DNA of 64,000 bases from Burkholderiales bacterium. GTDB lineage: Bacteria > Pseudomonadota > Gammaproteobacteria > Burkholderiales > SG8-39. The notes under the pieces were generated by a model, which saw only the letters and a program-made list of their open reading frames with translations, was not told where the DNA came from and did no database searches. Location: positions 37,235-101,234 of the forward strand of contig JBASCW010000042.1 in the NCBI GenBank assembly GCA_049651845.1. The letters run 5' to 3'. Made by a program: the position numbers and the translations under genes. Positions 1 through 64,000 of the stretch are shown one piece after another. Positions within the stretch are counted from its first letter, which is position 1. The number at the start of each line of letters is the position of its first letter.

Positions 1-169
1 CGGCGTTCAGCAGCGACCAGCAGATGTAGGTGGCGAACATCGCCATCTCGCCTTGCGCGAAGTTCACCACGTCGGTGGCTTCGTAGATCATCACCAGCGC
101 GAGCGCGAGCGCGGCGTAGATGCTGCCGGTGGCCAAGCCCGACACGACCTGCTGAATGAAGACGTCCAT
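1..169 (-). CDS. livH: Branched-chain amino acid ABC transporter permease (LivH-like), N-terminal fragment running off the window
   Basis: Reverse translation from ATG 169-167 gives MDVFIQQVVSGLATGSIYAALALALVMIYEATDVVNFAQGEMAMFATY, a typical LivH/BraD N-terminus; follows livG-livF on the same strand. Confidence 0.8.
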   Translation of the reverse strand, partial: MDVFIQQVVSGLATGSIYAALALALVMIYEATDVVNFAQGEMAMFATYICWSLLNA

Positions 170-172
170 CGT

Positions 173-910
173 CTAATATCCCAGATAGGACTTGCGGATC
201 GAATCGTCCTTGCGCAGCACCTCGGACGGGCCCTCGAGCACCACGCGGCCGGTTTCGAGCAGGAACACGTGATCGGCGAGTTCCAGCGCGAGCGACGCGT
301 TCTGCTCCACCAGCAGGATCGAAACGCCCGAATCCTTGTTGGCCGTGCGCAGGATGCGGAAGATCTCCTTCACGATCAGCGGCGCGAGCCCCAGCGAGGG
401 CTCATCCAGCAGCAGCAGGCGCGGGTTCAGCATCAGCGCGCGCGCGACCGCGAGCATCTGCTGCTCGCCGCCCGAAAGCGTGCCGGCGGGCTGCGCCTTG
501 CGCTCGCGCAGCACCGGGAAGTAGCCGTAGACGCGCTCGAAGTCCGCTTCGACGCCGGCGCGCGCCTTGCGTCCCCAGCAGCCGACGCGCAGGTTCTCCT
601 CCACCGTGAGCGTGGTGAAGGTGCCGCGGCCCTCAGGCGCGTGCGCGACGCCCAGGCGCACCACGTCCTCGGCGGCGATGCCCTCGATCGGCTTGCCGTC
701 GAAGCGGATGCTGCCGCTGGTGCGCACCATGCGCGAGATCGCGCGCAGGGTGGTGGTCTTGCCGGCGCCGTTGGCGCCGAGAATGGTGGTGATGCCGCCG
801 GCGCGAATCGAGAAGCTGACGCCGTGCAAGGCCTTGACGCGACCGTAGTAGGCCTCGAGGTTGGCGACCTCGAGCAGCGCAGCACCAGCGGCCTGTGGCA
901 TCGCGCTCAT
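173..910 (-). CDS. livF: Branched-chain amino acid ABC transporter ATP-binding protein (LivF-like)
   Basis: 245-aa ORF; Walker A GANGAGKTT, signature LSGGEQQ, Walker B LLLLDEPS; 4-nt overlap with livG. Confidence 0.9.
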   Translation of the reverse strand: MSAMPQAAGAALLEVANLEAYYGRVKALHGVSFSIRAGGITTILGANGAGKTTTLRAISRMVRTSGSIRFDGKPIEGIAAEDVVRLGVAHAPEGRGTFTTLTVEENLRVGCWGRKARAGVEADFERVYGYFPVLRERKAQPAGTLSGGEQQMLAVARALMLNPRLLLLDEPSLGLAPLIVKEIFRILRTANKDSGVSILLVEQNASLALELADHVFLLETGRVVLEGPSEVLRKDDSIRKSYLGY

Positions 911-1665
911 GCCGCCTCGCCCAGGTAGGCGCGGATCACTTCCGGGTGGCGCTGCACCTCGGCCGGATTGCCTTCGGCGATCTTGCGGCCGAAGTCGAGT
1001 ACGACGACCTTGTCCGACACGTCCATGACCAGGCCCATGTGATGCTCCACGAGCAGGATCGTGATGGTGTGCTCGTTGCGGACGCGCCGGATCAGCGCGC
1101 CGAGTACCCCGACCTCCTCATGGTTCAGTCCGCCGGCCGGCTCGTCGAGCAGCAGCAGCTTCGGGCGGCTGGCGAGCGCGCGCGCGAGTTCCACGCGCTT
1201 CAGCGTCGCAAACGGCAGGCCCGAGGCGGGGTGGTCGGCGATCGCGGCGAGGTCGAGGAAATCGATCAGTTCCCGTGCGTTCTTGCGTGCAATCGATTCC
1301 TCGCGCTCCACCCAGTTGAGCCACAGGGCGTTGCTCACGAAATCGCTCGAGGTGCGGCAATGCGCGCCGGTCATCACGTTCTGCAGGACCGTGAGCGTGG
1401 GGAACAGCGCGAGGTTCTGGAAGGTGCGGCCGATGCCCAGCCCCGCGATGCGGTGCGCCGGAAAGGCGAGCAGGTCGTTGCCGTCGAACTCGATCTCGCC
1501 CGTCGAGGGCGAATAGAGCCGCGAGAGGCAGTTGAAGAGGGTCGTCTTGCCGGCTCCATTGGGGCCGATCAGTCCTGCAATGGCGCCGGCGGGAACATCG
1601 AAGGAGACATCGTCGAGCGCAACGATGCCGCCAAAGCGCACGCCCACGTTCTGCACGCGCAGCAA
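907..1665 (-). CDS. livG: Branched-chain amino acid ABC transporter ATP-binding protein (LivG-like)
   Basis: 252-aa ORF; Walker A GPNGAGKTT, LLLLDEPAGGLN; TTG at 1665 is the longest start option. Confidence 0.9.
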   Translation of the reverse strand: MLRVQNVGVRFGGIVALDDVSFDVPAGAIAGLIGPNGAGKTTLFNCLSRLYSPSTGEIEFDGNDLLAFPAHRIAGLGIGRTFQNLALFPTLTVLQNVMTGAHCRTSSDFVSNALWLNWVEREESIARKNARELIDFLDLAAIADHPASGLPFATLKRVELARALASRPKLLLLDEPAGGLNHEEVGVLGALIRRVRNEHTITILLVEHHMGLVMDVSDKVVVLDFGRKIAEGNPAEVQRHPEVIRAYLGEAA

Positions 1666-1755
1666 CGCCCCTGCAGCACTCGTTCCGATAGACCCTCCTC
1701 CATCAGAAAACGATTCAGTCCGCGCGGCGCACGAACTGTTGCGTAACGTGTCGGA

Positions 1756-2577
1756 TTGTCGGACGATACATTTTTTCCGTCAAGCGACATTCAGCGAGTG
1801 GTGAGCGTTCCAGAGAAATTCCACCGCATCACCTCGACGCCGGCATACCGCCTCGTCGCGGAGGCGATCGAGCGCCAGATCCTGTCGGGCCGCATCCGGC
1901 CAGGCGAGCCGATCGGGACCGAGGCCGAGCTGGTCAAGCAGTTCGGGGTCAACCGTTCGACCGTGCGCGAGGGCATCCGGCTGCTCGAGCACGACGGCCT
2001 GATCCACCGCGAGTCAAATCGCCGGCTATCGGTCGGGCTGCCGCACTACGAGCGCCTGGCGACGCGCTCGACGCGCGCGCTGATCCTCGGCGAAGTGACG
2101 TTCCGCGAGCTCTACGAGGCCGCGATGGCGCTGCAGATGGCTACCATCGAGGCGGCCGCCGAGCGCGCGACGCCCGCAATGATTGGGGCGATGGAGGAGA
2201 ACCTCTCGCGCACGGCGCTGGTGCTGGGCGACCCGGCCGCGGTCGCCGTGCTCGACACCGAATTCCACGCGCTGATCGGCAAGGCCTCGGGCAACCGGGT
2301 ACTGCAGCTCGCGCGCGAGCCTTCGGACCTGCTGATCTTCCCGACCACGCGGCTGGTGCTCAGCCAAGTGAAGCAGGGGCCGGCGAGGCTGCTGGAGGCA
2401 CACCGCATGATGCTGGATGCGATCACGCGCCGCGACAAGGAGACCGCGCGGCTGTGGGCGCGCCGGCACATCAATGACTGGCGCAAGGGGTTCGAGCGCG
2501 CGGGCAACGATCTGGACCAGCCGATCGACAAGATATACCTTCGCTCCCTGATGAGAGAGGACAGCGCGGCCGGCTGA
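1756..2577 (+). CDS. GntR/FadR-family transcriptional regulator
   Basis: 273-aa ORF; N-terminal winged HTH (AYRLVAEAIERQILSGRIRPGEPIGTEAELVKQFGVNRSTVREGIRLLEHDGLI) plus helical FCD-like C-domain; TTG start uncertain, GTG near 1798 possible. Confidence 0.8.
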   Translation: MSDDTFFPSSDIQRVVSVPEKFHRITSTPAYRLVAEAIERQILSGRIRPGEPIGTEAELVKQFGVNRSTVREGIRLLEHDGLIHRESNRRLSVGLPHYERLATRSTRALILGEVTFRELYEAAMALQMATIEAAAERATPAMIGAMEENLSRTALVLGDPAAVAVLDTEFHALIGKASGNRVLQLAREPSDLLIFPTTRLVLSQVKQGPARLLEAHRMMLDAITRRDKETARLWARRHINDWRKGFERAGNDLDQPIDKIYLRSLMREDSAAG

Positions 2578-2578
2578 C

Positions 2579-4201
2579 ATGATCCGCTCCACGATGCAGC
2601 GCGTAGCGCTGTCGATCAACCCCCTGGTCGAGCGCGCCGGCAAGCTGTTTCCGCAGGTCGAGATCGTCAGCCGCCTGCCGGACAAGTCGCTGCGGCGCCA
2701 CCGTTTCGCGGATTTCCACCGGCGCACGCGCAGGCTGGGGGCGGCGCTGCTCGCTGCGGGCCTGAAGAAGGGCGACCGCGTCGCCACGCTGTGCTGGAAC
2801 CACCACGCGCATCTCGAGTGCTACTTCGGCATCCCGGCCGCGGGCGGAGTGACGCACACGCTGAACCTGCGCCTCGCTCCCGATGAGATCGGCTGGATCG
2901 CGAATCACGCCGAGGACCGGTTCCTCGTCATCGACGACATCCTGCTGCCGCTCTACGAGCAGTTCAAGGCGACGGCGAGCTTCGAGAAGGTGATCGTGGT
3001 GCCGTTCGGCGGGACGAAGATTTCTTCTCCGTTCTTGAACTATGAGGAATTCATTGACAGAGAAGAAGGATCATTCGGCTACGTTCCCCACGAGGAGGAC
3101 GATCCGATCTCGATGTGCTACACCTCCGGCACCACGGGACGGCCGAAAGGGGTGGTGTACTCGCACCGCTCGACCATCCTCCACACGCTGATGGCGAACC
3201 AGCCCGACCACTGGGGCCTCGGCGCCGGCGACAGTGTCTGCCCGGTCACGCCGATGTTCCATGCCAACTGCTGGGGCGTGCCGTACGGCTGCGTGATGAT
3301 GGGCATCAAGCTGGTCTTTCCCGGGCCGCACCTGCACCCGGAAGACCTGCTGACCCTGTTCCAGGCGGAAAAACCCAATTTCGTGCTGGGCGTGCCGACC
3401 ATCTGGCTGGCGATGCTCCAGCTGATCGAGAGCGATCCCGCCAAGTACGCGCTGCCGCCAGGCATGAAGATGCTGGTGGGCGGGGCGGCGGTGCCCGAGG
3501 CGCTGATCCGCGCTTTCGCGAAACACGGCGCGGAGATTCGCCAGGGCTGGGGCATGACCGAGACCAGCCCGGTCGCCTCGATCGCCTACCTGAAGCCGGA
3601 ACTGCGCGGCGTGCCCGAGGACGAGCGCTACCGCCGCTTCGCGTCCGCAGGGGTGCCCGTACCGGTCATGGAGATCCGGGTGCGCGGCGATGACGGCGCG
3701 GACCAGCCCTGGGACGGCAAGGCGGTCGGCGAGCTGCAGCTGCGCGGCCCGTTCATCACCGGCAGCTATCACAACGTGCCGCAGGCGCCCGAGCGCTTCA
3801 CCGACGACGGCTGGCTGCGCACGGGCGACGTCGCCTCGATCGACGCACATGGCTATATCCGCATCAGCGACCGGACCAAGGACCTGATCAAGTCGGGCGG
3901 CGAGTGGATCAGCTCGGTGGACATGGAGAACCTGCTGATGGCGCACCCGGCGGTGCTGGAGGCCGCGGTGATCGCGATCCCCGACCCCAAGTGGAGCGAG
4001 CGGCCGCTCGCCTGCGTGGTGTTCAAGAAGGACCGCAGCGCGACCGCGGAGGAGCTGCGCACGCATCTGTCCTCGGCCTTCGTCAAGTGGCAGCTGCCCG
4101 AGCGCTTCGAGTTTCTCGACGCGATCCCGCGCACCTCGACCGGGAAGTTCTGGAAGGTGAAGTTGCGCGAGCGTTTCCGCCCGGCGGAAGCGAAGGCCTA
4201 G
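2579..4201 (+). CDS. AMP-dependent acyl-CoA synthetase/ligase (long-chain fatty acid-CoA ligase-like)
   Basis: 540-aa ORF; adenylate-forming motifs YTSGTTGRPKGV, GWGMTE, TGDV...DRTKDLIKSGGEWIS. Confidence 0.9.
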   Translation: MIRSTMQRVALSINPLVERAGKLFPQVEIVSRLPDKSLRRHRFADFHRRTRRLGAALLAAGLKKGDRVATLCWNHHAHLECYFGIPAAGGVTHTLNLRLAPDEIGWIANHAEDRFLVIDDILLPLYEQFKATASFEKVIVVPFGGTKISSPFLNYEEFIDREEGSFGYVPHEEDDPISMCYTSGTTGRPKGVVYSHRSTILHTLMANQPDHWGLGAGDSVCPVTPMFHANCWGVPYGCVMMGIKLVFPGPHLHPEDLLTLFQAEKPNFVLGVPTIWLAMLQLIESDPAKYALPPGMKMLVGGAAVPEALIRAFAKHGAEIRQGWGMTETSPVASIAYLKPELRGVPEDERYRRFASAGVPVPVMEIRVRGDDGADQPWDGKAVGELQLRGPFITGSYHNVPQAPERFTDDGWLRTGDVASIDAHGYIRISDRTKDLIKSGGEWISSVDMENLLMAHPAVLEAAVIAIPDPKWSERPLACVVFKKDRSATAEELRTHLSSAFVKWQLPERFEFLDAIPRTSTGKFWKVKLRERFRPAEAKA

Positions 4202-4719
4202 TCGTCGTCGACGGCGTCGGCGCCGGCTGCGCGGCTTTCGGCTTCGAGCGCCTCGGCATGCGCCGCCGCCGAGGTCATGTCGCCCGTCTCGACCGGCCGG
4301 ACCAGGAAAAAGACTTGCCGGTCGGTGCCCGGCACCAGTTCGCGCATCAGCGTGCCCATCAGCCCCTCGAACATTCCGGACAGCAGCAGCTCGCCGCGGG
4401 CGACCGATCCGGGGACCTGGCCCAGCACTTCCAAAACCTTCAGGCGGCGCACGCCGACCAGCGTATAGCGCGCTACCCCCACGGTAATCGTGTTGCCCGC
4501 CGTGGGCGGCCGTGCAGCGGGCGGGAAGGGGCGCAGCAGCGCATACTTGTTCGCGGCCGCCTGCTCGAGCACCACGGGCGCCCCGGATTCATCGTTGAGC
4601 AGGTAGCGGAACGTGGACTGGCCGCTCGTGCCCTCGAGCAGCATCCTGCCCGCGACGCGCATCGGCTTGCCGCGGAACACGACCTGCGCATCGAGCGGGA
4701 AGACCTGGCTGTCGGCCAT
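4198..4719 (-). CDS. Hypothetical protein (173 aa), translationally coupled to the upstream GGDEF gene
   Basis: ATG at 4719-4717 overlaps the GGDEF stop (TGATG); the longer 455-aa track ORF is an Arg/Ala-rich over-extension; acidic C-terminal tail. Confidence 0.55.
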   Translation of the reverse strand: MADSQVFPLDAQVVFRGKPMRVAGRMLLEGTSGQSTFRYLLNDESGAPVVLEQAAANKYALLRPFPPAARPPTAGNTITVGVARYTLVGVRRLKVLEVLGQVPGSVARGELLLSGMFEGLMGTLMRELVPGTDRQVFFLVRPVETGDMTSAAAHAEALEAESRAAGADAVDDD

Positions 4720-5825
4720 CACGCCGCCTCGACGAGCACCGGCTGACCGCTCGCATCGAGTGCGACGACCTGGTCGCGCCCGGCCGCTTTCGCGTAGGAC
4801 AGGCCCGCATCGGCCCTGCCGATCAGCAGCCGCGTGTTCTCGCCCTTGCGGTGCTCGGCTACGCCGAGGGAGCAGCTCAGGTGGCGCCGGCCGTCCACCT
4901 CCGGCATGGCTTCGCGCGCCACCGAGGCGCGCACGCGCTCGGCCGCGACGACGGCGCCCTTCAAATCGGTATCGGGCATGATGGCGAGAAACTCCTTGCC
5001 GCCGTGCCGTCCGAAGACGTCGACGTCGCGCAAGGCGCCGGTCGCCGCTGCGGCAAAGCGCCGCAGCGCCACGTCGCCCGCGATCTGTCCATGCGCCTGG
5101 TTGAGCGCGCCCAGCCAGTCGAGATCGATGCGCGCCACCGACAATGGCTTGCCGATGCGCTCGGCGCGCGCAATCTCGCGCTCCAGCGCCTCGGTGAGGT
5201 GGCGCTGATGGTAGACGCCGGTGAGCGCGTCGCGGCTGGCGCGCTCGTTGGCCTCGCGCTCGAATTCGTGCAGGCGGCTGAGCGCAGCCGCGAGCCGCGC
5301 ACGCAGCCGCTGCACCGTGCCCGCCGCGTAGATCAGCCAGGCGAAGGCGAGCAGGAGCACGCCGAGCTGCAGGCCGGCCTCGGCCAGCGCGGGCCGTCCG
5401 CCCTGATCGATGCGCATGAACAACGCCGTGCCGTGCGTGACCAGCGCGAAGGCGGCGAGCAGGGCGAGGCGCGTGCGGTCGAGCGCCAGCGCGGCGAAGA
5501 CCATCGCCAGCACGTAGAGCAGCGGCATCAACGGTTGCGCGTCCGCTGCGCGGAAGCTGAGCCATGCGAGCAGAAGAAAGCCGGCCGCGATCTGGACCGA
5601 CAGGAAGCCCGCATCGGACCAGCGATCGCTCAGGCCGGATTCGATCGCCGAGTAGCCGAGCGCGGCGAGCAGCGCAAGCGCCAGCCAGCCGTCGATGGCG
5701 ACGCTGGCTGGCGCCAGTCCGAGGCCGGCCGCGAGCGCGAGCGCGAGCGCGGCGACTGCGAGCGCGCCAAGCGCGTTCCTGGATCGGCGCCGATTGCGCG
5801 TACGCGGACTCGGATGCTCAGGCAC
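4719..5825 (-). CDS. Membrane-anchored GGDEF-domain protein with degenerate active site (GGKEF) and intact RxxD I-site
   Basis: 368-aa ORF; N-terminal hydrophobic helices, then RDALTGVYHQRH...RDVDVFGRHGGKEFLAIMP. Confidence 0.85.
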   Translation of the reverse strand: MPEHPSPRTRNRRRSRNALGALAVAALALALAAGLGLAPASVAIDGWLALALLAALGYSAIESGLSDRWSDAGFLSVQIAAGFLLLAWLSFRAADAQPLMPLLYVLAMVFAALALDRTRLALLAAFALVTHGTALFMRIDQGGRPALAEAGLQLGVLLLAFAWLIYAAGTVQRLRARLAAALSRLHEFEREANERASRDALTGVYHQRHLTEALEREIARAERIGKPLSVARIDLDWLGALNQAHGQIAGDVALRRFAAAATGALRDVDVFGRHGGKEFLAIMPDTDLKGAVVAAERVRASVAREAMPEVDGRRHLSCSLGVAEHRKGENTRLLIGRADAGLSYAKAAGRDQVVALDASGQPVLVEAA

Positions 5826-5846
5826 GCGCGTCGAGCCCGGCGGCGC

Positions 5847-6023
5847 TCAGCTCGGCTTGTTGCCCGAAAGCGACTCGAGCAGGTCGCCCATGGTCTGGTC
5901 GGCCCAGTAGTTCGGATCCTTGTCGATCACGGCCTCGCCCTTGGCGATCAGGTCGGCGCTGATCTTGCGGCGCTGGCAGAAGCCGCGCCAGAACTGCTTG
6001 ACTTCCTCGGCGCTCATTTCCAT
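5847..6023 (-). CDS. Small hypothetical protein (58 aa)
   Basis: Start MEMSAEEVKQFWRGF... at 6023; the longer 89-aa track ORF would run through the tRNA gene. Confidence 0.45.
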   Translation of the reverse strand: MEMSAEEVKQFWRGFCQRRKISADLIAKGEAVIDKDPNYWADQTMGDLLESLSGNKPS

Positions 6024-6055
6024 GGCCGGCGTCCTCCCGTCAGGGGGTGGCTGAG

Positions 6056-6131
6056 TGGCTCCTCGACCTGGACTCGAACCAGGGACCTGCGGATTAACAG
6101 TCCGACGCTCTACCAACTGAGCTATCGAGGA
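6056..6131 (-). tRNA. tRNA-Asn (anticodon GTT)
   Basis: Reverse complement TCCTCGATAGCTCAGTTGGTAGAGCGTCGGACTGTTAATCCGCAGGTCCCTGGTTCGAGTCCAGGTCGAGGAGCCA folds as a cloverleaf; 7-bp acceptor stem, TTCGAGT T-loop, encoded CCA. Confidence 0.95.
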
Positions 6132-6202
6132 ATCGTTCGAAGGGCCGGAATTGTAGCGATTTTGCCGCGCCCCAGCAATGGCAACAGGGGCGGAAAACCG
6201 TT

Positions 6203-7420
6203 CTACTTGATGACCTTGGCGATGGCGTCGGCCACGTAGTCGATGTTCTTCGTGGTCAGCGCGGCGACGCAGATCCGCCCGGTCTCGATGGTGTAGATCG
6301 AGTACTCCGAGCGCAGGCGCAGCACCTGCTCCCGGGTCAGTCCGGAATAGGAGAACATGCCGCGCTGCCTCAGCACGAATGAGAAGTCCGCGCCCGGCAC
6401 GCGCTTCTGGACGCCTTCGACCAGCGCCTTGCGCATCGCCTTGATGCGGTCGCGCATCGCGCCGAGTTCCCGGTCCCAGAGCGCGCGCAGTTCGGGATCG
6501 GCAAGCACGCGCGCGACGATATCGCTGCCGTGCGTCGGCGGGTTGGAATAGTTGGCGCGCACGATCCGCTTGAGGTTCGAGAGCGCGCGGGCCGCCTCAT
6601 CGGCGCTGCCGGCGACGAGGCTGAAAGCACCCACGCGCTCGCCGTAGAGCGAGAACGACTTGGAGAACGAGCTCGACAGGAACACCGGCTGCGTCGCCTC
6701 CGCGAACAGGCGCGGCGCGTAGGCGTCCGCATCGGCGTCGTCGGCGAAGCCCTGGTAGGCAAGGTCGAGGAACGGCACCAGGCCGCGCGCCTTCACCACC
6801 TCGAGCACCTCGCGCCACTGCGCCTGGGTGAGGTCCACGCCGGTCGGGTTGTGGCAGCAGGAGTGCAGCACCACGATCGAGCCCGCCGGCATTGCCTGCA
6901 GCGCGGCCTTCATGGCGGCGAAATTCAGGCCGTGCGTCTTCGGGTCGTAATACGGGTATGCCTTGACCGTGAAACCGGCGCCTTCGAACAGGGCGCGATG
7001 GTTCTCCCAACTCGGTTCGCTGATCCAGACCGTGGCGGTGGGGCTGATCTGCTTGAGGAAGTCGGCGCCGATCTTGAGCCCGCCCGTGCCGCCCAGGGCC
7101 TGAAGCGTCACGACGCGCCGTTCTTTCAATGGGCTTGATTCTTTCGAAAAAACCAATTCCTGAACGGCTTTGTCATAAGCAGCGATGCCGTCGATCGGCA
7201 GGTAGGACTTGGGCGTGCCGCTCTTGACGCGCGCTTCCTCGGCGCGCCGCACGCACTCGAGCAGCGGCACCTTGCCGTTGTCATCGGTGTACACGCCCAC
7301 CCCGAGGTTGACCTTCTTCGGATTCTGGTCGGCAACATAGGTCTCGGTGACACCGAGGATCGGATCCTTGGGCGCCATCTCGACCGCGGCGAGCGGGGAG
7401 GGAGAGTGCGGAGCGTTCAT
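6203..7420 (-). CDS. tyrB: Aromatic/aspartate aminotransferase (class I, TyrB/AspC-like)
   Basis: 405-aa ORF; HNPTG and pyridoxal-lysine motif SFSKSFSLYGERVG; start could be 7420 or the internal Met near 7378. Confidence 0.9.
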   Translation of the reverse strand: MNAPHSPSPLAAVEMAPKDPILGVTETYVADQNPKKVNLGVGVYTDDNGKVPLLECVRRAEEARVKSGTPKSYLPIDGIAAYDKAVQELVFSKESSPLKERRVVTLQALGGTGGLKIGADFLKQISPTATVWISEPSWENHRALFEGAGFTVKAYPYYDPKTHGLNFAAMKAALQAMPAGSIVVLHSCCHNPTGVDLTQAQWREVLEVVKARGLVPFLDLAYQGFADDADADAYAPRLFAEATQPVFLSSSFSKSFSLYGERVGAFSLVAGSADEAARALSNLKRIVRANYSNPPTHGSDIVARVLADPELRALWDRELGAMRDRIKAMRKALVEGVQKRVPGADFSFVLRQRGMFSYSGLTREQVLRLRSEYSIYTIETGRICVAALTTKNIDYVADAIAKVIK

Positions 7421-7443
7421 CTGATAGACTGGAATGTTGATTT

Positions 7444-9495
<2,052 letters not shown>

Positions 9496-9501
9496 CGGTA
9501 C

Positions 9502-9927
9502 TCAGCGTTGCGCGAGTTGCGCCTGGCGCACGTCAATCGCGCGGCGCTCTGCCTGCCCGACTTCGCGGTCCAATCTTTCCTGGCGGCGCAAGTAGCGGGC
9601 GTTGACGACGATGCCGCCGGGCACCCTGTCGCTCTCGCCAGCCAGCGGCGCCATGGCCTTGCTGCGTTTCTGCTGGGCCTGCGCGAGCCTGCGCTCCGCC
9701 TCGAGTACGTTGACAGCGGCGGAGAGCCGCGCGGGAACGAGAGACCGTCTGCCGCGCGCCTTGGGCGCGTCGGAGTCCGCGGCAGCCTTCGGAACAGCTT
9801 CCGGAATTGTGTCGGCGCGATCGCTGAACGTCTTGTGGCCGTCGAGGCTGACCGTCGTGTAGATCGCCTGGGCCGATGCCGTTGTGGCGACAAGCGCGAG
9901 CGCGGCAGCGAGCAAGGTGGATTTCAT
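9502..9927 (-). CDS. DUF4124-like secreted protein
   Basis: Start MKSTLLAAALALVATTASAQA (signal peptide) at 9927, then IYTTVSLDGHKTFSDRAD typical of DUF4124; box 33 nt upstream. Confidence 0.7.
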   Translation of the reverse strand: MKSTLLAAALALVATTASAQAIYTTVSLDGHKTFSDRADTIPEAVPKAAADSDAPKARGRRSLVPARLSAAVNVLEAERRLAQAQQKRSKAMAPLAGESDRVPGGIVVNARYLRRQERLDREVGQAERRAIDVRQAQLAQR

Positions 9928-9960
9928 TTCCAGACTATCCACGCAACGCGAGCGACGGTC

Positions 9961-9976
9961 TGTGTGCTGCCCTACA
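9961..9976 (-). promoter_or_regulatory. Island box o (TGTAGGGCAGCACACA toward 9927)
   Basis: 9/12 defined consensus positions; exactly 33 nt from ATG 9927; GATAGT at +22..27. Confidence 0.5.
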
Positions 9977-10014
9977 TACTCACTCCGCGGTTTGCCGAGT
10001 GCCAAGGCGTCGCG

Positions 10015-10048
10015 AAAAGGCCCGGAGCGAAAATGCCGCTGCCGGGCC
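10015..10048 (-). terminator. Rho-independent terminator after the collagen-like gene
   Basis: Minus strand GGCCCGGCAGCGG-CATTTT-CGCTCCGGGCC followed by TTTT. Confidence 0.5.
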
Positions 10049-10074
10049 CGGACCTGCTTGCTGGAACAAAATGC

Positions 10075-10986
10075 TTAGAGGCTGCTCACCAGCACCTGGA
10101 CCTGGCGGTCACGTTGCAGCTTGGGATCACCGAAGCTGCCATATTGGATCTTATACGCCGGCACGCCCGCCTGCAGCAGCGCGTTACGCACGCTGGCGGC
10201 GCGGTCGCTGGTTCCGTCAAGGGCGACGGTGGCGTTCGGGTTCTGGTTCAGGTAGTTCACGATATCGGACACTTTGCTGTATTCCGAAGCACGCAGTTCC
10301 GACCTGTTGGCATCGAACCAGATGTCGCGGTACGGCGACCAGCGGCCGGGAGCGCCGGCAATGCCGCCCGGGCCTTGCTGACCCGTCGCGCCGATCGCGC
10401 CTTGCGGGCCGGTTGCGCCAGTCGCGCCTGTCGGGCCGGCTACGCCCAGCATCTCGGTGTTGCCCCGCGCTCCCGTGAATCCGGTTGCGCCTTGCGCGCC
10501 GGTGGCTCCCGTCGCGCCAACCGGGCCGGTCGGACCTTCGCGGGTCGGGCCTTGCGCGCCCGTGCTGCCGGCCACGCCTCGCAAGCCCGTAGCGCCCGTC
10601 GCACCCGTCGGACCGGCAGGCCCGGCGATGCTGGAGCCTTGCGCGCCCGTGGCGCCCATCGCGCCTTGCGCGCCCGTCGCGCCGGTAGCACCGGTCGCGC
10701 CCGCGCGGCCGACCACCATCTTGCCCTCGCTGCCCGTCGCGCCGACCGGACCTTGCATGCCTTGCGCGCCCGTGGCGCCCGTCGCGCCTGTCGGTCCGGC
10801 CATCGCCGAACCGGCCGCGCCTGTGGCGCCGGTGTAGCCTTGTGCGCCGGTCGCGCCGGTCGCGCCGGTCGGGCCGGCTGGGCCGACGTAGCTCACCGGC
10901 TCATTGGCGGGCTGCGTCGTTGCGCAACCTGCGGCGAACGCGGCGATCACGGCGAGTGACAGCGCGCTTTTCATTGCTGTTTTCAT
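10075..10986 (-). CDS. Collagen-like (G-X-Y repeat) lipoprotein with degenerate OmpA-like C-terminal domain
   Basis: 303-aa ORF; lipobox AAFAAGC (Cys21); aa 35-216 are G-X-Y triplets; C-terminus [10 protein letters not shown]...[34 protein letters not shown] resembles an OmpA C-like domain. Confidence 0.85.
10339..10884 (-). repeat. Collagen-type GXY coding repeat (five 29-codon units plus a longer terminal block)
   Basis: Five blocks of exactly 9 GXY triplets separated by 2-residue breaks (MA, VV, IA, RE), then EML and 12 more triplets; GATGATGAQ recurs. Confidence 0.85.
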
Positions 10987-11103
10987 GGCAAATCCTTTTG
11001 ATGACCAATGTTAGGTGCGCACGCCATCGAATTCGTTCGTAGCGGAATCGTGGGTGCGCACTACGATTCGTAAGTCAACTTACGCGGTCCGATCGTCTCA
11101 TTC

Positions 11104-11119
11104 CGTTCGTTGGCACACA
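11104..11119 (-). promoter_or_regulatory. Island box n (TGTGTGCCAACGAACG toward the collagen-like gene)
   Basis: 9/12 positions; followed by GAA and TAAGTT at +22..27; about 90-nt structured leader. Confidence 0.4.
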
Positions 11120-11140
11120 GAGCGGCGCATTTCACTCGAG

Positions 11141-12274
11141 CTAGCGCCCGAGCAGTTCGCCCGCGGGCTTGAGCGCCTCGACGCGATCGCAGACAACCTT
11201 GGTGATGGCCATGATCGGCGCGCCCAGCAGCAGACCCCACAGGCCCCACAGCCAGCCGAAGAACAGCAACGCGATGAACAGCACCGCGGCGTTCACGCGC
11301 GCGAAGCGGCTCTGCAGCCAGGTCATGAAGGCGAAGCCGAGCAGTCCCGCGATCAGCAGCGACGCGCCGGCGACCGCAAGCGCATGGAACAGCGAGCCGA
11401 ACTGCATGAAAGCCGCGATGCCGCTGCCGAGCGCGATCAGCGCAGGACCGAGGTAGGGGATGAAATGAAAGATCCCGGCCGCGGCGCCCCAGACGCCGGC
11501 CTGGTCCAGGCCGAGCGCCAGGAATGCGAGCCAGGTTGCGACGGCGAGCAGCGCGTTCGCGCCGAGCGTGGCGAGCAGGTAGCGCTGCACCTGGACTTCG
11601 ACCTCCTCGAGGATGCGCACCGCATCCTTCTTGCGCGCCATCGACGGCCCGACCAGCTGCACCAGCTTGCGCCGGAAGTGCTCGCCCGAGGCAAGCAGGA
11701 AATAGGTCAGCAGCAGCACGATCGGCGCCTGCGCGGCGACGGTGGCGAGCAGTGCGGACTGCGCCAGCGTGTAATCGCGCAACCAGGTCGGCGCGAGTGG
11801 CGTAGGTGCAACCGCGCGGGCCTTCGGCTTGTCGCCTGCGTCGGCCGCCGCGCCCTGGAGCTCGCTGGCGGCTTCCTGCATGTTCTGCAGCGCGGTCGGG
11901 GCGCCCGAACGCGCGCTGCTCAGGTCCCTGCGCAGTTTGCGCGCGGCTTCGGGCATCTTCTCGATCACCGCAACGGCGTCGTCGCTGAGCGAGAAGCCGA
12001 TCCAGCAGAAGCTCCCGACCACCAGCGACAGAACCAGCGCCGCCCCGACGCTGCGCGGAACGCGCCAGGCCTGCAATCCGTCCACCAGCGGGTGCAGCGT
12101 GTAGCTGGCGAGGATGCCGATCAGCACCGGGACGAAGAAGCCGCGCGCCAGGTACAGGGCAGCGACCAGTGCCAGCAGCGCCAGCATTCCGGTCGCCAGG
12201 TGAAGGGCCGAACGGCCGGAGGCAGGCGCCTCGACCGCCGCGGAATCTGCGGCCGCGGTGCTTGCCTGGTTCAC
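11141..12274 (-). CDS. AI-2E family transporter (PerM/YhhT, UPF0118)
   Basis: 377-aa polytopic membrane ORF with C-terminal GLWGLLLGAPIMAITKVV motif; 1 nt after the BON gene stop (operon). Confidence 0.85.
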   Translation of the reverse strand: MNQASTAAADSAAVEAPASGRSALHLATGMLALLALVAALYLARGFFVPVLIGILASYTLHPLVDGLQAWRVPRSVGAALVLSLVVGSFCWIGFSLSDDAVAVIEKMPEAARKLRRDLSSARSGAPTALQNMQEAASELQGAAADAGDKPKARAVAPTPLAPTWLRDYTLAQSALLATVAAQAPIVLLLTYFLLASGEHFRRKLVQLVGPSMARKKDAVRILEEVEVQVQRYLLATLGANALLAVATWLAFLALGLDQAGVWGAAAGIFHFIPYLGPALIALGSGIAAFMQFGSLFHALAVAGASLLIAGLLGFAFMTWLQSRFARVNAAVLFIALLFFGWLWGLWGLLLGAPIMAITKVVCDRVEALKPAGELLGR

Positions 12275-12275
12275 G

Positions 12276-12839
12276 TTACTTCTTGATGCTCATTTCGTTG
12301 CCGATACCCGTCACGCCGTCCACTTTGCGGGTGATCGCGACGGCCTGGTCGATCTGCGCCTGGCTGTCGACGAAGCCGCTGAGCTGAACTTCGCCCTTGC
12401 GGGTGACGACGGCGATGTCGAAACTCTTGACGCCTGGATCGGCAAGCAATGCCGATTTCACCCTGGTGGTGATGATGCCGTCATCGACCTGGCTGCCCGC
12501 CGTGGTGTTCCCGGTTTTCAGGCTGACGTTGCTCTCGATGCCCTTGACGCCCTCGACGCCTGCCGTCGCCTCGAGTGCGCGGTCGATCTGCGCCTGGCTG
12601 TCGACGAAGCCGCTGAGTTGGACCACGCCCTTGCGCGTTTCGACTTTCAGATCGAAGCTCTTGATGTCAGCGTCGGCGAGCAGCGCCGATTTCACTTTCG
12701 TCGTGATCACGGTGTCGTCGATCTGCGTGCCTACCGTGGTGCTCGCGGCAGCCGACGGAGCCGGGTCCTGCCAGATACCGCAGCCTGCGGCAAGGACGCT
12801 GACCGCGCCCAGGATGAGGAGTTTGCGTTCGATGTACAT
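12276..12839 (-). CDS. BON-domain lipoprotein (OsmY-like, two BON domains)
   Basis: 187-aa ORF; lipobox LAAGC; two repeats of IDDxxITTKVKSALLAD...VxTRKGxVQLSGFVDSQAQID. Confidence 0.85.
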   Translation of the reverse strand: MYIERKLLILGAVSVLAAGCGIWQDPAPSAAASTTVGTQIDDTVITTKVKSALLADADIKSFDLKVETRKGVVQLSGFVDSQAQIDRALEATAGVEGVKGIESNVSLKTGNTTAGSQVDDGIITTRVKSALLADPGVKSFDIAVVTRKGEVQLSGFVDSQAQIDQAVAITRKVDGVTGIGNEMSIKK

Positions 12840-12902
12840 GAGGGTGGAATCCGGGGAAGAAGAAGGAGGAGGACGATCTTCGGCTCACTGCCGCGCACGG
12901 TC

Positions 12903-12918
12903 TGTACGCTGGCGAGCA
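12903..12918 (-). promoter_or_regulatory. Island box a (TGCTCGCCAGCGTACA toward BON/AI-2E operon)
   Basis: 11/12 positions; followed by GAC and GAAGAT at +22..27. Confidence 0.55.
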
Positions 12919-12974
12919 TAGGCGGCGCGCGCTGGCGTCCGCGCAGGAGTCCGTCGTTCCGGAAATGGGGCTTC

Positions 12975-12990
12975 TGTACGCTGGCGTACA
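12975..12990 (+). promoter_or_regulatory. Island box b (TGTACGCTGGCGTACA toward Crp paralog 1), perfect palindrome
   Basis: 12/12 positions; 33 nt from ATG 13024; CTACAT/TACATT at +22..28. Confidence 0.6.
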
Positions 12991-13023
12991 TACGCTGGCG
13001 GCGATGGGTGACTACATTCGGCG

Positions 13024-13719
13024 ATGCTGGAAAACAGTCTGCTGGCCGCGATGCCCCGCCAGGCGAGCCGGCGCATGCTCTCGGGGCTCGAGCCAGTCAC
13101 GCTGGCCTTCGGTGACGTGCTCTACGAGCCCGGACAAGCCATCCGGGATGTCTACTTTCCCGGCGCTTCCCTGGTGTCCTTGCTGACGCTGGCGGACGGG
13201 CATCTGGCGCTCGAAGTCGGGCTGATCGGCCGGGAAGGCATGGTCGGCATACCGCTGATCCTGGGACACAGCCTGTCGCCGGTGCGCGCGCTGGTCCAGG
13301 GCAGCGGGTCGGCGCTGCGCATGGCGGCGGCACCCTTCCGCAAGGAACTGCGGCGCAACCCGGCGCTGCAGCGAGAGCTTTACCGCTACACCTACACGTT
13401 GATGGCGCAGATCTCGCAGACCGCGGCCTGCAACCGCTTTCACGTGGTCGATCAGCGCCTCGCGCGCTGGCTGCTGATGACCCACGATCGCATGAAGTCG
13501 GACCGGTTCCATATGACGCACGAGTTCCTCGGACACATGCTGGGCGTACGTCGGGTCGGCGTCACCAAGGCGGCCCAAACGCTGCAGGCGCGCGACCTGA
13601 TCAGCTACAGCCGCGGCGACATCACGGTACTCGACCGCAAGGGTCTCGAGGCCGCTGCCTGCCAGTGCTATGAGGTCGTCAAGGACATGCACGACGGCAG
13701 GCAGGCTGGCAGCGCATAG
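13024..13719 (+). CDS. Crp/Fnr-family transcriptional regulator (paralog 1)
   Basis: 231-aa ORF; cNMP-binding-like beta-barrel then HTH MLGVRRVGVTKAAQTLQARDLISYSRG; paralogous to 15769..16536 and 34838..35647. Confidence 0.85.
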   Translation: MLENSLLAAMPRQASRRMLSGLEPVTLAFGDVLYEPGQAIRDVYFPGASLVSLLTLADGHLALEVGLIGREGMVGIPLILGHSLSPVRALVQGSGSALRMAAAPFRKELRRNPALQRELYRYTYTLMAQISQTAACNRFHVVDQRLARWLLMTHDRMKSDRFHMTHEFLGHMLGVRRVGVTKAAQTLQARDLISYSRGDITVLDRKGLEAAACQCYEVVKDMHDGRQAGSA

Positions 13720-13798
13720 AAAAAGGCCCGGAACGGGGTTGCCGTTTCGGGCCTAGTGTTGCAGGTGTTCGTCTAAGGGAGGAGAAGGGCGAACACCC
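13720..13798 (-). ncRNA. Candidate box-driven small RNA with CU-rich (anti-SD) loop and intrinsic terminator
   Basis: Box c, CATGAT -10, predicted +1 at 13798; GGTGTTCG/CGAACACC stem with loop CCCTTCTCCTCCCTTAGA; terminator GGCCCGAAACGG-CAAC-CCCGTTCCGGGCC plus TTTTT; no conserved ORF. Confidence 0.45.
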
Positions 13799-13831
13799 GT
13801 GAACATCATGTCCCGGCACACAGACTATTTC

Positions 13832-13847
13832 CGTGCGCTGGCGAACG
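13832..13847 (-). promoter_or_regulatory. Island box c (CGTTCGCCAGCGCACG toward sRNA candidate)
   Basis: 10/12 positions; lies in a 21-nt stretch identical to 34751-34771; CATGAT at +22..27. Confidence 0.5.
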
Positions 13848-13854
13848 CAAGCGA

Positions 13855-14076
13855 CTACTTGTCCTTGCCCACCTGATTGCCGATCAGGCCGCCGACGGCG
13901 GCGCCGCCGACCGTACCGACCGCGCTGCCCCCCGTGAGGACCGCGCCAGTGACCGCCCCTGCCGCCGCGCCGCCCGCGGTGTAATTATCGCGAGTCGACA
14001 TGCCGCTGCATCCGCCCAGGCCGAACAGCGCCGCGGCGGCAACCGTACTGACTGCAATGTTCCGGATCGTTTTCAT
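13855..14076 (-). CDS. OsmB-like glycine-zipper lipoprotein
   Basis: 73-aa ORF; lipobox GLGGC; Gly/Ala zipper GGAAAGAVTGAVLTGGSAVGTVGGAAVGGLIG. Confidence 0.8.
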   Translation of the reverse strand: MKTIRNIAVSTVAAAALFGLGGCSGMSTRDNYTAGGAAAGAVTGAVLTGGSAVGTVGGAAVGGLIGNQVGKDK

Positions 14077-14128
14077 TGGATCGCCTTTTCTAGGACTGCA
14101 TTGACCTGCATTTCCTGACCTGTACCCG

Positions 14129-14689
14129 TCAGGCGTTCGATTGAATGATGCCGTTGACGACCCTCACCTTGTCGCCCGCGCGCCAACTCGGCGCGTTCGC
14201 CTCGGTGATCACGCGGCTGTTGCCGTCGTCGAAGCGCACGGTGACTTCGTAGCTCTTGGCCGTCTTGACGCGTTTCTCGATCTCGTTGCCGGCGACCGCG
14301 CCGACCGCGGTCATGACTTTGTTGGTATTGCCGCTGCCGACCTGATGGCCGAGCACCCCGCCGACCACTGCGCCGCCGGCTGCGCCGAGTCCGGAGCCTT
14401 CACCCTTGCTTTCGACCTCGTGCACCGACTGAACGACGCCGCACTCCACGCACTTTGCCGCCGCGACGGGCGGAGCTTGCACGGGCGCCGGATGCGCTTT
14501 CGCGGTGGCCGGATGCGTCGCGACCACGGCCGGCTTGTAGATCTGCGCGACAGGGGAGTCGTCGGGCTTGCCCATCGAGGTCGGGATCCAGCCCATCAGG
14601 GCCGCGAAGCCGGCGCCGCAGAACACGATCAGTGCGATCGCGGCGACCCATACCAGGGGGTGAAGGGGCTTGCTTGCTTGTACTTCCAT
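14129..14689 (-). CDS. Glycine-zipper 2TM (SlyB/17-kDa antigen-like) protein with CxxC motif and N-terminal TM anchor
   Basis: Start MEVQASKPLHPLVWVAAIALIVF at 14689; CVECGVV...GAAGGAVVGGVLGHQVG...GNEIEKR...RVVNG; paralogous to the C-terminus of 29287..30402. Confidence 0.75.
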   Translation of the reverse strand: MEVQASKPLHPLVWVAAIALIVFCGAGFAALMGWIPTSMGKPDDSPVAQIYKPAVVATHPATAKAHPAPVQAPPVAAAKCVECGVVQSVHEVESKGEGSGLGAAGGAVVGGVLGHQVGSGNTNKVMTAVGAVAGNEIEKRVKTAKSYEVTVRFDDGNSRVITEANAPSWRAGDKVRVVNGIIQSNA

Positions 14690-14713
14690 GATCGTTTCCC
14701 TGGTTGTGCGGTC

Positions 14714-14740
14714 AAAAAAAAGCCCCGCGTCGGCAGGGCC
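14714..14740 (-). terminator. Rho-independent terminator after the OmpA-like gene
   Basis: Minus strand GCCCTGCCGACGCGGGGC followed by TTTTTTTT. Confidence 0.5.
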
Positions 14741-14768
14741 TTTCTCTCGTTGCCGGGCTGCGGCTTGA

Positions 14769-15449
14769 CTACTGCTTGAGCCTCGATCCGGAGATCTCGA
14801 CCGACACGTGACGGTCGGGCTGCAGGCAGGCGATATTTCTCGCGTTGGGAGTGGCGCCTTTGCATTCGCCGGCAGCGGTGGTCGGCTGCGACTCACCCTT
14901 GGCGGAGCTGTGCACGCCCCATCTCGGCTCGATGCCCTTGGCCACGAGGTAGGCTTTTACCGTCGCCACGCGGCGCTCGGAAAGGGCCTGGTTGTAGCCG
15001 TCGGTGCCGAAGCGATCGGCGAAACCGACTGCCGAGATTTCCGCGGCGTTGATGTTCTGCAGATTCGCGACGAAAGCGTCCAGCGTGTCGCGGCCTTCCG
15101 GGCGCAGCACGGACTTGTCGAAGTCGAACAGCACGTTCGCGTCCAAGGTCACCTTCTCGTACACCGGCTGCGGCGGAGCCGCGGCGACGATGACCGGGGC
15201 AGGGGCGGGCGCGACGTACTGCGCGACCGGCGCCGGATTGCATTCGTTGTGGCCCCGGGGCGGTCCGAAGGCGCTGTGCCAGCATTCGCCGAAGCCGTTT
15301 TTCCACACCTGCGTGGGAGCGGCGGTCCAAAGTTGCCTCGTATCGTTGGGTCCGATATCGCGCGCCTGCGCGGCGCTCGCCGTGACGCCCAGAGCCAGGG
15401 CACAAGCCGCGGCTAGGGTGATTTGCTTCCTGCTGAATGATGTGTTCAT
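14769..15449 (-). CDS. OmpA-family (OmpA/MotB C-like domain) secreted protein
   Basis: Start MNTSFSRKQITLAAACALALGVTASAAQA at 15449; C-terminal LFDFDKSVLRPEG...AVGFADRFGTDGYNQALSERRVATVKAYLVAKG. Confidence 0.85.
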   Translation of the reverse strand: MNTSFSRKQITLAAACALALGVTASAAQARDIGPNDTRQLWTAAPTQVWKNGFGECWHSAFGPPRGHNECNPAPVAQYVAPAPAPVIVAAAPPQPVYEKVTLDANVLFDFDKSVLRPEGRDTLDAFVANLQNINAAEISAVGFADRFGTDGYNQALSERRVATVKAYLVAKGIEPRWGVHSSAKGESQPTTAAGECKGATPNARNIACLQPDRHVSVEISGSRLKQ

Positions 15450-15511
15450 GGTTTCTTCCGGTGATTTGGGGGGTGTCGAACGGCAGCATGCGCCGCGGCG
15501 GCGCGCCAATC

Positions 15512-15527
15512 TGCGTGGCAGCACACA
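15512..15527 (-). promoter_or_regulatory. Island box p (TGTGTGCTGCCACGCA toward OmpA-like gene), weakest copy
   Basis: 8/12 positions but first 11 nt identical to box o; GAT then CATGCT at +22..27. Confidence 0.35.
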
Positions 15528-15556
15528 TACGGGGAAATTAAAAATAGCGCCTGCTA

Positions 15557-15572
15557 TGTAGGCCGGCGCACG
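15557..15572 (+). promoter_or_regulatory. Island box m (TGTAGGCCGGCGCACG toward lmo0937-type gene)
   Basis: 10/12 positions; GAA then GATGAT at +22..27; SD AAGGAGA before ATG 15627. Confidence 0.5.
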
Positions 15573-15626
15573 GAACAGCCCGGGGAGTGGCTGGATGATG
15601 CGTGCCATCAACCAAGGAGATCCAGC

Positions 15627-15776
15627 ATGCTTTACATCATCGCCGTCGTTCTTCTCGTCCTCTGGGCACTGGGGTTGGTTTCGGCCTACACCATGGGCGG
15701 ATTCATCCACGTTCTGCTGGTGATCGCAGTCGTGGTCGTCCTGCTCAGACTGATCAGCGGGCGCAGCCCTATCTGA
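15627..15776 (+). CDS. lmo0937-family small membrane protein (49 aa), absent from the ORF track
   Basis: AAGGAGA SD 8 nt upstream; MLYIIAVVLLVLWALGLVSAYTMGGFIHVLLVIAVVVVLLRLISGRSPI matches this family's pattern. Confidence 0.7.
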   Translation: MLYIIAVVLLVLWALGLVSAYTMGGFIHVLLVIAVVVVLLRLISGRSPI

Positions 15777-16536
15777 CGGCGACCGGGATGCTCTGCCGGT
15801 GCCGCACGTCGGAAAGCAGGCGGCCCAGCTCCTTCTTCACCACGCCGTAGCACTCGCAGGCGAGCGTTTCCAGCCCGGAGCGCTCGAGCACCGAAATGTG
15901 GCCGCGCCGGTAGCGGATGTAGCCGGCCTGCTGCAGCTTGCCGGCCGCCTGCGTGATGCCTTCGCGGCGCACACCGAGCATGCTGGCCACCAGTTCCTGC
16001 GTCATCACCAGCTCGCGCGAGGGTATCCGGTCCAGCGTCAGCAGCAGCCAGCGGCACAGCTGCTGCTCTACCGAATGGTGGCGATTGCAGGCGGCGGTCT
16101 GGAACATCTGCGTGATCAGCGCCTGCGTGTAGCGCAACAGCAGGCTGCGCATCAGGCCGGCACGGCTGAATTCGCGCTTCAGCACGTTGCTCGCCAGCCG
16201 GTAGGCGTGGCCCGCGGTCTGCACGACCGCGGAGCTCGGCGTCGTGTCGCCGCCCATGAACAACGAAATTCCGACCACGCCTTCGTTACCCACGCCCGCA
16301 GTCTCCGCAGAAGCGCCGGTCTCCATGACGTAATGAAGCGACACGATGGAGGTGGTGGGGAAGTAGGCATGCTGCATTTGTCCGCCGGGCTCGTAGAGGA
16401 TCATCCCCAGTGGCATTGCAAACAGCTCCAGGTCGGGCGCCAGACGCTCGAACTCGGCGCCGGGCAGCGCGGCAAGCAGGTGATTCTGGTCCGGACTGTG
16501 AGGCGCGGCCACCGCGGGCTGATGGAAGCGCTTCAC
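15769..16536 (-). CDS. Crp/Fnr-family transcriptional regulator (paralog 2), last gene of HK-RR-Crp operon
   Basis: 255-aa ORF; GTG start shares one nt with the upstream stop (TAGTG); HTH MLGVRREGITQAAGKLQQAGYIRYRRG; close paralog of 34838..35647. Confidence 0.85.
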   Translation of the reverse strand: MKRFHQPAVAAPHSPDQNHLLAALPGAEFERLAPDLELFAMPLGMILYEPGGQMQHAYFPTTSIVSLHYVMETGASAETAGVGNEGVVGISLFMGGDTTPSSAVVQTAGHAYRLASNVLKREFSRAGLMRSLLLRYTQALITQMFQTAACNRHHSVEQQLCRWLLLTLDRIPSRELVMTQELVASMLGVRREGITQAAGKLQQAGYIRYRRGHISVLERSGLETLACECYGVVKKELGRLLSDVRHRQSIPVAVR

Positions 16537-17357
16537 TAGCGTTTCGCGCTGACTTCCACGCCGATGCCGCGGTAGCCGATGAAGCGGCTGGAGCGGTTGA
16601 ACATCGGCTCGCCGCTCACCCGGAACTGCTGCTGCGTTCCGTCGGGTTCGACGCGGCTGAAAAGGAAATCCAGGAACGGCTGCCGCGCCGCGATCGTCGC
16701 CTGCAGCTCCTCGCGCTGCGCCTCGTTCCAGCCCGTCATCAGGGCGCCGTTCGAATCGCCCGCGAGAGAGCCGACGCGCAGGCCGAGCATTTCCAGCACC
16801 GGGCCGGAAACCTTGGTGAAATTCCCTGCTTCGTCCTGCTCCCAGTACCAGTCGGAGGCGAGTTCGGTCAGGCTGCGGTAGCGCGCTTCGCTCTCGCGCA
16901 GTTCGGCGGTTCGTTCCAGAACCGTCTGCTCGAGTGCCTTGCTGTAGTTTTCGAGCTTCCGGTAGAGCAGCCGCACTTCGAGCATGTTGCGGATGCGCGT
17001 CCTGACCTCCACCAGGTCGAAAGGCTTGCTGATGAAGTCCTTCGCGCCGGCCTGCAGCGCGCGCAGCTTGTGGCCGGGTTGCGCGGTGAGAACCAGGACC
17101 GGCAGGTAGGCATCGGCGTCGTTGGTCTTGAGCGCTTCGATCACCTGGAATCCGTCCATGCCGGGCATCTGCAGGTCGAGCAGGATCAGGTCGTAGCAGT
17201 TCCGGCGGTGCAACACGCAGACTTCCAGCGGGTCTATGGTCGAGCTGACGCTGGTGTAGCCGGCCTCGCGCAGCATCTGCCCCAGCAGGCTGATGTTCAC
17301 TTCCTGGTCGTCGACGATCAGGATGCGGGCGTTCAGGATCTCGGATTCGGCAATCAT
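16536..17357 (-). CDS. Response regulator: receiver domain + coiled linker + PAS domain (no DNA-binding output)
   Basis: 273-aa ORF; ILIVDDQ...DLILLDLQMPGMDG...KPF receiver motifs, then SEARYRSLTELASDWYWEQDEAGNFT PAS-like; ATGA overlap with the HK stop. Confidence 0.85.
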   Translation of the reverse strand: MIAESEILNARILIVDDQEVNISLLGQMLREAGYTSVSSTIDPLEVCVLHRRNCYDLILLDLQMPGMDGFQVIEALKTNDADAYLPVLVLTAQPGHKLRALQAGAKDFISKPFDLVEVRTRIRNMLEVRLLYRKLENYSKALEQTVLERTAELRESEARYRSLTELASDWYWEQDEAGNFTKVSGPVLEMLGLRVGSLAGDSNGALMTGWNEAQREELQATIAARQPFLDFLFSRVEPDGTQQQFRVSGEPMFNRSSRFIGYRGIGVEVSAKR

Positions 17358-19030
17358 TGTGCTTGTGCCCCTGCCGCCGCGGCGCTTGATGCGGTTTTCG
17401 AGCCGCTGAGTGCTCTGTCCAGCGCGTTCATGAACTCGTCGACCTTGATCGGCTTGGTGAGATAGTCGAAGAATCCGGCCTCGAGCGCGCGTGCGATGTC
17501 GCGCGGGACCGCGTTGGCGCTGAGTGCGATGATCGGGATATGCATCGTGGCGGGGTCCGCGCGCAGGATTTTCATGGCTTCGATCCCGCTGATGCCGGGC
17601 AGGTTGATGTCCATCAGGATCACCTTCGGCTGGCAGGCGCGCGCAAACTCGATTCCGAGGCTGCCGTCCGCGGCGCTGAGCATGCGCAGGTCAGGCCGGC
17701 GTGCGACCAGCTGCTCGACCAGCTCCAGGTTGGCTGGATTGTCCTCGACGTAGAGCACGGTGCGCAGCGGCGTGCCGTCCGGCACCTGCGCTCGCTCTAC
17801 AGCCGCCCCGGCCGCTTGCAGGACCGCGAGCTGAGGCGCCGGCGCCAGGGCCAGCTCGAACCAGAACACGCTGCCTTCGCCAACCACGCTGTCGACGCCG
17901 ATCGCGCCGCCCATGAGACCCACCAGCCGCTTGCTCACCACCAGGCCGATGCCCGTGCCTTCCTCGGTGCTCGCTTCCTTGCCGAGGCGGTTGAAGGGCT
18001 GGAACAGCTGCGCCACCTGTTCCGGCGACAGGCCCGCGCCGGAGTCGCGGATGCCGATGCGGATCGTGCCCGGGGGCTTGTGGGCGCATTCCACGGCCAC
18101 CGCGCCGCCCGGCTTGTTGTACTTGATCGCGTTGAACAGCAGATTGATCAGCACCTGCTTGACCCGGGTGCGGTCCGCCTTGACGAAGTTGGGCGTGTCG
18201 AAGCGCGGAAACGTCATGCCGATGTCGCGCTTCTGCGCTTGCGGCTCGATCATCGCCCGGCACTCGAGCATGACCTCTGCCAGCGAGACCGGCTCGCTCG
18301 ACAGGGTCAGCTTGCCCGACTCGATCAGCGCCAGATCGAGGATCTCGTTGATCAGCTCCAGCAGGTACCAGCCGGCCTTGAGGATCTGGTCGAGGTTGCG
18401 CTTCTGCGAGAGCGTCGGCGCGGGCGTACCGGTCGCCATCAACTGGGCGAAGCCGAGGATCGCGTTCAGCGGCGTGCGCAGCTCATGGCTCATGCCGGAG
18501 AGGAAATCGGACTTCGCCCGGCTGGCCGTCTCGGCCGCCGCCATGGCCTCGTTCAGCTTGGACTCGACGCGTTTGCGCACCGAGTTGTCGCTGCCGATCA
18601 GCAGATAGCCGATGATCTTGCCGAATTCGTCGCGCAGACCCGTGATCGACACGATCGCAGGAAAGCGGCTGCCATCCTTGCAGACATAAGTCAACTCATA
18701 GGTGTCTGCGATGCCGCGCGATGCCTTGTAGGCGAGCGCCTCGAATCCCGGCGCGATCGGGGTGCCGAGCTCCAGGCTCAGGGCCTGGGCACGCGCCGCA
18801 ACTTCCAGCGGGTCGTGCATGTCGCTCGGGCTGATCCGGTCCACGACCTCGGCGGCGGCGTAGCCGAGCATGCGTTCGGCGCCGACGTTGAACAGCTGGA
18901 TGATGCCCTTCTCGTCGGTCGCGATGATCGAAAAATTGGCGCTGGTGAGGATCGCGTACTGCAGGGCGCCCGTCTTCAGCAGCGCCCGCTGGCGCCTCGC
19001 CTCTGTAGCGCCGATTTCCGGTGTGGCCAT
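17354..19030 (-). CDS. Hybrid sensor histidine kinase (PAS-HisKA-HATPase-REC)
   Basis: 558-aa ORF; H-box SHELRTPLNAILGF, N/G boxes (NAIKYNKPGG, DSGAGL, GTGIGL), C-terminal receiver VLYVEDNPANL...ILMDINLPGISG. Confidence 0.9.
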   Translation of the reverse strand: MATPEIGATEARRQRALLKTGALQYAILTSANFSIIATDEKGIIQLFNVGAERMLGYAAAEVVDRISPSDMHDPLEVAARAQALSLELGTPIAPGFEALAYKASRGIADTYELTYVCKDGSRFPAIVSITGLRDEFGKIIGYLLIGSDNSVRKRVESKLNEAMAAAETASRAKSDFLSGMSHELRTPLNAILGFAQLMATGTPAPTLSQKRNLDQILKAGWYLLELINEILDLALIESGKLTLSSEPVSLAEVMLECRAMIEPQAQKRDIGMTFPRFDTPNFVKADRTRVKQVLINLLFNAIKYNKPGGAVAVECAHKPPGTIRIGIRDSGAGLSPEQVAQLFQPFNRLGKEASTEEGTGIGLVVSKRLVGLMGGAIGVDSVVGEGSVFWFELALAPAPQLAVLQAAGAAVERAQVPDGTPLRTVLYVEDNPANLELVEQLVARRPDLRMLSAADGSLGIEFARACQPKVILMDINLPGISGIEAMKILRADPATMHIPIIALSANAVPRDIARALEAGFFDYLTKPIKVDEFMNALDRALSGSKTASSAAAAGAQAQ

Positions 19031-19057
19031 GAAGATTGCTGCCTTGCGAAGTCGAGC

Positions 19058-19081
19058 AAAAGCCGCGCCTCACGCGAGGCG
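19058..19081 (-). terminator. Hairpin + TTTT between SOD locus and HK operon (SOD terminator and/or 5' stem-loop of the HK mRNA)
   Basis: Minus strand GCCTCGC-GTGAG-GCGCGGC then TTTTG; starts at the +1 predicted from box i. Confidence 0.35.
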
Positions 19082-19115
19082 ACCTTGCACCATGGCGCTT
19101 TGCCTGGCCGGCGTC

Positions 19116-19131
19116 TGTGCGGCTGCGCACA
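19116..19131 (-). promoter_or_regulatory. Island box i (TGTGCGCAGCCGCACA toward HK-RR-Crp operon)
   Basis: 11/12 positions, 6-4-6 palindrome; GAC then CATGGT at +22..27. Confidence 0.55.
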
Positions 19132-19144
19132 TAGCGGGCCGGAT

Positions 19145-19983
19145 TCAGGGCGACGGGCAGGGCGCCTCGAAGCGGCGCGCCGCGTCGGACCAGTCGACGA
19201 CGGTCCACCACTGCTTCAGGTAGTCGCCGCGGCGGTTCTCGTAATTCAGGTAGTAGGCGTGTTCCCAGACGTCGTTCACGAGCAGCGGGTACTGGCCCTG
19301 CACGAGGGGATTGCCGTGCCCGAAGGTGGTCAGGATCTCGAGCCTGCCGTCGTTGTGCTGCGACCGGGTCAGCCAAATCCAGCCCGAGCCGAAGTAGTTC
19401 GCGCCCGCATCCTAGAATTGCGACTTGAACCGCTCGAAGCTGCCGAATTCGTCGTTGATCGCAGCGGCCAGCGCACCCGTGGGCGCGCCGCCCCCGTCGG
19501 GTGACATGGCGCGCCAGAACAGGCTGTGATTGACGTAGCCGCCGGCATTGTTGCGGATCGCCGCCTGCGCGGCATCAGGGATGCGGATGAGATTGAGCAG
19601 CAGCCAGGCCGCCGAACGCTGGTGCGGATCCGGATACTGCTCGATCGCCGAGTTCAGCTTCTTCACGTACGACGCGTGATGCTTGCCGTGATGCAGCTGC
19701 ATGGTGCGCGCGTCGATGTGCGGCTCCAGCGCGTCGTGCGCGTAGGGCAGGGCCGGGAGCAGGTGCTTCGCGCAAGGTTCCACTAGATCGTCCATCTGGG
19801 CGCCGATGCGGGCGGGCTGGCGTAGTGCTCGGTCGGCGCAGGCGACGGCATGGGCTTGCGCTTGTCGGGCACCGCGCCGCCCGCAGCGCCACGCGCAGGC
19901 GGCACATAGGCCGACTGATGGATCGCCGCCGCGGTGGCGGCGGGTACCAGCAGGAGCAGCGCAAGGATGACCGCGTGTTTCAT
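19145..19983 (-). pseudogene. Fe/Mn superoxide dismutase, disrupted (in-frame TAG at 19412-19414; signal-peptide ORF in a different frame)
   Basis: LPALPYAHDALEPHIDARTMQLHHGKHH...FKSQF*DAGANYFGSGWIWL...DVWEHAYYLNYENRRGDY; the 66-aa MKHAVILALLLLVPAATAAA ORF (19783-19983) overlaps the SOD ATG (19795) out of frame. Confidence 0.6.
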
Positions 19984-20016
19984 GCCGCGATTGTCGTTTC
20001 GCCAGCCGGGCGTTTC

Positions 20017-20032
20017 TGTGCGTTGTCGAACA
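20017..20032. promoter_or_regulatory. Island box j (TGTGCGTTGTCGAACA), equidistant from two divergent ATGs
   Basis: 10/12 positions; 33 nt to ATG 19983 (-) and 33 nt to ATG 20066 (+); GACAAT and TAAATA at +22..27. Confidence 0.55.
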
Positions 20033-20065
20033 GAACTGCGCGTCGTTCTGGCGTAAATACGCAGT

Positions 20066-20293
20066 ATGAAATCCTTCCTCGTCGCCGGAATCGTCATGAT
20101 CGTGCTGGGCGGAATCTCGCTCGGCTACAACTACACCTACACGACCAAGGAGACGGTGCTCCAGGTCGGGCCGCTCAAGGCCGTTGCCGAGGAGTCGCAT
20201 ACCGTGGCGGTGCCGGCGATCCTGGGGTGGGTGCTCGTCGTCGGCGGCATCTGCGTGGTCGCCTTCGGCGCCCTATCCAAGAAGAGTTCGTAA
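20066..20293 (+). CDS. Small two-TM membrane protein (75 aa)
   Basis: MKSFLVAGIVMIVLGGISLG...ILGWVLVVGGICVVAFGAL; two hydrophobic helices; box 33 nt upstream. Confidence 0.6.
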   Translation: MKSFLVAGIVMIVLGGISLGYNYTYTTKETVLQVGPLKAVAEESHTVAVPAILGWVLVVGGICVVAFGALSKKSS

Positions 20294-20366
20294 GGCAAGA
20301 AGATGAACATCACACTGGGGCTTGCACCGCTGGTTTCACTGCTCGCGGGCAATTTCCGCTTCTGAC

Positions 20367-20477
20367 ATGGCCAAAGGTCAGCTCAGAAGCAACCGCGAGA
20401 AGAAGAAGCCCAAGCAGGCCAAGAAGCCCGTGATCCCGCCTTCGCCGTTCAGGCTGCCGGCGCCAAAAGCTCGATAG
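20367..20477 (+). CDS. Possible small basic protein (36 aa), low confidence
   Basis: MAKGQLRSNREKKKPKQAKKPVIPPSPFRLPAPKAR; not in the track; overlaps the 3' end of the convergent glucan synthase gene by 29 nt. Confidence 0.3.
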   Translation: MAKGQLRSNREKKKPKQAKKPVIPPSPFRLPAPKAR

Positions 20478-23400
20478 GCTGCCGGCGCAGCGTCACCTCG
20501 ACCTGGTGTTCGGCCCGGTCGTCGACGAGCGCTATCGTCGAGTCCGCCTGCAGGACGCCGTCCACGCTCACTGTCATTGCGGCGTCGCCGCCGGTGGCCT
20601 GGCGCAAGGCGATGCGGTACATGGTTTCCTTGTGGCGGTAGCGCAGTTCGAGCCCCTGCCAGTCGGCGGGCAAGCACGGTGCGAAATGCAGCTTGTCCGC
20701 GGCCAGCCTCAGACCCAACAGCGATTCAAGGATCAGCCTGTACATCCAGCCGGCCGAGCCGGTGTACCAGGTCCAGCCGCCGCGCCCGGTATGAGGCGGA
20801 ACCGCATAGACGTCGGCGGCGACGACATAGGGCTCCACTTTGTAGACGGCGATCCCCTCGGGCGTGTCGCCGTGGTGCAGGGGGTTGATCATGTCGAGCA
20901 GTTCCCAGGCCCGCACCGCATCGCCCTGCGCGGCAAATGCCATCGACGCCCAGATCGCCGCATGCGTGTACTGCCCGCCGTTCTCCCGCACGCCGGGCAC
21001 ATAGCCGCGGATGTAGCCTGGATCCAGCTCGGAGCGATCGAACGGCGGATCGAGCAGCTGCACGAGCGCGTGGTCGCGGCGCACCAGCCGCTGATCCAGC
21101 GCGTTCATCGCCAGCTTGGAGCGCTCGGGGGTACCCGCGCCGGACAGCACGGACCAGCTTTGCGCGATGGAATCGATCTGGCATTCGGCGTTGGCCGCGG
21201 ATCCCAGCGGCGTGCCGACATCGAAATAGGCGCGGCGATACCAGCCGCCGTCCCAGGCGTGCGCTTCGATGTTCCTGCGCAGGCGGACGGCTTCGCTCTC
21301 GCAGCGCTCGGCGAATGGTGCGTCGTTCTCGCCGCGCGCGAGCACGGCGAACTGCGTGAGCACCTGATACAGAAAGAAGCCGAGCCAGACGCTCTCGCCC
21401 CTGCCCTGCGCGCCCACCAGGTTCATGCCGTCGTTCCAGTCGCCCGAGCCCATCAGCGGCAGGCCGTGGAATCCCATGCGCAGGCCGTTCTCGATGGCCC
21501 GTACGCAATGCTGATACAGGCTCGCCGCTTGCAGCGAGCGCAGCGGCAGGTCGTAATACGAATCCTCGTCGGCATTCACGGGGCGACCGTCGAGAAACTG
21601 GATCTGCTCCTTCAGGACTGCGCTGTCCCCGGTGCAGGAAACGTAGCGGCAGGTCGCCAGCGGCAGCCACAGATAATCGTCGGAGCAACGCGTGCGCACG
21701 CCGCGCCCGGAAGGCGGGTGCCACCAGTGCTGGACATCGCCCTCGAGGAACTGGCGGGATGCGCACAGCAGCAAATGCTCGCGCACCAGCTGCGGAGACG
21801 CATGAACCAGGGCCATGACGTCCTGCAGCTGATCGCGGAATCCGAACGCGCCACCCGACTGGTAATGGCCGCTGCGCCCCCACAGGCGGGACGCCATCGT
21901 CTGGTAGAGCAGCCAGCCGTTGCAGAGCACGTCGAGCGACGGATCGGGCGTCTCGATCTGTACGACGCCTAGCGTGGTCTTCCAGTACTGCCGGACCGCT
22001 TCCAGCGCCACGCTCGCGGTGCTGGACTTGCGCAGGCGCTGCACCAGGCGGCTCGCGTCGTCGGTGCCGCGCCCGACGCCCAGGCGGAAGATGATCTCGC
22101 GCGACGATCCGTCGGCGAGGTCGAATGGGACCTGGATCGCGGCGCAGGGGTCCATGGCGGCGCCCACCCTGCCGGAAAGCCGTGCGCGCTCGAGGGCGGC
22201 CGGATTGCGCAACGTGCCATTGCGCCCGATGAACTCGGTGCGATCGCCGCTGAGGGTGCGCGTCACGTCGTCCACGTCGAAGAATGCAACCTGCTCCCCG
22301 AACTCCGGGTTGTAGGCGTTGCGCGCGAGCAGCGCGCCGCTGTTGGGATCGATCTCGGTGACCACGTGCATGCTCGATTTCGATCGCAATGCGCCCAATA
22401 CCCACTCGACATAGCCGGTTGCGGAGAGCCGGCGCGGCCGGCCCGAGCCGTTGCGCACCTTGAGGACCGCGAATTTGACCGGCGAATCGAGGTCCACGTA
22501 CACCGTCAGCTCGGTGGCGATGCCGCCCTCGCTGTGCTCGAAGACGCTGTAGCCGAAGCCGTGCCGGCTGACGTAGTTGCCCGTTCCGGGGCAGGGCAGC
22601 GCGGTCGGCGACCAGACCTGCCCGGTCTCTTCATCGCGCAGGTAATAGGCTTCGCCGCTGGCATCCCCGACCGAATCGTTGTGCCAGGGGCTGAGGCGGA
22701 ACTCGTGCGCGTTCTCATGCCAGGTGTAGGCCGCGCCGCTTTCGGAGATCACGCAGCCGAAATGCGGATTGGCCAGTACGTTGACCCAGGGTGCCGGGGT
22801 CGCCTGCGCAGTCGTCGTCGTGATCACGTATTCGCGCCCGTCGGGCGTGAAACCGCCCAGTCCGTTGGCGAGGGCCAGCTCGCGAGGCGGCACGGCGGCC
22901 TCGTCCGCAGCGGCGGCACCGCGCGCCGTTTCAGCTGCGCGCAGGCGGCTGGCGGCAAAGGGTGCCATGGCGGCTTCGACCTCGGGGCGCTGCTTGACCT
23001 GCTCCTTGAGGGTCCCCTGGCTGTCGGTGAACACGGCGCGGGCGACCGACTGCAACAGGATGCGGTCCTCGTTCGAGATCTGTTCGGCGGATCGCACGAA
23101 GATTCCGCCCGGCCGGTCGATGACGTGCGCTTCCACCCCGGCGGCGATCAGCCCCATGATCTGGTCGTGCAGCAGCTGGCGGTAGCCGCCCCGCTCCTCG
23201 TTCCAGATCACCAGGTCCACGGCCAGTCCCTTCAGACGCCAGTAGGCGTGGGCCTGCACCAGCTGGCGTACCAGCTCGATGTTGGCGGGGTCCCTCAACT
23301 GCACCAGCACGATGGGCAGGTCCCCCGAGATCGCGTAGCCCCACAAGCCGGACTGCCCGCGGCGGTTCTTGGCGATGACGCTCGCTTCGGCGCGCAACGA

Positions 23401-26400
23401 GGCATTGGCGTAGATGATCGAGCTGGCCAGGCGCCCGTAGAGCTGCGCTTCGGCCTCGGTGACGTTGATCTGTCGTAGCGCGACCTGGCTGTGCGTCCAT
23501 GCCATTTCGAATGCGCGGTCGGCGAGGCGCCGATCCTGGTATTTCTCCACCAGCTGGAGGCAGCCCGCGCGGCTGTCGCCGACGCCGATGACCAGGTCCA
23601 GCGTGGCCGTCTGCGCCGGCTCGAGGGTGACGCGCTGCCGGATGGCGACGATCGGGTCAAGCACCGAGCCCTCGCTGCCCGAGAGCGGAGCGGGATCGCG
23701 CAGCGCCTGCGGCGCGGCGACGCTGTTGCCGCGGCCGACGAAGCGAGCGCGGTCCGTCTCGTAGGAAACGGCCTCCACTTCTGCGCCATGCACCGCCATC
23801 AGGTGCAGCATCCACGGTGTCGTCTCGCCGCGCGAGCGCGGCCGGCGCGTGCACAGGATCGCCTGGCGCGCGGCAATGATCTCGGTCTGCACGAACAGGC
23901 TGCTGAACGCCGGATGGAGCGCGTCGGCGGAGGGGGAGGCGAGCACCACCTCCGCATAGCTGGTCACTTCGATCGTGCGGCGCGATCGCGAACGGTTGGT
24001 GACGCGTACCCGGCGCAGCTCGATATCATCCTCCGGCGACACCACGATCTCGGTATGCGTGTCGAAGTTCGCGTCGTGGCGGCGGAATTCCACGCGCTGC
24101 TCGGTGAAGATCGCCTCGTAGGATTCGGTACGCTTGAGCGCAGGCTGAAGCGCGCAAGACCAGACCTGGCCGCTCGCGGTGTCGCGCAGGTAGCAGAACG
24201 AGCCCCAGTTGTCGGCGGTGCTGTCCTCGTGCCAGCGCGTGACGGCGAGGTCCTTCCAGCGGCTGTAGCCGCCGCCGGCGTTCGTGATCATCACGTTGTA
24301 GCGGCCATTGGAGAGCAGTTGCACGCCCGGGATCCTCGTATCCGGCGTGCTGAAGACGCGCATCGGCATCTCGGGAATCTCCGCGACAGCGCGAAAATCG
24401 ATCCATTCGGGAATCGTCGAGTACGACGCCGTGGCCCTCGGCACCCGCTCCTGCAGCAGCAGCAGGGTCGCCTGGAAGAGCGGATCCGAGACGAAGCGCC
24501 GCTGCATCGGCCGGTCGAGCAGGACGTGGGACAGGGCGAGGAAGCTCATGCCCTGGTGGTGGGCCATGAACGAACGCACGACCGCGCTGGTCTCCGCGCG
24601 GCGCAGGCGCGCGGGCGTGTAGTCGATCGCCTCGTAGAAGCCGAATTTGCCTAGCAGGCCGTCGGCCGCGAGCCGCTTCAGGTTGGCGCACGCCGCCTCG
24701 GGCGCGACCATCAGTGCGAGCGCCGTGGCATACGGCGCGATCACCAGGTCCTCGCTCAGGCCGCGCTTGAGGCCGAGGCCCGGAACGCCGAAAGCACGGT
24801 ACTGGTAATTGAGCGCTGCATCGACCGTGTTGTACCCGCACTCCGACATGCCCCACGGCACGCCGCGTTGCGCGCCATAGTCGATCTGGCGCCGGACCGC
24901 TGCGCGGCAGCTCTCATCGATCAGCGTGTTCTCATAGCTGGGCATCACCAGCAGCGGCATCAGGTACTCGAACATCGAGCCGCTCCAGGACAGCAGCGTC
25001 GCTCCGCTGCCCGCGTTGGTGAGCAGCCGTCCGAGCGCAAACCAGCTCTGCTGCGGCAGCTGCCCCTGGGCGATGGCGACGAAACTGGTCAGGCGCGCTT
25101 CCGATGCGAGCAGGTCGTAGTAGCTGGCATCGCGCCTGCGCTCGGTCGCGTGGTGTCCGCGCCTGCGCTCGGTGACGTTGTGCCCGATCATCAGCAGATG
25201 CCGCACGTCGTCGTACAGGAAGTTGTAATCCATGCGTGCCATTTCGCCCGCCTGCAGGGCGAGTTGCGCGATTTCCTCCATGCGTGCGCGCGCGGCGGAA
25301 ACGCCTCGCGCAGCCAGCTCGCGCAGCGTGGGTATGCCGTGCTCGCCCGGCATCGCGGAGGGCGGCGCCAGCAGGCGCAGTTCGCCCAGGGCATCCCGGC
25401 ACTGGCGATCGAGCGCGCGTACCCAGGCGGCGTGCTCTGAATCCGATTTCTCTCCCAGCTCTGCCAGCACCAGTGCGGCGTCCTTCGCCAGCGCATCGAG
25501 CATCCGTCGCGAGGCAGCGAGCGTGGCTGGGCGGTCCGCCAGCGCCGATTCGAGCTGATGCCGGAAACTGCGCAGCGCATTCGTGGACGCCGCTGGCGCG
25601 CAAGCGTGTAGCGCGTGAAGGGTGTCTTCCAGGCCTTCCCGCCAGCGCGCCGCGAGGATGGGCTGATCGGCCAGCGCGGCGATGCCCGGCCGCAGCGTCA
25701 GCAGGTGGCCCGCCAGGTTGCCGCTGTCGACCGTGGAAACGTACATCGGCAGCAGCGGCAGCAGCGAGGCGGTATCGTACCAGTTGTAGAAGTGGCCGCG
25801 GTAGCGTTCCAGCTTGTGCATTGTCGCGAACGCATTGCGCGTACGCTCGATGAGCGTGCCTGCGGACACATAGCCGAAATCGTACGCCGAGAGGTTCGCG
25901 AGCAAAGACAGCCCCATATTCGTGGGGGAGGTGCGGCGGGCGAGCGCCGTGGCTGGACTCTCCTGGTAGTTGTCCGGCGGCAGCCAGTGGTCTTCCGGCC
26001 CTACGAAGGTCTCGAAGAAAGCCCAGGTCTTGCGGGAAACCAGGCGCAGGAACGAGATCTGCTCCGGGGAGAGTACCGCCTGCGGTCGCTCAAGCGGCCG
26101 GCCCAGCCACCAAGCGAGCAGCGGAGACGCGAGCCACAGGAGCAGGATCGGAACGGCCACCGCCAACGCTCCGGGGCGCACCTGCAAGAGGTACACCGCC
26201 GTGCTGATCGCCACGATCGGCGCGATCCACATCTGGCGTAGGGAATCCGTAAAGCGGCCGCCGGGATCGAGCTCGCTCGAGGCCGTCCACTCGAGTAGGT
26301 GCCGGCGCGTGATGAGGACGCGCACCGAGGTGCGCAGGATCGCGTCCAGGCTGGTGCTGGCCTCAAAGGGCAGGCAGGCGAACGTGAACACCGTCTGCGC

Positions 26401-29130
26401 GAGGCGCGTTCCCGCAGCGCGCATGGCCCCGACCAGATGCTGGCGCAGCGAGGCATCGTCCGGCTTGCGAAACAGCTCCACCATCCAGGCGCACGCCGCG
26501 GGAATCAGCAGCACCGCCAGCACGGCCGCGGTCCAGAGCCAGGCGGGCGACAGGAGCGCCCAGCCAAGCAGCAGCAGCAGGGTGAGGGCCGGGGCGACCA
26601 GGCTGCGGCGCAGGTTGTCGAGGATCTTCCACTGCGACAGGCCGGAGAGAGGATTCTTCTGCGTGCCGCCATCGCCCGCGGCAACGCGCCGGCGCAGCCA
26701 GCCGAGCAGCTGCCAGTCGCCGCGCATCCAGCGGTGCCGCCGGGCCACATCGGCGCTGTAGCGGGCCGGATACTGCTCGTAGAGTTGCACGTCGCTCGCC
26801 AGGCCGGAGCGCGCATAGCATCCTTCCAGCAGATCGTGGCTGAGGATGCGGTTGTCCGGGAAACGACCCTTCAGCGCCCGCTCGAATGCTTCGACGTCGT
26901 AGATGCCCTTGCCGATGAACGAGCCTTCGCCGAACAGATCCTGGTAGACATCGGAAACCATGCGTGTGTACGGATCGATGCCGGCTTCCTCGCCGTGCAG
27001 CTGGGCATAGCGCGTGCGGTTGCTGTCCGCCACGCTCACCGCCACGCGCGGCTGCAGTATTCCGTAGCCTTGCGTCACGCGTCCGCTCGCCTCGTCGTAC
27101 CGCGCGCGATTGAGCGGATGCGCCATCGTGGCCGCGAGCAGGCGCGCCGAGTCGCGCGGCAGCTGCGTGTCGCTGTCCAGCGTGATCACGTATCGCACGC
27201 CGGACAGGACGGCGGTGCGGCCGACCACGCGCGAGAATGCGCCAGGCGCGCCGCCGCGCAGCAGCGCATTCAGATCGCCCAGCTTGCCGCGCTTGCGCTC
27301 GCGGCCCATCCAGACGCCCTCGCGCGGGTTCCAGAGGCGCGGACGATGGAGCAGGAAGAAGACATCGCCGTCCCCCGCGCCTGCGTCGCTGCGGTATTTG
27401 TCATTCAACGCCGCGATGCGCTGCGCCGCCAACTGCAGCAGCGGCTCGTCCTGGGGCAGCGTTTCAGCGTGCGCATCGGCAAAATCCGTGAGCAGGCAGA
27501 ACCGAAGGTGCTCGTCGCGGTTGCCGAGGAAGCGGACCTCGAGCGACTCGACCAGATCCTCGACGTTCTGCGTGCTGTGGATGAGCGTCGGCACCACGAC
27601 CAGCGTCTGCGCGTCCGGCGCTATGCCCTTGGCGAAATCCAAGCGCGGCAGCACCTTCGGCGCCACCAGCAGCGTTGCCAGCCAGTTCACCAGGGCCACT
27701 GCGAGTTGGCTGGTGGCGAGCAACGCCAGCATCCCGCAAAGCACCAGGAACCAGCCCCGCGCCCCGCCGGCATGGGCCTGCGCAAGCAAGGCCCCGGTGA
27801 AGGCCGCCGTGATCAGCAGGATCGGGCCGAGATAGAGGTAGCGGCGGCGGACGCGCCGCAAGCGAAGGGAAAGGGGAACCCGCATCCGGGTCGCCTCTTC
27901 CAGCTGCCGCAGCCCTGTGTCGAAGAGGTAGAAACCGACATGTCTTGCCCGCTCGTCGCCGTCGCTGCGCGCCGCGGCTTCCTGCGCGAGCTGAACGCAG
28001 CGGCGCGCCGCCTGTTCCTCGGCGAGTCCGCTGCGCCTGGCGATCTTCTCCAGCACGTGGCGATAGTGGTCGCGGGTGGCGAAGTCCATGCGGCCGTACA
28101 CGCCGCCGGGGTCCTCGCGCAGAATGCTCTCGACGACGCTCATCGACTCGACGAAGGCATGCCAGTCGGTCGCGGCCAGCAGGCGCAGGCTGCCGATACT
28201 GTTGCTGATCGACACCTGGTCGGCCGCCTGCTGCTGGTTCTCCGCCTGCACCAGCTGCTCGATGGAAAGGCCCAGTTCCGAGAGCCGCTGCTCGATCCAG
28301 TTGAGCGGCATGGCCAGCGCCGCGCTCTGTCCTTGCAAGCGGCGCGCAAGTTCCGCCACGAATGGACCGCTCATGGGCGGGTTGGAACGCGCCATGTCCG
28401 CGACCACCAGGATCAGGCTCTTGGGGTCGTTCTGGGTGGTCTCCATCATCTCGCCCGCCCAGAAATCGGCCAGGTCCCGGCCTCTGCGGTGAGCGATGAT
28501 GCGGGTTGCGACGCGGCGCAGGTTCTCGATCAGCGCCAGGCGCAGCATGATCGGCACGGCCCACAGTTCGCCGAGGGTCAGATGGGTGACGGTCTGGTAG
28601 GCGCTGATGAAGCGGCCGAAGCTGTCGGGATCCATCTGCCCGTCGCCATGGGAAATGGTCTCCAGGGCGATGTCATAGACGCGCGGCAGTCCGGCCGACG
28701 GCCCATTGTCCAGGCGCGGCAGCTCCCGGCTGTAATCCCTGGGCAGGTGCCGCCTCGCGGTGCGGATCTGCTCCTCGATCAGGTGGAAGTTGTCCAGCAG
28801 CCATTCGCCGGCGGGCGTGCTTGCGCGTCCGTCCTTGATCGCCGCTGTGAGCAGGTCGCAGGCTTCGAGCAGCACGCCCTGGTTTTCCGCAAGGCGCGCG
28901 AGCAGCAGGTCGCGGGTGCGCCTTGCCCCCAGCGCGTGCGAGGCCGCCAGCGCCTTGCCGTACTGCTCCATCTGGTCGGCGCTGAACAGCTCGGAGCGCA
29001 GCGGCGGCTCTTCGACGGGGTGATCCGCGGTCCAGCCGCCGCGCCGGAACAGCGTCAGTGACTGGAGCAGGATTCGCGCAAGGAAGTTGCCGCTGCTTTT
29101 CAGTGGTCCTGCCTCATGCGATGCCGGCAA
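20449..29130 (-). CDS. ndvB: Cyclic beta-1,2-glucan synthase (NdvB/ChvB/Cgs type: GT84 glycosyltransferase + TM region + GH94 phosphorylase)
   Basis: 2893-aa ORF, the size and architecture of this family; N-terminal PLRSELFSADQMEQYGKALAASH, DSDTQLPRD and RHRWMRGDWQLL GT motifs, TM helices, long C-terminal GH94-like region; TTG start, no SD. Confidence 0.9.
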   Translation of the reverse strand: MPASHEAGPLKSSGNFLARILLQSLTLFRRGGWTADHPVEEPPLRSELFSADQMEQYGKALAASHALGARRTRDLLLARLAENQGVLLEACDLLTAAIKDGRASTPAGEWLLDNFHLIEEQIRTARRHLPRDYSRELPRLDNGPSAGLPRVYDIALETISHGDGQMDPDSFGRFISAYQTVTHLTLGELWAVPIMLRLALIENLRRVATRIIAHRRGRDLADFWAGEMMETTQNDPKSLILVVADMARSNPPMSGPFVAELARRLQGQSAALAMPLNWIEQRLSELGLSIEQLVQAENQQQAADQVSISNSIGSLRLLAATDWHAFVESMSVVESILREDPGGVYGRMDFATRDHYRHVLEKIARRSGLAEEQAARRCVQLAQEAAARSDGDERARHVGFYLFDTGLRQLEEATRMRVPLSLRLRRVRRRYLYLGPILLITAAFTGALLAQAHAGGARGWFLVLCGMLALLATSQLAVALVNWLATLLVAPKVLPRLDFAKGIAPDAQTLVVVPTLIHSTQNVEDLVESLEVRFLGNRDEHLRFCLLTDFADAHAETLPQDEPLLQLAAQRIAALNDKYRSDAGAGDGDVFFLLHRPRLWNPREGVWMGRERKRGKLGDLNALLRGGAPGAFSRVVGRTAVLSGVRYVITLDSDTQLPRDSARLLAATMAHPLNRARYDEASGRVTQGYGILQPRVAVSVADSNRTRYAQLHGEEAGIDPYTRMVSDVYQDLFGEGSFIGKGIYDVEAFERALKGRFPDNRILSHDLLEGCYARSGLASDVQLYEQYPARYSADVARRHRWMRGDWQLLGWLRRRVAAGDGGTQKNPLSGLSQWKILDNLRRSLVAPALTLLLLLGWALLSPAWLWTAAVLAVLLIPAACAWMVELFRKPDDASLRQHLVGAMRAAGTRLAQTVFTFACLPFEASTSLDAILRTSVRVLITRRHLLEWTASSELDPGGRFTDSLRQMWIAPIVAISTAVYLLQVRPGALAVAVPILLLWLASPLLAWWLGRPLERPQAVLSPEQISFLRLVSRKTWAFFETFVGPEDHWLPPDNYQESPATALARRTSPTNMGLSLLANLSAYDFGYVSAGTLIERTRNAFATMHKLERYRGHFYNWYDTASLLPLLPMYVSTVDSGNLAGHLLTLRPGIAALADQPILAARWREGLEDTLHALHACAPAASTNALRSFRHQLESALADRPATLAASRRMLDALAKDAALVLAELGEKSDSEHAAWVRALDRQCRDALGELRLLAPPSAMPGEHGIPTLRELAARGVSAARARMEEIAQLALQAGEMARMDYNFLYDDVRHLLMIGHNVTERRRGHHATERRRDASYYDLLASEARLTSFVAIAQGQLPQQSWFALGRLLTNAGSGATLLSWSGSMFEYLMPLLVMPSYENTLIDESCRAAVRRQIDYGAQRGVPWGMSECGYNTVDAALNYQYRAFGVPGLGLKRGLSEDLVIAPYATALALMVAPEAACANLKRLAADGLLGKFGFYEAIDYTPARLRRAETSAVVRSFMAHHQGMSFLALSHVLLDRPMQRRFVSDPLFQATLLLLQERVPRATASYSTIPEWIDFRAVAEIPEMPMRVFSTPDTRIPGVQLLSNGRYNVMITNAGGGYSRWKDLAVTRWHEDSTADNWGSFCYLRDTASGQVWSCALQPALKRTESYEAIFTEQRVEFRRHDANFDTHTEIVVSPEDDIELRRVRVTNRSRSRRTIEVTSYAEVVLASPSADALHPAFSSLFVQTEIIAARQAILCTRRPRSRGETTPWMLHLMAVHGAEVEAVSYETDRARFVGRGNSVAAPQALRDPAPLSGSEGSVLDPIVAIRQRVTLEPAQTATLDLVIGVGDSRAGCLQLVEKYQDRRLADRAFEMAWTHSQVALRQINVTEAEAQLYGRLASSIIYANASLRAEASVIAKNRRGQSGLWGYAISGDLPIVLVQLRDPANIELVRQLVQAHAYWRLKGLAVDLVIWNEERGGYRQLLHDQIMGLIAAGVEAHVIDRPGGIFVRSAEQISNEDRILLQSVARAVFTDSQGTLKEQVKQRPEVEAAMAPFAASRLRAAETARGAAAADEAAVPPRELALANGLGGFTPDGREYVITTTTAQATPAPWVNVLANPHFGCVISESGAAYTWHENAHEFRLSPWHNDSVGDASGEAYYLRDEETGQVWSPTALPCPGTGNYVSRHGFGYSVFEHSEGGIATELTVYVDLDSPVKFAVLKVRNGSGRPRRLSATGYVEWVLGALRSKSSMHVVTEIDPNSGALLARNAYNPEFGEQVAFFDVDDVTRTLSGDRTEFIGRNGTLRNPAALERARLSGRVGAAMDPCAAIQVPFDLADGSSREIIFRLGVGRGTDDASRLVQRLRKSSTASVALEAVRQYWKTTLGVVQIETPDPSLDVLCNGWLLYQTMASRLWGRSGHYQSGGAFGFRDQLQDVMALVHASPQLVREHLLLCASRQFLEGDVQHWWHPPSGRGVRTRCSDDYLWLPLATCRYVSCTGDSAVLKEQIQFLDGRPVNADEDSYYDLPLRSLQAASLYQHCVRAIENGLRMGFHGLPLMGSGDWNDGMNLVGAQGRGESVWLGFFLYQVLTQFAVLARGENDAPFAERCESEAVRLRRNIEAHAWDGGWYRRAYFDVGTPLGSAANAECQIDSIAQSWSVLSGAGTPERSKLAMNALDQRLVRRDHALVQLLDPPFDRSELDPGYIRGYVPGVRENGGQYTHAAIWASMAFAAQGDAVRAWELLDMINPLHHGDTPEGIAVYKVEPYVVAADVYAVPPHTGRGGWTWYTGSAGWMYRLILESLLGLRLAADKLHFAPCLPADWQGLELRYRHKETMYRIALRQATGGDAAMTVSVDGVLQADSTIALVDDRAEHQVEVTLRRQPIELLAPAA

Positions 29131-29231
29131 AAATGGAAGAGGCCCGGAACGGGATCGCCGTCGCCGAGCCTCGGTGCGTCAGGTGTCCACCAGTAGGAGC
29201 GCCCGTCAGGGGGAGACGAGCCAGAACACCT
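29131..29231 (-). promoter_or_regulatory. Leader of the glucan synthase gene: sRNA-like 5' element with C-rich loops and terminator-like hairpin
   Basis: Predicted +1 at 29231 from box d; 5' AGGTGTTC and 3' CCCGTTCCGGGCCT shared with the 13720-13798 RNA; hairpin then TCTTCCATTTTT running into the TTG start. Confidence 0.4.
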
Positions 29232-29264
29232 ACCTAAATGATGCGTCGCGCCTGCGGAGCTGTC

Positions 29265-29280
29265 TGTACGCTAGCGCACA
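29265..29280 (-). promoter_or_regulatory. Island box d (TGTGCGCTAGCGTACA toward glucan synthase leader)
   Basis: 12/12 positions; GAC then CATCAT at +22..27; 6 nt after the upstream gene's stop codon. Confidence 0.6.
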
Positions 29281-29286
29281 GAAGCG

Positions 29287-30402
29287 CTAGATGGCAACGA
29301 GTGCGCCGTTTTCAATCCTGACCCGGCTGCCGACGCTGAATGCGGGCTGTGCGGGGTAGGAAACCGTTTGCGAGCCGCCGTTCTCCAGGCGCACCACCAA
29401 GTCGAAGTGCTTGGTGGATTTCATCTTTTTCTCGATTTCATTGCCGGCCCAGGCACCGCCCGCGGCGCCGGCGATCTGGGCCACGGTGGTGCCCGTGCCA
29501 TGGCCGACCTGGCTGCCGAGCAGCGCGCCGACCACGCCGCCGCCGATCATGCCGATATAGCTGCCGTCGCCCTTGACCTCGACCACGTTGATCGCCTCGA
29601 CCACGCCGCAATTGGGACAGATCTGGCGCGCGGCGGGCGCCGGTGCCGCCGCCTGGCGGCCAGTCGTGCGCTGCCGTGCGGATGAGCTGTCGACCAGCGG
29701 CTTGCCAAGGACCTTGCTGTGCTCCTGCTGGCCGATGCGCAGGTTCCCCGTGACGACCGCATTGGTTGCGATCCTGTCGCGATTCCTGATGGTGTACGCA
29801 CCCTCGTAGGCGCCGGCCCTGACTTCCTCCAGGTTGATCTTGCCGCGGACGCCGTTGATCCTGACGCTGGCGTTGCCGCTTGGGCTGCCCTCGAGAGCGA
29901 AAACGAGTTCCGAGCCCGGCGTGAGGCTGCGCGGCGGATCCACGTTGAAGAGGTTGATTTCCGGGACGCTGTTCGCGGCCGCCGAACCGCCCGGCCAGCG
30001 GAAGCCGGAGCCCTTCACCAGCGATTCGTCGAGAACGCTGCTGGCCACCTGATTGCCCCGGCGCAGATTGGCCGTGGCGGTGCTGTCCTCGGTGATCTGG
30101 TCGCGCCGGGTGATGGTGTAGATGCCTTCGTAGACGCCGGCTTCGATTTCTTCCAGGATCAGGCTCCCGGTCGCTCCGCCGATGCGCACGGTCGCGGTAC
30201 CAGCGGGGCTGCCGTAAAGCGTGAACACGAGCTCGCTGCCGGCGACCGGCTTCGCGGTGGGTACGACATCGAAGCCATCGATTCTGGGAGCCGCGTTCTG
30301 CGACGCGGACTGCTGCGCCAGCACGGTGTTCGAAGGGAGCGCCAGTGGCAGGAACGCTGCCAGTGCGAGGAGGGTTGCGCCGAGTCCGTGGTTTAGGTTC
30401 AT
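29287..30402 (-). CDS. Secreted protein: two tandem ~90-aa beta-rich repeats + CxxC/glycine-zipper 2TM module
   Basis: 371-aa ORF; signal peptide; repeats aa 39-127 and 147-236 (GSELVFxLxGSPxGxAxVRIxG...EEhxAGxYEGxYTI); C-terminus CPNCGVV...GGGVVGALLGSQVG...GNEIEKK. Confidence 0.75.
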   Translation of the reverse strand: MNLNHGLGATLLALAAFLPLALPSNTVLAQQSASQNAAPRIDGFDVVPTAKPVAGSELVFTLYGSPAGTATVRIGGATGSLILEEIEAGVYEGIYTITRRDQITEDSTATANLRRGNQVASSVLDESLVKGSGFRWPGGSAAANSVPEINLFNVDPPRSLTPGSELVFALEGSPSGNASVRINGVRGKINLEEVRAGAYEGAYTIRNRDRIATNAVVTGNLRIGQQEHSKVLGKPLVDSSSARQRTTGRQAAAPAPAARQICPNCGVVEAINVVEVKGDGSYIGMIGGGVVGALLGSQVGHGTGTTVAQIAGAAGGAWAGNEIEKKMKSTKHFDLVVRLENGGSQTVSYPAQPAFSVGSRVRIENGALVAI

Positions 30403-30435
30403 CGGCGCATCTTTGCGCTTCGCTGTCCGGCCGTC

Positions 30436-30451
30436 CGTACGCTATCGCACC
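30436..30451 (-). promoter_or_regulatory. Island box e (GGTGCGATAGCGTACG toward 30402)
   Basis: 9/12 positions; 33 nt from ATG 30402; GAC then AAAGAT at +22..27. Confidence 0.5.
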
Positions 30452-30574
30452 GATCGCTCTGCGACCGGCTCAATGGAAAACCCGTGCAAAGGCGCGCTCG
30501 CTCAGCAACTCGCGTGCTTCAGGTTGTTCGTCAGTGAGACAGCGCGCAACTTGGCCCGATGAACCGGCAGTTTC

Positions 30575-30590
30575 TGTTGGCAAGCGCACA
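30575..30590 (+). promoter_or_regulatory. Island box k (TGTTGGCAAGCGCACA toward 30645)
   Basis: 11/12 positions; CAAAGT at +22..27; SD AAGGAGA before ATG 30645. Confidence 0.45.
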
Positions 30591-30644
30591 GAGCGAGTCC
30601 GGCAAGAGGGGCAAAGTGGCAATCAGCAAACAAGGAGAACGGAA

Positions 30645-31154
30645 ATGACCGACGTACTGACGAGGAAAGTCGTAGCGAACGAGGAGGATCTGAACCGCGA
30701 TCCCATCACGGGAACGCCAGGCGCGCATCCGCTGGGCACGGGCGCCGGCGCAGCATCCGGCGCAGTCGCCGGAGGTGTTGCCGGACTGGCGGTGGGCGGG
30801 CCGGTAGGCGGCCTGATCGGCGTCGCGGTAGGCGCAATGGCAGGTGGTCTGGCCGGCAAGAGCGCGGCCGAGGCGTTCAACCCCACCGCCGAGGAAGTGT
30901 TCTGGCGGGAGACCTACCTGCGCGAACCCTACTACGTACAGGGCAGGAACTTCGAGTACTACGCGCCGGGCTTTCGCGCCGGCTGGGAAGGCCGCGTGAG
31001 GCACAGCGGCCTCAGTTTCGAGGAGGCGGAGCCCGAGCTGAGGGCGAACTACGACCGCGGCAAGGGCGAGCTCGACCCTGTCTGGATGGATGTGAAGCCG
31101 GCCGCGCGTGCTGCATGGAGTCGCGTCGAACAGAAATGGCGACGCAGCCCGTAG
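30645..31154 (+). CDS. Glycine-zipper stress protein (169 aa)
   Basis: ATG 30645 with AAGGAGA SD; GAGAASGAVAGGVAGLAVGGPVGGLIGVAVGAMAGGLAG zipper then an aromatic-rich C-domain; the longer track ORF is over-extended. Confidence 0.7.
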   Translation: MTDVLTRKVVANEEDLNRDPITGTPGAHPLGTGAGAASGAVAGGVAGLAVGGPVGGLIGVAVGAMAGGLAGKSAAEAFNPTAEEVFWRETYLREPYYVQGRNFEYYAPGFRAGWEGRVRHSGLSFEEAEPELRANYDRGKGELDPVWMDVKPAARAAWSRVEQKWRRSP

Positions 31155-31226
31155 CGCTCCAGAAAGGCACAAGCATGGCGTGTGTGTCAGGCAGTCCGGA
31201 TCCAACTCAAACTGAAGGAACTGAAA

Positions 31227-31439
31227 ATGAACTGGGATCGCATCGAAGGCAACTGGAAGCAATTCAAGGGCAACGTGAAGGAGCAGTGGGGCAAGCTCAC
31301 CGACGATCAGCTCGACGTGATCGCCGGCAAGCGTGACAACCTGGCCGGGAAGATCCAGGAGGCGTACGGGATTTCCAAGGATCAGTCGGAGAAGCAGATC
31401 GCCGACTGGCACAAGCGCATGGAGCAGAAATATCCATAG
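31227..31439 (+). CDS. CsbD-family stress protein
   Basis: MNWDRIEGNWKQFKGNVKEQWGKLTDDQLDVIAGKRDNLAGKIQEAYG is the canonical CsbD pattern. Confidence 0.85.
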   Translation: MNWDRIEGNWKQFKGNVKEQWGKLTDDQLDVIAGKRDNLAGKIQEAYGISKDQSEKQIADWHKRMEQKYP

Positions 31440-31476
31440 AGCGGCACCGGCAAGTCGTCAAACCGCGCGCTGGTTG

Positions 31477-31492
31477 TGTACGGTGGCGTACG
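31477..31492 (+). promoter_or_regulatory. Island box f (TGTACGGTGGCGTACG toward entericidin-like gene)
   Basis: 10/12 positions; GAC then TATCGT at +22..27. Confidence 0.5.
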
Positions 31493-31544
31493 GACCGGCA
31501 GCGCTGCGCCCACTATCGTGGCACTTCACGACAGGAGATCGACC

Positions 31545-31697
31545 ATGACCAAACGAATTCTCGCGCCGCTGCTGGCGGCACTCTTCATTTCCGGTCTTTT
31601 CGGCACGCTCGCGGGATGCAACACCGTGGAGGGCGCCGGCAAGGACATCGAGCAGGGCGGCAGGGCGATCAAGAACGAGGCGCGAGAACAGCGCTGA
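31545..31697 (+). CDS. Entericidin EcnA/B-family lipoprotein (50 aa)
   Basis: MTKRILAPLLAALFISGLFGTLAGCNTVEGAGKDIEQGGRAIKNEA; lipobox LAGC plus NTxxGxGKDI motif; SD AGGAGA. Confidence 0.8.
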   Translation: MTKRILAPLLAALFISGLFGTLAGCNTVEGAGKDIEQGGRAIKNEAREQR

Positions 31698-31735
31698 GCC
31701 GGCTGCCGGCGTCCAATACCGCGCGCTGATCCGCC

Positions 31736-32848
31736 GTGCGCGTGGCGCCTGCCCTGCTGCGCGAATGGCCGCTGGTTGCGGTCGTCGCGACCACCATCCT
31801 GTTTCTGGCCTTCGGGCGGCGACTGCGCGCCGACCTGGCGCATCCGGTCCAGTTCGCTTTCATCCTGGTCTGGCTGGTAGCCGCGATCCTCGCGGCCGTA
31901 TTCGCGGTGGTGCGGCATGCCGAGGGGCTCGCCGCACGCCTGGGCGAGCCCCTGGGCACCCTGGTATTGACGCTGTCGATCACCGGGATCGAGGTGATGA
32001 TCATCGTCGCCGCGATGTCCACGGGGCACGGCAGCCCCACGCTGGCGCGCGATGCGATGTTCGCGGTGATCATGATCGTCCTGAACGGCATGGTCGGACT
32101 GACGCTGCTCGTCGGCGGGCTGAAGTACCGCGAGCAGGACTACAACCTGCAGGGCGCGAATGCCTTCCTGGCGGTGATCCTGCCGCTGGCCATCGTCGGC
32201 CTGGTGCTGCCGAACTACACCATCTCATCGCCCGACAAGACGTTTTCGCCCGGCCAGGCGGCGTTCCTCACGCTCGTGTTCCTAGCGCTGTACGGCGTGT
32301 TCCTGACCATCCAGAACATCCATTACCGGGCCTACTTCCGGTCGACCGTCGAGGCGAACAAGGCCAAACCGCCGCCGCGCGGGAGCAAGGAGTGGCACTC
32401 CATTCCCTACCATGTGCTCCTGCTGCTGGCGTACTTGGGGCCGTTGACGGTGCTCGCGGAACAGCTCGCAGTGCCGATCGACCACACCATCCGCGTGCTG
32501 GGCGCACCGGTCGCGCTGGCGGGTTTCCTCGTCGCAGCGATCGTGCTCGCGCCCGAATCGGTCGTCGCGGTGCGCGCTGCGGCGAGCAACGACCTGCAAA
32601 GGGCCGTCAATGTCCTGCTCGGGTCGGTGCTTGCTAGCATCGGCTTGAGCATTCCCGCCATCCTCATCTACGGGCTGCTGGCCGGCGTGCCGATCGTCCT
32701 CGGCCTGGACCAGGTGGGCATCACGCTGCTGGCGCTGACTCTGGTCCTGTGCATGATGACCTTCTCGAGCAGCCGTACCCATGTGCTGCTCGGGGCGGTG
32801 CACCTGGTGGTGTTCCTCGCGTACGCAATGCTGGTGTTTCACACCTAG
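31736..32848 (+). CDS. Ca2+/H+ antiporter (CaCA/ChaA-like)
   Basis: 370-aa polytopic ORF with two internal alpha-repeat regions (GTLVLTLSITGIEVMIIV / APESVVAVRAAASNDLQRAVNVLLGS); GTG start. Confidence 0.75.
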   Translation: MRVAPALLREWPLVAVVATTILFLAFGRRLRADLAHPVQFAFILVWLVAAILAAVFAVVRHAEGLAARLGEPLGTLVLTLSITGIEVMIIVAAMSTGHGSPTLARDAMFAVIMIVLNGMVGLTLLVGGLKYREQDYNLQGANAFLAVILPLAIVGLVLPNYTISSPDKTFSPGQAAFLTLVFLALYGVFLTIQNIHYRAYFRSTVEANKAKPPPRGSKEWHSIPYHVLLLLAYLGPLTVLAEQLAVPIDHTIRVLGAPVALAGFLVAAIVLAPESVVAVRAAASNDLQRAVNVLLGSVLASIGLSIPAILIYGLLAGVPIVLGLDQVGITLLALTLVLCMMTFSSSRTHVLLGAVHLVVFLAYAMLVFHT

Positions 32849-32918
32849 GCACCGCGTTCCGCCAGCCCTGCCAGTCCCGCATGCGGTCGAGCCGCGACGG
32901 CCGGCCGCTTCGCTCAGC

Positions 32919-33437
32919 CTAGCTGCGGCCCAGATCCTGGATCGCGTCGACCACCATGCCAGTACCGATCGCGATCATGAGGATGTCGGACGCGACTCGT
33001 ACGTAGCGGTAGCCGGACGGCGGCTGGCCGATCTGCAGCACCAGCGGCTGCGGCACCGAGTAAAAGACCACGTCGCGCGGCAGTTGCTGGCCCATATGCC
33101 ACTTCCTGGCCTGGCCCGGCGGCATGCAGCCGTTGTGCTTCTTGGCCAGTCCCGGGGGACAGCGCCCGCCGTGATTGTGCTCGTCGTAGTAATCGCGCAC
33201 CGCGACGCGATGGCGGTCCTCGAAATGCTCGCGCCTGTCGCTGTCGTGCGACCGCTTCCCGCCGGCATCACGATGCTCGTTCTTGTCAGAGCGCTGATGC
33301 TTGCCCGAGTGCTCGCTCCTGTCGGAGTTGCCCTTGCCGGCCGAGGCAGGCTTGTCCGCCATCGCCGGGCCGACCGCCAGGATTCCGGCGAACGCCAGGG
33401 CCAGGGTGCTTTTCAGTATCAGCGTGGTTGGTTTCAT
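32919..33437 (-). CDS. CigR/RcnB-like periplasmic protein
   Basis: Start MKPTTLILKSTLALAFAGILAVGPAMA at 33437; His/Asp/Arg-rich region then PPGLAKKHNGCMPPGQARKW...PPSGYRYVRVASDILMIAIGTGMVVD. Confidence 0.7.
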   Translation of the reverse strand: MKPTTLILKSTLALAFAGILAVGPAMADKPASAGKGNSDRSEHSGKHQRSDKNEHRDAGGKRSHDSDRREHFEDRHRVAVRDYYDEHNHGGRCPPGLAKKHNGCMPPGQARKWHMGQQLPRDVVFYSVPQPLVLQIGQPPSGYRYVRVASDILMIAIGTGMVVDAIQDLGRS

Positions 33438-33470
33438 CAGGCCAGTATTCCTTCCGGCGGGCAGGCGGTC

Positions 33471-33486
33471 TGTGCGCCAACACACA
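33471..33486 (-). promoter_or_regulatory. Island box l (TGTGTGTTGGCGCACA toward 33437)
   Basis: 10/12 positions; 33 nt from ATG 33437; GAC then AATACT at +22..27. Confidence 0.5.
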
Positions 33487-33502
33487 GCGCTCGCCAGTCG
33501 TG

Positions 33503-34195
33503 CTAGCGATTCCACCCATGCAGGACGACGCCCGGGTACATCGGCATGACTTCGGCGTCCTCGAACCGGCTGGTGCGCAGGCGGGCTTCGCCGGCGAGGT
33601 TCTTGTCGGACAGCGACCGGATTAGTCCGTCCACGCCGCGCTCACGGACGATGCCCGCAAAGGTCTCCCGATAGGTCGTTACCAGGCTCACGCCTTCGAT
33701 CTTGATGTCGTAGACCTTCCATCCGGTCGCGAGGTGCTCCATGTCGTAATCTATCGTCAGCGGCGCCGTTCCGGGCTGCCGGATGGCGGACTTGACGGTG
33801 ACTTCGGTATCGCCGGGCGCCGCGCGCAGCGGCTTGAACTCGACGACCTGGTCGCGATAGCTCGACAGCGCGGTGGAGTAGGTGCGCACCAGCAGGGTCT
33901 TGAATTCCGCGGTGAGCGCCGCCTGCTGGGCGGGCGTGGCCAAGGGCCAGCTGCGCGCTGCGGCGATCTGCGTCATGCGGTGAAAATTGAAGTGCGGCAG
34001 GATCCGCGCCTCGACCAGGTTGGCGACCTTCGCCGGGTTGCCGGCCTGTATCTCCATGTCCTGCCGAATGAGTGCAAGCACTTCCGCGGTGACCGTCTTC
34101 AGGAGCACATCCGGTGCGATGTCCTGGGCGGGGTAGCCGGGCGGCGCGACAGACGATGCAAGCGCGAAAACCAGAGACAGTACGGCTCTGTTCAT
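33503..34195 (-). CDS. MlaC/Ttg2D-family phospholipid-binding periplasmic protein
   Basis: 230-aa ORF; signal peptide; ILPHFNFHRMTQIAAARSW...FKTLLVRTYSTALSSY...GWKVYDIKIEGVSLVTTYR. Confidence 0.8.
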   Translation of the reverse strand: MNRAVLSLVFALASSVAPPGYPAQDIAPDVLLKTVTAEVLALIRQDMEIQAGNPAKVANLVEARILPHFNFHRMTQIAAARSWPLATPAQQAALTAEFKTLLVRTYSTALSSYRDQVVEFKPLRAAPGDTEVTVKSAIRQPGTAPLTIDYDMEHLATGWKVYDIKIEGVSLVTTYRETFAGIVRERGVDGLIRSLSDKNLAGEARLRTSRFEDAEVMPMYPGVVLHGWNR

Positions 34196-34204
34196 GCGTG
34201 GCCC

Positions 34205-34684
34205 TTACAGGTCGACCAATACGAGCTCGATTCCGTTACGTACGAGCTTCTTGCCGTCGGGCAGCGTCAGGTAAGGCGCCGCCTGTTCGGCGGTGAGGCC
34301 ATAAGCGAAGGACATCGGACCGCGGCTGAAGCTGCCGGAGCCGTGGCCGTTGAAAAGCGTCAGGCGCTTGAACCAGAAGCGTGCCGTGGTGCCGTCGCTG
34401 CAACGGAGCTGTCCCGAGCCACCTAGCGCTGCGCTTGACGTGAAATCGCCGGCGCATGCGAGCGCGGGGTCCTTCTGCGAATGAATGGCGATGGTCCCGG
34501 CGCCGCTGAGGTGGCCTTCGGCCTCGCCGACGAAGAGCTCGCCGCCGAGGATTGCGATCACCGGGCCGGTGGACGACAGGAATCCCGCGCCCGCCCCGGT
34601 TGCCGCAGCCATACCCATGCCCACGGCGGCGATCGCAATCAGCATGCGTCGTATCCGGTTGCCGTCAATCTGAAGCAAGTTCAT
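34205..34684 (-). CDS. Hypothetical secreted/membrane-anchored protein (159 aa)
   Basis: Start MNLLQIDGNRIRRMLIAIAAVGMGMAAATG at 34684 with AAGGAAA SD; 9 nt upstream of the MlaC-like gene. Confidence 0.55.
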   Translation of the reverse strand: MNLLQIDGNRIRRMLIAIAAVGMGMAAATGAGAGFLSSTGPVIAILGGELFVGEAEGHLSGAGTIAIHSQKDPALACAGDFTSSAALGGSGQLRCSDGTTARFWFKRLTLFNGHGSGSFSRGPMSFAYGLTAEQAAPYLTLPDGKKLVRNGIELVLVDL

Positions 34685-34752
34685 CTTGTTTCCTTGCCGT
34701 GAAGCACTGGTGCGCGCTGCAGTCGAATCTACGCAACGCGGCGGGCGCAGTC

Positions 34753-34768
34753 CGTGCGCTGGCGAACG
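34753..34768 (-). promoter_or_regulatory. Island box g (CGTTCGCCAGCGCACG toward 34684/MlaC-like operon)
   Basis: Identical to box c; GAC then TAGATT at +22..27. Confidence 0.5.
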
Positions 34769-34796
34769 CAAAAGACGATGACGGCGCTGCGGGCTA

Positions 34797-34812
34797 TGTG
34801 CGATAGCGCACA
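34797..34812 (+). promoter_or_regulatory. Island box h (TGTGCGATAGCGCACA toward Crp paralog 3)
   Basis: 11/12 positions, perfect 5-6-5 palindrome; TAGAAT at +21..26. Confidence 0.55.
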
Positions 34813-34837
34813 GTTGCCTTCGGGAGGCGGGGTAGAA

Positions 34838-35647
34838 TTGTCACGGCTGAATATCGGTTCCGCACATCGCCTGAAAGGTGAGTTTCAGACTTTGCCTGCT
34901 CCCCATACTCCGCAGCAGAACCACCTCCTCGCCGCTCTGCCACCGGGCGATCTGGAGCGCCTGTCGCCCCATCTCGAGCTGGTGCCGATGCCGCTCGGCG
35001 AAGCCCTCTACGAATCCGGCGGGCGCTTGCAGCACGTCTACTTCCCGACCACCTCCATCGTGTCGCTGCTCTACGTGATGGAGGACGGCGCCTCGGCCGA
35101 GATCGCGGTGGTGGGCAACGAAGGCATCCTCGGTATCTCGCTGTTCATGGGCGGCGAAACCACGCCGAGCCGGGCCGTGGTGCAGAGCGCGGGCTACGGC
35201 TACCGGATGAAGGCGCAGGTCCTGAAGCAGGAATTCAACCGCGCCGGGCCGGTGATGCACCTGCTGCTGCGCTATACCCAGGCGCTGATCACGCAGATGG
35301 CGCAAACCGCCGTATGTAACCGCCACCACTCGGTGGAGCAGCAGCTGTGCCGCTGGCTGCTGTTAAGCCTGGACCGCCTGACCACCGACGAGCTGAGCAT
35401 GACCCAGGAGCTGATAGCCAACATGCTCGGCGTGCGGCGCGAAGGCGTCACCGAAGCCGCCGGCAAGCTGCAGCGCGCCGGATTGATCCGCTATAGCCGC
35501 GGCCGCATCACGGTGCTCGACCGTCCGGGACTGGAAAGGGAAGTCTGCGAGTGCTACGCGGTGGTCAAGAAGGAATTCGACCGGTTGCTTTCCGAGATTC
35601 CCGGCGGCAGCCCTTTCCAGATGGTCGGACACTCGCGCGCGAGCTAG
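34838..35647 (+). CDS. Crp/Fnr-family transcriptional regulator (paralog 3); start codon uncertain
   Basis: Close paralog of 15769..16536. The track start 34754 would bury boxes g and h in the CDS. TTG 34838 has a GGGAGG SD but overlaps the TAGAAT -10; TTG at 34892 (MPAPHTPQQNHLL) is an alternative. Confidence 0.8.
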   Translation: MSRLNIGSAHRLKGEFQTLPAPHTPQQNHLLAALPPGDLERLSPHLELVPMPLGEALYESGGRLQHVYFPTTSIVSLLYVMEDGASAEIAVVGNEGILGISLFMGGETTPSRAVVQSAGYGYRMKAQVLKQEFNRAGPVMHLLLRYTQALITQMAQTAVCNRHHSVEQQLCRWLLLSLDRLTTDELSMTQELIANMLGVRREGVTEAAGKLQRAGLIRYSRGRITVLDRPGLEREVCECYAVVKKEFDRLLSEIPGGSPFQMVGHSRAS

Positions 35648-35657
35648 CGATCCAGGC

Positions 35658-35888
35658 TTACCGCCTCTTGAGGCTTGATTGCCAGTCGATGAGCTGCCTC
35701 TCGGTGTCTTCGTTGGAGAGGCCGTAGAGTTCCTTGATGCGCGCGGCGAGCAGCGCCCGCCGGCCGCCGATCGCGTGCAGCTGCTGTTCGCCGATGCGAT
35801 CCCAGCGGCGCTTCGCATCCGCCTTGAACTGGTTCCAGTCGCCCTGAATGGCGCCCCAATCCAGTTCTTGCCAAGGAGTCGTGGGCAT
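35658..35888 (-). CDS. CsbD-like stress protein (76 aa)
   Basis: WGAIQGDWNQFKADAKRRWDRIGEQQLHAIGGRRALLAARIKELYG follows the CsbD pattern; starts 6 nt after the rne stop. Confidence 0.7.
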   Translation of the reverse strand: MPTTPWQELDWGAIQGDWNQFKADAKRRWDRIGEQQLHAIGGRRALLAARIKELYGLSNEDTERQLIDWQSSLKRR

Positions 35889-35894
35889 CTCTAT

Positions 35895-38657
35895 CTATTT
35901 GTTGCGCGTCTCGACCTGAACCAGCTCTTCTGACTGCGCCGGTGCCGGTGCCGGCGCCGGGCGCTCGCGGCGCGGGCGGCCAAGCTGAGCCGGCTCGGGC
36001 TCGGGCAGCGGTGCGCGGGCCTTGGACGAATCGGTCTCGACCATCTGCAGGCCGGCGGAGGACAGCAGCTCCTTCGGATTGACGCGCGGCGCTTCGAAAC
36101 GAGGTGCTTCGGCGCGCGGCGCCTCGGCGATGCGCGGCGCTTCTTCGCGAACTGGCTGTGCGCGCACCGGCTCTTCGACTCGGGGCGCCGGCGCTGGCGC
36201 CGCTTGCTGTTGCACGACGGTTTCCGCTTCATGCGCCATCTCGGCTTCGCGCTGCTGTTTCAGGCGATGCTCCTCGAGCTGCTGCGCGTAAACCGACTGG
36301 TCGGGACGCTGGGCGTGCTCCGGCCGGCGCTCGCCGCGTTCGTCTTGCGGGCGTTCGCCGCGATCCGGACGATCGCCCCGGTCCCCGCCGCCGCCGCGAC
36401 CGCGACGTCCGCGGCGTCCGCGGCGCTGCTGTTCCTCGCCCTCCTGCAGCGGCGGGCGCTGGCCGTTCTGCTCGCCCTGAGGGCCGCGTTGCTGCTGCGG
36501 GCGCGGCGGGCGCTGATCCGGCCGGCGCTCGCCTTGCGGCAGGGTGCCGTTAGCGCGCTCCGCCTGCGAAAGCTCGCCCTGCTGCGGCATCTCGGCCTGC
36601 TGGCGTTCGCCTCGCGGGCGATCCTGGCGGGGCTGTTGCTGCTGTTGGGGACGTCCGTCGCGGCGCTGCTGCTGGTCGCCACGCTGCTGCGGGCGCCCGT
36701 CGCGCTGTTGATCGCGCCGGCCGTCGCCGCGGCCATCACGCTGGTGGTCGCGTCGGCCATCGCCGCGACCCCCGCGTCCGCCGCGCTCCCCGCGGCGATG
36801 CTCGTGCCGATCCCGGTACTCGTCGCGCGTGCGCTCCGGACGCTGCGGCTGCTGCTGCCGGGCAGGACGCATCGCGGCTTCGTTGGCTGCCGGAGGCTGC
36901 TCGGCCGGCTTTTCGGTCTTGAGCCAGCCGAACAGGCGGCCGAGGAAACCCGAGCGCGCCGGTTCCTGCGGTTGCGGCGCAGGGGCGGCGGGGACCGGGG
37001 CCGCTGCTCGCGGCGCTTCGGCCCTGGGCGCCGGCTCCGGAACGACCGGCGCCGGCTGGTCGGGCACGATGCCCTGGACCATCGCCTGCTGACGCTCTTT
37101 CTTCGCTTCGGCTTCCTTGCCCGGCGCCTGCGGCTCCTCGGGCGGCTCGACCAGCTCGTAGCTGGTGGGCACGTGCTCCATCGCGTTCAATTCGTCATGC
37201 TTCAAGCGCTGCACCTTGTAGTGCGGCGTCTCGAGGTGCGAATTCGGCACCAGTACGATATTGACCTTGATGCGCGCCTCCAGCTTCTGGATTTCGCCGC
37301 GCTTCTCGTTGAGCAGGAACGAGGCGACATCGACCGGCACCTGCGCGTGCACCGCGCCGGTGTTCTCCTTCATCGCCTCCTCCTGGATGATGCGCAGCAC
37401 GTGTAGCGCCGTGGACTCGACGCCGCGGATGAAGCCGGTGCCGCCGCAGCGCGGGCAGCTGATGTGCGCGGTCTCCTCGAGCGAGGGCTGCAGGCGCTGG
37501 CGCGACAGTTCCATCAGGCCGAAGCGTGAGATCTTGCCGACCTGCACGCGCGCGCGGTCGTGCCGCAGCGCGTCGCGGAAGCGGTTCTCCACCTCGCGCT
37601 GGTTCTTCTGCGACTCCATGTCGATGAAGTCGACCACGATCAGGCCGCCCAGGTCGCGCAGGCGCAGCTGGCGCGCGACTTCCTCGGCCGCCTCCAGATT
37701 GGTGCGGAACGCGGTCTCCTCGATGTCGTGGCCCTTGGTGGCGCGCGCCGAGTTGACGTCGATCGCGGTGAGCGCCTCGGTATGGTCGATCACCACCGCG
37801 CCGCCAGAGGGCAGGTTGACGTGCCGGCCGTAGGCGCTCTCGATCTGGTGCTCGATCTGGAAGCGCGAGAACAGCGGAACGTCGTCGCGGTAGAGCTTGA
37901 CCTTGGCGACGTTCGCGGGCATCACGGTCTGCATGAACGCCACCGCCTGGTCGTAGATTTCCTGGGTGTCGATCAGGATCTCGCCGATGTCGGGCTGGAA
38001 ATAGTCGCGGATCGCGCGGATCACGAGGCTCGACTCGAGGTAGATCAGGAACGGCTTCTTTTCGGTGTCCTTGGCGGCGCTGTCGACGGCGCTCCACAGC
38101 TGCAGCAGGTAGTTCAGGTCCCACTGCAATTCTTCCACCGTGCGGCCGATCGCGGCGGTGCGTGCGATCACGCTCATGCCCTCGGGGACCACCAGCTGGT
38201 CGATGGTGTCGCGCAACTCGTTGCGGTCCTCGCCCTCGACGCGGCGCGAAACCCCGCCGCCGCGCGGGTTGTTCGGCATCAGCACCAGGTAGCGGCCCGC
38301 GAGGCTGATGAAGGTGGTGAGGGCGGCGCCCTTGTTGCCGCGCTCGTCCTTCTCGACCTGGACGATCAGGTCCTGGCCTTCCTTGAGCGCATCCTGGATG
38401 CGCGCGTGGCTCGCGTTCTCGCGGAAGTAGCTCTTGGAGACTTCCTTGAAAGGCAGGAACCCGTGCCGCTCCTCGCCGTAGTCGATGAAGGCGGCCTCGA
38501 GGCTGGGCTCGATGCGGGTGATGATTCCCTTGTAGATGTTGCTCTTGCGCTGTTCCCGGGAGGCCGACTCGATGTCGAGGTCGACCAGTTTCTGTCCTTC
38601 CACGATCGCGACGCGCAGTTCTTCCTGCTGGGTCGCGTTAAACAACATGCGTTTCAC
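35895..38657 (-). CDS. rne: Ribonuclease E
   Basis: 920-aa ORF; N-terminus (M)[24 protein letters not shown]1 and catalytic domains, long Arg/Pro/Glu-rich C-terminal scaffold; GTG start. Confidence 0.95.
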
Positions 38658-38665
38658 TTATTGTT

Positions 38666-38683
38666 CTCCTGCGCGCGCAGGAG
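38666..38683 (-). promoter_or_regulatory. SD-sequestering palindrome in the rne 5' leader
   Basis: CTCCTGCGCGCGCAGGAG is a perfect 18-nt palindrome whose 3' arm is the AGGAG Shine-Dalgarno 8 nt before the GTG start. Confidence 0.4.
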
Positions 38684-38922
38684 CGCTGTCTTTAGCCGGT
38701 CTGCATCCCCAAAGTAAGGAAAGGCTTGCGAAGAAAAGAGGCGTCTGCGCGCGTTGCTGCTGCAATCGCTGCTTACGGTGAGCGAGATTAACCCCTGGTT
38801 CGGGCCCGGCGCGCGGCCGGACAGGAGGCGGGTTGCAGGGACCGGCGCAAGGCTCCTCGGCCTGTGCGTCTTGTGGTCCCTGTGCCTCGCAACTCGAGGC
38901 CAGACCGCGGATAATAATAAAA

Positions 38923-39864
38923 ATGAAGGACTTAAGCAAGCCACAGGTGACCTGGCTTGAAGTAGGCGAGGAAAGCGACGCCCAGCGCATCGACAACTTC
39001 CTGCTGCGGCAGCTGAAGGGCGTGCCGAAAAGCCATGTGTACCGGGTGCTGCGCAGCGGCGAGGTCCGGGTCAACAGCGGACGGGTCAAGCCGGAATACC
39101 GCCTGCAGATTGGGGACAAGGTTCGGGTCCCGCCTGTCAGGGTTTCCGCTTCTAGTTCAAAACCACCGTTAAAGCCGATCAAGTTCCCTATCGTTCATGA
39201 AGATCCCTCGCTCCTCGTGATCGACAAGCCTTCCGGTACCGCCGTCCACGGCGGCAGCGGCGTGAGCCACGGGGTGATCGAATCGCTGCGTGCTGCGCGC
39301 CCGCAGGCGAAGATGCTGGAGCTCGCGCACCGCCTCGACCGCGACACCTCGGGCCTGCTCGTGGTGGCGAAAAAGCGCAGCGCGCTGCTCGAGCTGCACC
39401 GCATGCTGCGCGAGGGGGAAGTGGAGAAGATCTACGTGGCGGTCGTCAAGGGCGTGCCGGCGAAGAAAGTCTTCGACATTCGCGAGCCGCTGCACAAGTA
39501 CGTCACGGCGAAAGGCGAGCGGCGCGTCGCGGTGAAGGAGGGAGGCATGTCCGCCGTTACGAAGATAAAACTCCTGCAGAAAAGCAAGGACTTCAGCCTC
39601 GTGGAATTGCGTCTGATGACCGGCCGCACGCACCAGATTCGCGTACATCTCGCGCACGCCGGCCACCCGGTGCTGGGCGACGACAAATACGGTGACTTCG
39701 AGCTCAACCGCGCGCTCGCGCGCCAGGGCGTGAAGCGCCTGTTCCTGCACGCGCGGCGCCTCGCGTTCGCGCATCCGGCGAGCCGGGAGAAGCTGCGGCT
39801 GGAAGCGCCGCTGCCCGGGGATATGCTTGCGTTTTGCCGAGCCAACTTCAGCGCCCTTGAATAG
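38923..39864 (+). CDS. rluC: 23S rRNA pseudouridine synthase RluC
   Basis: S4 domain (RIDNFLLRQLKGVPKSHVYRVLRSGEVRVN), catalytic HRLDRDTSGLLV; divergent from rne as in E. coli. Confidence 0.9.
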   Translation: MKDLSKPQVTWLEVGEESDAQRIDNFLLRQLKGVPKSHVYRVLRSGEVRVNSGRVKPEYRLQIGDKVRVPPVRVSASSSKPPLKPIKFPIVHEDPSLLVIDKPSGTAVHGGSGVSHGVIESLRAARPQAKMLELAHRLDRDTSGLLVVAKKRSALLELHRMLREGEVEKIYVAVVKGVPAKKVFDIREPLHKYVTAKGERRVAVKEGGMSAVTKIKLLQKSKDFSLVELRLMTGRTHQIRVHLAHAGHPVLGDDKYGDFELNRALARQGVKRLFLHARRLAFAHPASREKLRLEAPLPGDMLAFCRANFSALE

Positions 39865-40513
39865 GAACTACAGCCTCATCGTCTTCGACTGGGACGGCAC
39901 GCTCATGGACTCGACGGTCGGCATCACGGTCGCGATCCAGGAGGCAGCGCGCGACCTCGGGCTGCCGGTGCCGGACCGCGAGCGCGCGAGCCACGTGATC
40001 GGGCTGGGCCTGCAGGATGCGCTGCGCATGGCGGTGCCGGACCTGCCGCAGCAGAAGTACGCGGAATTCGTGGAGGCCTACCGCAGGCATTTCCTCGTAC
40101 GCCAGGACGAGATGGCGCCGTTTCCCGGCGTGCGCGAGATGCTCGAGGAGCTGGTCGCGCGCGGCCACCGGCTCGCGGTGGCCACCGGCAAGAGCCGGCG
40201 CGGGCTGGACCACCAGTTCGGGCTGACAGGACTGCGCGAGCTGTTCGCGGCGTCGCGCTGCGCGGACGAGACCCGGCCAAAGCCGCATCCGGCGATGCTG
40301 CTGGAGCTGATGGAAGAGCTGGCGACGGCGCGGCGCGAACTGCTCATGATCGGCGACACCTCGCACGATCTCGGCATGGCGCAGAGCGCGGGCGTGGACG
40401 CGGTCGCGGTCGGCTACGGCGCGCATCCGCTCGAGTCGCTGAGCGCCTGGAACCCGCGCGCGAGCGTGCGCAGCGTCGAGGAGCTGCGGCAATGGCTGAC
40501 GGCGAACGCCTGA
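39827..40513 (+). CDS. HAD-superfamily hydrolase (phosphoglycolate phosphatase-like)
   Basis: 228-aa ORF; motif I FDWDGTLMDS, motif IV GDTSHD; TTG start uncertain. Confidence 0.8.
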   Translation: MRFAEPTSAPLNRNYSLIVFDWDGTLMDSTVGITVAIQEAARDLGLPVPDRERASHVIGLGLQDALRMAVPDLPQQKYAEFVEAYRRHFLVRQDEMAPFPGVREMLEELVARGHRLAVATGKSRRGLDHQFGLTGLRELFAASRCADETRPKPHPAMLLELMEELATARRELLMIGDTSHDLGMAQSAGVDAVAVGYGAHPLESLSAWNPRASVRSVEELRQWLTANA

Positions 40514-40848
40514 TCTGCGCATCGCAGGCCCTGCTGGATTCCAGCAAGGCAGTGCGCTTCGAGGTGGAGTATTTCGGCGAGCGCGCGCCCGCGTTCGTGC
40601 TGCGCTTCCGCGGGCGCGTCCACGGCTACCTGAACCGCTGCGGGCACATGCCGATGGAGCTCGACTGGCGCGAGGGCGAGGTCTTCGACGCCGAAGGCCG
40701 TGATCTAATATGCTCGACGCATGGCGCCACCTATGCCGCGGACAGCGGCAAATGCCTGGGCGGACCCTGCGGCAGCACGCCGCTCGTACCCCTGCAGGTC
40801 GAGGAGAGGGACGGCAAGGTCTACTTCAAAGGAATCAACGATGGCTGA
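40492..40848 (+). CDS. Rieske (2Fe-2S) domain protein
   Basis: 118-aa ORF; CGH...CSTHGATY Rieske ligand motifs. Confidence 0.8.
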   Translation: MADGERLICASQALLDSSKAVRFEVEYFGERAPAFVLRFRGRVHGYLNRCGHMPMELDWREGEVFDAEGRDLICSTHGATYAADSGKCLGGPCGSTPLVPLQVEERDGKVYFKGINDG

Positions 40849-41785
40849 CAACGACGGTCAATGGGAGCGCGGGCTCATCGAGAAGCTCGCCACCGCGGCG
40901 CTCAAGGAGCAGCGGCGCGCGCGGCTCTGGGGGATTTTCTGGAAGCTGCTCACCTTCGCCTACATCACGGTGATCATCGTGCTCGCCTTCGACTGGAAGA
41001 CGAGCAAGGAGCTGAAGGGCGACAAGCACACGGCGCTCGTCGAGGTGCAGGGCGTGATCGCGCCGGGCACGGAGTCGAGCGCGGAGAAGGTCGTGCTGGC
41101 GCTGCAATCCGCCTTCAAGGACAAGAACACCCAGGGCGTGGTCATGCGCATCAACTCGCCGGGCGGCAGCCCGGTGCAAGCGCAGGGCATCTTCGACGAG
41201 ATGAAGCGGCTGCGCCAGAAGCATCCCGAGATCCCGCTCTACGCGGTGGTCGAGGACCTGTGCGCCTCGGGCGGCTACTACGTGGCGGCCGCCGCGGACA
41301 AGATCTACGTCGCCAAGGGCAGCATCGTCGGCTCGATCGGCGTGCGCATGGACAACTTCGGCGTGGTCGGGCTCATGGAGAAGCTCGGCGTCGAGCGGCG
41401 CCTGATCACCGCCGGCAAGAACAAGGCGCTGCTCGATCCGTTCCTCCCGGAAGATCCCGCGCACAAGCAGATCGCGGTGGACCTGATCACGGAAATCCAC
41501 AACCAGTTCATCGCCGCCGTGCGCGAGGGCCGTGGCAAGCGCCTCAAGGAGACGCCGGACATGTTTTCCGGGCTGATCTGGAGCGGCGCGAAGAGCATCG
41601 AGCTCGGGCTCGCCGACGGCCTGGGCGGCCTCGACTACGTAGCGCGCGAGGTGGTCAAGGCCGAGGACATCGTCGACTTCACGCAGAAGGAGAACCTGGC
41701 CGAGAAGTTCGCGCGCCGCTTTGGCGCCGGCGCGATGGCGGCACTGCTCGACTTCTCGGTGCGCAGCGGCCTGACTATGCGCTGA
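40841..41785 (+). CDS. sppA: Signal peptide peptidase SppA (S49, 36K type)
   Basis: Start MADNDGQWERG at 40841 (ATGGCTGA overlap with the Rieske stop); INSPGGSPVQ and CASGGYYVA motifs. Confidence 0.85.
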   Translation: MADNDGQWERGLIEKLATAALKEQRRARLWGIFWKLLTFAYITVIIVLAFDWKTSKELKGDKHTALVEVQGVIAPGTESSAEKVVLALQSAFKDKNTQGVVMRINSPGGSPVQAQGIFDEMKRLRQKHPEIPLYAVVEDLCASGGYYVAAAADKIYVAKGSIVGSIGVRMDNFGVVGLMEKLGVERRLITAGKNKALLDPFLPEDPAHKQIAVDLITEIHNQFIAAVREGRGKRLKETPDMFSGLIWSGAKSIELGLADGLGGLDYVAREVVKAEDIVDFTQKENLAEKFARRFGAGAMAALLDFSVRSGLTMR

Positions 41786-42464
41786 GCAGCAGGAACACCG
41801 TAGGCCGCTTGCCGATGGGCTCGCGCTGCCTGCGCCAGTCTGCAATGGATCTGGTCCTGACGGTTTCGCTCCTCATCGTCAGATCGGTCGCGACACAGAG
41901 TTTCGTTGCCGGGCTGCAGCTCTCCAGCAGCGCGCCGAGCAAGGCATCGTTGCGGTAGGGCGTCTCGATGAAAATCTGCGTCTCGCGCTCGCGCCGCGAG
42001 CGCGCCTCGAGCTCGCGAATTCGCCTGCGGCGCTGTTCCGCCTCGCGCGGCAGGTAGCCGCAGAAGGCGAAGCGCTGGCCTTCCAGGCCCGAGGCCATGA
42101 GCGCGAGCACGATCGAGGAAGGCCCCACGAGCGGCACCACGCGAACGCCGGCCGCGTGCGCGGCCTCTACCAGCCTTGCGCCGGGGTCGGCGATCGCCGG
42201 GCAGCCGGCTTCCGAGAGCAAGCCGACGGACTCGCCTGCCTTGAGTCTTTCCATCTCATGAGAAAAGTCCGAATCAACGGTCGAAATGCTGAGCTCCTGC
42301 ATCGGGCATGGCATTTCAATTTCCTTCAGGAACGCGCGCGCCGTCTTCGCATTCTCTACGACGAAATGCCGTAGCGTCCTGACCGTCTCGAGGGCCAAGG
42401 CCGGCAAGGCGTCGGCCGCGGCGCCGCCGAGCGGCGTGGGGATCGCGTAAAGGACGCCGGGCAT
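41775..42464 (-). CDS. SAM-dependent methyltransferase, tetrapyrrole-methylase (RsmI-like) fold
   Basis: Start MPGVLYAIPTPLGG at 42464; SEAGCPAIADPG and PLVGPSSIVLALMASG motifs; TGATG coupling with maf. Confidence 0.75.
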   Translation of the reverse strand: MPGVLYAIPTPLGGAAADALPALALETVRTLRHFVVENAKTARAFLKEIEMPCPMQELSISTVDSDFSHEMERLKAGESVGLLSEAGCPAIADPGARLVEAAHAAGVRVVPLVGPSSIVLALMASGLEGQRFAFCGYLPREAEQRRRRIRELEARSRRERETQIFIETPYRNDALLGALLESCSPATKLCVATDLTMRSETVRTRSIADWRRQREPIGKRPTVFLLLSA

Positions 42465-43054
42465 CAGCCCAGCACGTCGAAGCCGGACTCGCGCAGCAGC
42501 TCGCCCAGCGCGATCAGCGGCAGGCCGATCAGCGAGGTCGGATCTTCCGTGTCGATGCGCGCGATCAGGCTGATGCCGAGGCCCTCGGCCTTCGCGCTGC
42601 CGGCGCAGTCGTAGGGCTTCTCGAGCTGCAGGTAGCGTTCGATGCGCGCCACGTCCAGCGGCCGGAACGTGACGCGGCAAGGCACCACGCGCGCGCGTAG
42701 CGCCCCGGATTTCGTGTCCAGAACCGCCACCGCGGTATCGAACAGCGCGGTCCTGCCGCTCACCAGCGCCAGCTGCCGTACCGCGTTCTCGTGGTTGCCC
42801 GGCTTGTCGAGCCGCTCGCCGCCGCAGGAAGCCACCTGGTCCGATCCGATCACCAGCGCATCGGGATAGCGGATCGCGACCGCGCGGGCTTTCGCTTCGG
42901 CCAGGCGCGCGGCGGTGGCCGCCGGCGCCTCGTCGCCGCGCGGCACCTCGTCGATCTGGGGATTGGCGCATTCGAAGGGCATGCCGAGGCGCTCCAGCAG
43001 CCCGCGCCGGTACCTGGATGTCGAGGCGAGCACAACCCGCCGGGAAGATGGCAT
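42464..43054 (-). CDS. maf: Maf-family nucleoside triphosphate pyrophosphatase (YceF-like)
   Basis: Start MPSSRRVVLASTSRYRRGLLERLG at 43054; GSDQV...KP, YDCAGSAKAEGLG; divergent from yceD as in E. coli. Confidence 0.85.
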   Translation of the reverse strand: MPSSRRVVLASTSRYRRGLLERLGMPFECANPQIDEVPRGDEAPAATAARLAEAKARAVAIRYPDALVIGSDQVASCGGERLDKPGNHENAVRQLALVSGRTALFDTAVAVLDTKSGALRARVVPCRVTFRPLDVARIERYLQLEKPYDCAGSAKAEGLGISLIARIDTEDPTSLIGLPLIALGELLRESGFDVLG

Positions 43055-43102
43055 AGCTTTGTTTTGACAGAGATTTTTCAGGATGATACCATTCGCCCCC
43101 GT

Positions 43103-43612
43103 ATGTCGCATCAGCCGGTCATCGACGGCCTCGAATTCGCGAAGGCCGCATCGAGGCTGCAGGGGGCATGGCCGGTCGCCGAGTTCCTGCGTTTGCACGA
43201 TGCGCTGCGCTCGACGCCGGGGATGCTGCACTACGAAATGCAGGGGATCCCCGAGGAACAGGGACGGCCGGCGCTGCACCTGCAGGTGCGCGGCGAGCTG
43301 CACCTGACCTGCCAGCGCTGCCTGGGTGCGCTCGAATTCCCGCTGCGGATCGAGACCTCGCTGCGGCTGGCGGCGACGCAGGAAGAAGTCGATGCCGAGC
43401 CGCTGGGCGCGGGCGGGCCCGAGAGCATCGTCGCTGGCAAGGAAATGCGGGTGCAGGCGCTGGTGGAGGACGAAGTGTTGCTGGCGATACCGATCGCGCC
43501 GCGGCACGAAGACTGCACCGGCACTGCAAAGGACGCCGCGAGCGATGCGGCGGGCGCAAGACAAATGCCGTTCGCGGGTCTTCGCGGCCTGATGGGCGGG
43601 ACGAAACGCTGA
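43103..43612 (+). CDS. yceD: YceD/DUF177 family protein
   Basis: 169 aa; CQRCL...EDEVLLAIPIAPRH pattern; immediately upstream of rpmF. Confidence 0.8.
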   Translation: MSHQPVIDGLEFAKAASRLQGAWPVAEFLRLHDALRSTPGMLHYEMQGIPEEQGRPALHLQVRGELHLTCQRCLGALEFPLRIETSLRLAATQEEVDAEPLGAGGPESIVAGKEMRVQALVEDEVLLAIPIAPRHEDCTGTAKDAASDAAGARQMPFAGLRGLMGGTKR

Positions 43613-43644
43613 CGCAGTCATAAACTAGGAACGAGGAGCAACAC

Positions 43645-43824
43645 ATGGCAGTCCAGCAGAACAAGAAGTCGCCGTCCAAGCGCGGCATGCACCGTTCGCA
43701 CGATTTCCTCGGCGCGCCGGCGCTGGCGGTCGAGCCGACCAGCGGCGAGGCGCACCTGCGCCACCACATCAGCCCGAGCGGCTACTACCGCGGCAAGAAG
43801 GTCACCAAGGGCAAGGGCGACTGA
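43645..43824 (+). CDS. rpmF: 50S ribosomal protein L32
   Basis: [20 protein letters not shown]...; 59 aa; below the track length cutoff. Confidence 0.9.
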
Positions 43825-43847
43825 CGATCACCGTCGCCGTTGACTGC

Positions 43848-44831
43848 ATGGGGGGCGATCACGGCCCCCATGTGACGGTGCCGGCCGCCCTCGACTTCCG
43901 GCGCGCAAACGCGGACGTGGAGCTCGTCCTCGTCGGGTTGCGCGACGCCATCGAAGCCGAGCTGGCGAAGCAGGGCACCGCGCCCGGCACCGGGCTGCGC
44001 GTGCGGCACGCCGGGCAGGCGGTGGCGATGGACGAGCCCCCGGTGCAGGCCCTGCGCTTGAAGAAGGATTCCTCGATGCGCGTCGCGGTCAACCTGGTCA
44101 AGAGCGGCGAGGCGCACGCCTGCGTGAGCGCGGGCAACACCGGCGCGCTGATGGCGATCTCGCGCTTTGTGCTCAAGACGCTGCCGGCGATCGACCGGCC
44201 GGCGATCGCCACGGGCGTGCCGAACGCCAAGGGCGGCTTCACCTACATCCTCGACCTCGGCGCGAACGTGGACAGCACGCCCGAGCAGCTGATGCAGTTC
44301 GGCGTCATGGGCGCGATGCTGGTGTCGGCGGTCGAGCAGCGCGAGCGCCCGAGCGTGGGGCTGCTCAACATCGGCATCGAGGACATCAAGGGCAACGAGA
44401 CGGTGAAGCAGGCCGGCGAGCTGCTGCGCGCGAGCGGCCTCAATTTCCACGGTAACGTCGAGGCCGACGACATCTACAAGGGCACGGTGGACGTGGTCGT
44501 CTGCGACGGCTTCGTCGGCAATTCGGTGCTGAAGGCGTCCGAGGGCGTCGCCAAGATGATCGTCGGCTTCCTGCGCCAGGAGTTCTCGCGCAACCCGCTG
44601 CGCAAGCTCTCGGCGCTGTTCGCGATGCCGGTCCTCAAGGCGATGCGCGCGCGCATGGACCCGGGCAACTACAACGGCGCGAGCCTGCTCGGCCTCAAGG
44701 GCATCGTCATCAAGAGCCACGGCTCGGCCGACCGCTACGCGTTCGGCCAGGCGCTGCGGCGCGCCGCCGAGGAGGTGCGCAACGACGTCGTGCGCCGGAT
44801 TACCGACAGCATGGCCAGGGCGCACGCGTGA
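43848..44831 (+). CDS. plsX: Phosphate acyltransferase PlsX
   Basis: 327-aa ORF from the first ATG; the conserved N-terminus ([14 protein letters not shown]) extends upstream, so the true start is probably non-canonical near 43821-43827. Confidence 0.9.
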
Positions 44832-45787
44832 TTTTTTCGCGCATCGTCGGCACCGGCAGCTACCTGCCGCCCACGGTCCTCACCAACGACGAGCTCTCCA
44901 GGCGCGTGGACACGAGCGACGCCTGGATCCAGGAGCGCACCGGGATCCGCCAGCGGCACATCGCCGACAAGTCGCAGGCTTCGAGCGACCTCGCGCTCGA
45001 AGCGAGCCGGCGCGCGCTCGAAGCGGCCGGCGTCACGGCTGCCGGGATCGACCTCATCATCGTCGCCACGTCGACGCCGGACTACATCTTTCCCAGCACT
45101 GCCTGCTTGCTGCAAGCGAAACTGGGCGTGAAAGGCTGTGCGGCTTTCGACATGCAGGCGGTCTGCAGCGGATTCGTATACGCGCTCGCGACCGCCGATA
45201 GTTTGATGAAGAATGGAATTTATAGCAAAGCGCTCGTTGTCGGCGCCGAAGTGTTTTCGCGCATACTGGACTGGAACGACCGCGCCACCTGCGTGCTGTT
45301 CGGCGACGGCGCGGGCGCGGTGGTGCTCGCGGCCGGCGACAAGCCCGGCCTGCACGCCTCGGCGCTGCATGCCGACGGCAGCCTGGCCGGCATCCTCTCG
45401 GTGCCCGGCAACGTCTGCGGCGGCAGCATCATGGGCTCGCCGTTCCTGCAAATGCAGGGCAACCAGGTGTTCAAGGTCGCGGTGAAGGTGCTCGACGAAT
45501 GCGCGCGCGAGGTCGTCGCGGCGGCCGGCATGACGCTGGCGGACGTGGACTGGCTGATACCGCACCAGGCGAACGTGCGCATCCTCGAGGCGACTGCGAA
45601 GCGGCTCGGCCTGCCACGCGAGAAGCTCGTGGTCACGGTCGGCCATCATGCGAACACGTCGGCCGCCTCGGTGCCGCTCGCGCTCGACGAGTACCTGCGG
45701 GCGGGCAGGATCAAGGCCGGCCAGAAGGTGATGCTGCAGGGCGTGGGCGGCGGCTTTACGTGGGGCGCGTCCCTGGTCACGATATGA
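44828..45787 (+). CDS. fabH: 3-oxoacyl-ACP synthase III
   Basis: 319-aa ORF; active-site [17 protein letters not shown]. Confidence 0.95.
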
Positions 45788-45809
45788 ATGCGAAGAAGGC
45801 AAGAGGCGC

Positions 45810-46745
45810 ATGAAACTCGCGATGGTCTTCCCCGGGCAGGGCTCGCAATCGGTCGGCATGCTGAAGGGCTACGCTGGGCTTGCCGGTGTCGATGGCGTAC
45901 GCGCGGCGGCAAGCGCTGCGCTGGGCGCGGATTTTCTCAAGCTGCTAGACGAGGGGCCGGCGGAGCAGCTCAACCTCACCGTGAACACGCAGCCGGCGAT
46001 GGTGACCGCGGCGATCACGGCGTACCGCGCCTGGCTCGCCGCCGGCGGTCCGGCGCCATCGCTCGTCGCCGGGCACAGCCTCGGCGAGTATTCGGCGCTC
46101 GTCGCCGCGGGCGCGCTCACGCTCGAGGCGGCGCTGCCGCTGGTGCGCTTCCGCGCGCAGTCGATGCAGGCAGCGGTGCCCGAGGGCCAGGGCGCGATGG
46201 CGGCGATCCTCGGCCTCGACGACGACGGCGCGCGCGCCGCCTGCGCGGAAAGCGCGCAGGGCGAGGTCGTGCAGGCGGTCAACTTCAACGCGCCTGGCCA
46301 GGTCGTCCTGGCAGGCCACAAGGCCGCGGTGGCGCGCGCCATCGAAGCCTGCAAGGCGCGCGGCGCGAAGCGCGCGATGCCGCTGCCGGTGAGCGCGCCC
46401 TTTCATTCGAGTTTGATGAAACCGGCTGGGGAGAAGCTGCGGATTTATTTTGAAAAGCTTTCTTTTCAGGATCCGAAAGTTCCGGTCATCAACAACGTCG
46501 ACGTCGCGATCGAATCCGATGCATGCAAGATCAAGGACGCACTTGTGCGCCAGGCGGCATCGCCGGTGCGCTGGGCGGAGACGATCCGCGCGATGGCCGC
46601 GCAGGGCGTGACGCACGTGGTCGAATGCGGGCCGGGCAAGGTGCTCGCGGGGCTGGTGAAGCGCATCGAGCCGAAGCTGCAGGGCTTCGCGGCGGCCGAC
46701 CGCGCCTCGCTCGAGCAGTCGCTCACCGCGGTGCAGGGAGGCTGA
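45810..46745 (+). CDS. fabD: Malonyl CoA-ACP transacylase
   Basis: 311-aa ORF; FPGQGSQ and GHSLGEYSAL motifs. Confidence 0.95.
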   Translation: MKLAMVFPGQGSQSVGMLKGYAGLAGVDGVRAAASAALGADFLKLLDEGPAEQLNLTVNTQPAMVTAAITAYRAWLAAGGPAPSLVAGHSLGEYSALVAAGALTLEAALPLVRFRAQSMQAAVPEGQGAMAAILGLDDDGARAACAESAQGEVVQAVNFNAPGQVVLAGHKAAVARAIEACKARGAKRAMPLPVSAPFHSSLMKPAGEKLRIYFEKLSFQDPKVPVINNVDVAIESDACKIKDALVRQAASPVRWAETIRAMAAQGVTHVVECGPGKVLAGLVKRIEPKLQGFAAADRASLEQSLTAVQGG

Positions 46746-46746
46746 G

Positions 46747-47469
46747 ATGTTCGACGGCAAGCTTGCACTGGTTACCGGCGCGTCGCGCGGCATCGGTCAC
46801 GCGATCGCGCTCGAACTCGCGAAGCAGGGCGCGAAGGTCGTCGGCACCGCGACCGGCGAGGCTGGCGTGAAGGCGATTGCCGACGCGGGCCTGATCGCCA
46901 AGGTCATGAACGTGCGCGATGCGGCGCATACCGATGCCGTGCTCGCCGAAATACAGAAGGAGGCCGGCGACATCGCGGTGCTCGTGAACAACGCGGGCAT
47001 CACGCGCGACAACCTCGCGCTGCGCATGAAGGACGCCGACTGGGACGAGGTCATCGAGACCAATCTGAAGTCGGTGTTCCGTCTGTCGCGCGCGGTGATG
47101 CGCGGCATGATGAAGGCGCGCTGGGGACGCATCATCAACATCACCTCGGTGGTCGGCGCCTCGGGCAACCCGGGCCAGGCGAACTACGCGGCCGCGAAGG
47201 CGGGCATCGTCGGCATGTCGAAGTCGCTCGCGCAGGAGCTCGGCAGCCGCAACATCACGGTCAACTGCGTCGCGCCGGGCTTCATCGACACCGACATGAC
47301 GCGCGCGCTGCCGGAAGCGCAGAGGAACGCGCTGCTCGAGCGCATCCCGCTCGGGCGCCTCGGCCAGGCGCAGGACATCGCCGCGGCGGTCGCGTATCTC
47401 GCGTCCCCCGCCGCAGGCTACGTCACGGGCGCGGTGCTACACGTCAACGGCGGAATGTATCTCGCCTGA
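46747..47469 (+). CDS. fabG: 3-oxoacyl-ACP reductase
   Basis: 240-aa SDR; [20 protein letters not shown]. Confidence 0.95.
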
Positions 47470-47509
47470 TTCCGGTAAAATATCGATTGCGAACTGTGAA
47501 GGGGAAGGC

Positions 47510-47749
47510 ATGGACAACATCGAACAGCGGGTCAAGAAGATCATTGCCGAGCAGCTCGGCGTGAACGAGGCCGAGATCAAGACCGAGTCGTCGTTCGTCG
47601 ACGACCTGGGCGCCGATTCGCTCGACACTGTCGAGCTGGTGATGGCCCTCGAGGAGGAATTCGAGACCGAGATCCCCGACGAGGACGCCGAGAAGATCAC
47701 CACCGTGCAGCAGGCGATCGACTACGTGAAGGCGCACTCCAAGGCCTGA
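47510..47749 (+). CDS. acpP: Acyl carrier protein
   Basis: 79 aa; [20 protein letters not shown] phosphopantetheine site. Confidence 0.97.
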
Positions 47750-47772
47750 CGGGCGAGCGAACCCCCGCCACA

Positions 47773-49011
<1,239 letters not shown>

Positions 49012-49020
49012 GACGGCGCC

Positions 49021-49479
49021 GTGAACAGCGCCCGGCCTGTCCGGCTCGCGCTTTCTCCTGCCCCGGGGTTCGCCCTCCTGATCATCGTCGCGCACGGGAT
49101 CGCCGCGGCCTGTTTCCTGACGGTTTCGACAGGTTGGCTCGCCGCAAGCGCGGCAGTGTTCGTCCTTGCGCTCGGCGCGGCCGCCGCCTGGCACCGCGCG
49201 CTGCTGCGCAGCAGCCGCTCGCCGCGGGCGATCGAGATCTCGCCCTCGGGCGACGCTTGCTGCCTCTTCGCCGATGGCAGTTCCTGCGCGATCGCGGCGC
49301 GCCCGGGCGCCGGGGTCAACCGCCACTGGGTCTCGCTTCGCCTGCAATCCCGTTGGAGCCGCTCCCTGCTGGTGGTTGCGGGCATGCTGTCGCAGGACGG
49401 CTTCCGCGTGCTGCGACTCTGGGCGCTCTGGGGCCGGCTGCCCGGCGTAGCGCGCCGGCAACTTGCAGGATTGCCATAA
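49021..49479 (+). CDS. Hypothetical two-TM membrane protein between fabF and rpoE
   Basis: 152-aa ORF, GTG start; two hydrophobic helices then an Arg/Trp-rich domain; no recognisable motif. Confidence 0.45.
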   Translation: MNSARPVRLALSPAPGFALLIIVAHGIAAACFLTVSTGWLAASAAVFVLALGAAAAWHRALLRSSRSPRAIEISPSGDACCLFADGSSCAIAARPGAGVNRHWVSLRLQSRWSRSLLVVAGMLSQDGFRVLRLWALWGRLPGVARRQLAGLP

Positions 49480-49494
49480 GGCAACGAATGCAAC

Positions 49495-49521
49495 GAACTA
49501 TTTTCAAAGGCCCTTGTCTGT
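49495..49521 (+). promoter_or_regulatory. Candidate sigma-E/AlgU-type autoregulated promoter of rpoE
   Basis: GAACTA-N16-TCTGT resembles the AlgU/RpoE consensus GAACTT-N16/17-TCTGA; about 36 nt upstream of ATG 49558. Confidence 0.45.
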
Positions 49522-49557
49522 GGCACATAGGCAAGGCGGGCGGGGGGCCTGGCAGCC

Positions 49558-50157
49558 ATGTCTGAGCGCCAGATCGACCAGCAGTTGGTCGAGCGCGCGC
49601 AGCGCGGCGACAAGCGGGCCTTCGAGCTGCTGGTGGAGAAGTACGAGCGCAAGCTCGCGCGGCTGCTGTCGCGCCTGATCCGCGACCCGGGCGAGGTCGA
49701 GGACGTGACGCAGGAAGCGTTCATCAAGGCGTACCGTGCGCTGCCCTCCTTCCGTGGCGACAGTGCGTTTTACACGTGGCTGTACAGGATCGGCATCAAC
49801 ACCGCCAAGAATTACCTGGTGGCGATGGGCAGGCGGGCGCCAACCTCGACCGACGTGGAGGCCGAGGAGGCGGAAGGGCAGGAAGGCGGCGAGTTGCTGC
49901 GCGACATCAGCACGCCGGAGAGCCTGCTGCTGACGAAGGAGATCGGCGACACGGTGAACGCGGCGATCGAGTCGCTGCCGGAAGAGCTGCGCAGCGCGAT
50001 TCAGCTGCGCGAGCTCGAGGGCATGAGTTACGAGGAGATCGCGAAGCTGATGGATTGCCCGATCGGCACCGTGCGCTCCCGGATCTTCCGGGCGCGCGAA
50101 GCGATCGCCGAGCGCCTGAAGCCGCTGCTGGACGGGGCGAAGGACAAGAGGTGGTAG
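49558..50157 (+). CDS. rpoE: ECF sigma factor RpoE/AlgU (sigma-24)
   Basis: 199-aa ORF; QLVERAQRGDKRAFELLVEKY, region 4 ELEGMSYEEIAKLMDCPIGTVRSRIFRARE. Confidence 0.95.
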   Translation: MSERQIDQQLVERAQRGDKRAFELLVEKYERKLARLLSRLIRDPGEVEDVTQEAFIKAYRALPSFRGDSAFYTWLYRIGINTAKNYLVAMGRRAPTSTDVEAEEAEGQEGGELLRDISTPESLLLTKEIGDTVNAAIESLPEELRSAIQLRELEGMSYEEIAKLMDCPIGTVRSRIFRAREAIAERLKPLLDGAKDKRW

Positions 50158-50161
50158 CACG

Positions 50162-50683
50162 ATGAAAGCGAAGATTTCGGCATTGATGGACGGCGAGCTC
50201 GACGGCCGCGAGGCCGCGGGCGCGCTCGAGGCCTTGCGGGCGGAGGGCGAGGTGCGCGAGTCCTGGCGCACTTACCACCTGATCAGCGACGCGATGCGCG
50301 ACACGCACCCGCTTTCGGCGGGGTTCTCGGCGCGCGTGGCCACGCGCCTCGCCGGCGAGCCTACGGTGCTCGCACCGAAGTGGGGCTTCAATTCGCGCCC
50401 GCTCCTGGAGCAGCGGCGCTGGCAGGTCCTGTCGGCCGCGGCGAGCGTCGCGGCGATCGGCTTCGTGTCGCTGTCGTTCTTCTCGCAGGAGCCGTCGGTG
50501 CCTGCGCAGCCGCTTGCGGCCGGCGCGGCCGCGCCGCAGGCCGAGTCCGCGCAGGTCGCGCCCCCGGCGGCGGCCAACGACTACCTGCTCGCGCACCAGG
50601 CCTATTCCCCGCGCATCTCGCTGCAGGGTGTTGCGCCCTACGTGCGCACGGTGTCGAGCGAGCGCCGCGGATCGCGGCAGTGA
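50162..50683 (+). CDS. rseA: Anti-sigma-E factor (RseA/MucA-like)
   Basis: 173 aa; N-terminal ISALMDGELD...WRTYHLISDAMR RseA_N pattern. Confidence 0.85.
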   Translation: MKAKISALMDGELDGREAAGALEALRAEGEVRESWRTYHLISDAMRDTHPLSAGFSARVATRLAGEPTVLAPKWGFNSRPLLEQRRWQVLSAAASVAAIGFVSLSFFSQEPSVPAQPLAAGAAAPQAESAQVAPPAAANDYLLAHQAYSPRISLQGVAPYVRTVSSERRGSRQ

Positions 50684-51660
50684 TGCTGCGCATCCTGGGA
50701 CTCGCGCTGGCGTTCTGCGGCGCATGGCAGGCGCAGGCGCAGTCGCCCGTGCCGGCGCAGGCGCCCGCCGACGCGATGTCGCTGCTGCGCCGGATCTACG
50801 AGGCGACCGAGAACCTGTCGTATTCGGGCACCTTCGTCTACCACCAGGGCGAGCGCACCGAGACCTCGCGCATCGACCGCATCGCCGGGCCCGGCGGCAA
50901 CGTCGAGCGCCTGGAGATTCTGGACGGCATGCCGCGCGAGATCGTGCGCACGCGCGACACGGTGCGCTGCTACCTGCCCGAGAGCCAGACCGTGAAGGTC
51001 GAGCGCCGCATCGACGCGCGCGCTTTCCCGGGCATGCTGCCGGAGCACATCTCGGAGCTCGCCCGCAACTACAGTATTTCGCGCGGCGAGCGCCTGCGCA
51101 TCGCCGGCTACGACTGCGACGCGGTGGTGCTGACGCCGAAGGACGACCTGCGCTACGGCTACAAGCTCTGGGCCGACGTCAACAGCGGCATGCTGCTCAA
51201 GGCCCGCACCTTCAACCGCAAGGGCGAGGTCGTCGAGCAGTTCACGTTCGCGCAGCTGACGATCGGCAAAGTGCCGCGCGAGCGGGTGCGCACGAAGCAC
51301 GCGGCGCAGAACTGGCGCGTCGAGGACGCCGCGGTGGCGCCCGCCAACCTGGCGCGCGCCGGCTGGTCGATCGGCGCCGAGCTGCCGGGTTTCCGCAAGG
51401 TGACCGAGGTCACGCGCAGGCTGGGCGAAGCGCGGCCCGTCGGACAGATGGTCTATTCGGACGGCATGGTGGCCGTGTCGGTGTTCATCGAGCCGCTGAC
51501 CGGGCGCAGCGAGGCGGTGCGCCCGGGACTGTCGAGCCTTGGGGCGTTCCACATCTACACCCGCGAGGTGGCGAACCACGTCGTCACCGTGGTGGGCGAG
51601 GCGCCGGCGGCGAGCGTGCAGCGCCTGGCCAATCAGGTGGAGTACCGCCGGCCGCAATAG
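50683..51660 (+). CDS. rseB: Sigma-E regulatory protein RseB/MucB
   Basis: Start MLRILGLALAFCGAWQAQA at 50683 (TGATG coupling); LSYSGTFVYHQG and YKLWADVNSGMLLK motifs; the track ORF from 50380 is over-extended. Confidence 0.85.
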   Translation: MLRILGLALAFCGAWQAQAQSPVPAQAPADAMSLLRRIYEATENLSYSGTFVYHQGERTETSRIDRIAGPGGNVERLEILDGMPREIVRTRDTVRCYLPESQTVKVERRIDARAFPGMLPEHISELARNYSISRGERLRIAGYDCDAVVLTPKDDLRYGYKLWADVNSGMLLKARTFNRKGEVVEQFTFAQLTIGKVPRERVRTKHAAQNWRVEDAAVAPANLARAGWSIGAELPGFRKVTEVTRRLGEARPVGQMVYSDGMVAVSVFIEPLTGRSEAVRPGLSSLGAFHIYTREVANHVVTVVGEAPAASVQRLANQVEYRRPQ

Positions 51661-51684
51661 GCCGGCAACAACAGGAGAGCAAGC

Positions 51685-53106
51685 ATGAGCTGGTCCCGTT
51701 TTTCGATCGTCTTTCTGACGCTGTCCTGGCTGGCGCCCGCGACCGCGCAACTACGCGAGCTGCCGGACTTCACGCGCCTCGTCGACGAGCACGGCGCGGC
51801 GGTGGTCAACATCAGCACCACGCAGGCGCGCCGCACGCAGGGCCTGGCGCAGATCCCGGGCATCGAGAGCGAGGAAGGCCAGGAGTTCTTCCGCCGCTTC
51901 GTGCCGCAGCGCCCGCAGCCGGGGCCGCGCCAGGAGAGCCGCTCGCTGGGCTCGGGCTTCATCATCAGCAAGGACGGCTACATCTTGACCAACGAGCACG
52001 TCGTCGAAGGCGCCGACGAGATCACCGTCAAGCTCACCGACAAGCGCGAGTTCAAGGCCAAGGTGATCGGCACCGACAAGCGCACCGACATCGCGCTCAT
52101 CAAGATCGAGCCGACCGGCGCGCTGCCGGCGGTCAAGTTCGGCGATCCGTCGAAGCTGAAGGTCGGCGAATGGGTGATCGCGATCGGCTCGCCGTTCGGC
52201 TTCGAGAGCACGGTCACCGCCGGCATCGTCTCTGGCAAGGGGCGCATCATGCAGGACGCGAACCTGGTGCCGTTCATCCAGACCGACGTGGCGATCAACG
52301 TCGGCAACTCGGGGGGACCGCTGTTCAACATGCGCGGCGAGGTGGTCGGCATCAACTCGCGGCTGTTCAGCCCCACCGGCACCTATCTCGGCATCGCCTT
52401 CGCGATCCCGATCGACGTCGCGCTCGACGTGCAGACGCAGCTGCAGGCCAAGGGCCGCGTCTCGCGCGGCAAGATCGGCGTGGCGATCCAGGAGGTGTCC
52501 AAGGACCTGGCGACCTCGTTCGGCCTGGACCGGCCGCGCGGCGCGCTGGTGGTGTCGGTGGAGAAGGGCAGCCCGGCCGAGCGCGCTGGCGTCGAGTCGA
52601 GCGACATCATCACGCGCTTCGACGGCAAGCAGGTCGACGCGCAGAGCGACCTGCCGCGCTTCGTCGCGGCCATGCGCCCGGGCGCCAAAGCCGAACTCGA
52701 GGTGTGGCGCAAGGGCGCGGCGCGCTCGCTCAGCATCACGGTCGGCGAATGGGAGGAAGACCGCCTCGCGAGCCGCGAGCCGGCACGGCCGCAGCGCCAG
52801 GCGGCCGCCGCGGCCAACCGGCTCGGCGTCATGGTGAGCGACCTGAACGCCAAGCAGAAGGAGGAGCTCAAGCTCTCTGCCGGCGTGCTGGTCACCGAGG
52901 TGCGCGCCGATGCGCGCGCCGACGTGCGGCGCGGCGACATCCTGCTCAGCGTCGTGCACAAGGGGCAGCACACCGAGATCCGCTCGGTCGAGCAGCTCAA
53001 CAAGCTGCTCGCCGGACTCGACAAGAGCGCGGTGATCACGCTGCAGGTACGCCGCGGCGAGTCGATGGCCTTCGTGACGGTGAACGGGCTCTCGGACAAG
53101 GGGTAA
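51685..53106 (+). CDS. mucD: Periplasmic serine endoprotease DegP/MucD family (trypsin domain + 2 PDZ)
   Basis: 473-aa ORF; signal peptide; catalytic triad context TNEHVV, DIALIK, GNSGGPL; two PDZ-like segments. Confidence 0.9.
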   Translation: MSWSRFSIVFLTLSWLAPATAQLRELPDFTRLVDEHGAAVVNISTTQARRTQGLAQIPGIESEEGQEFFRRFVPQRPQPGPRQESRSLGSGFIISKDGYILTNEHVVEGADEITVKLTDKREFKAKVIGTDKRTDIALIKIEPTGALPAVKFGDPSKLKVGEWVIAIGSPFGFESTVTAGIVSGKGRIMQDANLVPFIQTDVAINVGNSGGPLFNMRGEVVGINSRLFSPTGTYLGIAFAIPIDVALDVQTQLQAKGRVSRGKIGVAIQEVSKDLATSFGLDRPRGALVVSVEKGSPAERAGVESSDIITRFDGKQVDAQSDLPRFVAAMRPGAKAELEVWRKGAARSLSITVGEWEEDRLASREPARPQRQAAAAANRLGVMVSDLNAKQKEELKLSAGVLVTEVRADARADVRRGDILLSVVHKGQHTEIRSVEQLNKLLAGLDKSAVITLQVRRGESMAFVTVNGLSDKG

Positions 53107-53176
53107 GCGCGGAGCGCTGCGCTGCGTTGCGGTAAAATAGCGGGACTTGGAGGGTGCTTCGGCACCCTCTTTGCTT

Positions 53177-54976
<1,800 letters not shown>

Positions 54977-54985
54977 GGAAAACCC

Positions 54986-55774
54986 ATGAGTTTCGCGCTC
55001 TTTCTGTTCCTGTTGCTGGCTGTCACCGGTGTGGTCTGGCTTCTGGACAAGTATTTCCTGAGAGCCAGGAGAGCCAAAGAGGCGAAACAACCGTGGTGGG
55101 TCGAGTATTCGATCAGCTTCTTCCCGGTGATTTTGATCGTGTTCCTGCTGCGCTCGTTCCTCGTCGAGCCGTTCAAGATCCCCTCGGGCTCGATGATCCC
55201 GACGCTGCAGATCGGCGACTTCATCCTGGTCAACAAGTACACCTACGGCATCCGGCTGCCGGTGGTGAACGTGAAGGTGGTCGAGCTCGGCAGCCCGAAG
55301 CGCGGCGAGGTCATGGTGTTCCGCTACCCGGCAGACCCGTCGCTGGACTACATCAAGCGCGTGGTGGGCGTGCCTGGCGACCGCATCGAGTACCGCGACA
55401 AGGTCCTGTCCCTGAACGGCAAGCCGGTGCCGCGCCGCGCGCTGGCGGACTACGAGGCGCGCGAGCGCCTGCAGTTCTACCCGCGCTACCTGGAGAGCTT
55501 CGAAGGCGCCGAGCACGAAATCATCCTCGAGAAGGACGTGCCCGGGTTCGTCAACCGGATCATGGAGTTCAAGCATTCCGGCAACTGCGACTACAATAGC
55601 GGAAGCTTGGCGTGCACGGTGCCGCCGGGCAATTATTTCGTGATGGGCGACAACAGGGACAATTCGAGCGACAGCCGCGTCTGGGGCTTCGTCCCGGACG
55701 AGAACATCGTCGGCAAGGCGTTCTTCATCTGGCTCAACCTGAGCGAGCTGGGGCGCTTCGGCTCGTTCCGTTGA
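54986..55774 (+). CDS. lepB: Signal peptidase I
   Basis: 262-aa ORF; SGSMIPTL, KRVVGVPGD, GDNRDNSSDSR boxes. Confidence 0.95.
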   Translation: MSFALFLFLLLAVTGVVWLLDKYFLRARRAKEAKQPWWVEYSISFFPVILIVFLLRSFLVEPFKIPSGSMIPTLQIGDFILVNKYTYGIRLPVVNVKVVELGSPKRGEVMVFRYPADPSLDYIKRVVGVPGDRIEYRDKVLSLNGKPVPRRALADYEARERLQFYPRYLESFEGAEHEIILEKDVPGFVNRIMEFKHSGNCDYNSGSLACTVPPGNYFVMGDNRDNSSDSRVWGFVPDENIVGKAFFIWLNLSELGRFGSFR

Positions 55775-55809
55775 AGGGCCCGCGAACAGGCAAACAGGGA
55801 GACTTGGAC

Positions 55810-56166
55810 ATGCGCAGAAAACAGCTCGGCGTCAGCCTCGGCGGACTGATGGCCGGCGCGGTGGTGCTGGTCGCGCTGGCGATGATCGGCATGAAGCTCG
55901 CGCCGTCGTACCTCGAGTTCTTCGCCGTCAAGAAGGCGGTCAACGCGCTCGCGCAGGAATCGCGCGGCGGCGCCTCGGTCGCCGAGGTCCGCAAGGGCTT
56001 CGACCAGCGCGCTGCCATCGACGCCATCGAATCGGTCAGGGGCTCCGACCTCGATGTCACCAAGGAGGGCGGCGCGATCGTCGTCGGCGTCTCCTACCGC
56101 AAGGAGATCCCGCTTGCCGGCAACATCGGCGTGTACATCGACTTCAGGGCGAGCTCGAGGGAATAG
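55810..56166 (+). CDS. DUF4845-like membrane-anchored protein
   Basis: 118 aa; N-terminal TM (LGGLMAGAVVLVALAMIGMKLAPSYLEF); conserved position between lepB and rnc. Confidence 0.65.
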   Translation: MRRKQLGVSLGGLMAGAVVLVALAMIGMKLAPSYLEFFAVKKAVNALAQESRGGASVAEVRKGFDQRAAIDAIESVRGSDLDVTKEGGAIVVGVSYRKEIPLAGNIGVYIDFRASSRE

Positions 56167-56182
56167 CCGCCCGGCCGCGCAG

Positions 56183-56854
56183 GTGCCCCGCCACCCGGCA
56201 TTCGAGCGGCGCATCGGCCACCGCTTCAAGGAGCCTGCGCTGCTCGCGCAGGCGCTCACCCACCGCAGCTTCGGCGCGCCGCACAACGAGCGGCTGGAAT
56301 TCCTCGGCGACGGCGTGGTCGACTGCGTGATCGCCGAGGAGCTCTACGCGCGCTTTCCGGCGCTCGCCGAGGGCGAGCTGTCGCGGCTGCGCGCGAGCCT
56401 GGTGCGCGAGGAAGCCCTCGCGGCAGTGGCGCGCTCGATCGGGCTGTCCGACTTCATGCGCCTGGGCGAGGGCGAGGTGGCGAGCGGGGGCGCGGATCGC
56501 TCCTCGATCCTCGCCGACGCGCTCGAGGCGACCTATGGCGCGGTGTTCCTGGACGGCGGCTACGAGGCGGCGCGCGCCGTGGTGCGGCGCACCTTCGGGG
56601 AGGCGCTGGAGAAGCTCGACCCGCGCCAGCCTGCCAAGGACGCCAAGACCAGCCTGCAGGAACTGCTGCAGGGCCGGCGGCTCAAGCTGCCCGAGTACCG
56701 GGTCATCGCGACCGCCGGCGCCGCGCACCGGCAGGTCTTCGAGGTGGAATGCGTCGCCGCGGGCCTCGGCCTGCGCGCCACGGGCAGCGGCAGCACCCGT
56801 CGCCTGGCCGAGCAGCAGGCCGCGGAAAACCTGCTGAAGCAGATCGCGCCGTGA
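56183..56854 (+). CDS. rnc: Ribonuclease III
   Basis: GTG 56183; signature NERLEFLGD, dsRBD at the C-terminus; the track ORF from 56054 overlaps the previous gene. Confidence 0.95.
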   Translation: MPRHPAFERRIGHRFKEPALLAQALTHRSFGAPHNERLEFLGDGVVDCVIAEELYARFPALAEGELSRLRASLVREEALAAVARSIGLSDFMRLGEGEVASGGADRSSILADALEATYGAVFLDGGYEAARAVVRRTFGEALEKLDPRQPAKDAKTSLQELLQGRRLKLPEYRVIATAGAAHRQVFEVECVAAGLGLRATGSGSTRRLAEQQAAENLLKQIAP

Positions 56855-56858
56855 GCGC

Positions 56859-57743
56859 ATGAGCGCGTTCCGTTGCGGCACCGTGGCCATCGCGGGGCGG
56901 CCGAACACCGGCAAGTCGAGCCTGCTCAACAAGCTGGTGGGCCAGAAGATCGCGATCGTCTCGCCGAAGGCGCAGACCACGCGCCGCACGCTGGCCGGCA
57001 TCCTCACCACGCCGGGCCGCCAGTACGTGTTCGTGGACCTGCCCGGCTACCAGACGCGGCACGTCAACGTGCTCAACCGCGCGCTCAATCGCCAGGCGAC
57101 GGACGGGGCGCAGGACTGCGACGTGGTGGCTTTCGTGGTCGAAGCGGGGCGCTTTACGCAAGACGACCGCGCGGTGCTGGCGCGCATCCCTCCGCAGCAG
57201 CTCGTGGTCGCGGTGGTGAACAAGATCGACCGCCTGAAGCGCCCGGCCGAGCTGCTGCCCTTTGTCGACCGGCTGCAAGCGGAGCGCGCCTTCGAGGCCA
57301 TCGTTCCGGTCTCGGCGCGCACCGGGCGCAACCTGCCGGAGCTGCTGCGCGTGCTCGAAGGCCTGCTGCCGGAAGGCCCCGCGGCTTACCCGGCCGACCA
57401 GCTCACCGACAAGGACGAGCGCTTCTTCGCCGCGGAGATCCTGCGCGAGAAGCTGTTCCAGCTGCTCGGCGAGGAGCTGCCCTACCGCTGCGAGGTGGCG
57501 GTGGAAAGCTTCAAGGAAGAAGGCCGGCTGCGCCGCATCGAGGCGACGATCTGGGTGGAGAAGGAGAGCCAGAAGGCCATCGTGATCGGCGCCCGCGGCG
57601 AGCAGCTCAAGCGCATCTCGAGCGCCGCGCGCCGGGACATGGAGCGCCTGTACGACGGCAAGGTCTACCTGGGCGTCTGGGTCAAGGTGCGGCGCGACTG
57701 GTCGGGCGACGCGCGCCTGCTCAAGCAGCTGGGCTACGGCTGA
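56859..57743 (+). CDS. era: GTPase Era
   Basis: 294-aa ORF; G1 GRPNTGKSS, G4 NKID, KH domain. Confidence 0.95.
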   Translation: MSAFRCGTVAIAGRPNTGKSSLLNKLVGQKIAIVSPKAQTTRRTLAGILTTPGRQYVFVDLPGYQTRHVNVLNRALNRQATDGAQDCDVVAFVVEAGRFTQDDRAVLARIPPQQLVVAVVNKIDRLKRPAELLPFVDRLQAERAFEAIVPVSARTGRNLPELLRVLEGLLPEGPAAYPADQLTDKDERFFAAEILREKLFQLLGEELPYRCEVAVESFKEEGRLRRIEATIWVEKESQKAIVIGARGEQLKRISSAARRDMERLYDGKVYLGVWVKVRRDWSGDARLLKQLGYG

Positions 57744-57750
57744 TCCGGCC

Positions 57751-58464
57751 ATGAAGCGCCGCGCGCAGCTCGAGCCGGGGTATGTCCTGCATTCCTACCC
57801 GTACAAGGAGACCAGCCTCATCGTCGAGGCGTTCACGCGGCGCTTCGGCCGCGTGAGCCTGCTCGCGCGCGGCGCGCGCCGGCCGCGCTCGGCGATGCGC
57901 GGCGTGCTGCTCGCGTTCCACCCGCTGCGGCTGACCTGGAGCGCTTCGGCCGAGCTGGGCACGCTGATCGCCGCGGAGTGGAGCGGCGGGCAGAAGTCGC
58001 TCGCCGGCGCGGGCCTGATGTGCGGCTTCTACCTGAACGAGCTGCTGCTGAGGCTGCTGCCGCGCGAGGACGCGCACGAAAATCTGTTTGACGCCTACGC
58101 TGCGGCACTTGAAAGTCTTTCTCTTGGAAAGGTCGAAGCCCCTGTGCTTCGCAGTTTCGAGCGAAGGCTGCTCGTCGAACTCGGGTATGCTCCCGTGCTC
58201 GACCGCGACGCGGCGAGCGGAGCCGCGATCGAGCCGGACAAGCGCTACGCCTACGAGGCGGAACGCGGTCCGGTCGAGACCCGGCGGTCCAACGGAGAAT
58301 CGGTGGTGAGCGGCAGGACGCTACTCGACATGGCGGCGGACGACTACGGCGACGCACGCACGCGCGAGGAGGCGCGGCGTCTGATGCGCGCGCTGATCGC
58401 CGACCGCCTCGGCGGCAAGGCGCTGCACACGCGCGCCGTGCTCTCGGAGCTGCAGGACCTGTGA
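57751..58464 (+). CDS. recO: DNA repair protein RecO
   Basis: 237-aa ORF; YVLHSYPYKETSLIVEAFT OB-fold N-terminus; conserved era-recO-pdxJ order. Confidence 0.9.
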   Translation: MKRRAQLEPGYVLHSYPYKETSLIVEAFTRRFGRVSLLARGARRPRSAMRGVLLAFHPLRLTWSASAELGTLIAAEWSGGQKSLAGAGLMCGFYLNELLLRLLPREDAHENLFDAYAAALESLSLGKVEAPVLRSFERRLLVELGYAPVLDRDAASGAAIEPDKRYAYEAERGPVETRRSNGESVVSGRTLLDMAADDYGDARTREEARRLMRALIADRLGGKALHTRAVLSELQDL

Positions 58465-59207
58465 TCGAGCTCGGCGTCAACGTCGACCACGTCGCGACCG
58501 TGCGACAGGCGCGGCGCACCTACGAGCCCGACCCGGTCTGGGCGGCGGTCGAGGCGCACCTGGGCGGGGCCGACGGCATCACCGTGCACCTGCGCGAGGA
58601 CCGGCGCCACATCCAGGACCAGGACGTCGCGCGCCTGCGCGAGCTCACGCACATCAAGCTGAACCTCGAGATGGCGGCGACCGCCGAGATGGTGGCGATC
58701 GCGCGCCGCATCAAGCCGGAAATGGCGATGCTGGTCCCGGAAGGCAGGCGGGAAGTGACCACCGAGGGCGGATTGAACGTGCTTGCGCAGGAAAAATCCC
58801 TGAAAAGCAAAGTCGCCAGCCTTCACGATGCCGGCATCGTCGTCTCCGTCTTCATCGACGCGGACCTGCGGCAGGTCGAGGCGGCGAAGCGCATCGGCGC
58901 GTCGGTGTGCGAGGTGCACACCGGACCGTATGCGCACGCCTTCCACGCCAAAGGCCGCGACGCCGAAAGCCCGGCAGTCCTTCTTCAATTGAACAAAATA
59001 AGAAAAGCCGGCGAGAAGATCCGCGCGCTCGGCATGCGCTTCAACGCAGGCCACGCGCTCAACTATTTCAACGTGCAGCCGGTGGCGCGCCTGCCCGGCG
59101 TGCGCGAGCTGCACATCGGCCACGCCATCGTCTCTCGTGCGTTGTTCGTAGGCCTGCGCGAGGCGGTGCGCGAGATGAAGCGCCTGATGACCGAGGCCGC
59201 GAGATGA
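58461..59207 (+). CDS. pdxJ: Pyridoxine 5'-phosphate synthase
   Basis: 248-aa ORF; LGVNVDHVATVRQAR, HLREDRRHI motifs. Confidence 0.95.
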   Translation: MIELGVNVDHVATVRQARRTYEPDPVWAAVEAHLGGADGITVHLREDRRHIQDQDVARLRELTHIKLNLEMAATAEMVAIARRIKPEMAMLVPEGRREVTTEGGLNVLAQEKSLKSKVASLHDAGIVVSVFIDADLRQVEAAKRIGASVCEVHTGPYAHAFHAKGRDAESPAVLLQLNKIRKAGEKIRALGMRFNAGHALNYFNVQPVARLPGVRELHIGHAIVSRALFVGLREAVREMKRLMTEAAR

Positions 59208-59587
59208 TCTACGGGGTTGGAACGGATTTGATTGAAGTAAAGAGAATCGAAAGGGTCTTGCGTCGCTTTGGCGACCGATTCGCCCAGCGCATCCTCTGCG
59301 AGCCGGAACTGAAGCGTTTCCGCGCACACAAGCAGCCGGTGCACTACCTCGCCAAGCGCTTCGCCGCCAAGGAAGCCTTCACCAAGGCGCTCGGCACCGG
59401 CATCCACGCGCCCGCCAACTGGCATGGGGTTTGGGTGATCAATCTGAAATCCGGCAAGCCGCAGCTCGAATTCTCCGATGAACTTCAGAAGCTTTTGAAG
59501 CAAAAGCAAATCCGCAGCAGCCACCTTTCGCTGACTGACGAGCGGGAGATCGCCTCTGCGACCGTCATCCTGGAATGCGACGACTGA
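59204..59587 (+). CDS. acpS: Holo-ACP synthase
   Basis: ATGA overlap with pdxJ; MIYGVGTDLIEVKRIE and FAAKEAFTKALGTG. Confidence 0.9.
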   Translation: MIYGVGTDLIEVKRIERVLRRFGDRFAQRILCEPELKRFRAHKQPVHYLAKRFAAKEAFTKALGTGIHAPANWHGVWVINLKSGKPQLEFSDELQKLLKQKQIRSSHLSLTDEREIASATVILECDD

Positions 59588-60600
59588 AGCTTCCGCTCGG
59601 CCCGGTCGTCCTCGACCCGGCCGGCCTCGCGCTCGGCGACGACGACCGCAGGCGCCTGCGGCACCCGGCTGCGGGCGGCGTGATCCTGTTCGCGCACAAC
59701 TTCGAGAGTCCGGAGCAGCTGCTCGCGCTCACCGACGAAATTTCGCGGCTGCGCGACCCGGAGCTGCCGATCTGCGTGGACCACGAGGGCGGCCGCGTGC
59801 AGCGCTTCGCACAGGGCTTCACGACCATCCCGCCGATGCGCCGCTTGGGCGTGCTCTGGGACCGCGACAGGGAAAGAGCAAGGCGGTCGGCGCGCGCCGT
59901 GGGCACGATCGTCGCGGCCGAGCTGGGGGCGCACGGCGTGGATTTCAGCTTCACGCCGGTGCTCGACCTGGACTACGGCTCGAGCGCGGTGATCGGGCAC
60001 CGCGCCTTCCACTACGACCCGACCGCAGTGGGCGCGCTCGCCGTGCAGCTGATCGAGGGCCTGGCGGGCGGCGGCATGGCCGCGGTCGGCAAGCACTTTC
60101 CCGGGCACGGCTTCGTCGCCGTCGACTCGCACCACGCCGTGCCGCGCGACGAGCGCCCGCTCAAGGACCTGCTGCGCAAGGACGTGCTGCCTTACCAGGC
60201 GGCGATCAAGGCCGGGCTCGCCGCGGTGATGCCGGCGCACGTCATCTACCCCCATGCGGACCCGGAGCCGGCGGGTTACTCGCGCTACTGGCTGCAGGAG
60301 GTCCTGCGCGGCAAGCTCGGCTTCGAGGGCCTGATTTTTAGCGACGACCTGTCGATGGAGGGCGCGAGCACCGCGGGCGGCGTCGTCGAGCGCGCGCACG
60401 CCGCGCTGGCCGCGGGCTGCGACCAGGTGCTGCTGTGCCAGAAGCCCGAGGAGCAGGAACGCCTGCTGGAAGCGCTGGCATCGATTCCTGTTTCTTTTCC
60501 AGAGAGAATTGAAAGACTGCGGCGCCGCGGCGGGCGTGATTTCAGGAAGAGCGTCGCGTATCGTGAGGCGCTTGAAGCGATCCAGGACATCCCTCAATAG
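59575..60600 (+). CDS. nagZ: Beta-N-acetylhexosaminidase NagZ
   Basis: 341-aa ORF; GH3 motifs [27 protein letters not shown]. Confidence 0.9.
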
Positions 60601-60611
60601 GAGAGACGCGC

Positions 60612-62048
60612 ATGGCCTATCCCAAAGTGCAACTGCTCATCGACGGCCAGTGGTGCGACGCCGCCTCCGGCAAGACCCTGCCGGTGTTGAATCCCGCCAC
60701 CGGCGAGACCATCGGCACGGTGGCGCATGCCGAGAAGGCCGACCTCGACCGCGCGCTCGACGCGGCGAAGAAAGGCTTCGAAGTCTGGCGTAAGACCGGC
60801 GCTTTCGCCCGCTACCAGATGATGCGCAAGGCCGCCGACTTCTTGCGCGCACGCGCGGACAGCATAGCTCCATTGATGACGATGGAGCAGGGCAAGCCGC
60901 TGGCCGAAGCCAAGATGGAGGTGCTGGCCGGCGCCGACGTGATCGACTGGTTCGCCGAGGAAGGGCGCCGCGCCTACGGCCGCATCATTCCTGCGCGCGC
61001 TCCCGGCATCTACCAGCTCGCGATCAAGGAACCGGTCGGACCGGTGGCCGCGTTCACGCCCTGGAACTTCCCGATCAACCAGATCGTGCGCAAGCTCTCG
61101 GCGGCGGTGACCACGGGCTGCTCGATCGTCGTCAAGGCGCCCGAGGAGACGCCGGCCTCGCCGGCCGAGCTGCTGCGCGCCTTCCATGACGCCGGCGCGC
61201 CGGCGGGGGTGATCGGCCTGGTGTTCGGCGTGCCGGCCGAGATCTCGGAGTACCTGATTCCGAGCCCGGCGATCCGCAAAGTCACCTTCACGGGCTCGAC
61301 CGTGGTGGGCAAGCAGCTCGCCGCGCTCGCGGGCAAGCACATGAAGCGCGTGACGATGGAGCTGGGCGGACACGCGCCGGTGATCGTGTTCGACGACGCC
61401 GACGTGGACGCCGCGGCGAAGCTGCTCGCCTTCGGCAAGTTCCGCAACGCCGGGCAGGTCTGCGTGTCGCCGACCCGCTTCCTGGTGCAGGAAAAGGTCT
61501 ACACGAGCTTCGTGGACAAGTTCACCGAGCATGCGAAGGCGCTCAAAGTGGGCAACGGCCTGGAGCAGGGCGTGACCATGGGCGCGCTCGCCAATCCGCG
61601 CCGCACGGCGGCCATCGGCGCGCATGTCGAAGACGCGAAAAAGGCCGGCGGCAGGATTCGCACGGGTGGCCATCGCATCGGCGACAGGGGCAATTTCTTC
61701 GAGCCCACCGTGGTCACCGAGGTGCCGAACACAGCCAGGCCCATGAACGAGGAGCCCTTCGGGCCGCTCGCGGTCATCAACCCGTTCAAGAACTTCGACG
61801 ACGCGGTGCGCGAGGCGAACCGGCTGCCGTTCGGCCTGGCGTCCTACGCGTTCACCAAGTCGGCGAAGACCGCGAACGCGATCGCGACGGAGGTGGAGGC
61901 CGGCATGATGAGCATCAACCACCTCGGCCTGGCGCTGCCCGAGGTGCCCTTCGGCGGCATCAAGGACTCGGGCTACGGCACCGAAGGCGGCGCCGATGCG
62001 ATCGAGGCCTACCTGAACACCAAGTTCGTCTCACAGGCCGGCGTGTGA
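60612..62048 (+). CDS. NAD(P)-dependent aldehyde dehydrogenase (succinate-semialdehyde dehydrogenase-like)
   Basis: 478-aa ORF; [16 protein letters not shown], catalytic Cys in [11 protein letters not shown]. Confidence 0.9.
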
Positions 62049-62095
62049 ATGGATCGCCGGCGAATGGCCACATCCGGCCCCTGAAGGAGATTTCC

Positions 62096-62497
62096 GTGCC
62101 ACTGGTCAAGACGATCGAGTACGCCGAAGCGAGCCCGTCCGTGAGGGCGGTCTATGACGACATCATGAAGACGCGCGGCGTCGACTGGATCAACAACTTC
62201 TGGAAGGTGCTGGCCAACGACCCGGCGCAGCTGGCGCGCGTGTGGGCGCAGGTGAAGCAGGTGATGGCGCCGGGCGCGCTCGACCCGCTCGTGAAGGAGA
62301 TGATCTACGTCGCGGTGAGCGCCACCAACGGCTGCGAGTACTGCACCTTTTCGCACACTGCTGCCGCGCGCAACAAAGGGATGACGGACGCGATGTTCCT
62401 CGAGCTGATGGCGGTGGTGGGGCTCGCCAACGAGACCAACCGGCTCGCGAACGGCCTGCGCCCGCCGGTCGACCAGCCCCTTATTCCCGCGGAGTGA
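62096..62497 (+). CDS. Carboxymuconolactone decarboxylase/AhpD-like family protein
   Basis: GTG 62096 with AAGGAGA SD; CEYCTFSH (CxxC..H) motif. Confidence 0.75.
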   Translation: MPLVKTIEYAEASPSVRAVYDDIMKTRGVDWINNFWKVLANDPAQLARVWAQVKQVMAPGALDPLVKEMIYVAVSATNGCEYCTFSHTAAARNKGMTDAMFLELMAVVGLANETNRLANGLRPPVDQPLIPAE

Positions 62498-62518
62498 TTC
62501 GAGGCAAGAAGCGGGGGG

Positions 62519-63085
62519 TCAGGCGCGCTCCATATAGGAGCCGTCGTTGGTCGAGACCTTGATCTTCTCGCCCTGGTTGATGAAAGGCGGGACCTGAACG
62601 ATCAGGCCCGTCTCCGTGGTGGCGGGCTTGAAGGTATTGGTGGCAGTCGCGTTCTTGATGCCGGGCTCGGTGTCGGTGACGGTGAGCACGACCGAGGCCG
62701 GCAGCTCGATGCCGATCGGGCGGCTGTTGTAGAGGTTGACCTGCACGTCCGCATTGGGCAGCAGGTAGCCCGCCTGGCCTTCGAGGAAGTCGGCCGACAG
62801 GCGCAGCTCCTCGTAGTTCTCCTTGTCCATGAACACATAGCTGTCGCCGTCCTGGTAGGAGAACGTCATCTCGCGCGGATCGACGAACGCGCGCTCGACC
62901 TTGTCCTCGGTGCGGAAGCGCTGGTTGGTCTTGGTGCCGGACTCGATGTCCTTCATTTCCACCTGCATGAAGGCGCCGCCGCGGCCGCCGACGTGGACGT
63001 GGTAGCACTTGAGGACGCGCCAGACGCGCTTGTCCCATTCGAGAAGATTGCCGACGCGAAGTTCGACTGCCGATACTTTTGCCAT
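62519..63085 (-). CDS. efp: Elongation factor P
   Basis: 188-aa ORF; the conserved loop here is HVGGRGGAFMQ, then the OB domains. Confidence 0.95.
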   Translation of the reverse strand: MAKVSAVELRVGNLLEWDKRVWRVLKCYHVHVGGRGGAFMQVEMKDIESGTKTNQRFRTEDKVERAFVDPREMTFSYQDGDSYVFMDKENYEELRLSADFLEGQAGYLLPNADVQVNLYNSRPIGIELPASVVLTVTDTEPGIKNATATNTFKPATTETGLIVQVPPFINQGEKIKVSTNDGSYMERA

Positions 63086-63128
63086 GACCTAAGCCCCTGA
63101 AAAGGGGGCGAATTATAATCCAAAGGCC

Positions 63129-64000
63129 GTGTTCGAACCCAAGTCCTTCGTCGCCGGATTGCCGAATCTTCCGGGCGTGTACCGGATGCTCGGCGCCGCG
63201 GGCGAGGTGCTCTACGTCGGCAAGGCGGGCGACCTGAAAAAGCGCGTGTCCTCGTACTTCCAGAAGCAAGGGCTCAGCCCCCGCATCCAGATGATGGTCT
63301 CGCAGGTGGCCTCGATCGAGGTCACCGCGACGCGCTCGGAGCCCGAAGCGCTGCTGCTCGAGAACAACCTCATCAAGAGCCTCGCGCCGCGCTACAACAT
63401 CCTGTTCCGTGACGACAAGTCCTATCCCTACCTGATGATCACGGGGCATGCGTTCCCGCGCCTGGGCTTTCACCGCGGCGCGAAGGACCGCCAGCACCGG
63501 TATTTCGGGCCGTTCCCGCACGCGCACGCCGTGCGCGAGAGCATCCAGCTGCTGCAGCGCGTGTTCCGGCTGCGCACCTGCGAGGACTCGGTATACCAGA
63601 ACCGCTCGCGTCCCTGCCTGCTGCACCAGATCCAGCGCTGCACCGCGCCCTGCACTGGCGAGATCAGCGCCGAGCGCTACGCCGAGGACGTGCACAGCGC
63701 CGAGCTGTTCCTGCAAGGGCGCGAGGACGACGTCACGCGCCGGCTCACCGAGCGCATGGACGCGGCTTCGGCCGCGCAGCGGTACGAGGAGGCGGCGCTC
63801 TACCGCGACCAGATCCGCGCGCTCGCGCGCGTGCAGGCCCGGCAGTACGTCGAATCGGACCGCGGCGTGGACGCCGACGTGGTCGCCTGCGTGGTGGACG
63901 CGGGCGCCGCCTGCGTCAACCTGACCATGATTCGCGCCGGGCGCCACGTGGGCGACCGCAGCTTGTTCCCGCAGAACGCGGCCGGCGCGACCGAGCCCGA
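63129..64000 (+). CDS. uvrC: Excinuclease ABC subunit C, N-terminal part (runs off the window)
   Basis: GTG 63129; GIY-YIG domain [30 protein letters not shown], then the Cys cluster and UVR domain. Confidence 0.9.

Follow-up and report, generated by a model that had tools for sequence, protein, structure and literature searches.

Boxes and genes of the stress-gene island

The stretch of DNA analysed here (the window, 64,000 nucleotides) comes from an uncultured Burkholderiales bacterium living in soil and contains a series of palindromic boxes set in a stress-gene island. Three Crp/Fnr-family paralogues are encoded in the island. The box is the 16-bp core of a 20-bp palindrome, T[C/A]TGT[G/A]CG-N4-CG[C/T]ACA[G/T]A, for which 63 core matches were found compared to 4.85 in shuffles, a 13-fold over-representation. 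A position weight matrix, whose training set partly consisted of the window's own sites, detected 16 sites of at least 18 bits, compared to 0.02 expected in Markov-1 simulated sequence, and a scan of the whole window found no box at this threshold outside 9961-34812. The boxes at 9961, 30436, and 33471 are weak relative to the 16-mer consensus (19-21 bits each), yet far above chance. The boxes in the window are real, and both the motif and its clustering on the island are computational observations.

The boxes and their predicted targets are collected in Table 1. Among the products, the DUF4124-like protein has a weak Pfam DUF4124 match (E = 8e-4), Crp paralogue 1 matches Pfam HTH_Crp_2 (E = 5.5e-16), and the CigR-like protein reaches 40 bits with the NCBIfam CigR family, which is below the cut-off. 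The sensor kinase, the response regulator, and Crp paralogue 2 form an operon that runs from 19030 down to 15769 on the minus strand. Crp paralogue 3 probably starts at TTG 34892. Four genes with longer gaps (starting at 15627, 30645, 31545, and 34684) had been described as led by a Shine-Dalgarno sequence (SD), which was confirmed at each.

Table 1. Boxes, -10-like hexamers, and genes in the window (promoter assignments are predicted; gap, nucleotides between box and start codon)
Feature	Position	Strand	Details
Box driving DUF4124 gene leftwards	9961..9976		TGTGTGCTGCCCTACA; 21.2 bits, position weight matrix scan
-10-like hexamer GATAGT	9934..9939	-	21 nt after box, 6 nt before ATG
DUF4124-like secreted protein, 141 aa	9502..9927	-	predicted leaderless; N-terminus MKSTLLAAALALVATTASAQA; ATG A 9927; gap 9928-9960, 33 nt
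Box towards collagen-like OmpA-domain gene 10075-10986 (-)	11104..11119		leadered; -10 TAAGTT
Box for BON-domain gene 12276-12839 (-)	12903..12918		leadered; gap 63
Box driving Crp paralogue 1 rightwards	12975..12990		TGTACGCTGGCGTACA; 28.6 bits
-10-like hexamer TACATT	13013..13018	+	offset 22, 5 nt before ATG
Crp/Fnr-family regulator (Crp paralogue 1), 231 aa	13024..13719	+	predicted leaderless and autoregulated; ATG A 13024; gap 12991-13023, 33 nt
Box driving small RNA leftwards	13832..13847		-10 CATGAT
Box towards OmpA-like gene (-)	15512..15527		leadered; ATG about 62 nt away
Box for 49-aa membrane protein starting 15627 (+), leadered promoter	15557..15572		gap 54; SD AAGGAG
Box for sensor kinase/response regulator/Crp paralogue 2 operon	19116..19131		leadered; gap 85; -10 CATGGT
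66-aa signal-peptide ORF, upstream of and overlapping SOD gene	19783..19983	-	predicted leaderless here; ATG A 19983; gap 19984-20016, 33 nt
-10-like hexamer GACAAT, leftward promoter of common box	19990..19995	-	
Box common to divergent genes	20017..20032		TGTGCGTTGTCGAACA; 24.7 bits
-10-like hexamer TAAATA, 75-aa gene	20054..20059	+	lacks usual final T
75-aa two-helix membrane protein	20066..20293	+	predicted leaderless; ATG A 20066; gap 20033-20065, 33 nt
Box pointing left to 2893-aa ORF (putative target)	29265..29280		-10 CATCAT
371-aa secreted glycine-zipper protein	29287..30402	-	predicted leaderless; Pfam glycine zipper 2TM; ATG A 30402; gap 30403-30435, 33 nt
-10-like hexamer AAAGAT, 371-aa gene	30409..30414	-	
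Box driving 371-aa gene leftwards	30436..30451		CGTACGCTATCGCACC; 20.9 bits
Box for gene starting 30645 (+)	30575..30590		leadered; gap 54; SD AAGGAG
Box for entericidin-like gene starting 31545 (+)	31477..31492		leadered; gap 52; SD AGGAG
CigR/RcnB-like secreted protein, 172 aa	32919..33437	-	predicted leaderless; ATG A 33437; gap 33438-33470, 33 nt
-10-like hexamer AATACT, CigR-like gene	33444..33449	-	
Box driving CigR/RcnB-like gene leftwards	33471..33486		TGTGCGCCAACACACA; 19.4 bits
Box for gene starting 34684 (-)	34753..34768		leadered; gap 68; SD AAGGA
Box for Crp paralogue 3	34797..34812		leadered; -10 TAGAAT

Spacing from box to start codon

The initial annotation had claimed that six ATGs lie exactly 33 nt from a box, and all six distances, re-read from the sequence, bear this out. 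In the 32 directions of the 16 window boxes, six ATGs occur at gap 33 compared to 0.4 expected, and at other gaps the count has a mean of 0.4 per position and a maximum of 4. The Poisson probability of the spike is 4e-6, or 6e-4 when corrected for 151 positions. It is very improbable that the spike is a matter of chance or annotation, with downstream in-frame codons as the real starts. Longer mechanical ORFs enclose three of the six ATGs, and the ORF at 19983, with 66 aa, is a short one of low complexity. However, besides the size of the spike, a classic signal peptide begins right at the methionine in four of the six proteins, and NCBI annotates the same product with the same start for Crp paralogue 1 (231 aa, P0001) and the CigR-like protein (172 aa, P0121). 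The 66-aa ORF is 45% identical to a 75-aa ORF called as a gene upstream of SOD in the related locus L111, and no alternative start preceded by an SD can be seen further downstream.

Across 117 related loci, a -10-like hexamer is placed rigidly 21 nt after the box. Of 301 box directions, 112 have it at offset 21 and 27 at offset 22, over a background of 2-13 (about 6); position 23 is A in 54% and position 27 is T in 53%, in DNA of 67% GC. Occasionally, the hexamer is found at offset 20 or 22 instead of 21. For Crp paralogue 1, CTACAT at offset 21 is another reading of the -10. This fixed hexamer supports the class II geometry (box centre at -41.5) proposed earlier. No -35 element was found at these promoters, as the position spaced by 17 bp is occupied by the box end and its flank (e.g., CAGACC), with at most 3/6 matches to TTGACA. 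At each of the six genes, the A of the ATG follows the -10-like hexamer by 5-7 nt, and with E. coli-type -10-to-start spacing transcription would probably start on this A. In 10 loci, conservation of a box-driven small RNA sets in precisely at gap 33, while the preceding 6 nt vary, and its predicted 5' end is an independent ruler for the same start coordinate. The operator-to-ATG spacing had also been considered unusual. Its rigidity stands, but it is not a separate oddity, because constant distances from box to -10 and from -10 to start, together with the lack of a leader, would produce it.

The six genes start where transcription from an activator promoter should begin, and their mRNAs therefore probably have no leader. 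We assign a probability of roughly 0.7 to class II Crp/Fnr-type activator promoters giving leaderless mRNAs at these genes. A dimeric activator of the Crp/Fnr family would bind the box, whose centre would lie at -41.5 relative to the transcription start and which would replace the -35 element, and RNA polymerase would read the -10 hexamer 21 nt after the box and start 6-7 nt later. At six window promoters, the start nucleotide would be the A of the ATG, the mRNA would begin 5'-AUG, and the ribosome would bind this terminal AUG directly and translate without an SD. At the other promoters of the regulon, the leader would measure 17-50 nt and usually carry an SD, and one promoter would make the small RNA. 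From sequence, we infer the exact transcription start, and hence the leaderless state, as well as translation of these AUG-first mRNAs.

A reading with equally leaderless transcripts, in which the box serves as an operator for repression or autorepression and overlaps the -35 region of an otherwise constitutive promoter, is quite unlikely. In its favour, the Crp paralogues are themselves preceded by boxes, autoregulation is often negative, and, in the passages cited, leaderless mRNAs of Burkholderiales are enriched in repressor-type regulators (PMC4603805, PMC7563307). However, the -35 hexamer is unusable with at most 3/6 matches, and the promoters should therefore need an activator. In addition, CRP, FNR, and NtcA canonically activate from -41.5 (PMC3898017), and the divergent promoters are served symmetrically by a single site. 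The regulator would thus activate rather than repress.

Orthologues and Shine-Dalgarno sequences

In orthologues, the spacing does not vary freely, as was to be checked, but is bimodal, which favours the leaderless reading. Gaps are either 32-35 nt without an SD or at least about 50 nt, in which case an SD is usual (such as AAGGAG or GGAGG); gaps of 36-48 nt are rare. Both the lack of an SD and the conservation of this arrangement are computational observations. The short gap without an SD is kept by orthologues of the DUF4124, 75-aa, 371-aa, and CigR-like proteins and by approximately 13 Crp paralogues. Gaps of DUF4124 orthologues are 33 (L110), 34 (L111), and 35 with GTG (L002), and those of Crp paralogue 1 orthologues are 33-36. 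The 371-aa orthologue in L030 (MNLHNRLGVAFFALAAFLPL) has gap 33, and that in L013 is operon-internal without a box. CigR-like orthologues have gaps of 33 (L113/L114), 34 (L115), and 56 with GGAGG (L013), and CsbD promoters have gaps of 32/33, or 68-69 with GGAGG. Orthologues of the 75-aa protein have gap 33 (L030) or 34 (L002, L031, L037, L111), and others (L032-L034, L014) have gaps of 55-68 with AGGAGA or AAGGAG.

Over all loci, in counts that take in orthologues and are not independent events, 38 promoters from at least eight unrelated protein families have a start codon 5-8 nt after the -10, at gaps of 33 (18), 34 (12), 35 (4), 32 (3), and 36 (1). These start codons are 32 ATG and 6 GTG; GTG is a poor start for leaderless translation in E. 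coli. The first in-frame start lies at most 2 nt from the predicted start in 27 of 158 promoters, compared to 4, 9, 6, and 11 for control pseudo-starts shifted by -20, -10, +10, and +20 nt, and box directions without a -10 showed no spike of first starts at the predicted position. A second peak of first starts, at a leader of approximately 30 nt, is equally high (27), so that leaderless starts make up a minority and are not the general pattern. Of 23 leaderless-type starts, 1 has an SD core, compared to 31 of 61 starts whose leaders measure 15-60 nt. Since only about 30-50% of ordinary called genes have an SD by the same criterion (7/24 and 12/24 in two related loci), its absence discriminates only moderately and is weak evidence.

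The initial annotation found no SD at five of the six ATGs and considered 33437 ambiguous; the latter is resolved as leaderless type by L113/L114, which keep AATACT and gap 33 but carry GCCGAC in place of the window's GGAAGG. The GGAAGGAA run is not conserved in orthologues. GGAAGG is directly upstream of AATACT and thus outside the predicted transcript.

Ordinary leaders are an unlikely explanation, with the promoter further upstream or the -10 misassigned, and the box an operator within the 5' region. The 33-nt coincidence would then have another cause, for example a conserved module of operator and ATG. Several of the -10 hexamers fit poorly (the final T is missing from TAAATA, and consensus matches are 3-4/6 in AAAGAT and GACAAT), many genes of the lineage have no recognisable SD anyway, and GGAAGGAA is located 10 nt upstream of ATG 33437. 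Against this, more than 100 promoters, those of SD-led genes and the small RNA among them, have the -10 at a constant distance from the box, and at 33437 the -10 and gap are conserved but the GGAAGG run is not. The ATG also tracks the box instead of the protein core. In 13 Crp paralogues, the box-to-ATG distance stays at 31-36 nt, while 3 to 15 codons, depending on the paralogue, form the N-terminal extension that precedes the conserved NxLLAALP motif, and the constraint is therefore on the promoter, not the protein. The depletion of 36-48 nt gaps is expected only if a leader is either absent or long enough for a ribosome-binding site.

Box 20017-20032 had been described as shared by two leaderless genes. 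Its equidistance (33 nt) holds, but a doubly leaderless pair is specific to the window; in relatives, the 75-aa side is leaderless and the left-hand gene is SD-led or different. At the TAAATA position, 75-aa orthologues carry TATCGT, GAATAT, GAAAAT, or AAAAGT. On the leftward side, GACAAT, CACAAT, or AACAAT is conserved at offset 21 in L030, L031, L037, and L111. The L111 orthologue of the 66-aa ORF is SD-led (gap 50, AAGGAG), and the leaderless state of 19983 was not seen in any relative compared.

Comparison with known systems

The window promoters resemble class II CRP/FNR/NtcA promoters in having a palindromic site for a Crp-family dimer without a -35, and in a distance of 29.5 bp from site centre to -10. 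The cI mRNA of phage lambda from PRM is also leaderless, and PRM is activated by a dimeric regulator bound beside the -35 region at about -42; PRM, however, serves only one gene, of a phage, and its regulator comes from another family, compared to a chromosomal regulon here. El-Robh and Busby reportedly made a systematic E. coli study of a single CRP site activating two divergent promoters, a design resembled by box 20017-20032, equidistant from two divergent starts. In the window, both transcripts are also predicted to be leaderless; relatives keep the two -10 elements, with only the 75-aa side leaderless.

The box contains GT(A/G)-N8-(T/C)AC, like the NtcA site GTA-N8-TAC (PMC3898017), but the palindrome is longer (20 bp) and has CG-N4-CG at its core, and the host is a betaproteobacterium instead of a cyanobacterium. 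The window regulators belong to a distant uncharacterised subfamily (28.6 bits compared to the 245-bit NtcA cut-off), with only one PDB match (E = 1e-5). The low-oxygen-activated (lxa) regulon of B. cenocepacia is likewise a clustered Burkholderiales stress locus with Crp/Anr-like regulators and a palindromic motif (PMC3721108). The window is not this regulon, as the lxa motif is TGA-N6-TCA (Anr/Fnr-like), not TGTGCG-N4-CGCACA, and the gene content differs (PMC3721108).

Leaderless mRNAs and class II promoters are both already known in Burkholderiales. According to the passages cited, transcription of 72 B. cenocepacia J2315 genes begins precisely at the start codon, the -10 immediately precedes this codon, and regulators are enriched among these genes (PMC4603805); in C. 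metallidurans CH34, 4.67% of primary starts are leaderless (PMC7563307). The arrangement mapped there by dRNA-seq, in which the -10 adjoins the start codon and replaces the SD, is the same as that predicted here, and the over-represented regulators have their counterpart in the Crp paralogues. In the same passages, leaderless genes are a few per cent, scattered genome-wide, with no common activator reported; in the window, they would be approximately one third of a single regulon's promoters (6 of about 17), predicted here but mapped there. The six genes, which would belong to an uncharacterised Crp/Fnr regulon, would thus be a clean case of a phenomenon that is already known.

Box motif and promoter layout

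The core of the box, GT[AG]CG-N4-CG[TC]AC, has 63 matches in the window and 29 related genome loci, compared with 4.85 in shuffled sequences. Conservation of the flanks extends this core to a 20-bp palindrome, T[C/A]TGT[G/A]CG-N4-CG[C/T]ACA[G/T]A, for instance TCTGTGCG-N4-CGCACAGA. With a position weight matrix trained partly on the window's own sites, 16 sites of at least 18 bits were found in the window (GC content 67%, from an uncultured soil member of the Burkholderiales), all inside 9961-34812; simulated sequence yielded 0.02. Within the island marked by these boxes lie genes for three Crp/Fnr paralogues and for a hybrid sensor kinase with its accompanying response regulator; numerous small proteins of envelope or stress type are also encoded (BON, CsbD-type, glycine-zipper, entericidin, OmpA-like, DUF4124, CigR/RcnB-like, and superoxide dismutase, SOD). 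A box-associated lipoprotein in the island combines long collagen-like GxT/GAT-GAT triplet repeats with a C-terminal OmpA-like domain and has 80% identity with its counterpart in the related locus L002. Identical 20-mers (TCCGTGCGCTGGCGAACGCA) occur 21 kb apart, at 13830-13849 in the promoter of a small RNA and at 34751-34770 in that of the gene at 34684.

All three paralogues contain an HTH_Crp_2 domain which, together with the palindrome, points to a putative dimer site with a cognate Crp-family regulator. Soil metagenomes hold thousands of members of this paralogue family. Homologues number roughly 8000 for Crp paralogue 1 and 7400 for the CigR-like protein. An exact-sequence look-up of Crp paralogue 1 returned a 1.8-kb duplicate contig alone; an identical contig is present in run SRR28011868. 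A close characterised relative of the paralogues was not found, the one PDB match being 3dv8, an unnamed Crp/Fnr protein (E = 1e-5). Identity with NtcA was rejected on the TIGR03697 equivalog of NCBIfam, to which paralogue 3 scored 28.6 bits against a cut-off of 244.95 and paralogues 1 and 2 had no match. The recognition helix of the paralogues, RRVGVTK, resembles RVTVTR of NtcA and would presumably suit the GT(A/G)-N8-(T/C)AC core. The Anr/Fnr-type lxa regulon of B. cenocepacia was likewise discarded as a candidate, as its motif is TGA-N6-TCA (TTGAT-N4-ATCAA type) whereas the box reads TGT(G/A)CG-N4-CG(C/T)ACA.

Across 301 box directions, a -10-like hexamer (nAnnnT) begins 21 nt from the box (offset 21) in 112 and at offset 22 in 27, over a background of 2-13. 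Base composition after the box agrees in the same set, with 54% A at position 23 and 53% T at position 27. Because the hexamer lies at offset 21, the -10 begins 29.5 bp downstream of the box centre, a distance shared by more than 100 promoters. With the -10 as reference, the geometry is canonical class II, with the site centred at -41.5 if transcription starts 7 nt past the -10. Class II promoters are well known for Crp, Fnr, and NtcA. Where a -35 would stand (17-bp spacing), the sequence is that of the box end plus adjoining bases, for example CAGACC, and matches TTGACA at no more than three of six bases; dependence on an activator would therefore be the natural reading.

Start codons 33 nt from a box

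The initial annotation had reported six ATGs, two of them divergent and sharing one box, whose first base is separated from the promoter-proximal box end by a gap of exactly 33 nt. All six, and the equidistance of the shared box, were confirmed when re-read from the sequence. Over the 32 directions of the 16 boxes, an ATG stands at gap 33 six times, compared with a mean of 0.4 and a maximum of 4 at other gaps (Poisson P = 4e-6, or 6e-4 corrected for 151 positions). Each case has the same layout of box, 21 (or 22) nt, hexamer, 6 (or 5) nt, and ATG, so that the -10 immediately precedes the start codon, in the position of a Shine-Dalgarno (SD) sequence. The gene of the 75-aa protein was missed by a -10 rule demanding a final T, and the rule was therefore relaxed for the final count.

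Box-associated features of the window and the arrangement of their relatives. L-numbers denote the related loci compared; leaderless-type means a start codon directly past the -10; gaps are in nt.
Feature	Box	Start codon or extent (strand)	Gap	-10	Leaderless-type relatives	Other arrangements
DUF4124 gene	9961-9976	9927 (-)	33	GATAGT	33 (L110), 34 (L111), 35 with GTG (L002)	none seen
Crp paralogue 1	12975-12990	13024 (+)	33	TACATT	Crp paralogues: 13 genes, first possible start at gap 31-36	Crp paralogues: three at 39-40, remainder leadered
66-aa ORF	20017-20032	19983 (-)	33	GACAAT	window only	SD-led, 50-56 with AAGGAG (L111, L031)
75-aa protein	20017-20032	20066 (+)	33	TAAATA	33 (L030), 34 (L002, L031 with GTG, L037, L111); L035 consistent up to contig end	55-68 with AGGAGA, GGAGC, AAGGAG or GGAGA (L032, L033, L034, L014); more distant homologues without box, GGAGA SD
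371-aa protein	30436-30451	30402 (-)	33	AAAGAT	33 (L030)	operon-internal, without box (L013)
CigR-like protein	33471-33486	33437 (-)	33	AATACT	33 (L113/L114), 34 (L115)	56 with GGAGG (L013)
Collagen-like lipoprotein		10075-10986 (-)				
BON-domain gene		12839-12902 (-), start codon to box				
Small RNA	13832-13847	13718-13798 (-)		CATGAT		
SOD gene		19145-19795 (-)				
2893-aa ORF	29265-29280	20449-29130 (-)		CATCAT		
Crp paralogue 3		34797-34892 (+), box to probable TTG start		TAGAAT		

Five of the six genes had been described as having no SD, and indeed the 18 nt before each of these ATGs contain no SD core. The sixth, encoding the CigR-like protein, had been considered ambiguous for an SD-like run near its -10. 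The run, GGAAGG, is present and adjoins the upstream side of the -10, but the ambiguity is removed by the promoter in L113/L114, which keeps the AATACT of the window and has GCCGAC in place of GGAAGG. Genes with longer gaps (15627, 30645, 31545, 34684) do carry SD sequences (AAGGAG, AGGAG, AAGGA), as first noted.

That the six ATGs are true start codons, another part of the original proposal, is supported by their products. Four have a classic signal peptide right at the initial M (MKSTLLAAALALVATTASAQA, MKHAVILALLLLVPAATAAA, MNLNHGLGATLLALAAFLPLALP, MKPTTLILKSTLALAFAGILAVGPAMA); the other two are the Crp paralogue and a protein that opens with a transmembrane helix. NCBI annotation has the same starts for Crp paralogue 1 (231 aa) and the CigR-like protein (172 aa). 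In a comparison of the window with L111, the 66-aa ORF showed 45% identity with a 75-aa ORF called upstream of SOD, which argues for a genuine small gene over a frameshifted signal peptide of SOD. The SOD start lies in a different frame and overlaps this ORF. The SOD gene itself, for an Fe/Mn enzyme, has an in-frame stop at 19412-19414 (FKSQF*DAGANYFGSGW) where relatives have Glu, and is either a pseudogene or affected by an assembly error.

The leaderless reading fixes the true starts of six genes. Automated calls of genes of this type tend to run too far upstream, into promoter sequence. A CigR-like orthologue (L113 297, L114 349) is called from an ATG 6 nt past the box; the L113 call, inside the promoter, is the kind of error typical for leaderless genes. 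Many homologues of Crp paralogue 1 are listed at 255-285 aa, compared with about 226-231 aa.

Spacing in related loci

The comparison covered 29 genome loci around relatives of Crp paralogue 1, 80 metagenome loci around relatives of the 75-aa protein, and several contigs from an exact-protein look-up. After pooling and removal of duplicates, 38 promoters have a start codon 5-8 nt past a correctly placed -10, a count that, like the others in this comparison, takes in orthologues and so does not represent independent events. Their gaps are 33 (18), 34 (12), 35 (4), 32 (3), and 36 (1), and the start codons are ATG in 32 and GTG in six. In the gap histogram, a spike at 33-34 (19) gives way to a trough at 36-48 (13 over 13 positions), beyond which counts rise again to a broad hump at about 49-70. 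In the raw histogram of all ATGs past boxes, gaps 22 and 25 are taller than 33; these peaks were dismissed as ATGs inside the -10 GATGAT of orthologous SD-led promoters. The first in-frame start falls within 2 nt of the predicted transcription start in 27 of 158 promoters, compared with 4, 9, 6, and 11 for control pseudo-starts shifted by -20, -10, +10, and +20 nt. A second mode, as tall as the leaderless one, lies at +30, which is a common length for leaders. No spike of starts was seen in box directions that lack a -10.

An SD core was detected at 1/23 leaderless-type starts versus 31/61 starts with leaders of 15-60 nt, but the same criterion scored only 7/24 and 12/24 called genes in two related loci (30-50%), so absence of an SD alone is little proof and the test has limited power. 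The box-driven BON-domain gene has a leader of about 30 nt in which a recognisable SD was not found.

Freely varying distances among orthologues had been named beforehand as the outcome that would speak against the leaderless proposal; instead, the gap is as a rule either 32-35 nt or at least 50 nt, mostly with an SD. Selective maintenance of the short gap was found in five of the six gene families, in which orthologues have gaps of 32-35 and alternatives of at least 50 nt carry an SD; it was not found for the 66-aa ORF. At the shared box, the rightward and leftward -10 are both kept in relatives, and the double-leaderless divergent pair is specific to the window. Service of divergent promoters by one CRP site is known. 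Orthologues toggle clearly between leaderless and SD-led states, and this is new.

In the 13 Crp paralogue genes with a start at gap 31-36, the N-terminal stretch ahead of the conserved NxLLAALP motif ranges in length between 3 and 15 codons, and the ATG therefore tracks the promoter and not the protein. The clade with an ATG at gap 39-40 (L110 9215(+), L111 9214(+), L002 9214(+)) would have a leader of 5-7 nt without an SD, intermediate between the main classes. Crp paralogue 3 of the window is leadered, with a strong box and -10 but without an ATG. Its start is probably TTG 34892, after AGGTG, a codon at exactly the alignment position of the leaderless ATG in orthologous genes (MRAPHTPKQNHLL).

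An exact-sequence look-up of the 371-aa protein returned no match. Its gene is separated from that of the 75-aa protein by the 2893-aa ORF; in the close relative L030 these two genes are about 300 nt apart, which suggests that the giant gene was inserted into the island. A box aims at this ORF, and the start of the predicted transcript resembles that of the small RNA (AGGTGTTC).

A co-regulated small RNA, the proposed mechanism, and its precedents

One box points left towards a region with no ORF, from which a small RNA of about 80 nt is predicted. The -10 at offset 21 is followed by 6 variable nt and then, from gap 33, by sequence conserved in 10 loci at a syntenic position. It consists, in order, of GGGUGUUCG, a CU-rich, anti-SD-like loop (CUCCUCCC) that belongs to a hairpin at the 5' end, CGAACACC, and an intrinsic terminator made up of a hairpin with a U-run. 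The folding z is -5.0; the consensus structure begins at nucleotide 1, and compensatory changes occur in four of its pairs. Counted from the box, conserved sequence takes over from variable sequence precisely where the A of the six ATGs stands, which supports the proposed start of transcription. Assignment to alpha-r14 or to the betaproteobacterial toxic sRNAs (CCUCCUCCC-loop sRNAs) was rejected, as scores fell below the Rfam gathering values (alpha-proteobacterial ar14, the best, 27.9 bits versus 58.8; RF02278, 12.9 versus 50); a CU-rich hairpin loop is common to the small RNA and the CCUCCUCCC-loop sRNAs. At the gathering threshold, Rfam returned one tRNA and nothing else for the whole window.

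The most likely mechanism is that a Crp-family dimer binds the palindrome at -41.5 and recruits RNA polymerase to a -10-only promoter, where transcription would begin at a purine 6-7 nt downstream of the -10. At six window promoters out of about 17, roughly a third, and at roughly one in six such promoters in relatives, this purine would be the first base of the start codon (A, in some cases G), and the leaderless message would be translated by direct ribosome binding to the 5'-terminal AUG. The anatomy of these promoters and its conservation are directly visible in the loci compared. Transcription starting on or within a few nt of the start codon is suggested by a -10 located 5-7 nt upstream and by the 5' end of the small RNA; the sign of regulation and the translation of the leaderless messages are inferred as well. 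Preferential leaderless translation under stress would fit the gene content, although this is speculation.

It is also conceivable, but in our view improbable, that one activator drives, besides leaderless and SD-led mRNAs, a small RNA with an anti-SD-mimic loop that masks SDs, in a form of translational bypass. Leaderless members, regulators included, would then still be translated while SD-dependent messages are throttled, and evolutionary switching between the leaderless and SD-led states would tune which proteins escape.

The boxes define an uncharacterised Crp/Fnr regulon, abundant in soil Burkholderiales, whose members are envelope- and stress-related proteins. Natural pairs of orthologues, which under the same activator differ solely in their leaderless or SD-led state, provide material for studying the purpose of leaderless translation in Proteobacteria. 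In their arrangement the box promoters are like those of NtcA, which have GTA-N8-TAC at about -41.5 (PMC3898017). Among cultured Burkholderiales, transcription of 72 B. cenocepacia genes is reported to begin at the start codon, and regulators are enriched among these genes (PMC4603805); leaderless starts are given as 4.67% of primary starts in C. metallidurans (PMC7563307). According to these two reports, a -10 directly upstream of the ATG of leaderless mRNAs is already documented, and the mechanism itself is not new; what is new is the regulon with its motif and the high share of leaderless promoters under one activator.

Follow-up and report, generated by a model that had tools for sequence, protein, structure and literature searches.

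The 64-kb stretch of DNA analysed here (the window) carries a repeated palindromic box that is real and that probably serves as operator for an uncharacterised Crp/Fnr subfamily (Crp1, Crp2 and Crp3), whose members most likely act as class II activators. The three CRP-like regulators are encoded in the same cluster, and the box is most likely their docking site. Our verdict is that box, promoters and regulators would together make up a genuine regulon, governed by an as yet undescribed Crp/Fnr subfamily. For the source organism, the distribution of the box was determined over these 64 kb of its 120-kb contig.

An earlier reading of the sequence alone had reported sixteen 16-mers, all of which were found again at the same coordinates and in the same orientations. 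By itself the raw count is unimpressive, as the consensus TGTNCGCNNGCGNACA with up to two mismatches gave 13 matches in the window compared to 7.9 in shuffled sequences; 12 of the 13 are located in intergenic DNA of the island. A symmetric position weight matrix (PWM) was built from the 16 boxes and used with 12 bits as reference score. All boxes reached at least 13 bits, and with leave-one-out scoring they ranged from 11.0 to 23.4 bits (15 of 16 at 12.9 or higher). No further site of at least 12 bits was detected in the 64-kb window, and 1.9 such sites are expected in Markov-1 random sequences of this length. The top score in the housekeeping flanks was 7.7 bits, in line with the earlier impression by eye that the box is absent there, and all 16 boxes are located within the 2.86 kb of intergenic DNA of the island. 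Moreover, the unbiased dyad TGT-N10-ACA occurs eight times in these 2.86 kb, never in the 3.25 kb of intergenic DNA of the flanks and ten times in the whole window. The CRP-like layout proposed by the sequence-only reading holds, since the site is TGT-N10-ACA with equal information in both halves. The full palindrome comprises 20 bp (T-N-box-N-A, in the form T-n-TGTgCGC-nn-GCGcACA-n-A), which refines the 16-bp reading. Most boxes are indeed followed by GAC or GAA (12 of 16; GA in 14 of 16).

The distance between the box and a -10 hexamer is much tighter than the 22-27 nt given earlier and amounts to 21 +/- 1 nt. In the window, the pattern NAnnnT starts exactly 21 nt behind the box in 15 of 32 box flanks compared to about one at other offsets, and only two promoters deviate, namely those of Crp1 (gap 22) and Crp3 (gap 20). 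Because the hexamer begins 21 nt past the end of the box, the box centre is placed at -41.5, which is the class II CRP/FNR geometry proposed before. In relatives, NAnnnT was found at gap 21 in 101 of 254 flanks and at gap 22 in another 33, with a background of about 10; 47 of the 143 boxes from window and relatives lack it at gap 21. With the orientation taken from the -10 alone, the downstream flank shows G in 83%, A in 96% and C in 50% at -33, -32 and -31, and the upstream flank T in 87% at -51. The G and C of this GAC are asymmetric and coincide with G-33 and C-31 of the sigma-70 -35 hexamer, whose first bases are overlapped by the box. The promoter elements are minimal, comprising a -35 remnant xxGACx and a -10 NAnnnT in which only A-11 and T-7 are conserved. 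Six real open reading frames (ORFs), four with signal peptides, one for a membrane protein and crp1, have their ATG exactly at the predicted +1, and their messages are predicted to be leaderless. When window and relatives are pooled, the start codon lies 4-8 nt from the -10 in 21 of 131 ORFs downstream of a box, and in 19 of these the distance is 5-7 nt.

The sequence-only reading had listed envelope and stress genes as targets, and Pfam and NCBIfam supported this list except for DUF4124, which stayed below the Pfam cut-off (20 versus 22 bits). Promoter 1 (9927-9976, minus strand; box 9961-9976, -10 GATAGT at 9934-9939) precedes this secreted DUF4124-like protein, with the ATG 9927 at the predicted +1 and a presumably leaderless message. 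Also on the minus strand, promoter 2 (11070-11119; box 11104-11119, -10 TAAGTT at 11077-11082) serves a gene for a collagen-repeat/OmpA lipoprotein (10075-10986), and promoter 3 (12869-12918; box 12903-12918, -10 GAAGAT at 12876-12881) a BON protein (12276-12839) followed by an AI-2E transporter (11141-12274). Promoter 6 (15478-15527, minus strand; box 15512-15527, -10 CATGCT) has the weakest box (13.3 bits; 11.0 leave-one-out) and lies before an OmpA-like protein starting at 15449; promoter 7 (15557-15606, plus strand; box 15557-15572, -10 GATGAT) precedes a 49-aa membrane peptide (15627-15776). The box at 20017 proved to be real, with the correction that this one box (20017-20032) serves two divergent, presumably leaderless genes. 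This bidirectional promoter 9 (19983-20066, both strands) reads with the -10 TAAATA into a 75-aa membrane protein (ATG 20066) on the plus strand and with GACAAT into a secreted Fe/Mn superoxide dismutase (SOD; ATG 19983), whose frame is disrupted, on the minus strand. Promoter 10 (29231-29280, minus strand; box 29265-29280, -10 CATCAT) has the best box of all (24 bits) and precedes the ndvB leader and the cyclic beta-1,2-glucan synthase gene (20449-29130). A 371-aa glycine-zipper protein (ATG 30402) and an RcnB/DUF1236 (CigR-like) protein (ATG 33437), both predicted to be leaderless, are located behind promoter 11 (30402-30451; box 30436-30451, -10 AAAGAT) and promoter 14 (33437-33486; box 33471-33486, -10 AATACT) on the minus strand. 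On the plus strand, promoter 12 (30575-30624; box 30575-30590, -10 CAAAGT) serves a 169-aa protein (30645-31154) and CsbD (31182-31439), and promoter 13 (31477-31526; box 31477-31492, -10 TATCGT) entericidin (31545-31697) and a Na/Ca-exchanger-family protein (31736-32848). Promoter 15 (34719-34768, minus strand; box 34753-34768, -10 TAGATT) precedes a 159-aa protein (34205-34684) and MlaC (33503-34195).

Pfam and NCBIfam also confirmed the three Crp/Fnr paralogs noticed earlier within the island, and each has a box-bearing promoter of its own, as had been claimed; a box before Crp-family genes is conserved in 16 related loci. Crp1 (13024-13719, plus strand; Pfam HTH_Crp_2 58.7 bits, recognition helix GVRRVGVTKAAQTLQ) is read from promoter 4 (12975-13025, plus strand), which combines a perfect-consensus box (12975-12990) with the -10 TACATT at 13013-13018; its message, with the ATG at 13024, is probably leaderless. 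Promoter 8 (19082-19131, minus strand; box 19116-19131, -10 CATGGT) precedes the HK-RR-Crp2 operon (15769-19030, minus strand), in which Pfam identified a hybrid PAS histidine kinase (17354-19030), a REC-PAS response regulator (16536-17357) and Crp2 (15769-16536); neighbouring frames overlap by 4 and 1 nt. Crp3 (34838-35647, plus strand; HTH_Crp_2 60.2 bits, cNMP_binding 30.2 bits, recognition helix GVRREGVTEAAGKLQ) lies behind promoter 16 (34797-34845, plus strand; box 34797-34812, -10 TAGAAT). Its likelier start is the TTG at 34892 after the Shine-Dalgarno-like AAAGGTGAG rather than the ORF start at 34838.

The box at 13832 is likewise real; however, what lies downstream is not a protein gene but a small RNA candidate in a convergent intergenic region. 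This candidate (13715-13798, minus strand) is predicted to depend on the box of promoter 5 (13798-13847, minus strand; box 13832-13847, -10 CATGAT at 13805-13810). Its 5' hairpin, whose CU-rich loop CCCUUCUCCUCCC resembles an anti-Shine-Dalgarno sequence, precedes a GC-rich terminator hairpin and a U-run (MFE -39.5 kcal/mol, z -3.4). In twelve homologs, box, -10 and both hairpins are all present, and 14 of the 28 predicted pairs (five in the DNA box) still pair after changes on both sides. No Rfam family was matched at the gathering score, the best sub-threshold match being ar14 with 27.9 versus 58.8 bits. This conserved CU-loop RNA would also belong to the regulon. The ndvB leader (29131-29231, minus strand), starting from the +1 predicted for promoter 10, resembles this RNA in its 5' stem with a C-rich loop and its terminator-like hairpin. 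Covariance model R1 scored it with 43 bits (E of about 4e-9 to 6e-8); its fold alone was not significant (z -1.3).

The box, its spacing and its gene partners were found again in 29 loci of related uncultured Burkholderiales, which were gathered around Crp1 homologs. These loci comprise 434 kb and contain 142 boxes of at least 12 bits, corresponding to 21 per 64 kb. Besides the Crp genes, pairs kept across relatives involve the 49-aa peptide (10 loci), the HK operon (8), BON (6), the OmpA-like gene of promoter 6 (4) and CsbD. The order HK-RR-Crp2 recurs in seven related loci and the adjacency of RR and Crp2 additionally in L010, and the NdvB homolog in L029 also has a box upstream. The same box architecture was identified on a Burkholderia multivorans plasmid, and in the 103-kb pKLC102 of Pseudomonas aeruginosa all five PWM matches cluster around its single Crp gene. 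The regulon appears to recur among Burkholderiales from soil as well as on mobile elements, pKLC102 being one of them. Among 120 metagenome stretches selected by TGTGCGCNNGCGCACAGAC alone, mostly a few kb long, 89 (74%) have a -10 at gap 21 or 22 and 24 (20%) encode the regulator family. Since the regulator gene is present in only 20% of them, this linkage is an enrichment and not a rule.

We propose that these regulators bind the 20-bp palindrome as a dimer and, most likely in the manner of class II activators, bring RNA polymerase to promoters that would be poor on their own. The regulon would span some 17 transcription units, whose products are periplasmic, outer-membrane or osmotic-stress proteins. 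Among these products would be BON, CsbD, entericidin and the glycine-zipper and OmpA-like lipoproteins, next to MlaC, the AI-2E transporter, the cation exchanger, the secreted SOD, the cyclic-glucan synthase and the CU-loop RNA. The regulators themselves would belong to it, resulting in positive autoregulation. A stress signal would probably enter via a phosphorelay of the PAS hybrid kinase and the REC-PAS response regulator from the operon of Crp2, via regulator abundance or via both; cAMP is probably not the signal.

The same proteins could instead repress from the same box, in which case the dimer would cover the -35 and keep RNA polymerase away until it is released by a signal. The box reaches into the start of the -35 hexamer, where a repressor could act as well, and autoregulated Crp/Fnr proteins can repress. 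We nevertheless regard repression as unlikely, because promoters this weak in both elements would hardly fire once derepressed. Furthermore, a distance to the -10 that is rigid to +/-1 nt at hundreds of sites in several taxa is the hallmark of class II activators in contact with RNA polymerase, and the bidirectional use of a single site at -41.5 on either side fits activation.

Very unlikely, in our judgement, is that another factor reads the box, either a regulator whose gene lies elsewhere or an alternative sigma factor using ...CACAGAC as its -35, with the Crp genes as mere targets. The 80% of metagenome stretches without a Crp-family gene in reach and the resemblance of the conserved GAC to a -35 element speak for it, as does the missing covariation that was expected between the residue at CRP position 181 (Glu/Val) and box position 4 (G/A). 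However, both half-sites are equally conserved across 20 bp, which argues for a dimeric regulator and not for a sigma factor, and the TGT-N10-ACA layout at -41.5 is specific to the Crp/Fnr family. This family is at least 30-fold enriched beside boxes (20% versus well below 1% per random stretch, the latter being our estimate), the boxes of pKLC102 gather around a Crp gene, and the island ORFs scanned yielded no DNA-binding regulator besides Crp1-3. That the boxes are no operators at all but dispersed REP-like intergenic repeats, terminator stems or chance palindromes is hardly conceivable. CGC/GCG dyads do abound in GC-rich genomes and the raw count is modest, but the sites are located upstream and not downstream of genes, and the dyad is kept though position 4 and the two central bases vary. 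With 7 bp in the stem and 2 nt in the loop, no stable RNA hairpin can form, and a T-run is absent. The fixed distance to the -10, the leaderless start codons and the conservation before orthologous genes are incompatible with repeats or chance.

Literature searches gave no matching description of the box or regulon, in agreement with the sequence-only reading, and none of the named Crp/Fnr subfamilies compared matched the three regulators. The lxa motif of Burkholderia cenocepacia differs from the box in being FNR-like (TGA-N6-TCA). The regulators have the Crp/Fnr fold (AF2 model, pLDDT 83.6), and the solved folds nearest to the model are GlxR, the CRP of Mycobacterium tuberculosis, FNR, Clr and NtcA. 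In contrast to CRP, the three paralogs lack the cAMP-phosphate arginine and, in contrast to FNR, the FNR cysteines. Regarding the CRP residues Arg180, Glu181 and Arg185, whose roles we take to be those in established CRP-DNA structures, all three paralogs retain Arg180 and two of them Glu181, which fits a GTG/CAC core, whereas Arg185 is replaced, which fits the changed fifth base.

The island (9.5-35.7 kb) lies in a window of 67% G+C between uvrB (7444-9495) and rne/rluC (35895-39864); in the right flank the genes are densely packed and nearly all located on the plus strand. The sequence-only reading had listed 16 copies of a 16-bp palindrome, the box (TGTGCGCTAGCGCACA), between 9961 and 34812, and a sequence check of the window recovered every one of them with its coordinates and orientation. 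Their count alone is unremarkable. At up to two mismatches the consensus matched 13 times in the window compared with 7.9 times in shuffled sequences, and at up to three mismatches the number of matches was below expectation. The extreme feature is the placement, as the intergenic DNA of the island holds 12 of the 13 matches with up to two mismatches. Moreover, TGT-N10-ACA stood out when all 3- and 4-mer dyads were enumerated without bias, with eight occurrences in 2.86 kb of island intergenic DNA, none in 3.25 kb of flank intergenic DNA and ten in the whole 64 kb. A symmetric position weight matrix (PWM) of the 16 boxes gave leave-one-out scores of 11.0-23.4 bits. When the full 64 kb was scanned with it, no further site of at least 12 bits was found, a level at which 1.9 matches are expected in Markov-1 random sequences of the same size; the two next-best positions (10.8-10.9 bits) are both located within coding sequence. 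Since no other position of the window reaches 12 bits, the list of boxes is complete at this threshold and the housekeeping flanks, said after inspection by eye to hold no comparable box, are indeed empty.

Two boxes, 13832-13847 and 34753-34768, are the same 16-mer (CGTGCGCTGGCGAACG on the plus strand) and have unrelated targets, namely a small RNA (sRNA) candidate and an operon with genes for a 159-aa protein and MlaC. Two small glycine-zipper genes on the minus strand (13855-14076 and ~14129-14500) have no box. Upstream of them, within 14077-14892, we observed a sigma-70-like promoter, TTGACC-16-GATCAT, at 14715-14688. Therefore, the island is not wholly controlled by the box.

In an alignment the gene-oriented boxes share one layout, in which the box is followed by GA(C/A), a spacer and a -10-like hexamer. 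A count of NAnnnT on either side of each box, made for all offsets, gave a single sharp peak at exactly 21 nt between the box end and the hexamer. At this gap NAnnnT is present in 15 of 32 flanks in the window, compared with about one at other offsets. In 29 related loci around Crp1 homologs (434 kb in all), referred to here as the relatives, it occurs at gap 21 in 101 of 254 flanks, at gap 22 in 33 and at other offsets in about 10. The gap is 21 +/- 1 nt in the window, in the relatives and in the metagenome stretches described below. With the hexamer placed at -12 to -7, the box extends from -49 to -34 and its centre falls at -41.5, the class II position. The peak at gap 21 thus bears out, as geometry, the class II CRP/FNR placement that had been proposed.

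When the boxes of the window and the relatives were oriented by the -10 element alone, the palindrome grew to 20 bp with T at -51 (87%) and A at -32 (96%), and the flank showed the asymmetric bases G at -33 (83%) and C at -31 (50%). Following the established position assignment, we take G-33 and C-31 to be the G and C of the sigma-70 -35 hexamer (TTGACA, -35 to -30). The GAC that had been noticed directly after the box is explained by this arrangement, because A-32 extends the palindrome and G-33 and C-31 match the -35 hexamer. As a strict orientation marker GAC was rejected, since only 31 of 128 boxes in the relatives have it; the -10 element orients better. The -10 element itself is minimal, with selection only on A-11 and T-7 and with T-12 at 38%. 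Promoters of this kind are expected to need an activator.

In six ORFs the ATG falls exactly on the predicted +1, which is the seventh base past the hexamer (5'UTR of 0 or -1), and these ORFs would be leaderless. They encode a secreted DUF4124-like protein (start at 9927), Crp1 (13024), a secreted superoxide dismutase (SOD; 19983), a 75-aa membrane protein (20066), a glycine-zipper protein (30402) and a CigR-like protein (33437), and four of the six have signal peptides. Two divergent leaderless genes, with 83 bp between their start codons, share box 20017. The remaining promoters have leaders of 19-84 nt, several of them with a Shine-Dalgarno sequence of the GGAG type. Taking window and relatives together, a start codon follows the -10 element after 4-8 nt in 21 of 131 box-downstream ORFs, 19 of these at 5-7 nt. 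The six leaderless ORFs lend indirect support to start sites at the predicted +1. The gene of the Fe/Mn SOD (19145-19983, minus strand), leaderless and with its signal peptide, is split over at least three reading frames, with a 66-aa N-terminal ORF from 19983, Sod_Fe_N in the frame 19412-20200 and Sod_Fe_C in 19145-19303. Either this is a pseudogene or the frame breaks stem from indel errors of a long-read MAG assembly.

The same spacing was found when metagenomes were scanned with the bare box sequence TGTGCGCNNGCGCACAGAC, which matched at least 120 stretches, 120 of which were analysed. Among the matches listed, 89 of 120 stretches (74%) carry NAnnnT at gap 21 or 22, compared with ~8% expected from the offset background. 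A member of the regulator family with 55-88% identity is encoded in 24 of the 120 stretches among the matches listed, most of them only 1-6 kb long. By our estimate, chance alone would place a family with about three copies per genome in far less than 1% of such stretches.

The three Crp/Fnr-family paralogs of the island, Crp1 (13024-13719, plus strand), Crp2 (15769-16536, minus strand) and Crp3 (34838-35647, plus strand), share 44-67% identity with one another. A protein with 100% identity to Crp2 is encoded on a 120-kb contig of a Burkholderiales MAG; look-ups of the exact proteins returned a 1.8-kb Logan contig or nothing. A winged helix-turn-helix (HTH) of the Crp type is present in all of them (Pfam HTH_Crp_2 at 58.7, 47.4 and 60.2 bits, respectively; cut-off 27), and the cNMP_binding matches are weak (18.6, 25.1 and 30.2 bits; cut-off 27.5). 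For an AF2 model of Crp2 (pLDDT 83.6, pTM 0.81), Foldseek returned GlxR, Mycobacterium tuberculosis CRP, FNR, Clr and NtcA as best matches (probability 1.0, TM 0.6-0.78); identity to the best solved structural neighbours is 15-22%. The HTH, the modelled overall fold and the TGT-N10-ACA palindrome at -41.5 all match the Crp/Fnr superfamily, to which we assign Crp1-3 on this predicted basis. Within NCBIfam no match of Crp1-3 lies above its cut-off and all are far below; the better of the weak matches is that of Crp3 to the NtcA equivalog TIGR03697 (28.3 bits vs. a cut-off of 244.95), for which Crp1 and Crp2 gave no match.

In established structures, Arg180, Glu181 and Arg185 of CRP read the GTG core, and Arg82 and Ser83 hold the cyclic phosphate of cAMP. 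We aligned Crp1-3 to E. coli CRP. The recognition helices are VRRVGVTK in Crp1, VRREGITQ in Crp2 and VRREGVTE in Crp3, compared with CSRETVGR in CRP. All three paralogs retain Arg180, Crp2 and Crp3 also retain Glu181, for which Crp1 has Val, and K, Q or E takes the place of Arg185. The retained Arg180 and Glu181 together with the lost Arg185 fit a box that has a TGTG..CACA core with an altered next base. Glu72 is not conserved, and the position of Arg82 is Pro in Crp1-3. Control by cAMP is therefore unlikely, because the ligand of the cAMP phosphate is replaced. Crp1-3 share three invariant cysteines with their homologs. One is in the hinge (QTAACNRHH), and the other two belong to a CxCY near the C-terminus, located on an extra helix after the winged HTH; the three may constitute a redox or metal site.

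The Crp2 gene comes last in an operon (15769-19030, minus strand) with a PAS hybrid histidine kinase (HK) and a REC-PAS response regulator (RR), and the reading frames overlap. The order HK-RR-Crp2 is kept in seven relatives, and RR and Crp2 are also adjacent in the related locus L010. PDB sequence searches with the kinase and with the REC-PAS regulator did not hint at the PAS ligand, and in the plasmid collection the REC-PAS regulator has homologs at the REC level only. Crp1, with Val in its helix, has GTA..TAC in its own box, and Crp2 and Crp3, with Glu, have boxes with GTG..CAC. The idea of paralog-specific sub-motifs based on this was rejected, since E/V and G/A were not correlated across 89 HTHs of the family and their upstream boxes.

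In the most economical model, in which binding and activation are predicted from the sequence, a dimer or mixed dimers of the Crp paralogs would bind the 20-bp palindrome at -41.5. The bound dimer would activate otherwise feeble promoters of periplasmic, outer-membrane and osmoprotection genes, and the regulators, being behind their own boxes, would be subject to positive feedback. The input would come via the linked PAS phosphorelay, via regulator abundance or via both rather than via cAMP. Foremost among the rival explanations we place repression by the same paralogs from the same site. Next in rank is the binding of a different factor to the box; no other DNA-binding regulator was found among the island ORFs scanned. 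The third, that the boxes are repeats rather than operators, is ranked behind both. All three are opposed by the rigid spacing, the weak promoters, the dyad symmetry and the co-occurrence. This third explanation, with the box read as a terminator or REP element, was rejected.

The genes that would be activated by the Crp paralogs encode BON/OsmY-like, CsbD and entericidin proteins, glycine-zipper and OmpA-like lipoproteins, MlaC and the cyclic glucan synthase. Similar types of genes are controlled by sigma-S (RpoS) in E. coli or by EcfG in alphaproteobacteria. Because of this resemblance, the gene content suggests that the regulon is an osmotic, desiccation or stationary-phase envelope response.

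The relatives hold 142 boxes of at least 12 bits, which corresponds to 21 per 64 kb or about 10 times the random rate. The genomes with Crp1 homologs closest to the window are all uncultured Burkholderiales or betaproteobacterial MAGs with at most 83% identity. In the related loci the box precedes Crp-family genes (16 loci), a 49-aa membrane peptide (10), the hybrid kinase operon (8), BON (6), CsbD (5) and OmpA-like genes (4), and the syntenic module has the order AI-2E, BON, CsbD, Crp1, Gly-zipper, OmpA-like, peptide, Crp2, RR, HK, NdvB. The clusters of the relatives do not adjoin uvrB or rne. Since the modules are syntenic yet located away from these genes, we infer that the cluster is moved as a whole. 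A Crp3-like gene (RREGVTE) is located directly upstream of a Crp1-like gene (RRVGVTK) in many relatives, with one box before the pair (L003, L005, L006, L008, L013, L014, L018 and L022, at ~9000-10700 in each). Unlike these tandem pairs, the Crp1 and Crp3 genes of the window are 21 kb apart. The tandem pairs might point to heterodimers.

Cultured bacteria carry the regulator family at 63-70% identity, often on plasmids or chromids, and include Burkholderia, Ralstonia, Cupriavidus, Variovorax and Acidovorax; homologs on Rhizobium and Sinorhizobium plasmids are more distant. Over 8000 close homologs were detected in metagenomes. On a B. multivorans plasmid the regulator is found amid BON, AI-2E, Spy/CpxP, PRC-barrel, DUF3309, CsbD and antiporter genes, and the boxes read GTACG-N6-CGTAC followed by a -10 element at 21 nt. 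In pKLC102 of P. aeruginosa a Crp3-like gene with an identical recognition helix adjoins a GH94/NdvB-type gene. This element of 103.5 kb has only five PWM matches of at least 11 bits, all within 86.9-99.2 kb, and its three intergenic boxes are followed by GA(C/G) and a -10 element at 21 nt. The predicted TSSs in pKLC102 are 34-35 nt past the box ends at 94966, 99104 and 99161 of the record. The PWM scan found no box in the other 85 kb of this conjugative element. Its cargo end (L153-L155, record 83988-99200) encodes the Crp3-like regulator, a GH94/NdvB-like glucan synthase and a fatty-acid desaturase.

Box 13832 is located between two convergent genes, where its predicted +1 (~13798, minus strand) would begin an RNA of ~80 nt. 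This candidate sRNA (13715-13798, minus strand) has a CU-rich, anti-Shine-Dalgarno-like loop (CCCUUCUCCUCCC), a GC-rich terminator and a U-run, and its minimum free energy is -39.5 kcal/mol (z -3.4). The box, the -10 element and both hairpins are kept in 12 homologs from other loci, and changes on both sides preserve pairing in 14 of the 28 predicted pairs, five of the 28 being located within the DNA box. No Rfam family was found for the candidate, and the whole window gave only one tRNA at the gathering score. Its best sub-threshold match is ar14, of which it is not a member (27.9 vs. 58.8 bits for gathering). With sRNAs of the alpha-r14/NfeR1 type it shares the short length, the link to stress, a CU-rich hairpin loop and an intrinsic terminator. 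It differs from them in having one CU loop instead of several, a betaproteobacterial host and a box-dependent promoter.

A covariance model built from the sRNA matches 29131-29231 (minus strand) at 43 bits. This region is the leader from the predicted +1 of box 29265 to ndvB, the cyclic beta-1,2-glucan synthase gene. The 5' part of this leader forms a stem that carries a C-rich loop, and a terminator-like hairpin directly precedes the start of ndvB; by itself the fold of the leader is not significant (z -1.3). The leader could be an attenuator or a second copy of the sRNA, and because the sRNA model matches it, transcription may have to read through an sRNA-like element or attenuator to reach ndvB. 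A second sRNA at 10009-10094 (minus strand) was rejected, as the match of the covariance model there is mainly due to a look-alike terminator. It is the terminator of the collagen/OmpA lipoprotein gene (GGGCCCGG...CCGGGCC plus U-run), which is close to the terminator hairpin of the sRNA; a similar element adjoins the ortholog of the lipoprotein gene in L003.

Searches of the literature by theme, gene set, family and literal motif found no description of this regulon or motif, in agreement with the sequence-only reading, and the motif is absent from a CRP/FNR meta-regulon paper and a B. cenocepacia TSS paper. Class II regulons of Crp/Fnr proteins as such are textbook knowledge. The subfamily, its operator and the phosphorelay-linked wiring of three paralogs appear to be new, as do the envelope-stress content, the leaderless outputs and the linked sRNA. 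A large Crp/Fnr subfamily that has no named function would thereby gain a DNA motif, a promoter grammar and a regulon, and there are hints at how bacteria coordinate OsmY/BON, CsbD, entericidin and glycine-zipper proteins with cyclic-glucan synthesis. The rigid distance between box and -10 element makes regulon prediction across genomes easy. Exact TSS positions, leaderless starts and a new sRNA are directly testable predictions, and cultivable carriers of the module exist. Tentatively, and as a proposal that we consider rather doubtful when taken as a whole, soil Betaproteobacteria might possess a widespread, undescribed general envelope-stress programme (osmotic, desiccation or stationary phase) that mobile elements carry into pathogens (pKLC102, Burkholderia plasmids). 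Instead of an alternative sigma factor, three cyclic-nucleotide-independent Crp paralogs with one shared operator, positive feedback and gating by a PAS phosphorelay would direct this programme, and its outputs would include leaderless mRNAs and an anti-Shine-Dalgarno sRNA.

The E. coli CRP site is TGTGA-N6-TCACA, and class II promoters have it at -41.5 over a weak -35 element. Common features of CRP and our system are the fold of the regulator, the TGT-N10-ACA frame centred at -41.5, the overlapped weak -35 element and Arg180, with Glu181 in two paralogs. However, the fifth base of the box is C followed by GC (TGTGCGC) instead of A, Arg185 is replaced, Arg82 is Pro, identity is 15-19%, and the regulon of the window concerns envelope and stress rather than catabolism. 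The residues for the cAMP phosphate and the complete Arg180-Glu181-Arg185 triad with a TGTGA half-site, which characterize CRP sensu stricto, are not found here. FNR has an N-terminal Cys cluster plus a central Cys for its [4Fe-4S] cluster and recognizes the half-site TTGAT. In the sequence alignment Crp1-3 show no FNR-type N-terminal cysteine cluster, the box has no TTGA and there is no NCBIfam FNR match, which separates them from FNR, Anr and FixK.

Promoters activated by cyanobacterial NtcA have GTA-N8-TAC at -41.5, a -10 element TAN3T and no -35 element. The grammar of our promoters is nearly identical, with GT(A/G)-N8-(T/C)AC at -41.5 and a minimal NAN3T -10 element, and NtcA is among the fold matches. 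Nevertheless, Crp3 is far below the equivalog cut-off, the host is proteobacterial, the box has an additional conserved CGC/GCG core, and nitrogen-control genes are absent. Regulators of the Thermus thermophilus SdrP type are effector-independent Crp/Fnr proteins whose expression is regulated and which switch on stationary-phase and stress genes. Crp1-3 would resemble them in the lack of an evident cyclic-nucleotide ligand, the regulation of their own expression and the stress-protection targets. They differ in the operator and in the three paralogs with a linked phosphorelay, and to our knowledge there is no detectable specific sequence relationship. Sinorhizobium meliloti Clr is cAMP/cGMP-dependent and binds TGTT-N8-AACA. 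The TGT-N10-ACA frame is the same, some boxes read TGTTCGC..GCGAACA, and the fold search also matched a Clr-DNA complex. However, the Arg that contacts the phosphate is missing here, the Clr chains show 15-16% identity, and the regulon is another one.

Chromosome 2 of B. cenocepacia encodes a homolog with 68% identity to Crp2 (helix RRSG), near which only one box and no LysR gene are found; this homolog could not be equated with BCAM0049. The lxa locus of the same species is a clustered stress and persistence regulon with one palindromic motif at many intergenic points, and the cluster encodes CRP-family regulators and two-component systems (PMC3721108). The lxa motif is a 4-bp inverted repeat with a 6-bp spacer and has TGA-N6-TCA in common with Anr/Fnr boxes (PMC3721108). 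Identity with the lxa regulon was rejected, as this motif is FNR-like (PMC3721108); the boxes here are TGT-N10-ACA without the TGA-N6-TCA core, and the lxa genes encode USPs and metabolic functions. Nevertheless, as a clustered stress regulon of Burkholderiales with a repeated palindrome and with CRP-family and two-component genes inside, the lxa regulon is the nearest published analogue.

What the first reader, a model, noticed from the sequence alone, without database searches (positions are those of the whole stretch)
13720..13847. Candidate stress-regulon small RNA with a CUCCUCCC (anti-Shine-Dalgarno) loop
This lies between the convergent Crp paralog 1 and OsmB-like genes, on the minus strand.

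Order of elements: box c (13847-13832), a CATGAT -10 at the standard spacing, then a predicted +1 at 13798.

Predicted transcript: 5' GGGUGUUCG-CCCUUCUCCUCCCUUAGA-CGAACACCU GCAACACUA GGCCCGAAACGG-CAAC-CCCGUUCCGGGCC UUUUU, about 79 nt.
- It has a perfect 8-bp stem presenting an 18-nt C/U-rich loop.
- It ends in a strong intrinsic terminator whose U-tract exists only on this strand.
- The predicted +1 falls exactly at the base of the first stem.

The loop contains UCUCCU, the exact complement of the AGGAGA Shine-Dalgarno seen in front of box-driven genes 15627, 30645 and 31545. This suggests translational repression within the same regulon.

C-rich-loop stress sRNAs are known in other phyla (for example the CCUCCUCCC-motif CcsR RNAs of Rhodobacter and the 6C RNA). 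I do not recognise this one.

Alternatively it could be a processed 3' UTR of the OsmB-like mRNA.
Basis: partly seen in the sequence, partly recalled or inferred. Interest (0 to 1): 0.8.

Follow-up and report, generated by a model that had tools for sequence, protein, structure and literature searches.

The report
New Crp-driven anti-Shine-Dalgarno small RNA
This is a real, conserved ~80-nt small RNA gene of uncultured soil Burkholderiales, apparently switched on by a Crp/Fnr-type regulator encoded next to it and carrying a loop that mimics the ribosome's mRNA-binding sequence; the family is undescribed but the kind of regulator is well known.

Summary
On the minus strand, 13798 to 13720 encodes a 79-nt RNA. 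It has a 5'-terminal 9-bp hairpin with an 18-nt C/U-rich loop (CUCCUCCC), a 9-nt spacer and a terminator with U5.

A covariance model found 48 copies (43 distinct) in uncultured Burkholderiales-type MAGs and metagenome contigs.
- 95.8% of cells are paired and 12 of 21 pairs show compensatory changes.
- The loop is always pyrimidine-rich: 98% contain CUCCC.
- No reading frame is conserved.

In about 40 of 42 upstream regions, a palindromic box (TGTGCG-N4-CGCACA) ends exactly 33 nt before the RNA start. This centres it at -41.5, as in a class II Crp/Fnr promoter. The gene sits beside a crp paralog, convergent or co-directional, and the gene upstream of it varies. It is therefore an independent gene, not a processed 3' UTR.

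No Rfam 15 family reaches threshold. The best near-misses are other C-rich-loop sRNAs (ar14, RF02278).

The proposed targeting of SDs within the same regulon is not supported. The complementarity is generic SD pairing, and several box-driven genes are leaderless.

Copy 2 (29231 to 29133) is a divergent module inserted into the leader of the cyclic glucan synthase gene.

Verdict: a new sRNA family of a known kind. Its targets are unknown.

The parts
13832..13847 (-). Crp/Fnr-type palindromic box (CGTTCGCCAGCGCACG; family consensus TGTGCG-N4-CGCACA), centred at -41.5 relative to the inferred +1
   Evidence: The box ends exactly 33 nt before the RNA start in about 40 of 42 distinct upstream regions. 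Boxes with at most 1 mismatch: 5 in the window against 0.43 expected.
13805..13810 (-). -10 hexamer CATGAT, 21 nt after the box and 6 nt before +1
   Evidence: Relatives carry CATGAT, GATGAT, CAAGAT or CAGGAT at the same position.
13720..13798 (-). The 79-nt small RNA (copy 1): inferred +1 at 13798, 3' end in the U-tract at 13724-13720
   Evidence: Fold z = -5.8. CM score 91-97 bits. 43 distinct homologues with covariation.
13763..13798 (-). Hairpin 1: 9-bp stem (13798-13790 with 13771-13763) closing the 18-nt C/U-rich loop
   Evidence: All four inner pairs and three of five outer pairs show double-sided changes. RNAalifold predicts the same helix independently.
13772..13789 (-). Loop CCCUUCUCCUCCCUUAGA with the anti-SD-like core CUCCUCCC (13784-13777): the presumed seed
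   Evidence: Among 43 homologues the loop contains CUCCC in 98% and CCUCC in 91%. It is 81% pyrimidine and its length varies from 11 to 33 nt.
13754..13762 (-). Single-stranded spacer GCAACACUA (family consensus GMAGYACY)
   Evidence: The same spacer-plus-terminator cassette also ends ordinary genes.
13720..13753 (-). Intrinsic terminator: 12-bp stem with a 1x1 internal loop, loop CAACC, then U5
   Evidence: The U-tract is present only on the minus strand. The opposite strand scores 24-26 bits against 91.
13024..13719 (+). Crp/Fnr-family paralog (231 aa), convergent with the sRNA: the candidate activator (inferred). It has its own box at 12975-12990.
   Evidence: Pfam HTH_Crp_2. The sRNA lies within 350 nt of the stop codon in 26 of 47 orthologues with at least 75% identity. 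Orientation varies: 31 convergent, 9 co-directional. Own box.
29133..29231 (-). Copy 2: a divergent sRNA-like module with an enlarged hairpin 1 carrying two C/U stretches and an interrupted U-tract. It lies between a box promoter and the cyclic beta-1,2-glucan synthase gene.
   Evidence: 63 bits. Fold. The cgs orthologues in L111 and L115 have the box but no module, and L116 has only the module's 3' half.
29265..29280 (-). Box of copy 2 (TGTGCGCTAGCGTACA). The -10 hexamer CATCAT is at 29243-29238 and +1 at 29231.

Best explanation
This is an independently transcribed, trans-acting small regulatory RNA of about 79 nt.

1. A Crp/Fnr-family paralog, most likely the one encoded next to it, binds the palindromic box centred at -41.5. 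It activates a class II promoter under the condition that also induces the surrounding stress-type genes (OsmB-like, BON/OsmY-like, CsbD, entericidin, cyclic glucan synthase).
2. Transcription starts at the base of hairpin 1 and stops at the intrinsic terminator.
3. The hairpin displays a conserved single-stranded CUCCUCCC-type loop, the same core as the 16S rRNA anti-SD. The loop is presumed to pair with Shine-Dalgarno or G-rich translation-initiation regions of target mRNAs, blocking ribosome binding and lowering translation and stability.

Shown here: the conserved structure, the conserved unpaired C/U loop, the fixed promoter geometry, linkage to crp, and strand specificity.

Inferred: the transcription start site, which Crp paralog binds the box, the inducing signal, base-pairing as the mode of action, and the identity of the targets.
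For: - Structure. z = -5.8. 48 CM hits of at least 53 bits. 95.8% of cells are paired, 12 of 21 pairs have double-sided changes, and 0 of 500 shuffles reach the observed values. Slid controls give only 39-49% pairing. RNAalifold agrees.
- Loop. Its sequence is conserved without pairing, while its length drifts from 11 to 33 nt.
- Coding. No frame is open in all copies.
- Promoter. The box ends exactly 33 nt before the RNA start in about 40 of 42 distinct upstream regions, with an NATGAT-like -10.
- Start site. The same geometry places the A of ATG at +1 for several genes, and ATG is enriched at offsets 33-34 across all loci. This calibrates the inferred TSS.
- Linkage to crp holds in both orientations.
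- Known aSD-loop sRNAs act this way: NfeR1/ar14 (PMC10746234), cuckoo/CcsR (PMC4615179) and the Burkholderia double-hairpin ncS27 (PMC5688073). FNR-activated FnrS is the precedent for a Crp/Fnr-driven sRNA (PMC8139620).
Against: - There are no expression data, so the TSS and 3' end are inferred only.
- No specific target was found. Complementarity to the window's genes is generic SD pairing, and box-driven genes are not enriched.
- The spacer-plus-terminator half is a cassette that also terminates ordinary genes in this lineage. Only hairpin 1 and the promoter are specific to the sRNA.
- All loci were retrieved through crp homology, so linkage to crp is partly a matter of ascertainment.
- The copy-1 box has 3 mismatches to the consensus.
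- Copy 2 appears to be used in cis, as a leader.
Confidence: 0.6

Rival explanations
1. It is a processed or read-through 3' UTR of the upstream OsmB-like lipoprotein mRNA (13855-14076), not an independent gene.
For: In the window the box starts only 7 nt after the OsmB-like stop codon, with no terminator in between. An OsmB-like gene lies upstream in 19 of 48 copies.
Against: - In the other copies the upstream gene is a different crp paralog or crp1 itself.
- The promoter box and -10 are conserved at a fixed 33-nt distance.
- In L044 and L071 the OsmB-like gene has its own terminator before the sRNA promoter.
Confidence: 0.04
2. It is a cis-acting leader or attenuator module. The hairpin plus leaky terminator controls read-through into a downstream gene, as copy 2 seems to do for cgs. 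Alternatively, convergent transcription damps the crp gene.
For: - Copy 2 sits between a box promoter and the cgs start, with an interrupted U-tract (UCUUCCAUUUUU).
- In L002 a gene follows on the same strand about 70 nt after the terminator.
- Copy 1 ends 1 nt from the crp stop codon.
Against: - In 31 of 48 copies nothing follows on the same strand except the 3' end of a convergent crp.
- The canonical copies have uninterrupted U5-U8 tails.
- The nine co-directional copies cannot act by convergent interference.
- cgs orthologues work without the module.
Confidence: 0.1
3. It is a protein- or ribosome-binding RNA rather than an mRNA-pairing one. The pyrimidine loop would titrate an RNA-binding protein (for example S1, Hfq or a cold-shock/PTB-like protein) or act as a decoy.
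For: - The loop keeps its composition and the CUCCC core rather than a long fixed seed, and its length varies from 11 to 33 nt.
- No specific mRNA partner was found.
Against: - There are no GGA motifs for CsrA-type proteins (23% of loops).
- All characterised RNAs with this loop type act by SD pairing (PMC10746234, PMC5688073).
- No candidate partner protein is linked to the locus.
Confidence: 0.12
4. It is not a functional RNA. The terminator serves crp or the OsmB-like gene, and the hairpin is a chance or repeat-derived palindrome.
For: The terminator cassette is generic in the lineage, and the anti-SD octamer alone is not over-represented.
Against: - Hairpin 1 covaries.
- The promoter and the RNA start are phased to the nucleotide in 40 independent sequences.
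- The U-tract and the G.U pairs are strand-specific.
Confidence: 0.02

Closest known systems
FnrS (E. coli/Salmonella; RF01796), the FNR-activated Hfq-dependent sRNA
   Same: - It is a short trans-acting sRNA.
- Its promoter depends on a Crp/Fnr-family activator.
- It forms the post-transcriptional arm of that regulator's regulon.
- It represses many mRNAs by pairing at translation-initiation regions (PMC8139620).
   Different: - There is no sequence or structure match: FnrS was not among the hits at E <= 10.
- The box is TGTGCG-N4-CGCACA, not TTGAT-N4-ATCAA.
- The regulator has no FNR-type N-terminal Cys cluster (sequence).
- Here the seed is a hairpin loop.
- The gene is physically linked to its presumed regulator.
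ar14 / cuckoo / CcsR / NfeR1 family of Alphaproteobacteria (RF02344)
   Same: - Stress-induced sRNAs whose hairpin loops carry CCUCCUCCC anti-SD motifs that occlude ribosome-binding sites (PMC4615179, PMC10746234).
- ar14 is the best sub-threshold Rfam hit: 27.9 bits here, and 28-41 bits in relatives.
   Different: - That family has 2-4 modules, each carrying the motif. Here only one hairpin has it, and the second is a plain terminator.
- Scores are below the gathering threshold of 58.8.
- The phylogenetic class, promoter type (RpoH or LsrB/NtrC there) and neighbourhood all differ.
Betaproteobacteria 'toxic' double-hairpin sRNAs (RF02278; B. cenocepacia ncS03/ncS27 etc.)
   Same: - They are betaproteobacterial and about 65-80 nt long, with two hairpins.
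- They carry CU-rich unpaired stretches complementary to RBS regions.
- There are several copies per genome (PMC5688073).
   Different: - Scores are 12.9 bits here and at most 26.7 in relatives, against a gathering score of 50.
- In those RNAs CU stretches occur in both unpaired regions.
- They have no shared Crp-type box promoter and no crp linkage.
sX13 (Xanthomonas), RoxS (Bacillus/Staphylococcus), 6C RNA: C-rich-loop sRNAs
   Same: C-rich hairpin loops are used as seeds against G-rich or SD regions. sX13 appears as a weak sub-threshold hit (25.8 bits against 50).
   Different: The sequences, regulators and hosts are unrelated. The resemblance is convergent. The mechanisms of these RNAs are cited from my own knowledge, not tested here.

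Membership tests
ar14 / cuckoo (RF02344) | Rfam covariance model score at or above the gathering threshold (58.8 bits) | tested here: not met
   27.9 bits for the window copy. 28.0-40.7 bits for three relatives. No gathering-level hit in the window or in 14 homologue loci.
ar14 / cuckoo (RF02344) | 2-4 adjacent hairpins, each carrying CCUCCUCCC in its loop (PMC4615179) | tested here: not met
   Only hairpin 1 has a C/U loop. The terminator loop is CAACC or CGAUC.
ar14 / cuckoo (RF02344) | The exact CCUCCUCCC loop motif | tested here: inconclusive
   The window copy has UCUCCUCCC (8 of 9). Among relatives, 58% contain CUCCUCC and 79% contain CCUCCC.
Betaproteobacteria toxic sRNA (RF02278) | Rfam model score at or above 50 bits | tested here: not met
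   12.9 bits (E = 8.9) here. The best relative scores 26.7 bits.
Betaproteobacteria toxic sRNA (RF02278) | Double hairpin with CU-rich stretches in both unpaired regions (PMC5688073) | tested here: not met
   There is one CU-rich loop only. The spacer (GMAGYACY) and the terminator loop are not CU-rich.
FnrS (RF01796) | Sequence and structure match to the family model | tested here: not met
   FnrS is not among the hits at E <= 10 in the 600-nt region.
Class II Crp/Fnr-dependent promoter | Palindromic activator site centred near -41.5, overlapping the -35 position, with a -10 element at the proper distance | tested here: met
   The box ends 33 nt before the conserved RNA 5' end in about 40 of 42 upstream regions, placing its centre at -41.5. 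The -10 hexamer follows 21 nt after the box. The TSS itself is inferred. It is supported by ATG falling at the same offset in leaderless genes.
Class II Crp/Fnr-dependent promoter | Binding and activation by a Crp/Fnr-family protein | not testable with these tools
   Three Crp paralogs are in the window and the sRNA is linked to one of them. No binding data exist.
Trans-acting base-pairing sRNA with intrinsic terminator | Discrete non-coding transcript with its own promoter and a Rho-independent terminator with a U-tail | tested here: met
   By sequence only: a conserved promoter, a terminator with U5-U8 and no conserved ORF. The transcript itself has not been observed.
Trans-acting base-pairing sRNA with intrinsic terminator | A conserved single-stranded seed with identifiable complementary mRNA targets | tested here: inconclusive
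   The seed is conserved and unpaired. Only generic SD complementarity was found among 50 TIRs. Whole genomes were not available for CopraRNA-type prediction.
Trans-acting base-pairing sRNA with intrinsic terminator | Dependence on Hfq or ProQ | not testable with these tools
   No data.

The most novel reading that the evidence does not exclude
The sRNA is a general anti-SD competitor that forms one half of a two-part stress programme. The Crp paralog switches on a regulon in which a large share of mRNAs are leaderless or SD-less, and so are immune to an anti-SD RNA. In the window these are crp1 at 13024, the gene at 30402, 33437, and 19983/20066 from one bidirectional box, plus the BON gene with its CU-rich SD-less leader. 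At the same time the Crp paralog produces an RNA that mimics the 16S anti-SD and dampens translation of SD-led (growth) mRNAs. This would reallocate ribosomes to the stress regulon.
Probability: 0.1. Interest if true: 0.75.

Novelty: new member of a known kind. Interest (0 to 1): 0.5.

Why it matters
- It adds an undescribed sRNA family, absent from Rfam 15, from a widespread but uncultured group of soil and sediment Burkholderiales. The promoter, start, seed and terminator are all definable from sequence alone.
- It ties that sRNA to a compact Crp-paralog stress regulon. That gives a ready-made, testable regulator-sRNA pair for lineages with no genetics. The box/-10/+1 geometry is precise enough to predict regulon members and leaderless mRNAs in MAGs.
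- If the leaderless-regulon idea were right, it would be a neat example of translational reallocation.
- Otherwise it is one more case of the recurrent anti-SD-loop sRNA solution, evolved independently of the alphaproteobacterial and Burkholderia families.

Tried and rejected
- Rfam at gathering thresholds, on the window and on 14 homologue loci: nothing but a tRNA.
- Rfam in E-value mode: only sub-threshold hits to other C-rich-loop sRNAs. Membership in those families is rejected.
- The simple promoter/terminator scan found nothing. The promoter is not sigma-70 consensus, and the terminator has an internal loop.
- Plasmid collection megablast gave no close relative. The exact OsmB-like protein occurs only on one 1.8-kb Logan contig.
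- Weak CM hits turned out to be only the shared terminator cassette after ordinary genes, not further sRNAs (window 10011-10094, L003 879-935, L044 2789-2877, L073 and others).
- A filters-off CM search of 9-36 kb found no extra copy.
- RNAduplex of the loop against 50 TIRs showed no enrichment of box-driven genes.
- I tested whether leaderless crp1 is conserved. It is not: most orthologues have a longer N-terminus or a different upstream region. The crp1 leaderless call is therefore specific to this window.
- I tested whether copy 2 is a conserved cgs leader. It is not: the closest orthologues with upstream sequence (L111, L115) have the box but no module, L112 (87% id) shows no CM hit, and one (L116) has a remnant.
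- A small-ORF reading (13679-13819, 46 aa) is rejected because no frame is conserved.

Full report
**1. What is in the sequence**

On the minus strand, the OsmB-like lipoprotein gene (13855-14076; NCBIfam OsmB 67.9 bits, below its cutoff) ends at 13855. The following elements come next:
- a 16-mer box CGTTCGCCAGCGCACG (13847-13832);
- 21 nt of spacer;
- CATGAT (13810-13805);
- 6 nt;
- G at 13798.

From 13798 the sequence reads GGGUGUUCG-CCCUUCUCCUCCCUUAGA-CGAACACCU-GCAACACUA-GGCCCGAAACGG-CAACC-CCGUUCCGGGCC-UUUUU, ending at 13720. That is one base from the stop codon of a convergent Crp/Fnr-family gene (13024-13719, +; Pfam HTH_Crp_2).

RNAfold gives the two hairpins at -35.4 kcal/mol, z = -5.8. 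The consensus terminator scan missed the terminator because of its 1x1 internal loop. The U-tract exists only on the minus strand.

**2. It is conserved, structured and non-coding**

The window comes from an uncultured lineage.
- The nearest plasmid records share only 73-77% identity over 300 nt.
- The exact OsmB-like protein is found only on one Logan contig.

I fetched loci through the neighbouring Crp protein: 29 genome loci, all MAGs labelled Burkholderiales, beta proteobacterium or Georgfuchsia, and 80 metagenome loci.

BLAST and an initial alignment showed five full-length homologues, promoter included. I then built two covariance models:
- R1, from 6 sequences;
- R2, from 10 sequences.

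R2 recovered 48 copies (43 distinct) at 53-98 bits, E <= 2e-9.

On that alignment:
- 95.8% of pair cells are canonical;
- 12 of 21 pairs show double-sided changes (for example the innermost pair of hairpin 1: GC 24, AU 17);
- no shuffle out of 500 reaches any of the observed measures;
- sliding the partners drops pairing to 39-49%.

The alignment was fitted to the model. RNAalifold nevertheless predicts hairpin 1 and the outer terminator helix independently, with 10 of 16 pairs compensated.

The loop keeps its character while its length drifts from 11 to 33 nt. It contains CUCCC in 98% of copies and CCUCC in 91%, and is 81% pyrimidine. No reading frame is open in all copies, and total lengths (77-99 nt) differ by amounts that are not multiples of three. 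The opposite strand scores only 24-26 bits.

**3. It has its own promoter, phased to the nucleotide**

In about 40 of 42 distinct upstream regions, a palindromic box with consensus TGTGCG-N4-CGCACA ends exactly 33 nt before the first base of the RNA model. An NATGAT-like hexamer follows 21 nt after the box. That places the box centre at -41.5, which is the geometry of class II CRP/FNR activation. I cite that geometry from established knowledge.

Boxes with at most one mismatch occur 5 times in the window against 0.43 expected.

The same box-21-hexamer-6 layout places the A of an ATG at the predicted +1 for several genes in the window:
- 13024 (crp1);
- 30402;
- 33437;
- 19983 and 20066, which share one box.

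These are shown. Across all fetched loci, ATG is enriched at offsets 33-34 after the box (7 and 9 counts against a background of about 2-3). These apparent leaderless mRNAs independently calibrate the inferred start at 13798. The TSS remains an inference, because no expression data could be consulted.

**4. Context**

- The sRNA lies 0-138 nt from the 3' end of a convergent crp1 orthologue in 31 of 48 copies.
- It lies just downstream of crp1, in the same orientation, in 9 copies.
- The gene upstream on its own strand is OsmB-like in 19 copies, another crp paralog in several, and crp1 itself in the rest.
- Among crp orthologues of at least 75% identity with enough flank, 26 of 47 have the sRNA within 350 nt of the stop codon.
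- In L044 and L071 the OsmB-like gene has its own terminator before the sRNA promoter.

These points argue against a processed OsmB 3' UTR and for a regulator-sRNA gene pair. One caveat is that loci were retrieved via crp, so copies elsewhere in these genomes are invisible. L002, L004, L010, L047 and L061 show that copies away from crp do exist.

**5. What is generic and what is specific**

The weaker model hits are only the 3' half: spacer GMAGYACC plus GGCCCGG-AACGG...CCGUU-CCGGGCC-U(n). They sit after ordinary coding genes (window 10011-10094, L003 879-935, L044 2789-2877, L073 and others). That half is a lineage-wide terminator cassette. The sRNA-specific parts are the promoter and hairpin 1 with its loop.

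**6. Copy 2**

Copy 2 runs from 29231 to 29133 on the minus strand.
- It has the same box/-10/+1 geometry and the same 5' GGUGUUC.
- Its hairpin 1 is enlarged and carries two C/U stretches.
- Its U-tract is interrupted (UCUUCCAUUUUU).

It lies immediately upstream of a 2893-aa cyclic beta-1,2-glucan synthase gene (GH94 and GT2 domains). By alignment with orthologues, that gene starts at TTG 29130 or CTG 29103.

Orthologous cgs genes differ in their upstream regions:
- L111 and L115 carry the box and a plain leader of about 55 nt, with no module.
- L116 carries only the module's 3' half.

So cgs is a regulon member, and copy 2 is a lineage-specific insertion of the sRNA module into its leader. 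It probably acts as a leaky terminator or leader. Whether it also yields a free sRNA is open.

**7. Mechanism**

The conserved, unpaired CUCCUCCC-type loop has the same core as the 16S anti-SD. In every characterised family with such loops, the loop occludes ribosome-binding sites:
- NfeR1/ar14 (PMC10746234);
- cuckoo/CcsR (PMC4615179);
- Burkholderia ncS27 (PMC5688073).

A Crp/Fnr-activated sRNA acting as the repressive arm of a regulon has a precedent in FnrS (PMC8139620).

I therefore favour a Crp-paralog-induced, trans-acting translational repressor (confidence about 0.6).

The motif is indeed there, but this is ordinary SD complementarity.
- In an RNAduplex screen of 50 initiation regions, those genes rank mid-field.
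- The family consensus loop (CCUCCUCCC) complements the canonical GGAGG rather than anything locus-specific.
- Several regulon genes are leaderless or SD-less.

This last point suggests the speculative alternative given as the novel case.

**8. Comparison with known families**

- Rfam 15 has no family at threshold, either in the window or in 14 homologue loci.
- Sub-threshold hits are ar14 (27.9-40.7 against 58.8), RF02278 (12.9-26.7 against 50), sX13 and anti-hemB. All are C-rich-loop sRNAs.
- The defining cuckoo feature, 2-4 hairpins each carrying the motif (PMC4615179), is not met.
- Literature searches for the motif returned only the alphaproteobacterial families, and Burkholderia sRNA papers describe different RNAs.

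I file it as a new family of a known kind.

**9. Verdict**

The sRNA, its promoter and its aSD loop hold up. Same-regulon targeting does not, and the 3' UTR alternative is rejected.
- Interest is moderate (0.5). The family is solid, cleanly definable and new, in uncultured bacteria. The architecture and likely mechanism are familiar, and the targets and inducing signal remain unknown.

Noticed in passing
window 12900-34820: This is a dense regulon of the palindromic box TGTGCG-N4-CGCACA with class II spacing. Boxes precede:
- BON/OsmY-like (12903);
- crp1 (12975);
- OmpA-like (15512);
- DUF5670 (15557);
- the HK/RR operon or the SOD remnant (19116, perfect box);
- 20017;
- copy 2/cgs (29265);
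- Gly-zipper 371 aa (30436);
- a 169-aa hypothetical protein (30575);
- entericidin (31477);
- 33471;
- 34753;
- a third crp paralog (34797, perfect box).
Three Crp paralogs and a PAS-HK/RR pair lie inside the cluster.
   Followed up: partly
window 19981-20068 (box 20017-20032): One palindromic box appears to drive two divergent leaderless genes. ATG lies exactly 33 nt from each end of the box: 20066 on the + strand (MKSFLVAGIV...) and 19983 on the - strand (MKHAVILALLLL...). Other apparent leaderless starts are at 30402, 33437 and 13024.
   Followed up: partly
window 12840-12883 (-): The predicted 5' UTR of the BON/OsmY-like lipoprotein gene (CGUCCUCCUCCUUCUUCUUCCCCGGAUUCCACCCUC-AUG) is pyrimidine-rich and lacks an SD. 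It resembles the sRNA loop rather than its complement. This is unexplained.
   Followed up: no
window 10015-10048 (-), 13720-13753 (-), 29140-29175 (-); L003 879-935, L073 355-438 and others: A near-identical terminator cassette (GMAGYACC + GGCCCGG-AACGG-loop-CCGUU-CCGGGCC + U-run) is reused after unrelated genes across this lineage. It inflates CM scores for anything that ends in it.
   Followed up: partly
window 34751-34771 (-) and 13830-13850 (-): An identical 21-mer (TTGCGTTCGCCAGCGCACGGA) contains the degenerate 3-mismatch box. It is present at two promoters, suggesting recent duplication or conversion. The second copy drives the gene at 34205-34693.
   Followed up: partly
window 19145-19983 (-): A signal-peptide-bearing Fe/Mn superoxide dismutase gene downstream of the 20017 box seems broken by frameshifts or a stop. 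Only a 52-aa Sod_Fe_C ORF (19145-19303) remains intact. It is either a pseudogene or an assembly error.
   Followed up: no
window 29103-29130 (-): The 2893-aa cyclic beta-1,2-glucan synthase has no ATG or GTG start. Orthologues start at TTG (L111, L112, L115, L116). The aligned codon in the window is CTG (29103), with an in-frame TTG at 29130 inside the U-tract of copy 2.
   Followed up: partly
L031 2350-2540 (+): In a relative, the DUF5670 gene is preceded by a box promoter, then a short region ending in the terminator cassette, then the SD and ATG. This is a different leader/terminator arrangement from the direct promoter in the window (15557-15627).
   Followed up: no
L085 70-146 (-) and 2666-2742 (-); L002 and L004 (same MAG): Some genomes carry two or more copies of the sRNA. 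L085 has two copies flanking crp on one 2.7-kb contig. MAG MFD02416.bin.2.181 has two contigs, each with a crp and an OsmB-like gene plus the sRNA.
   Followed up: no
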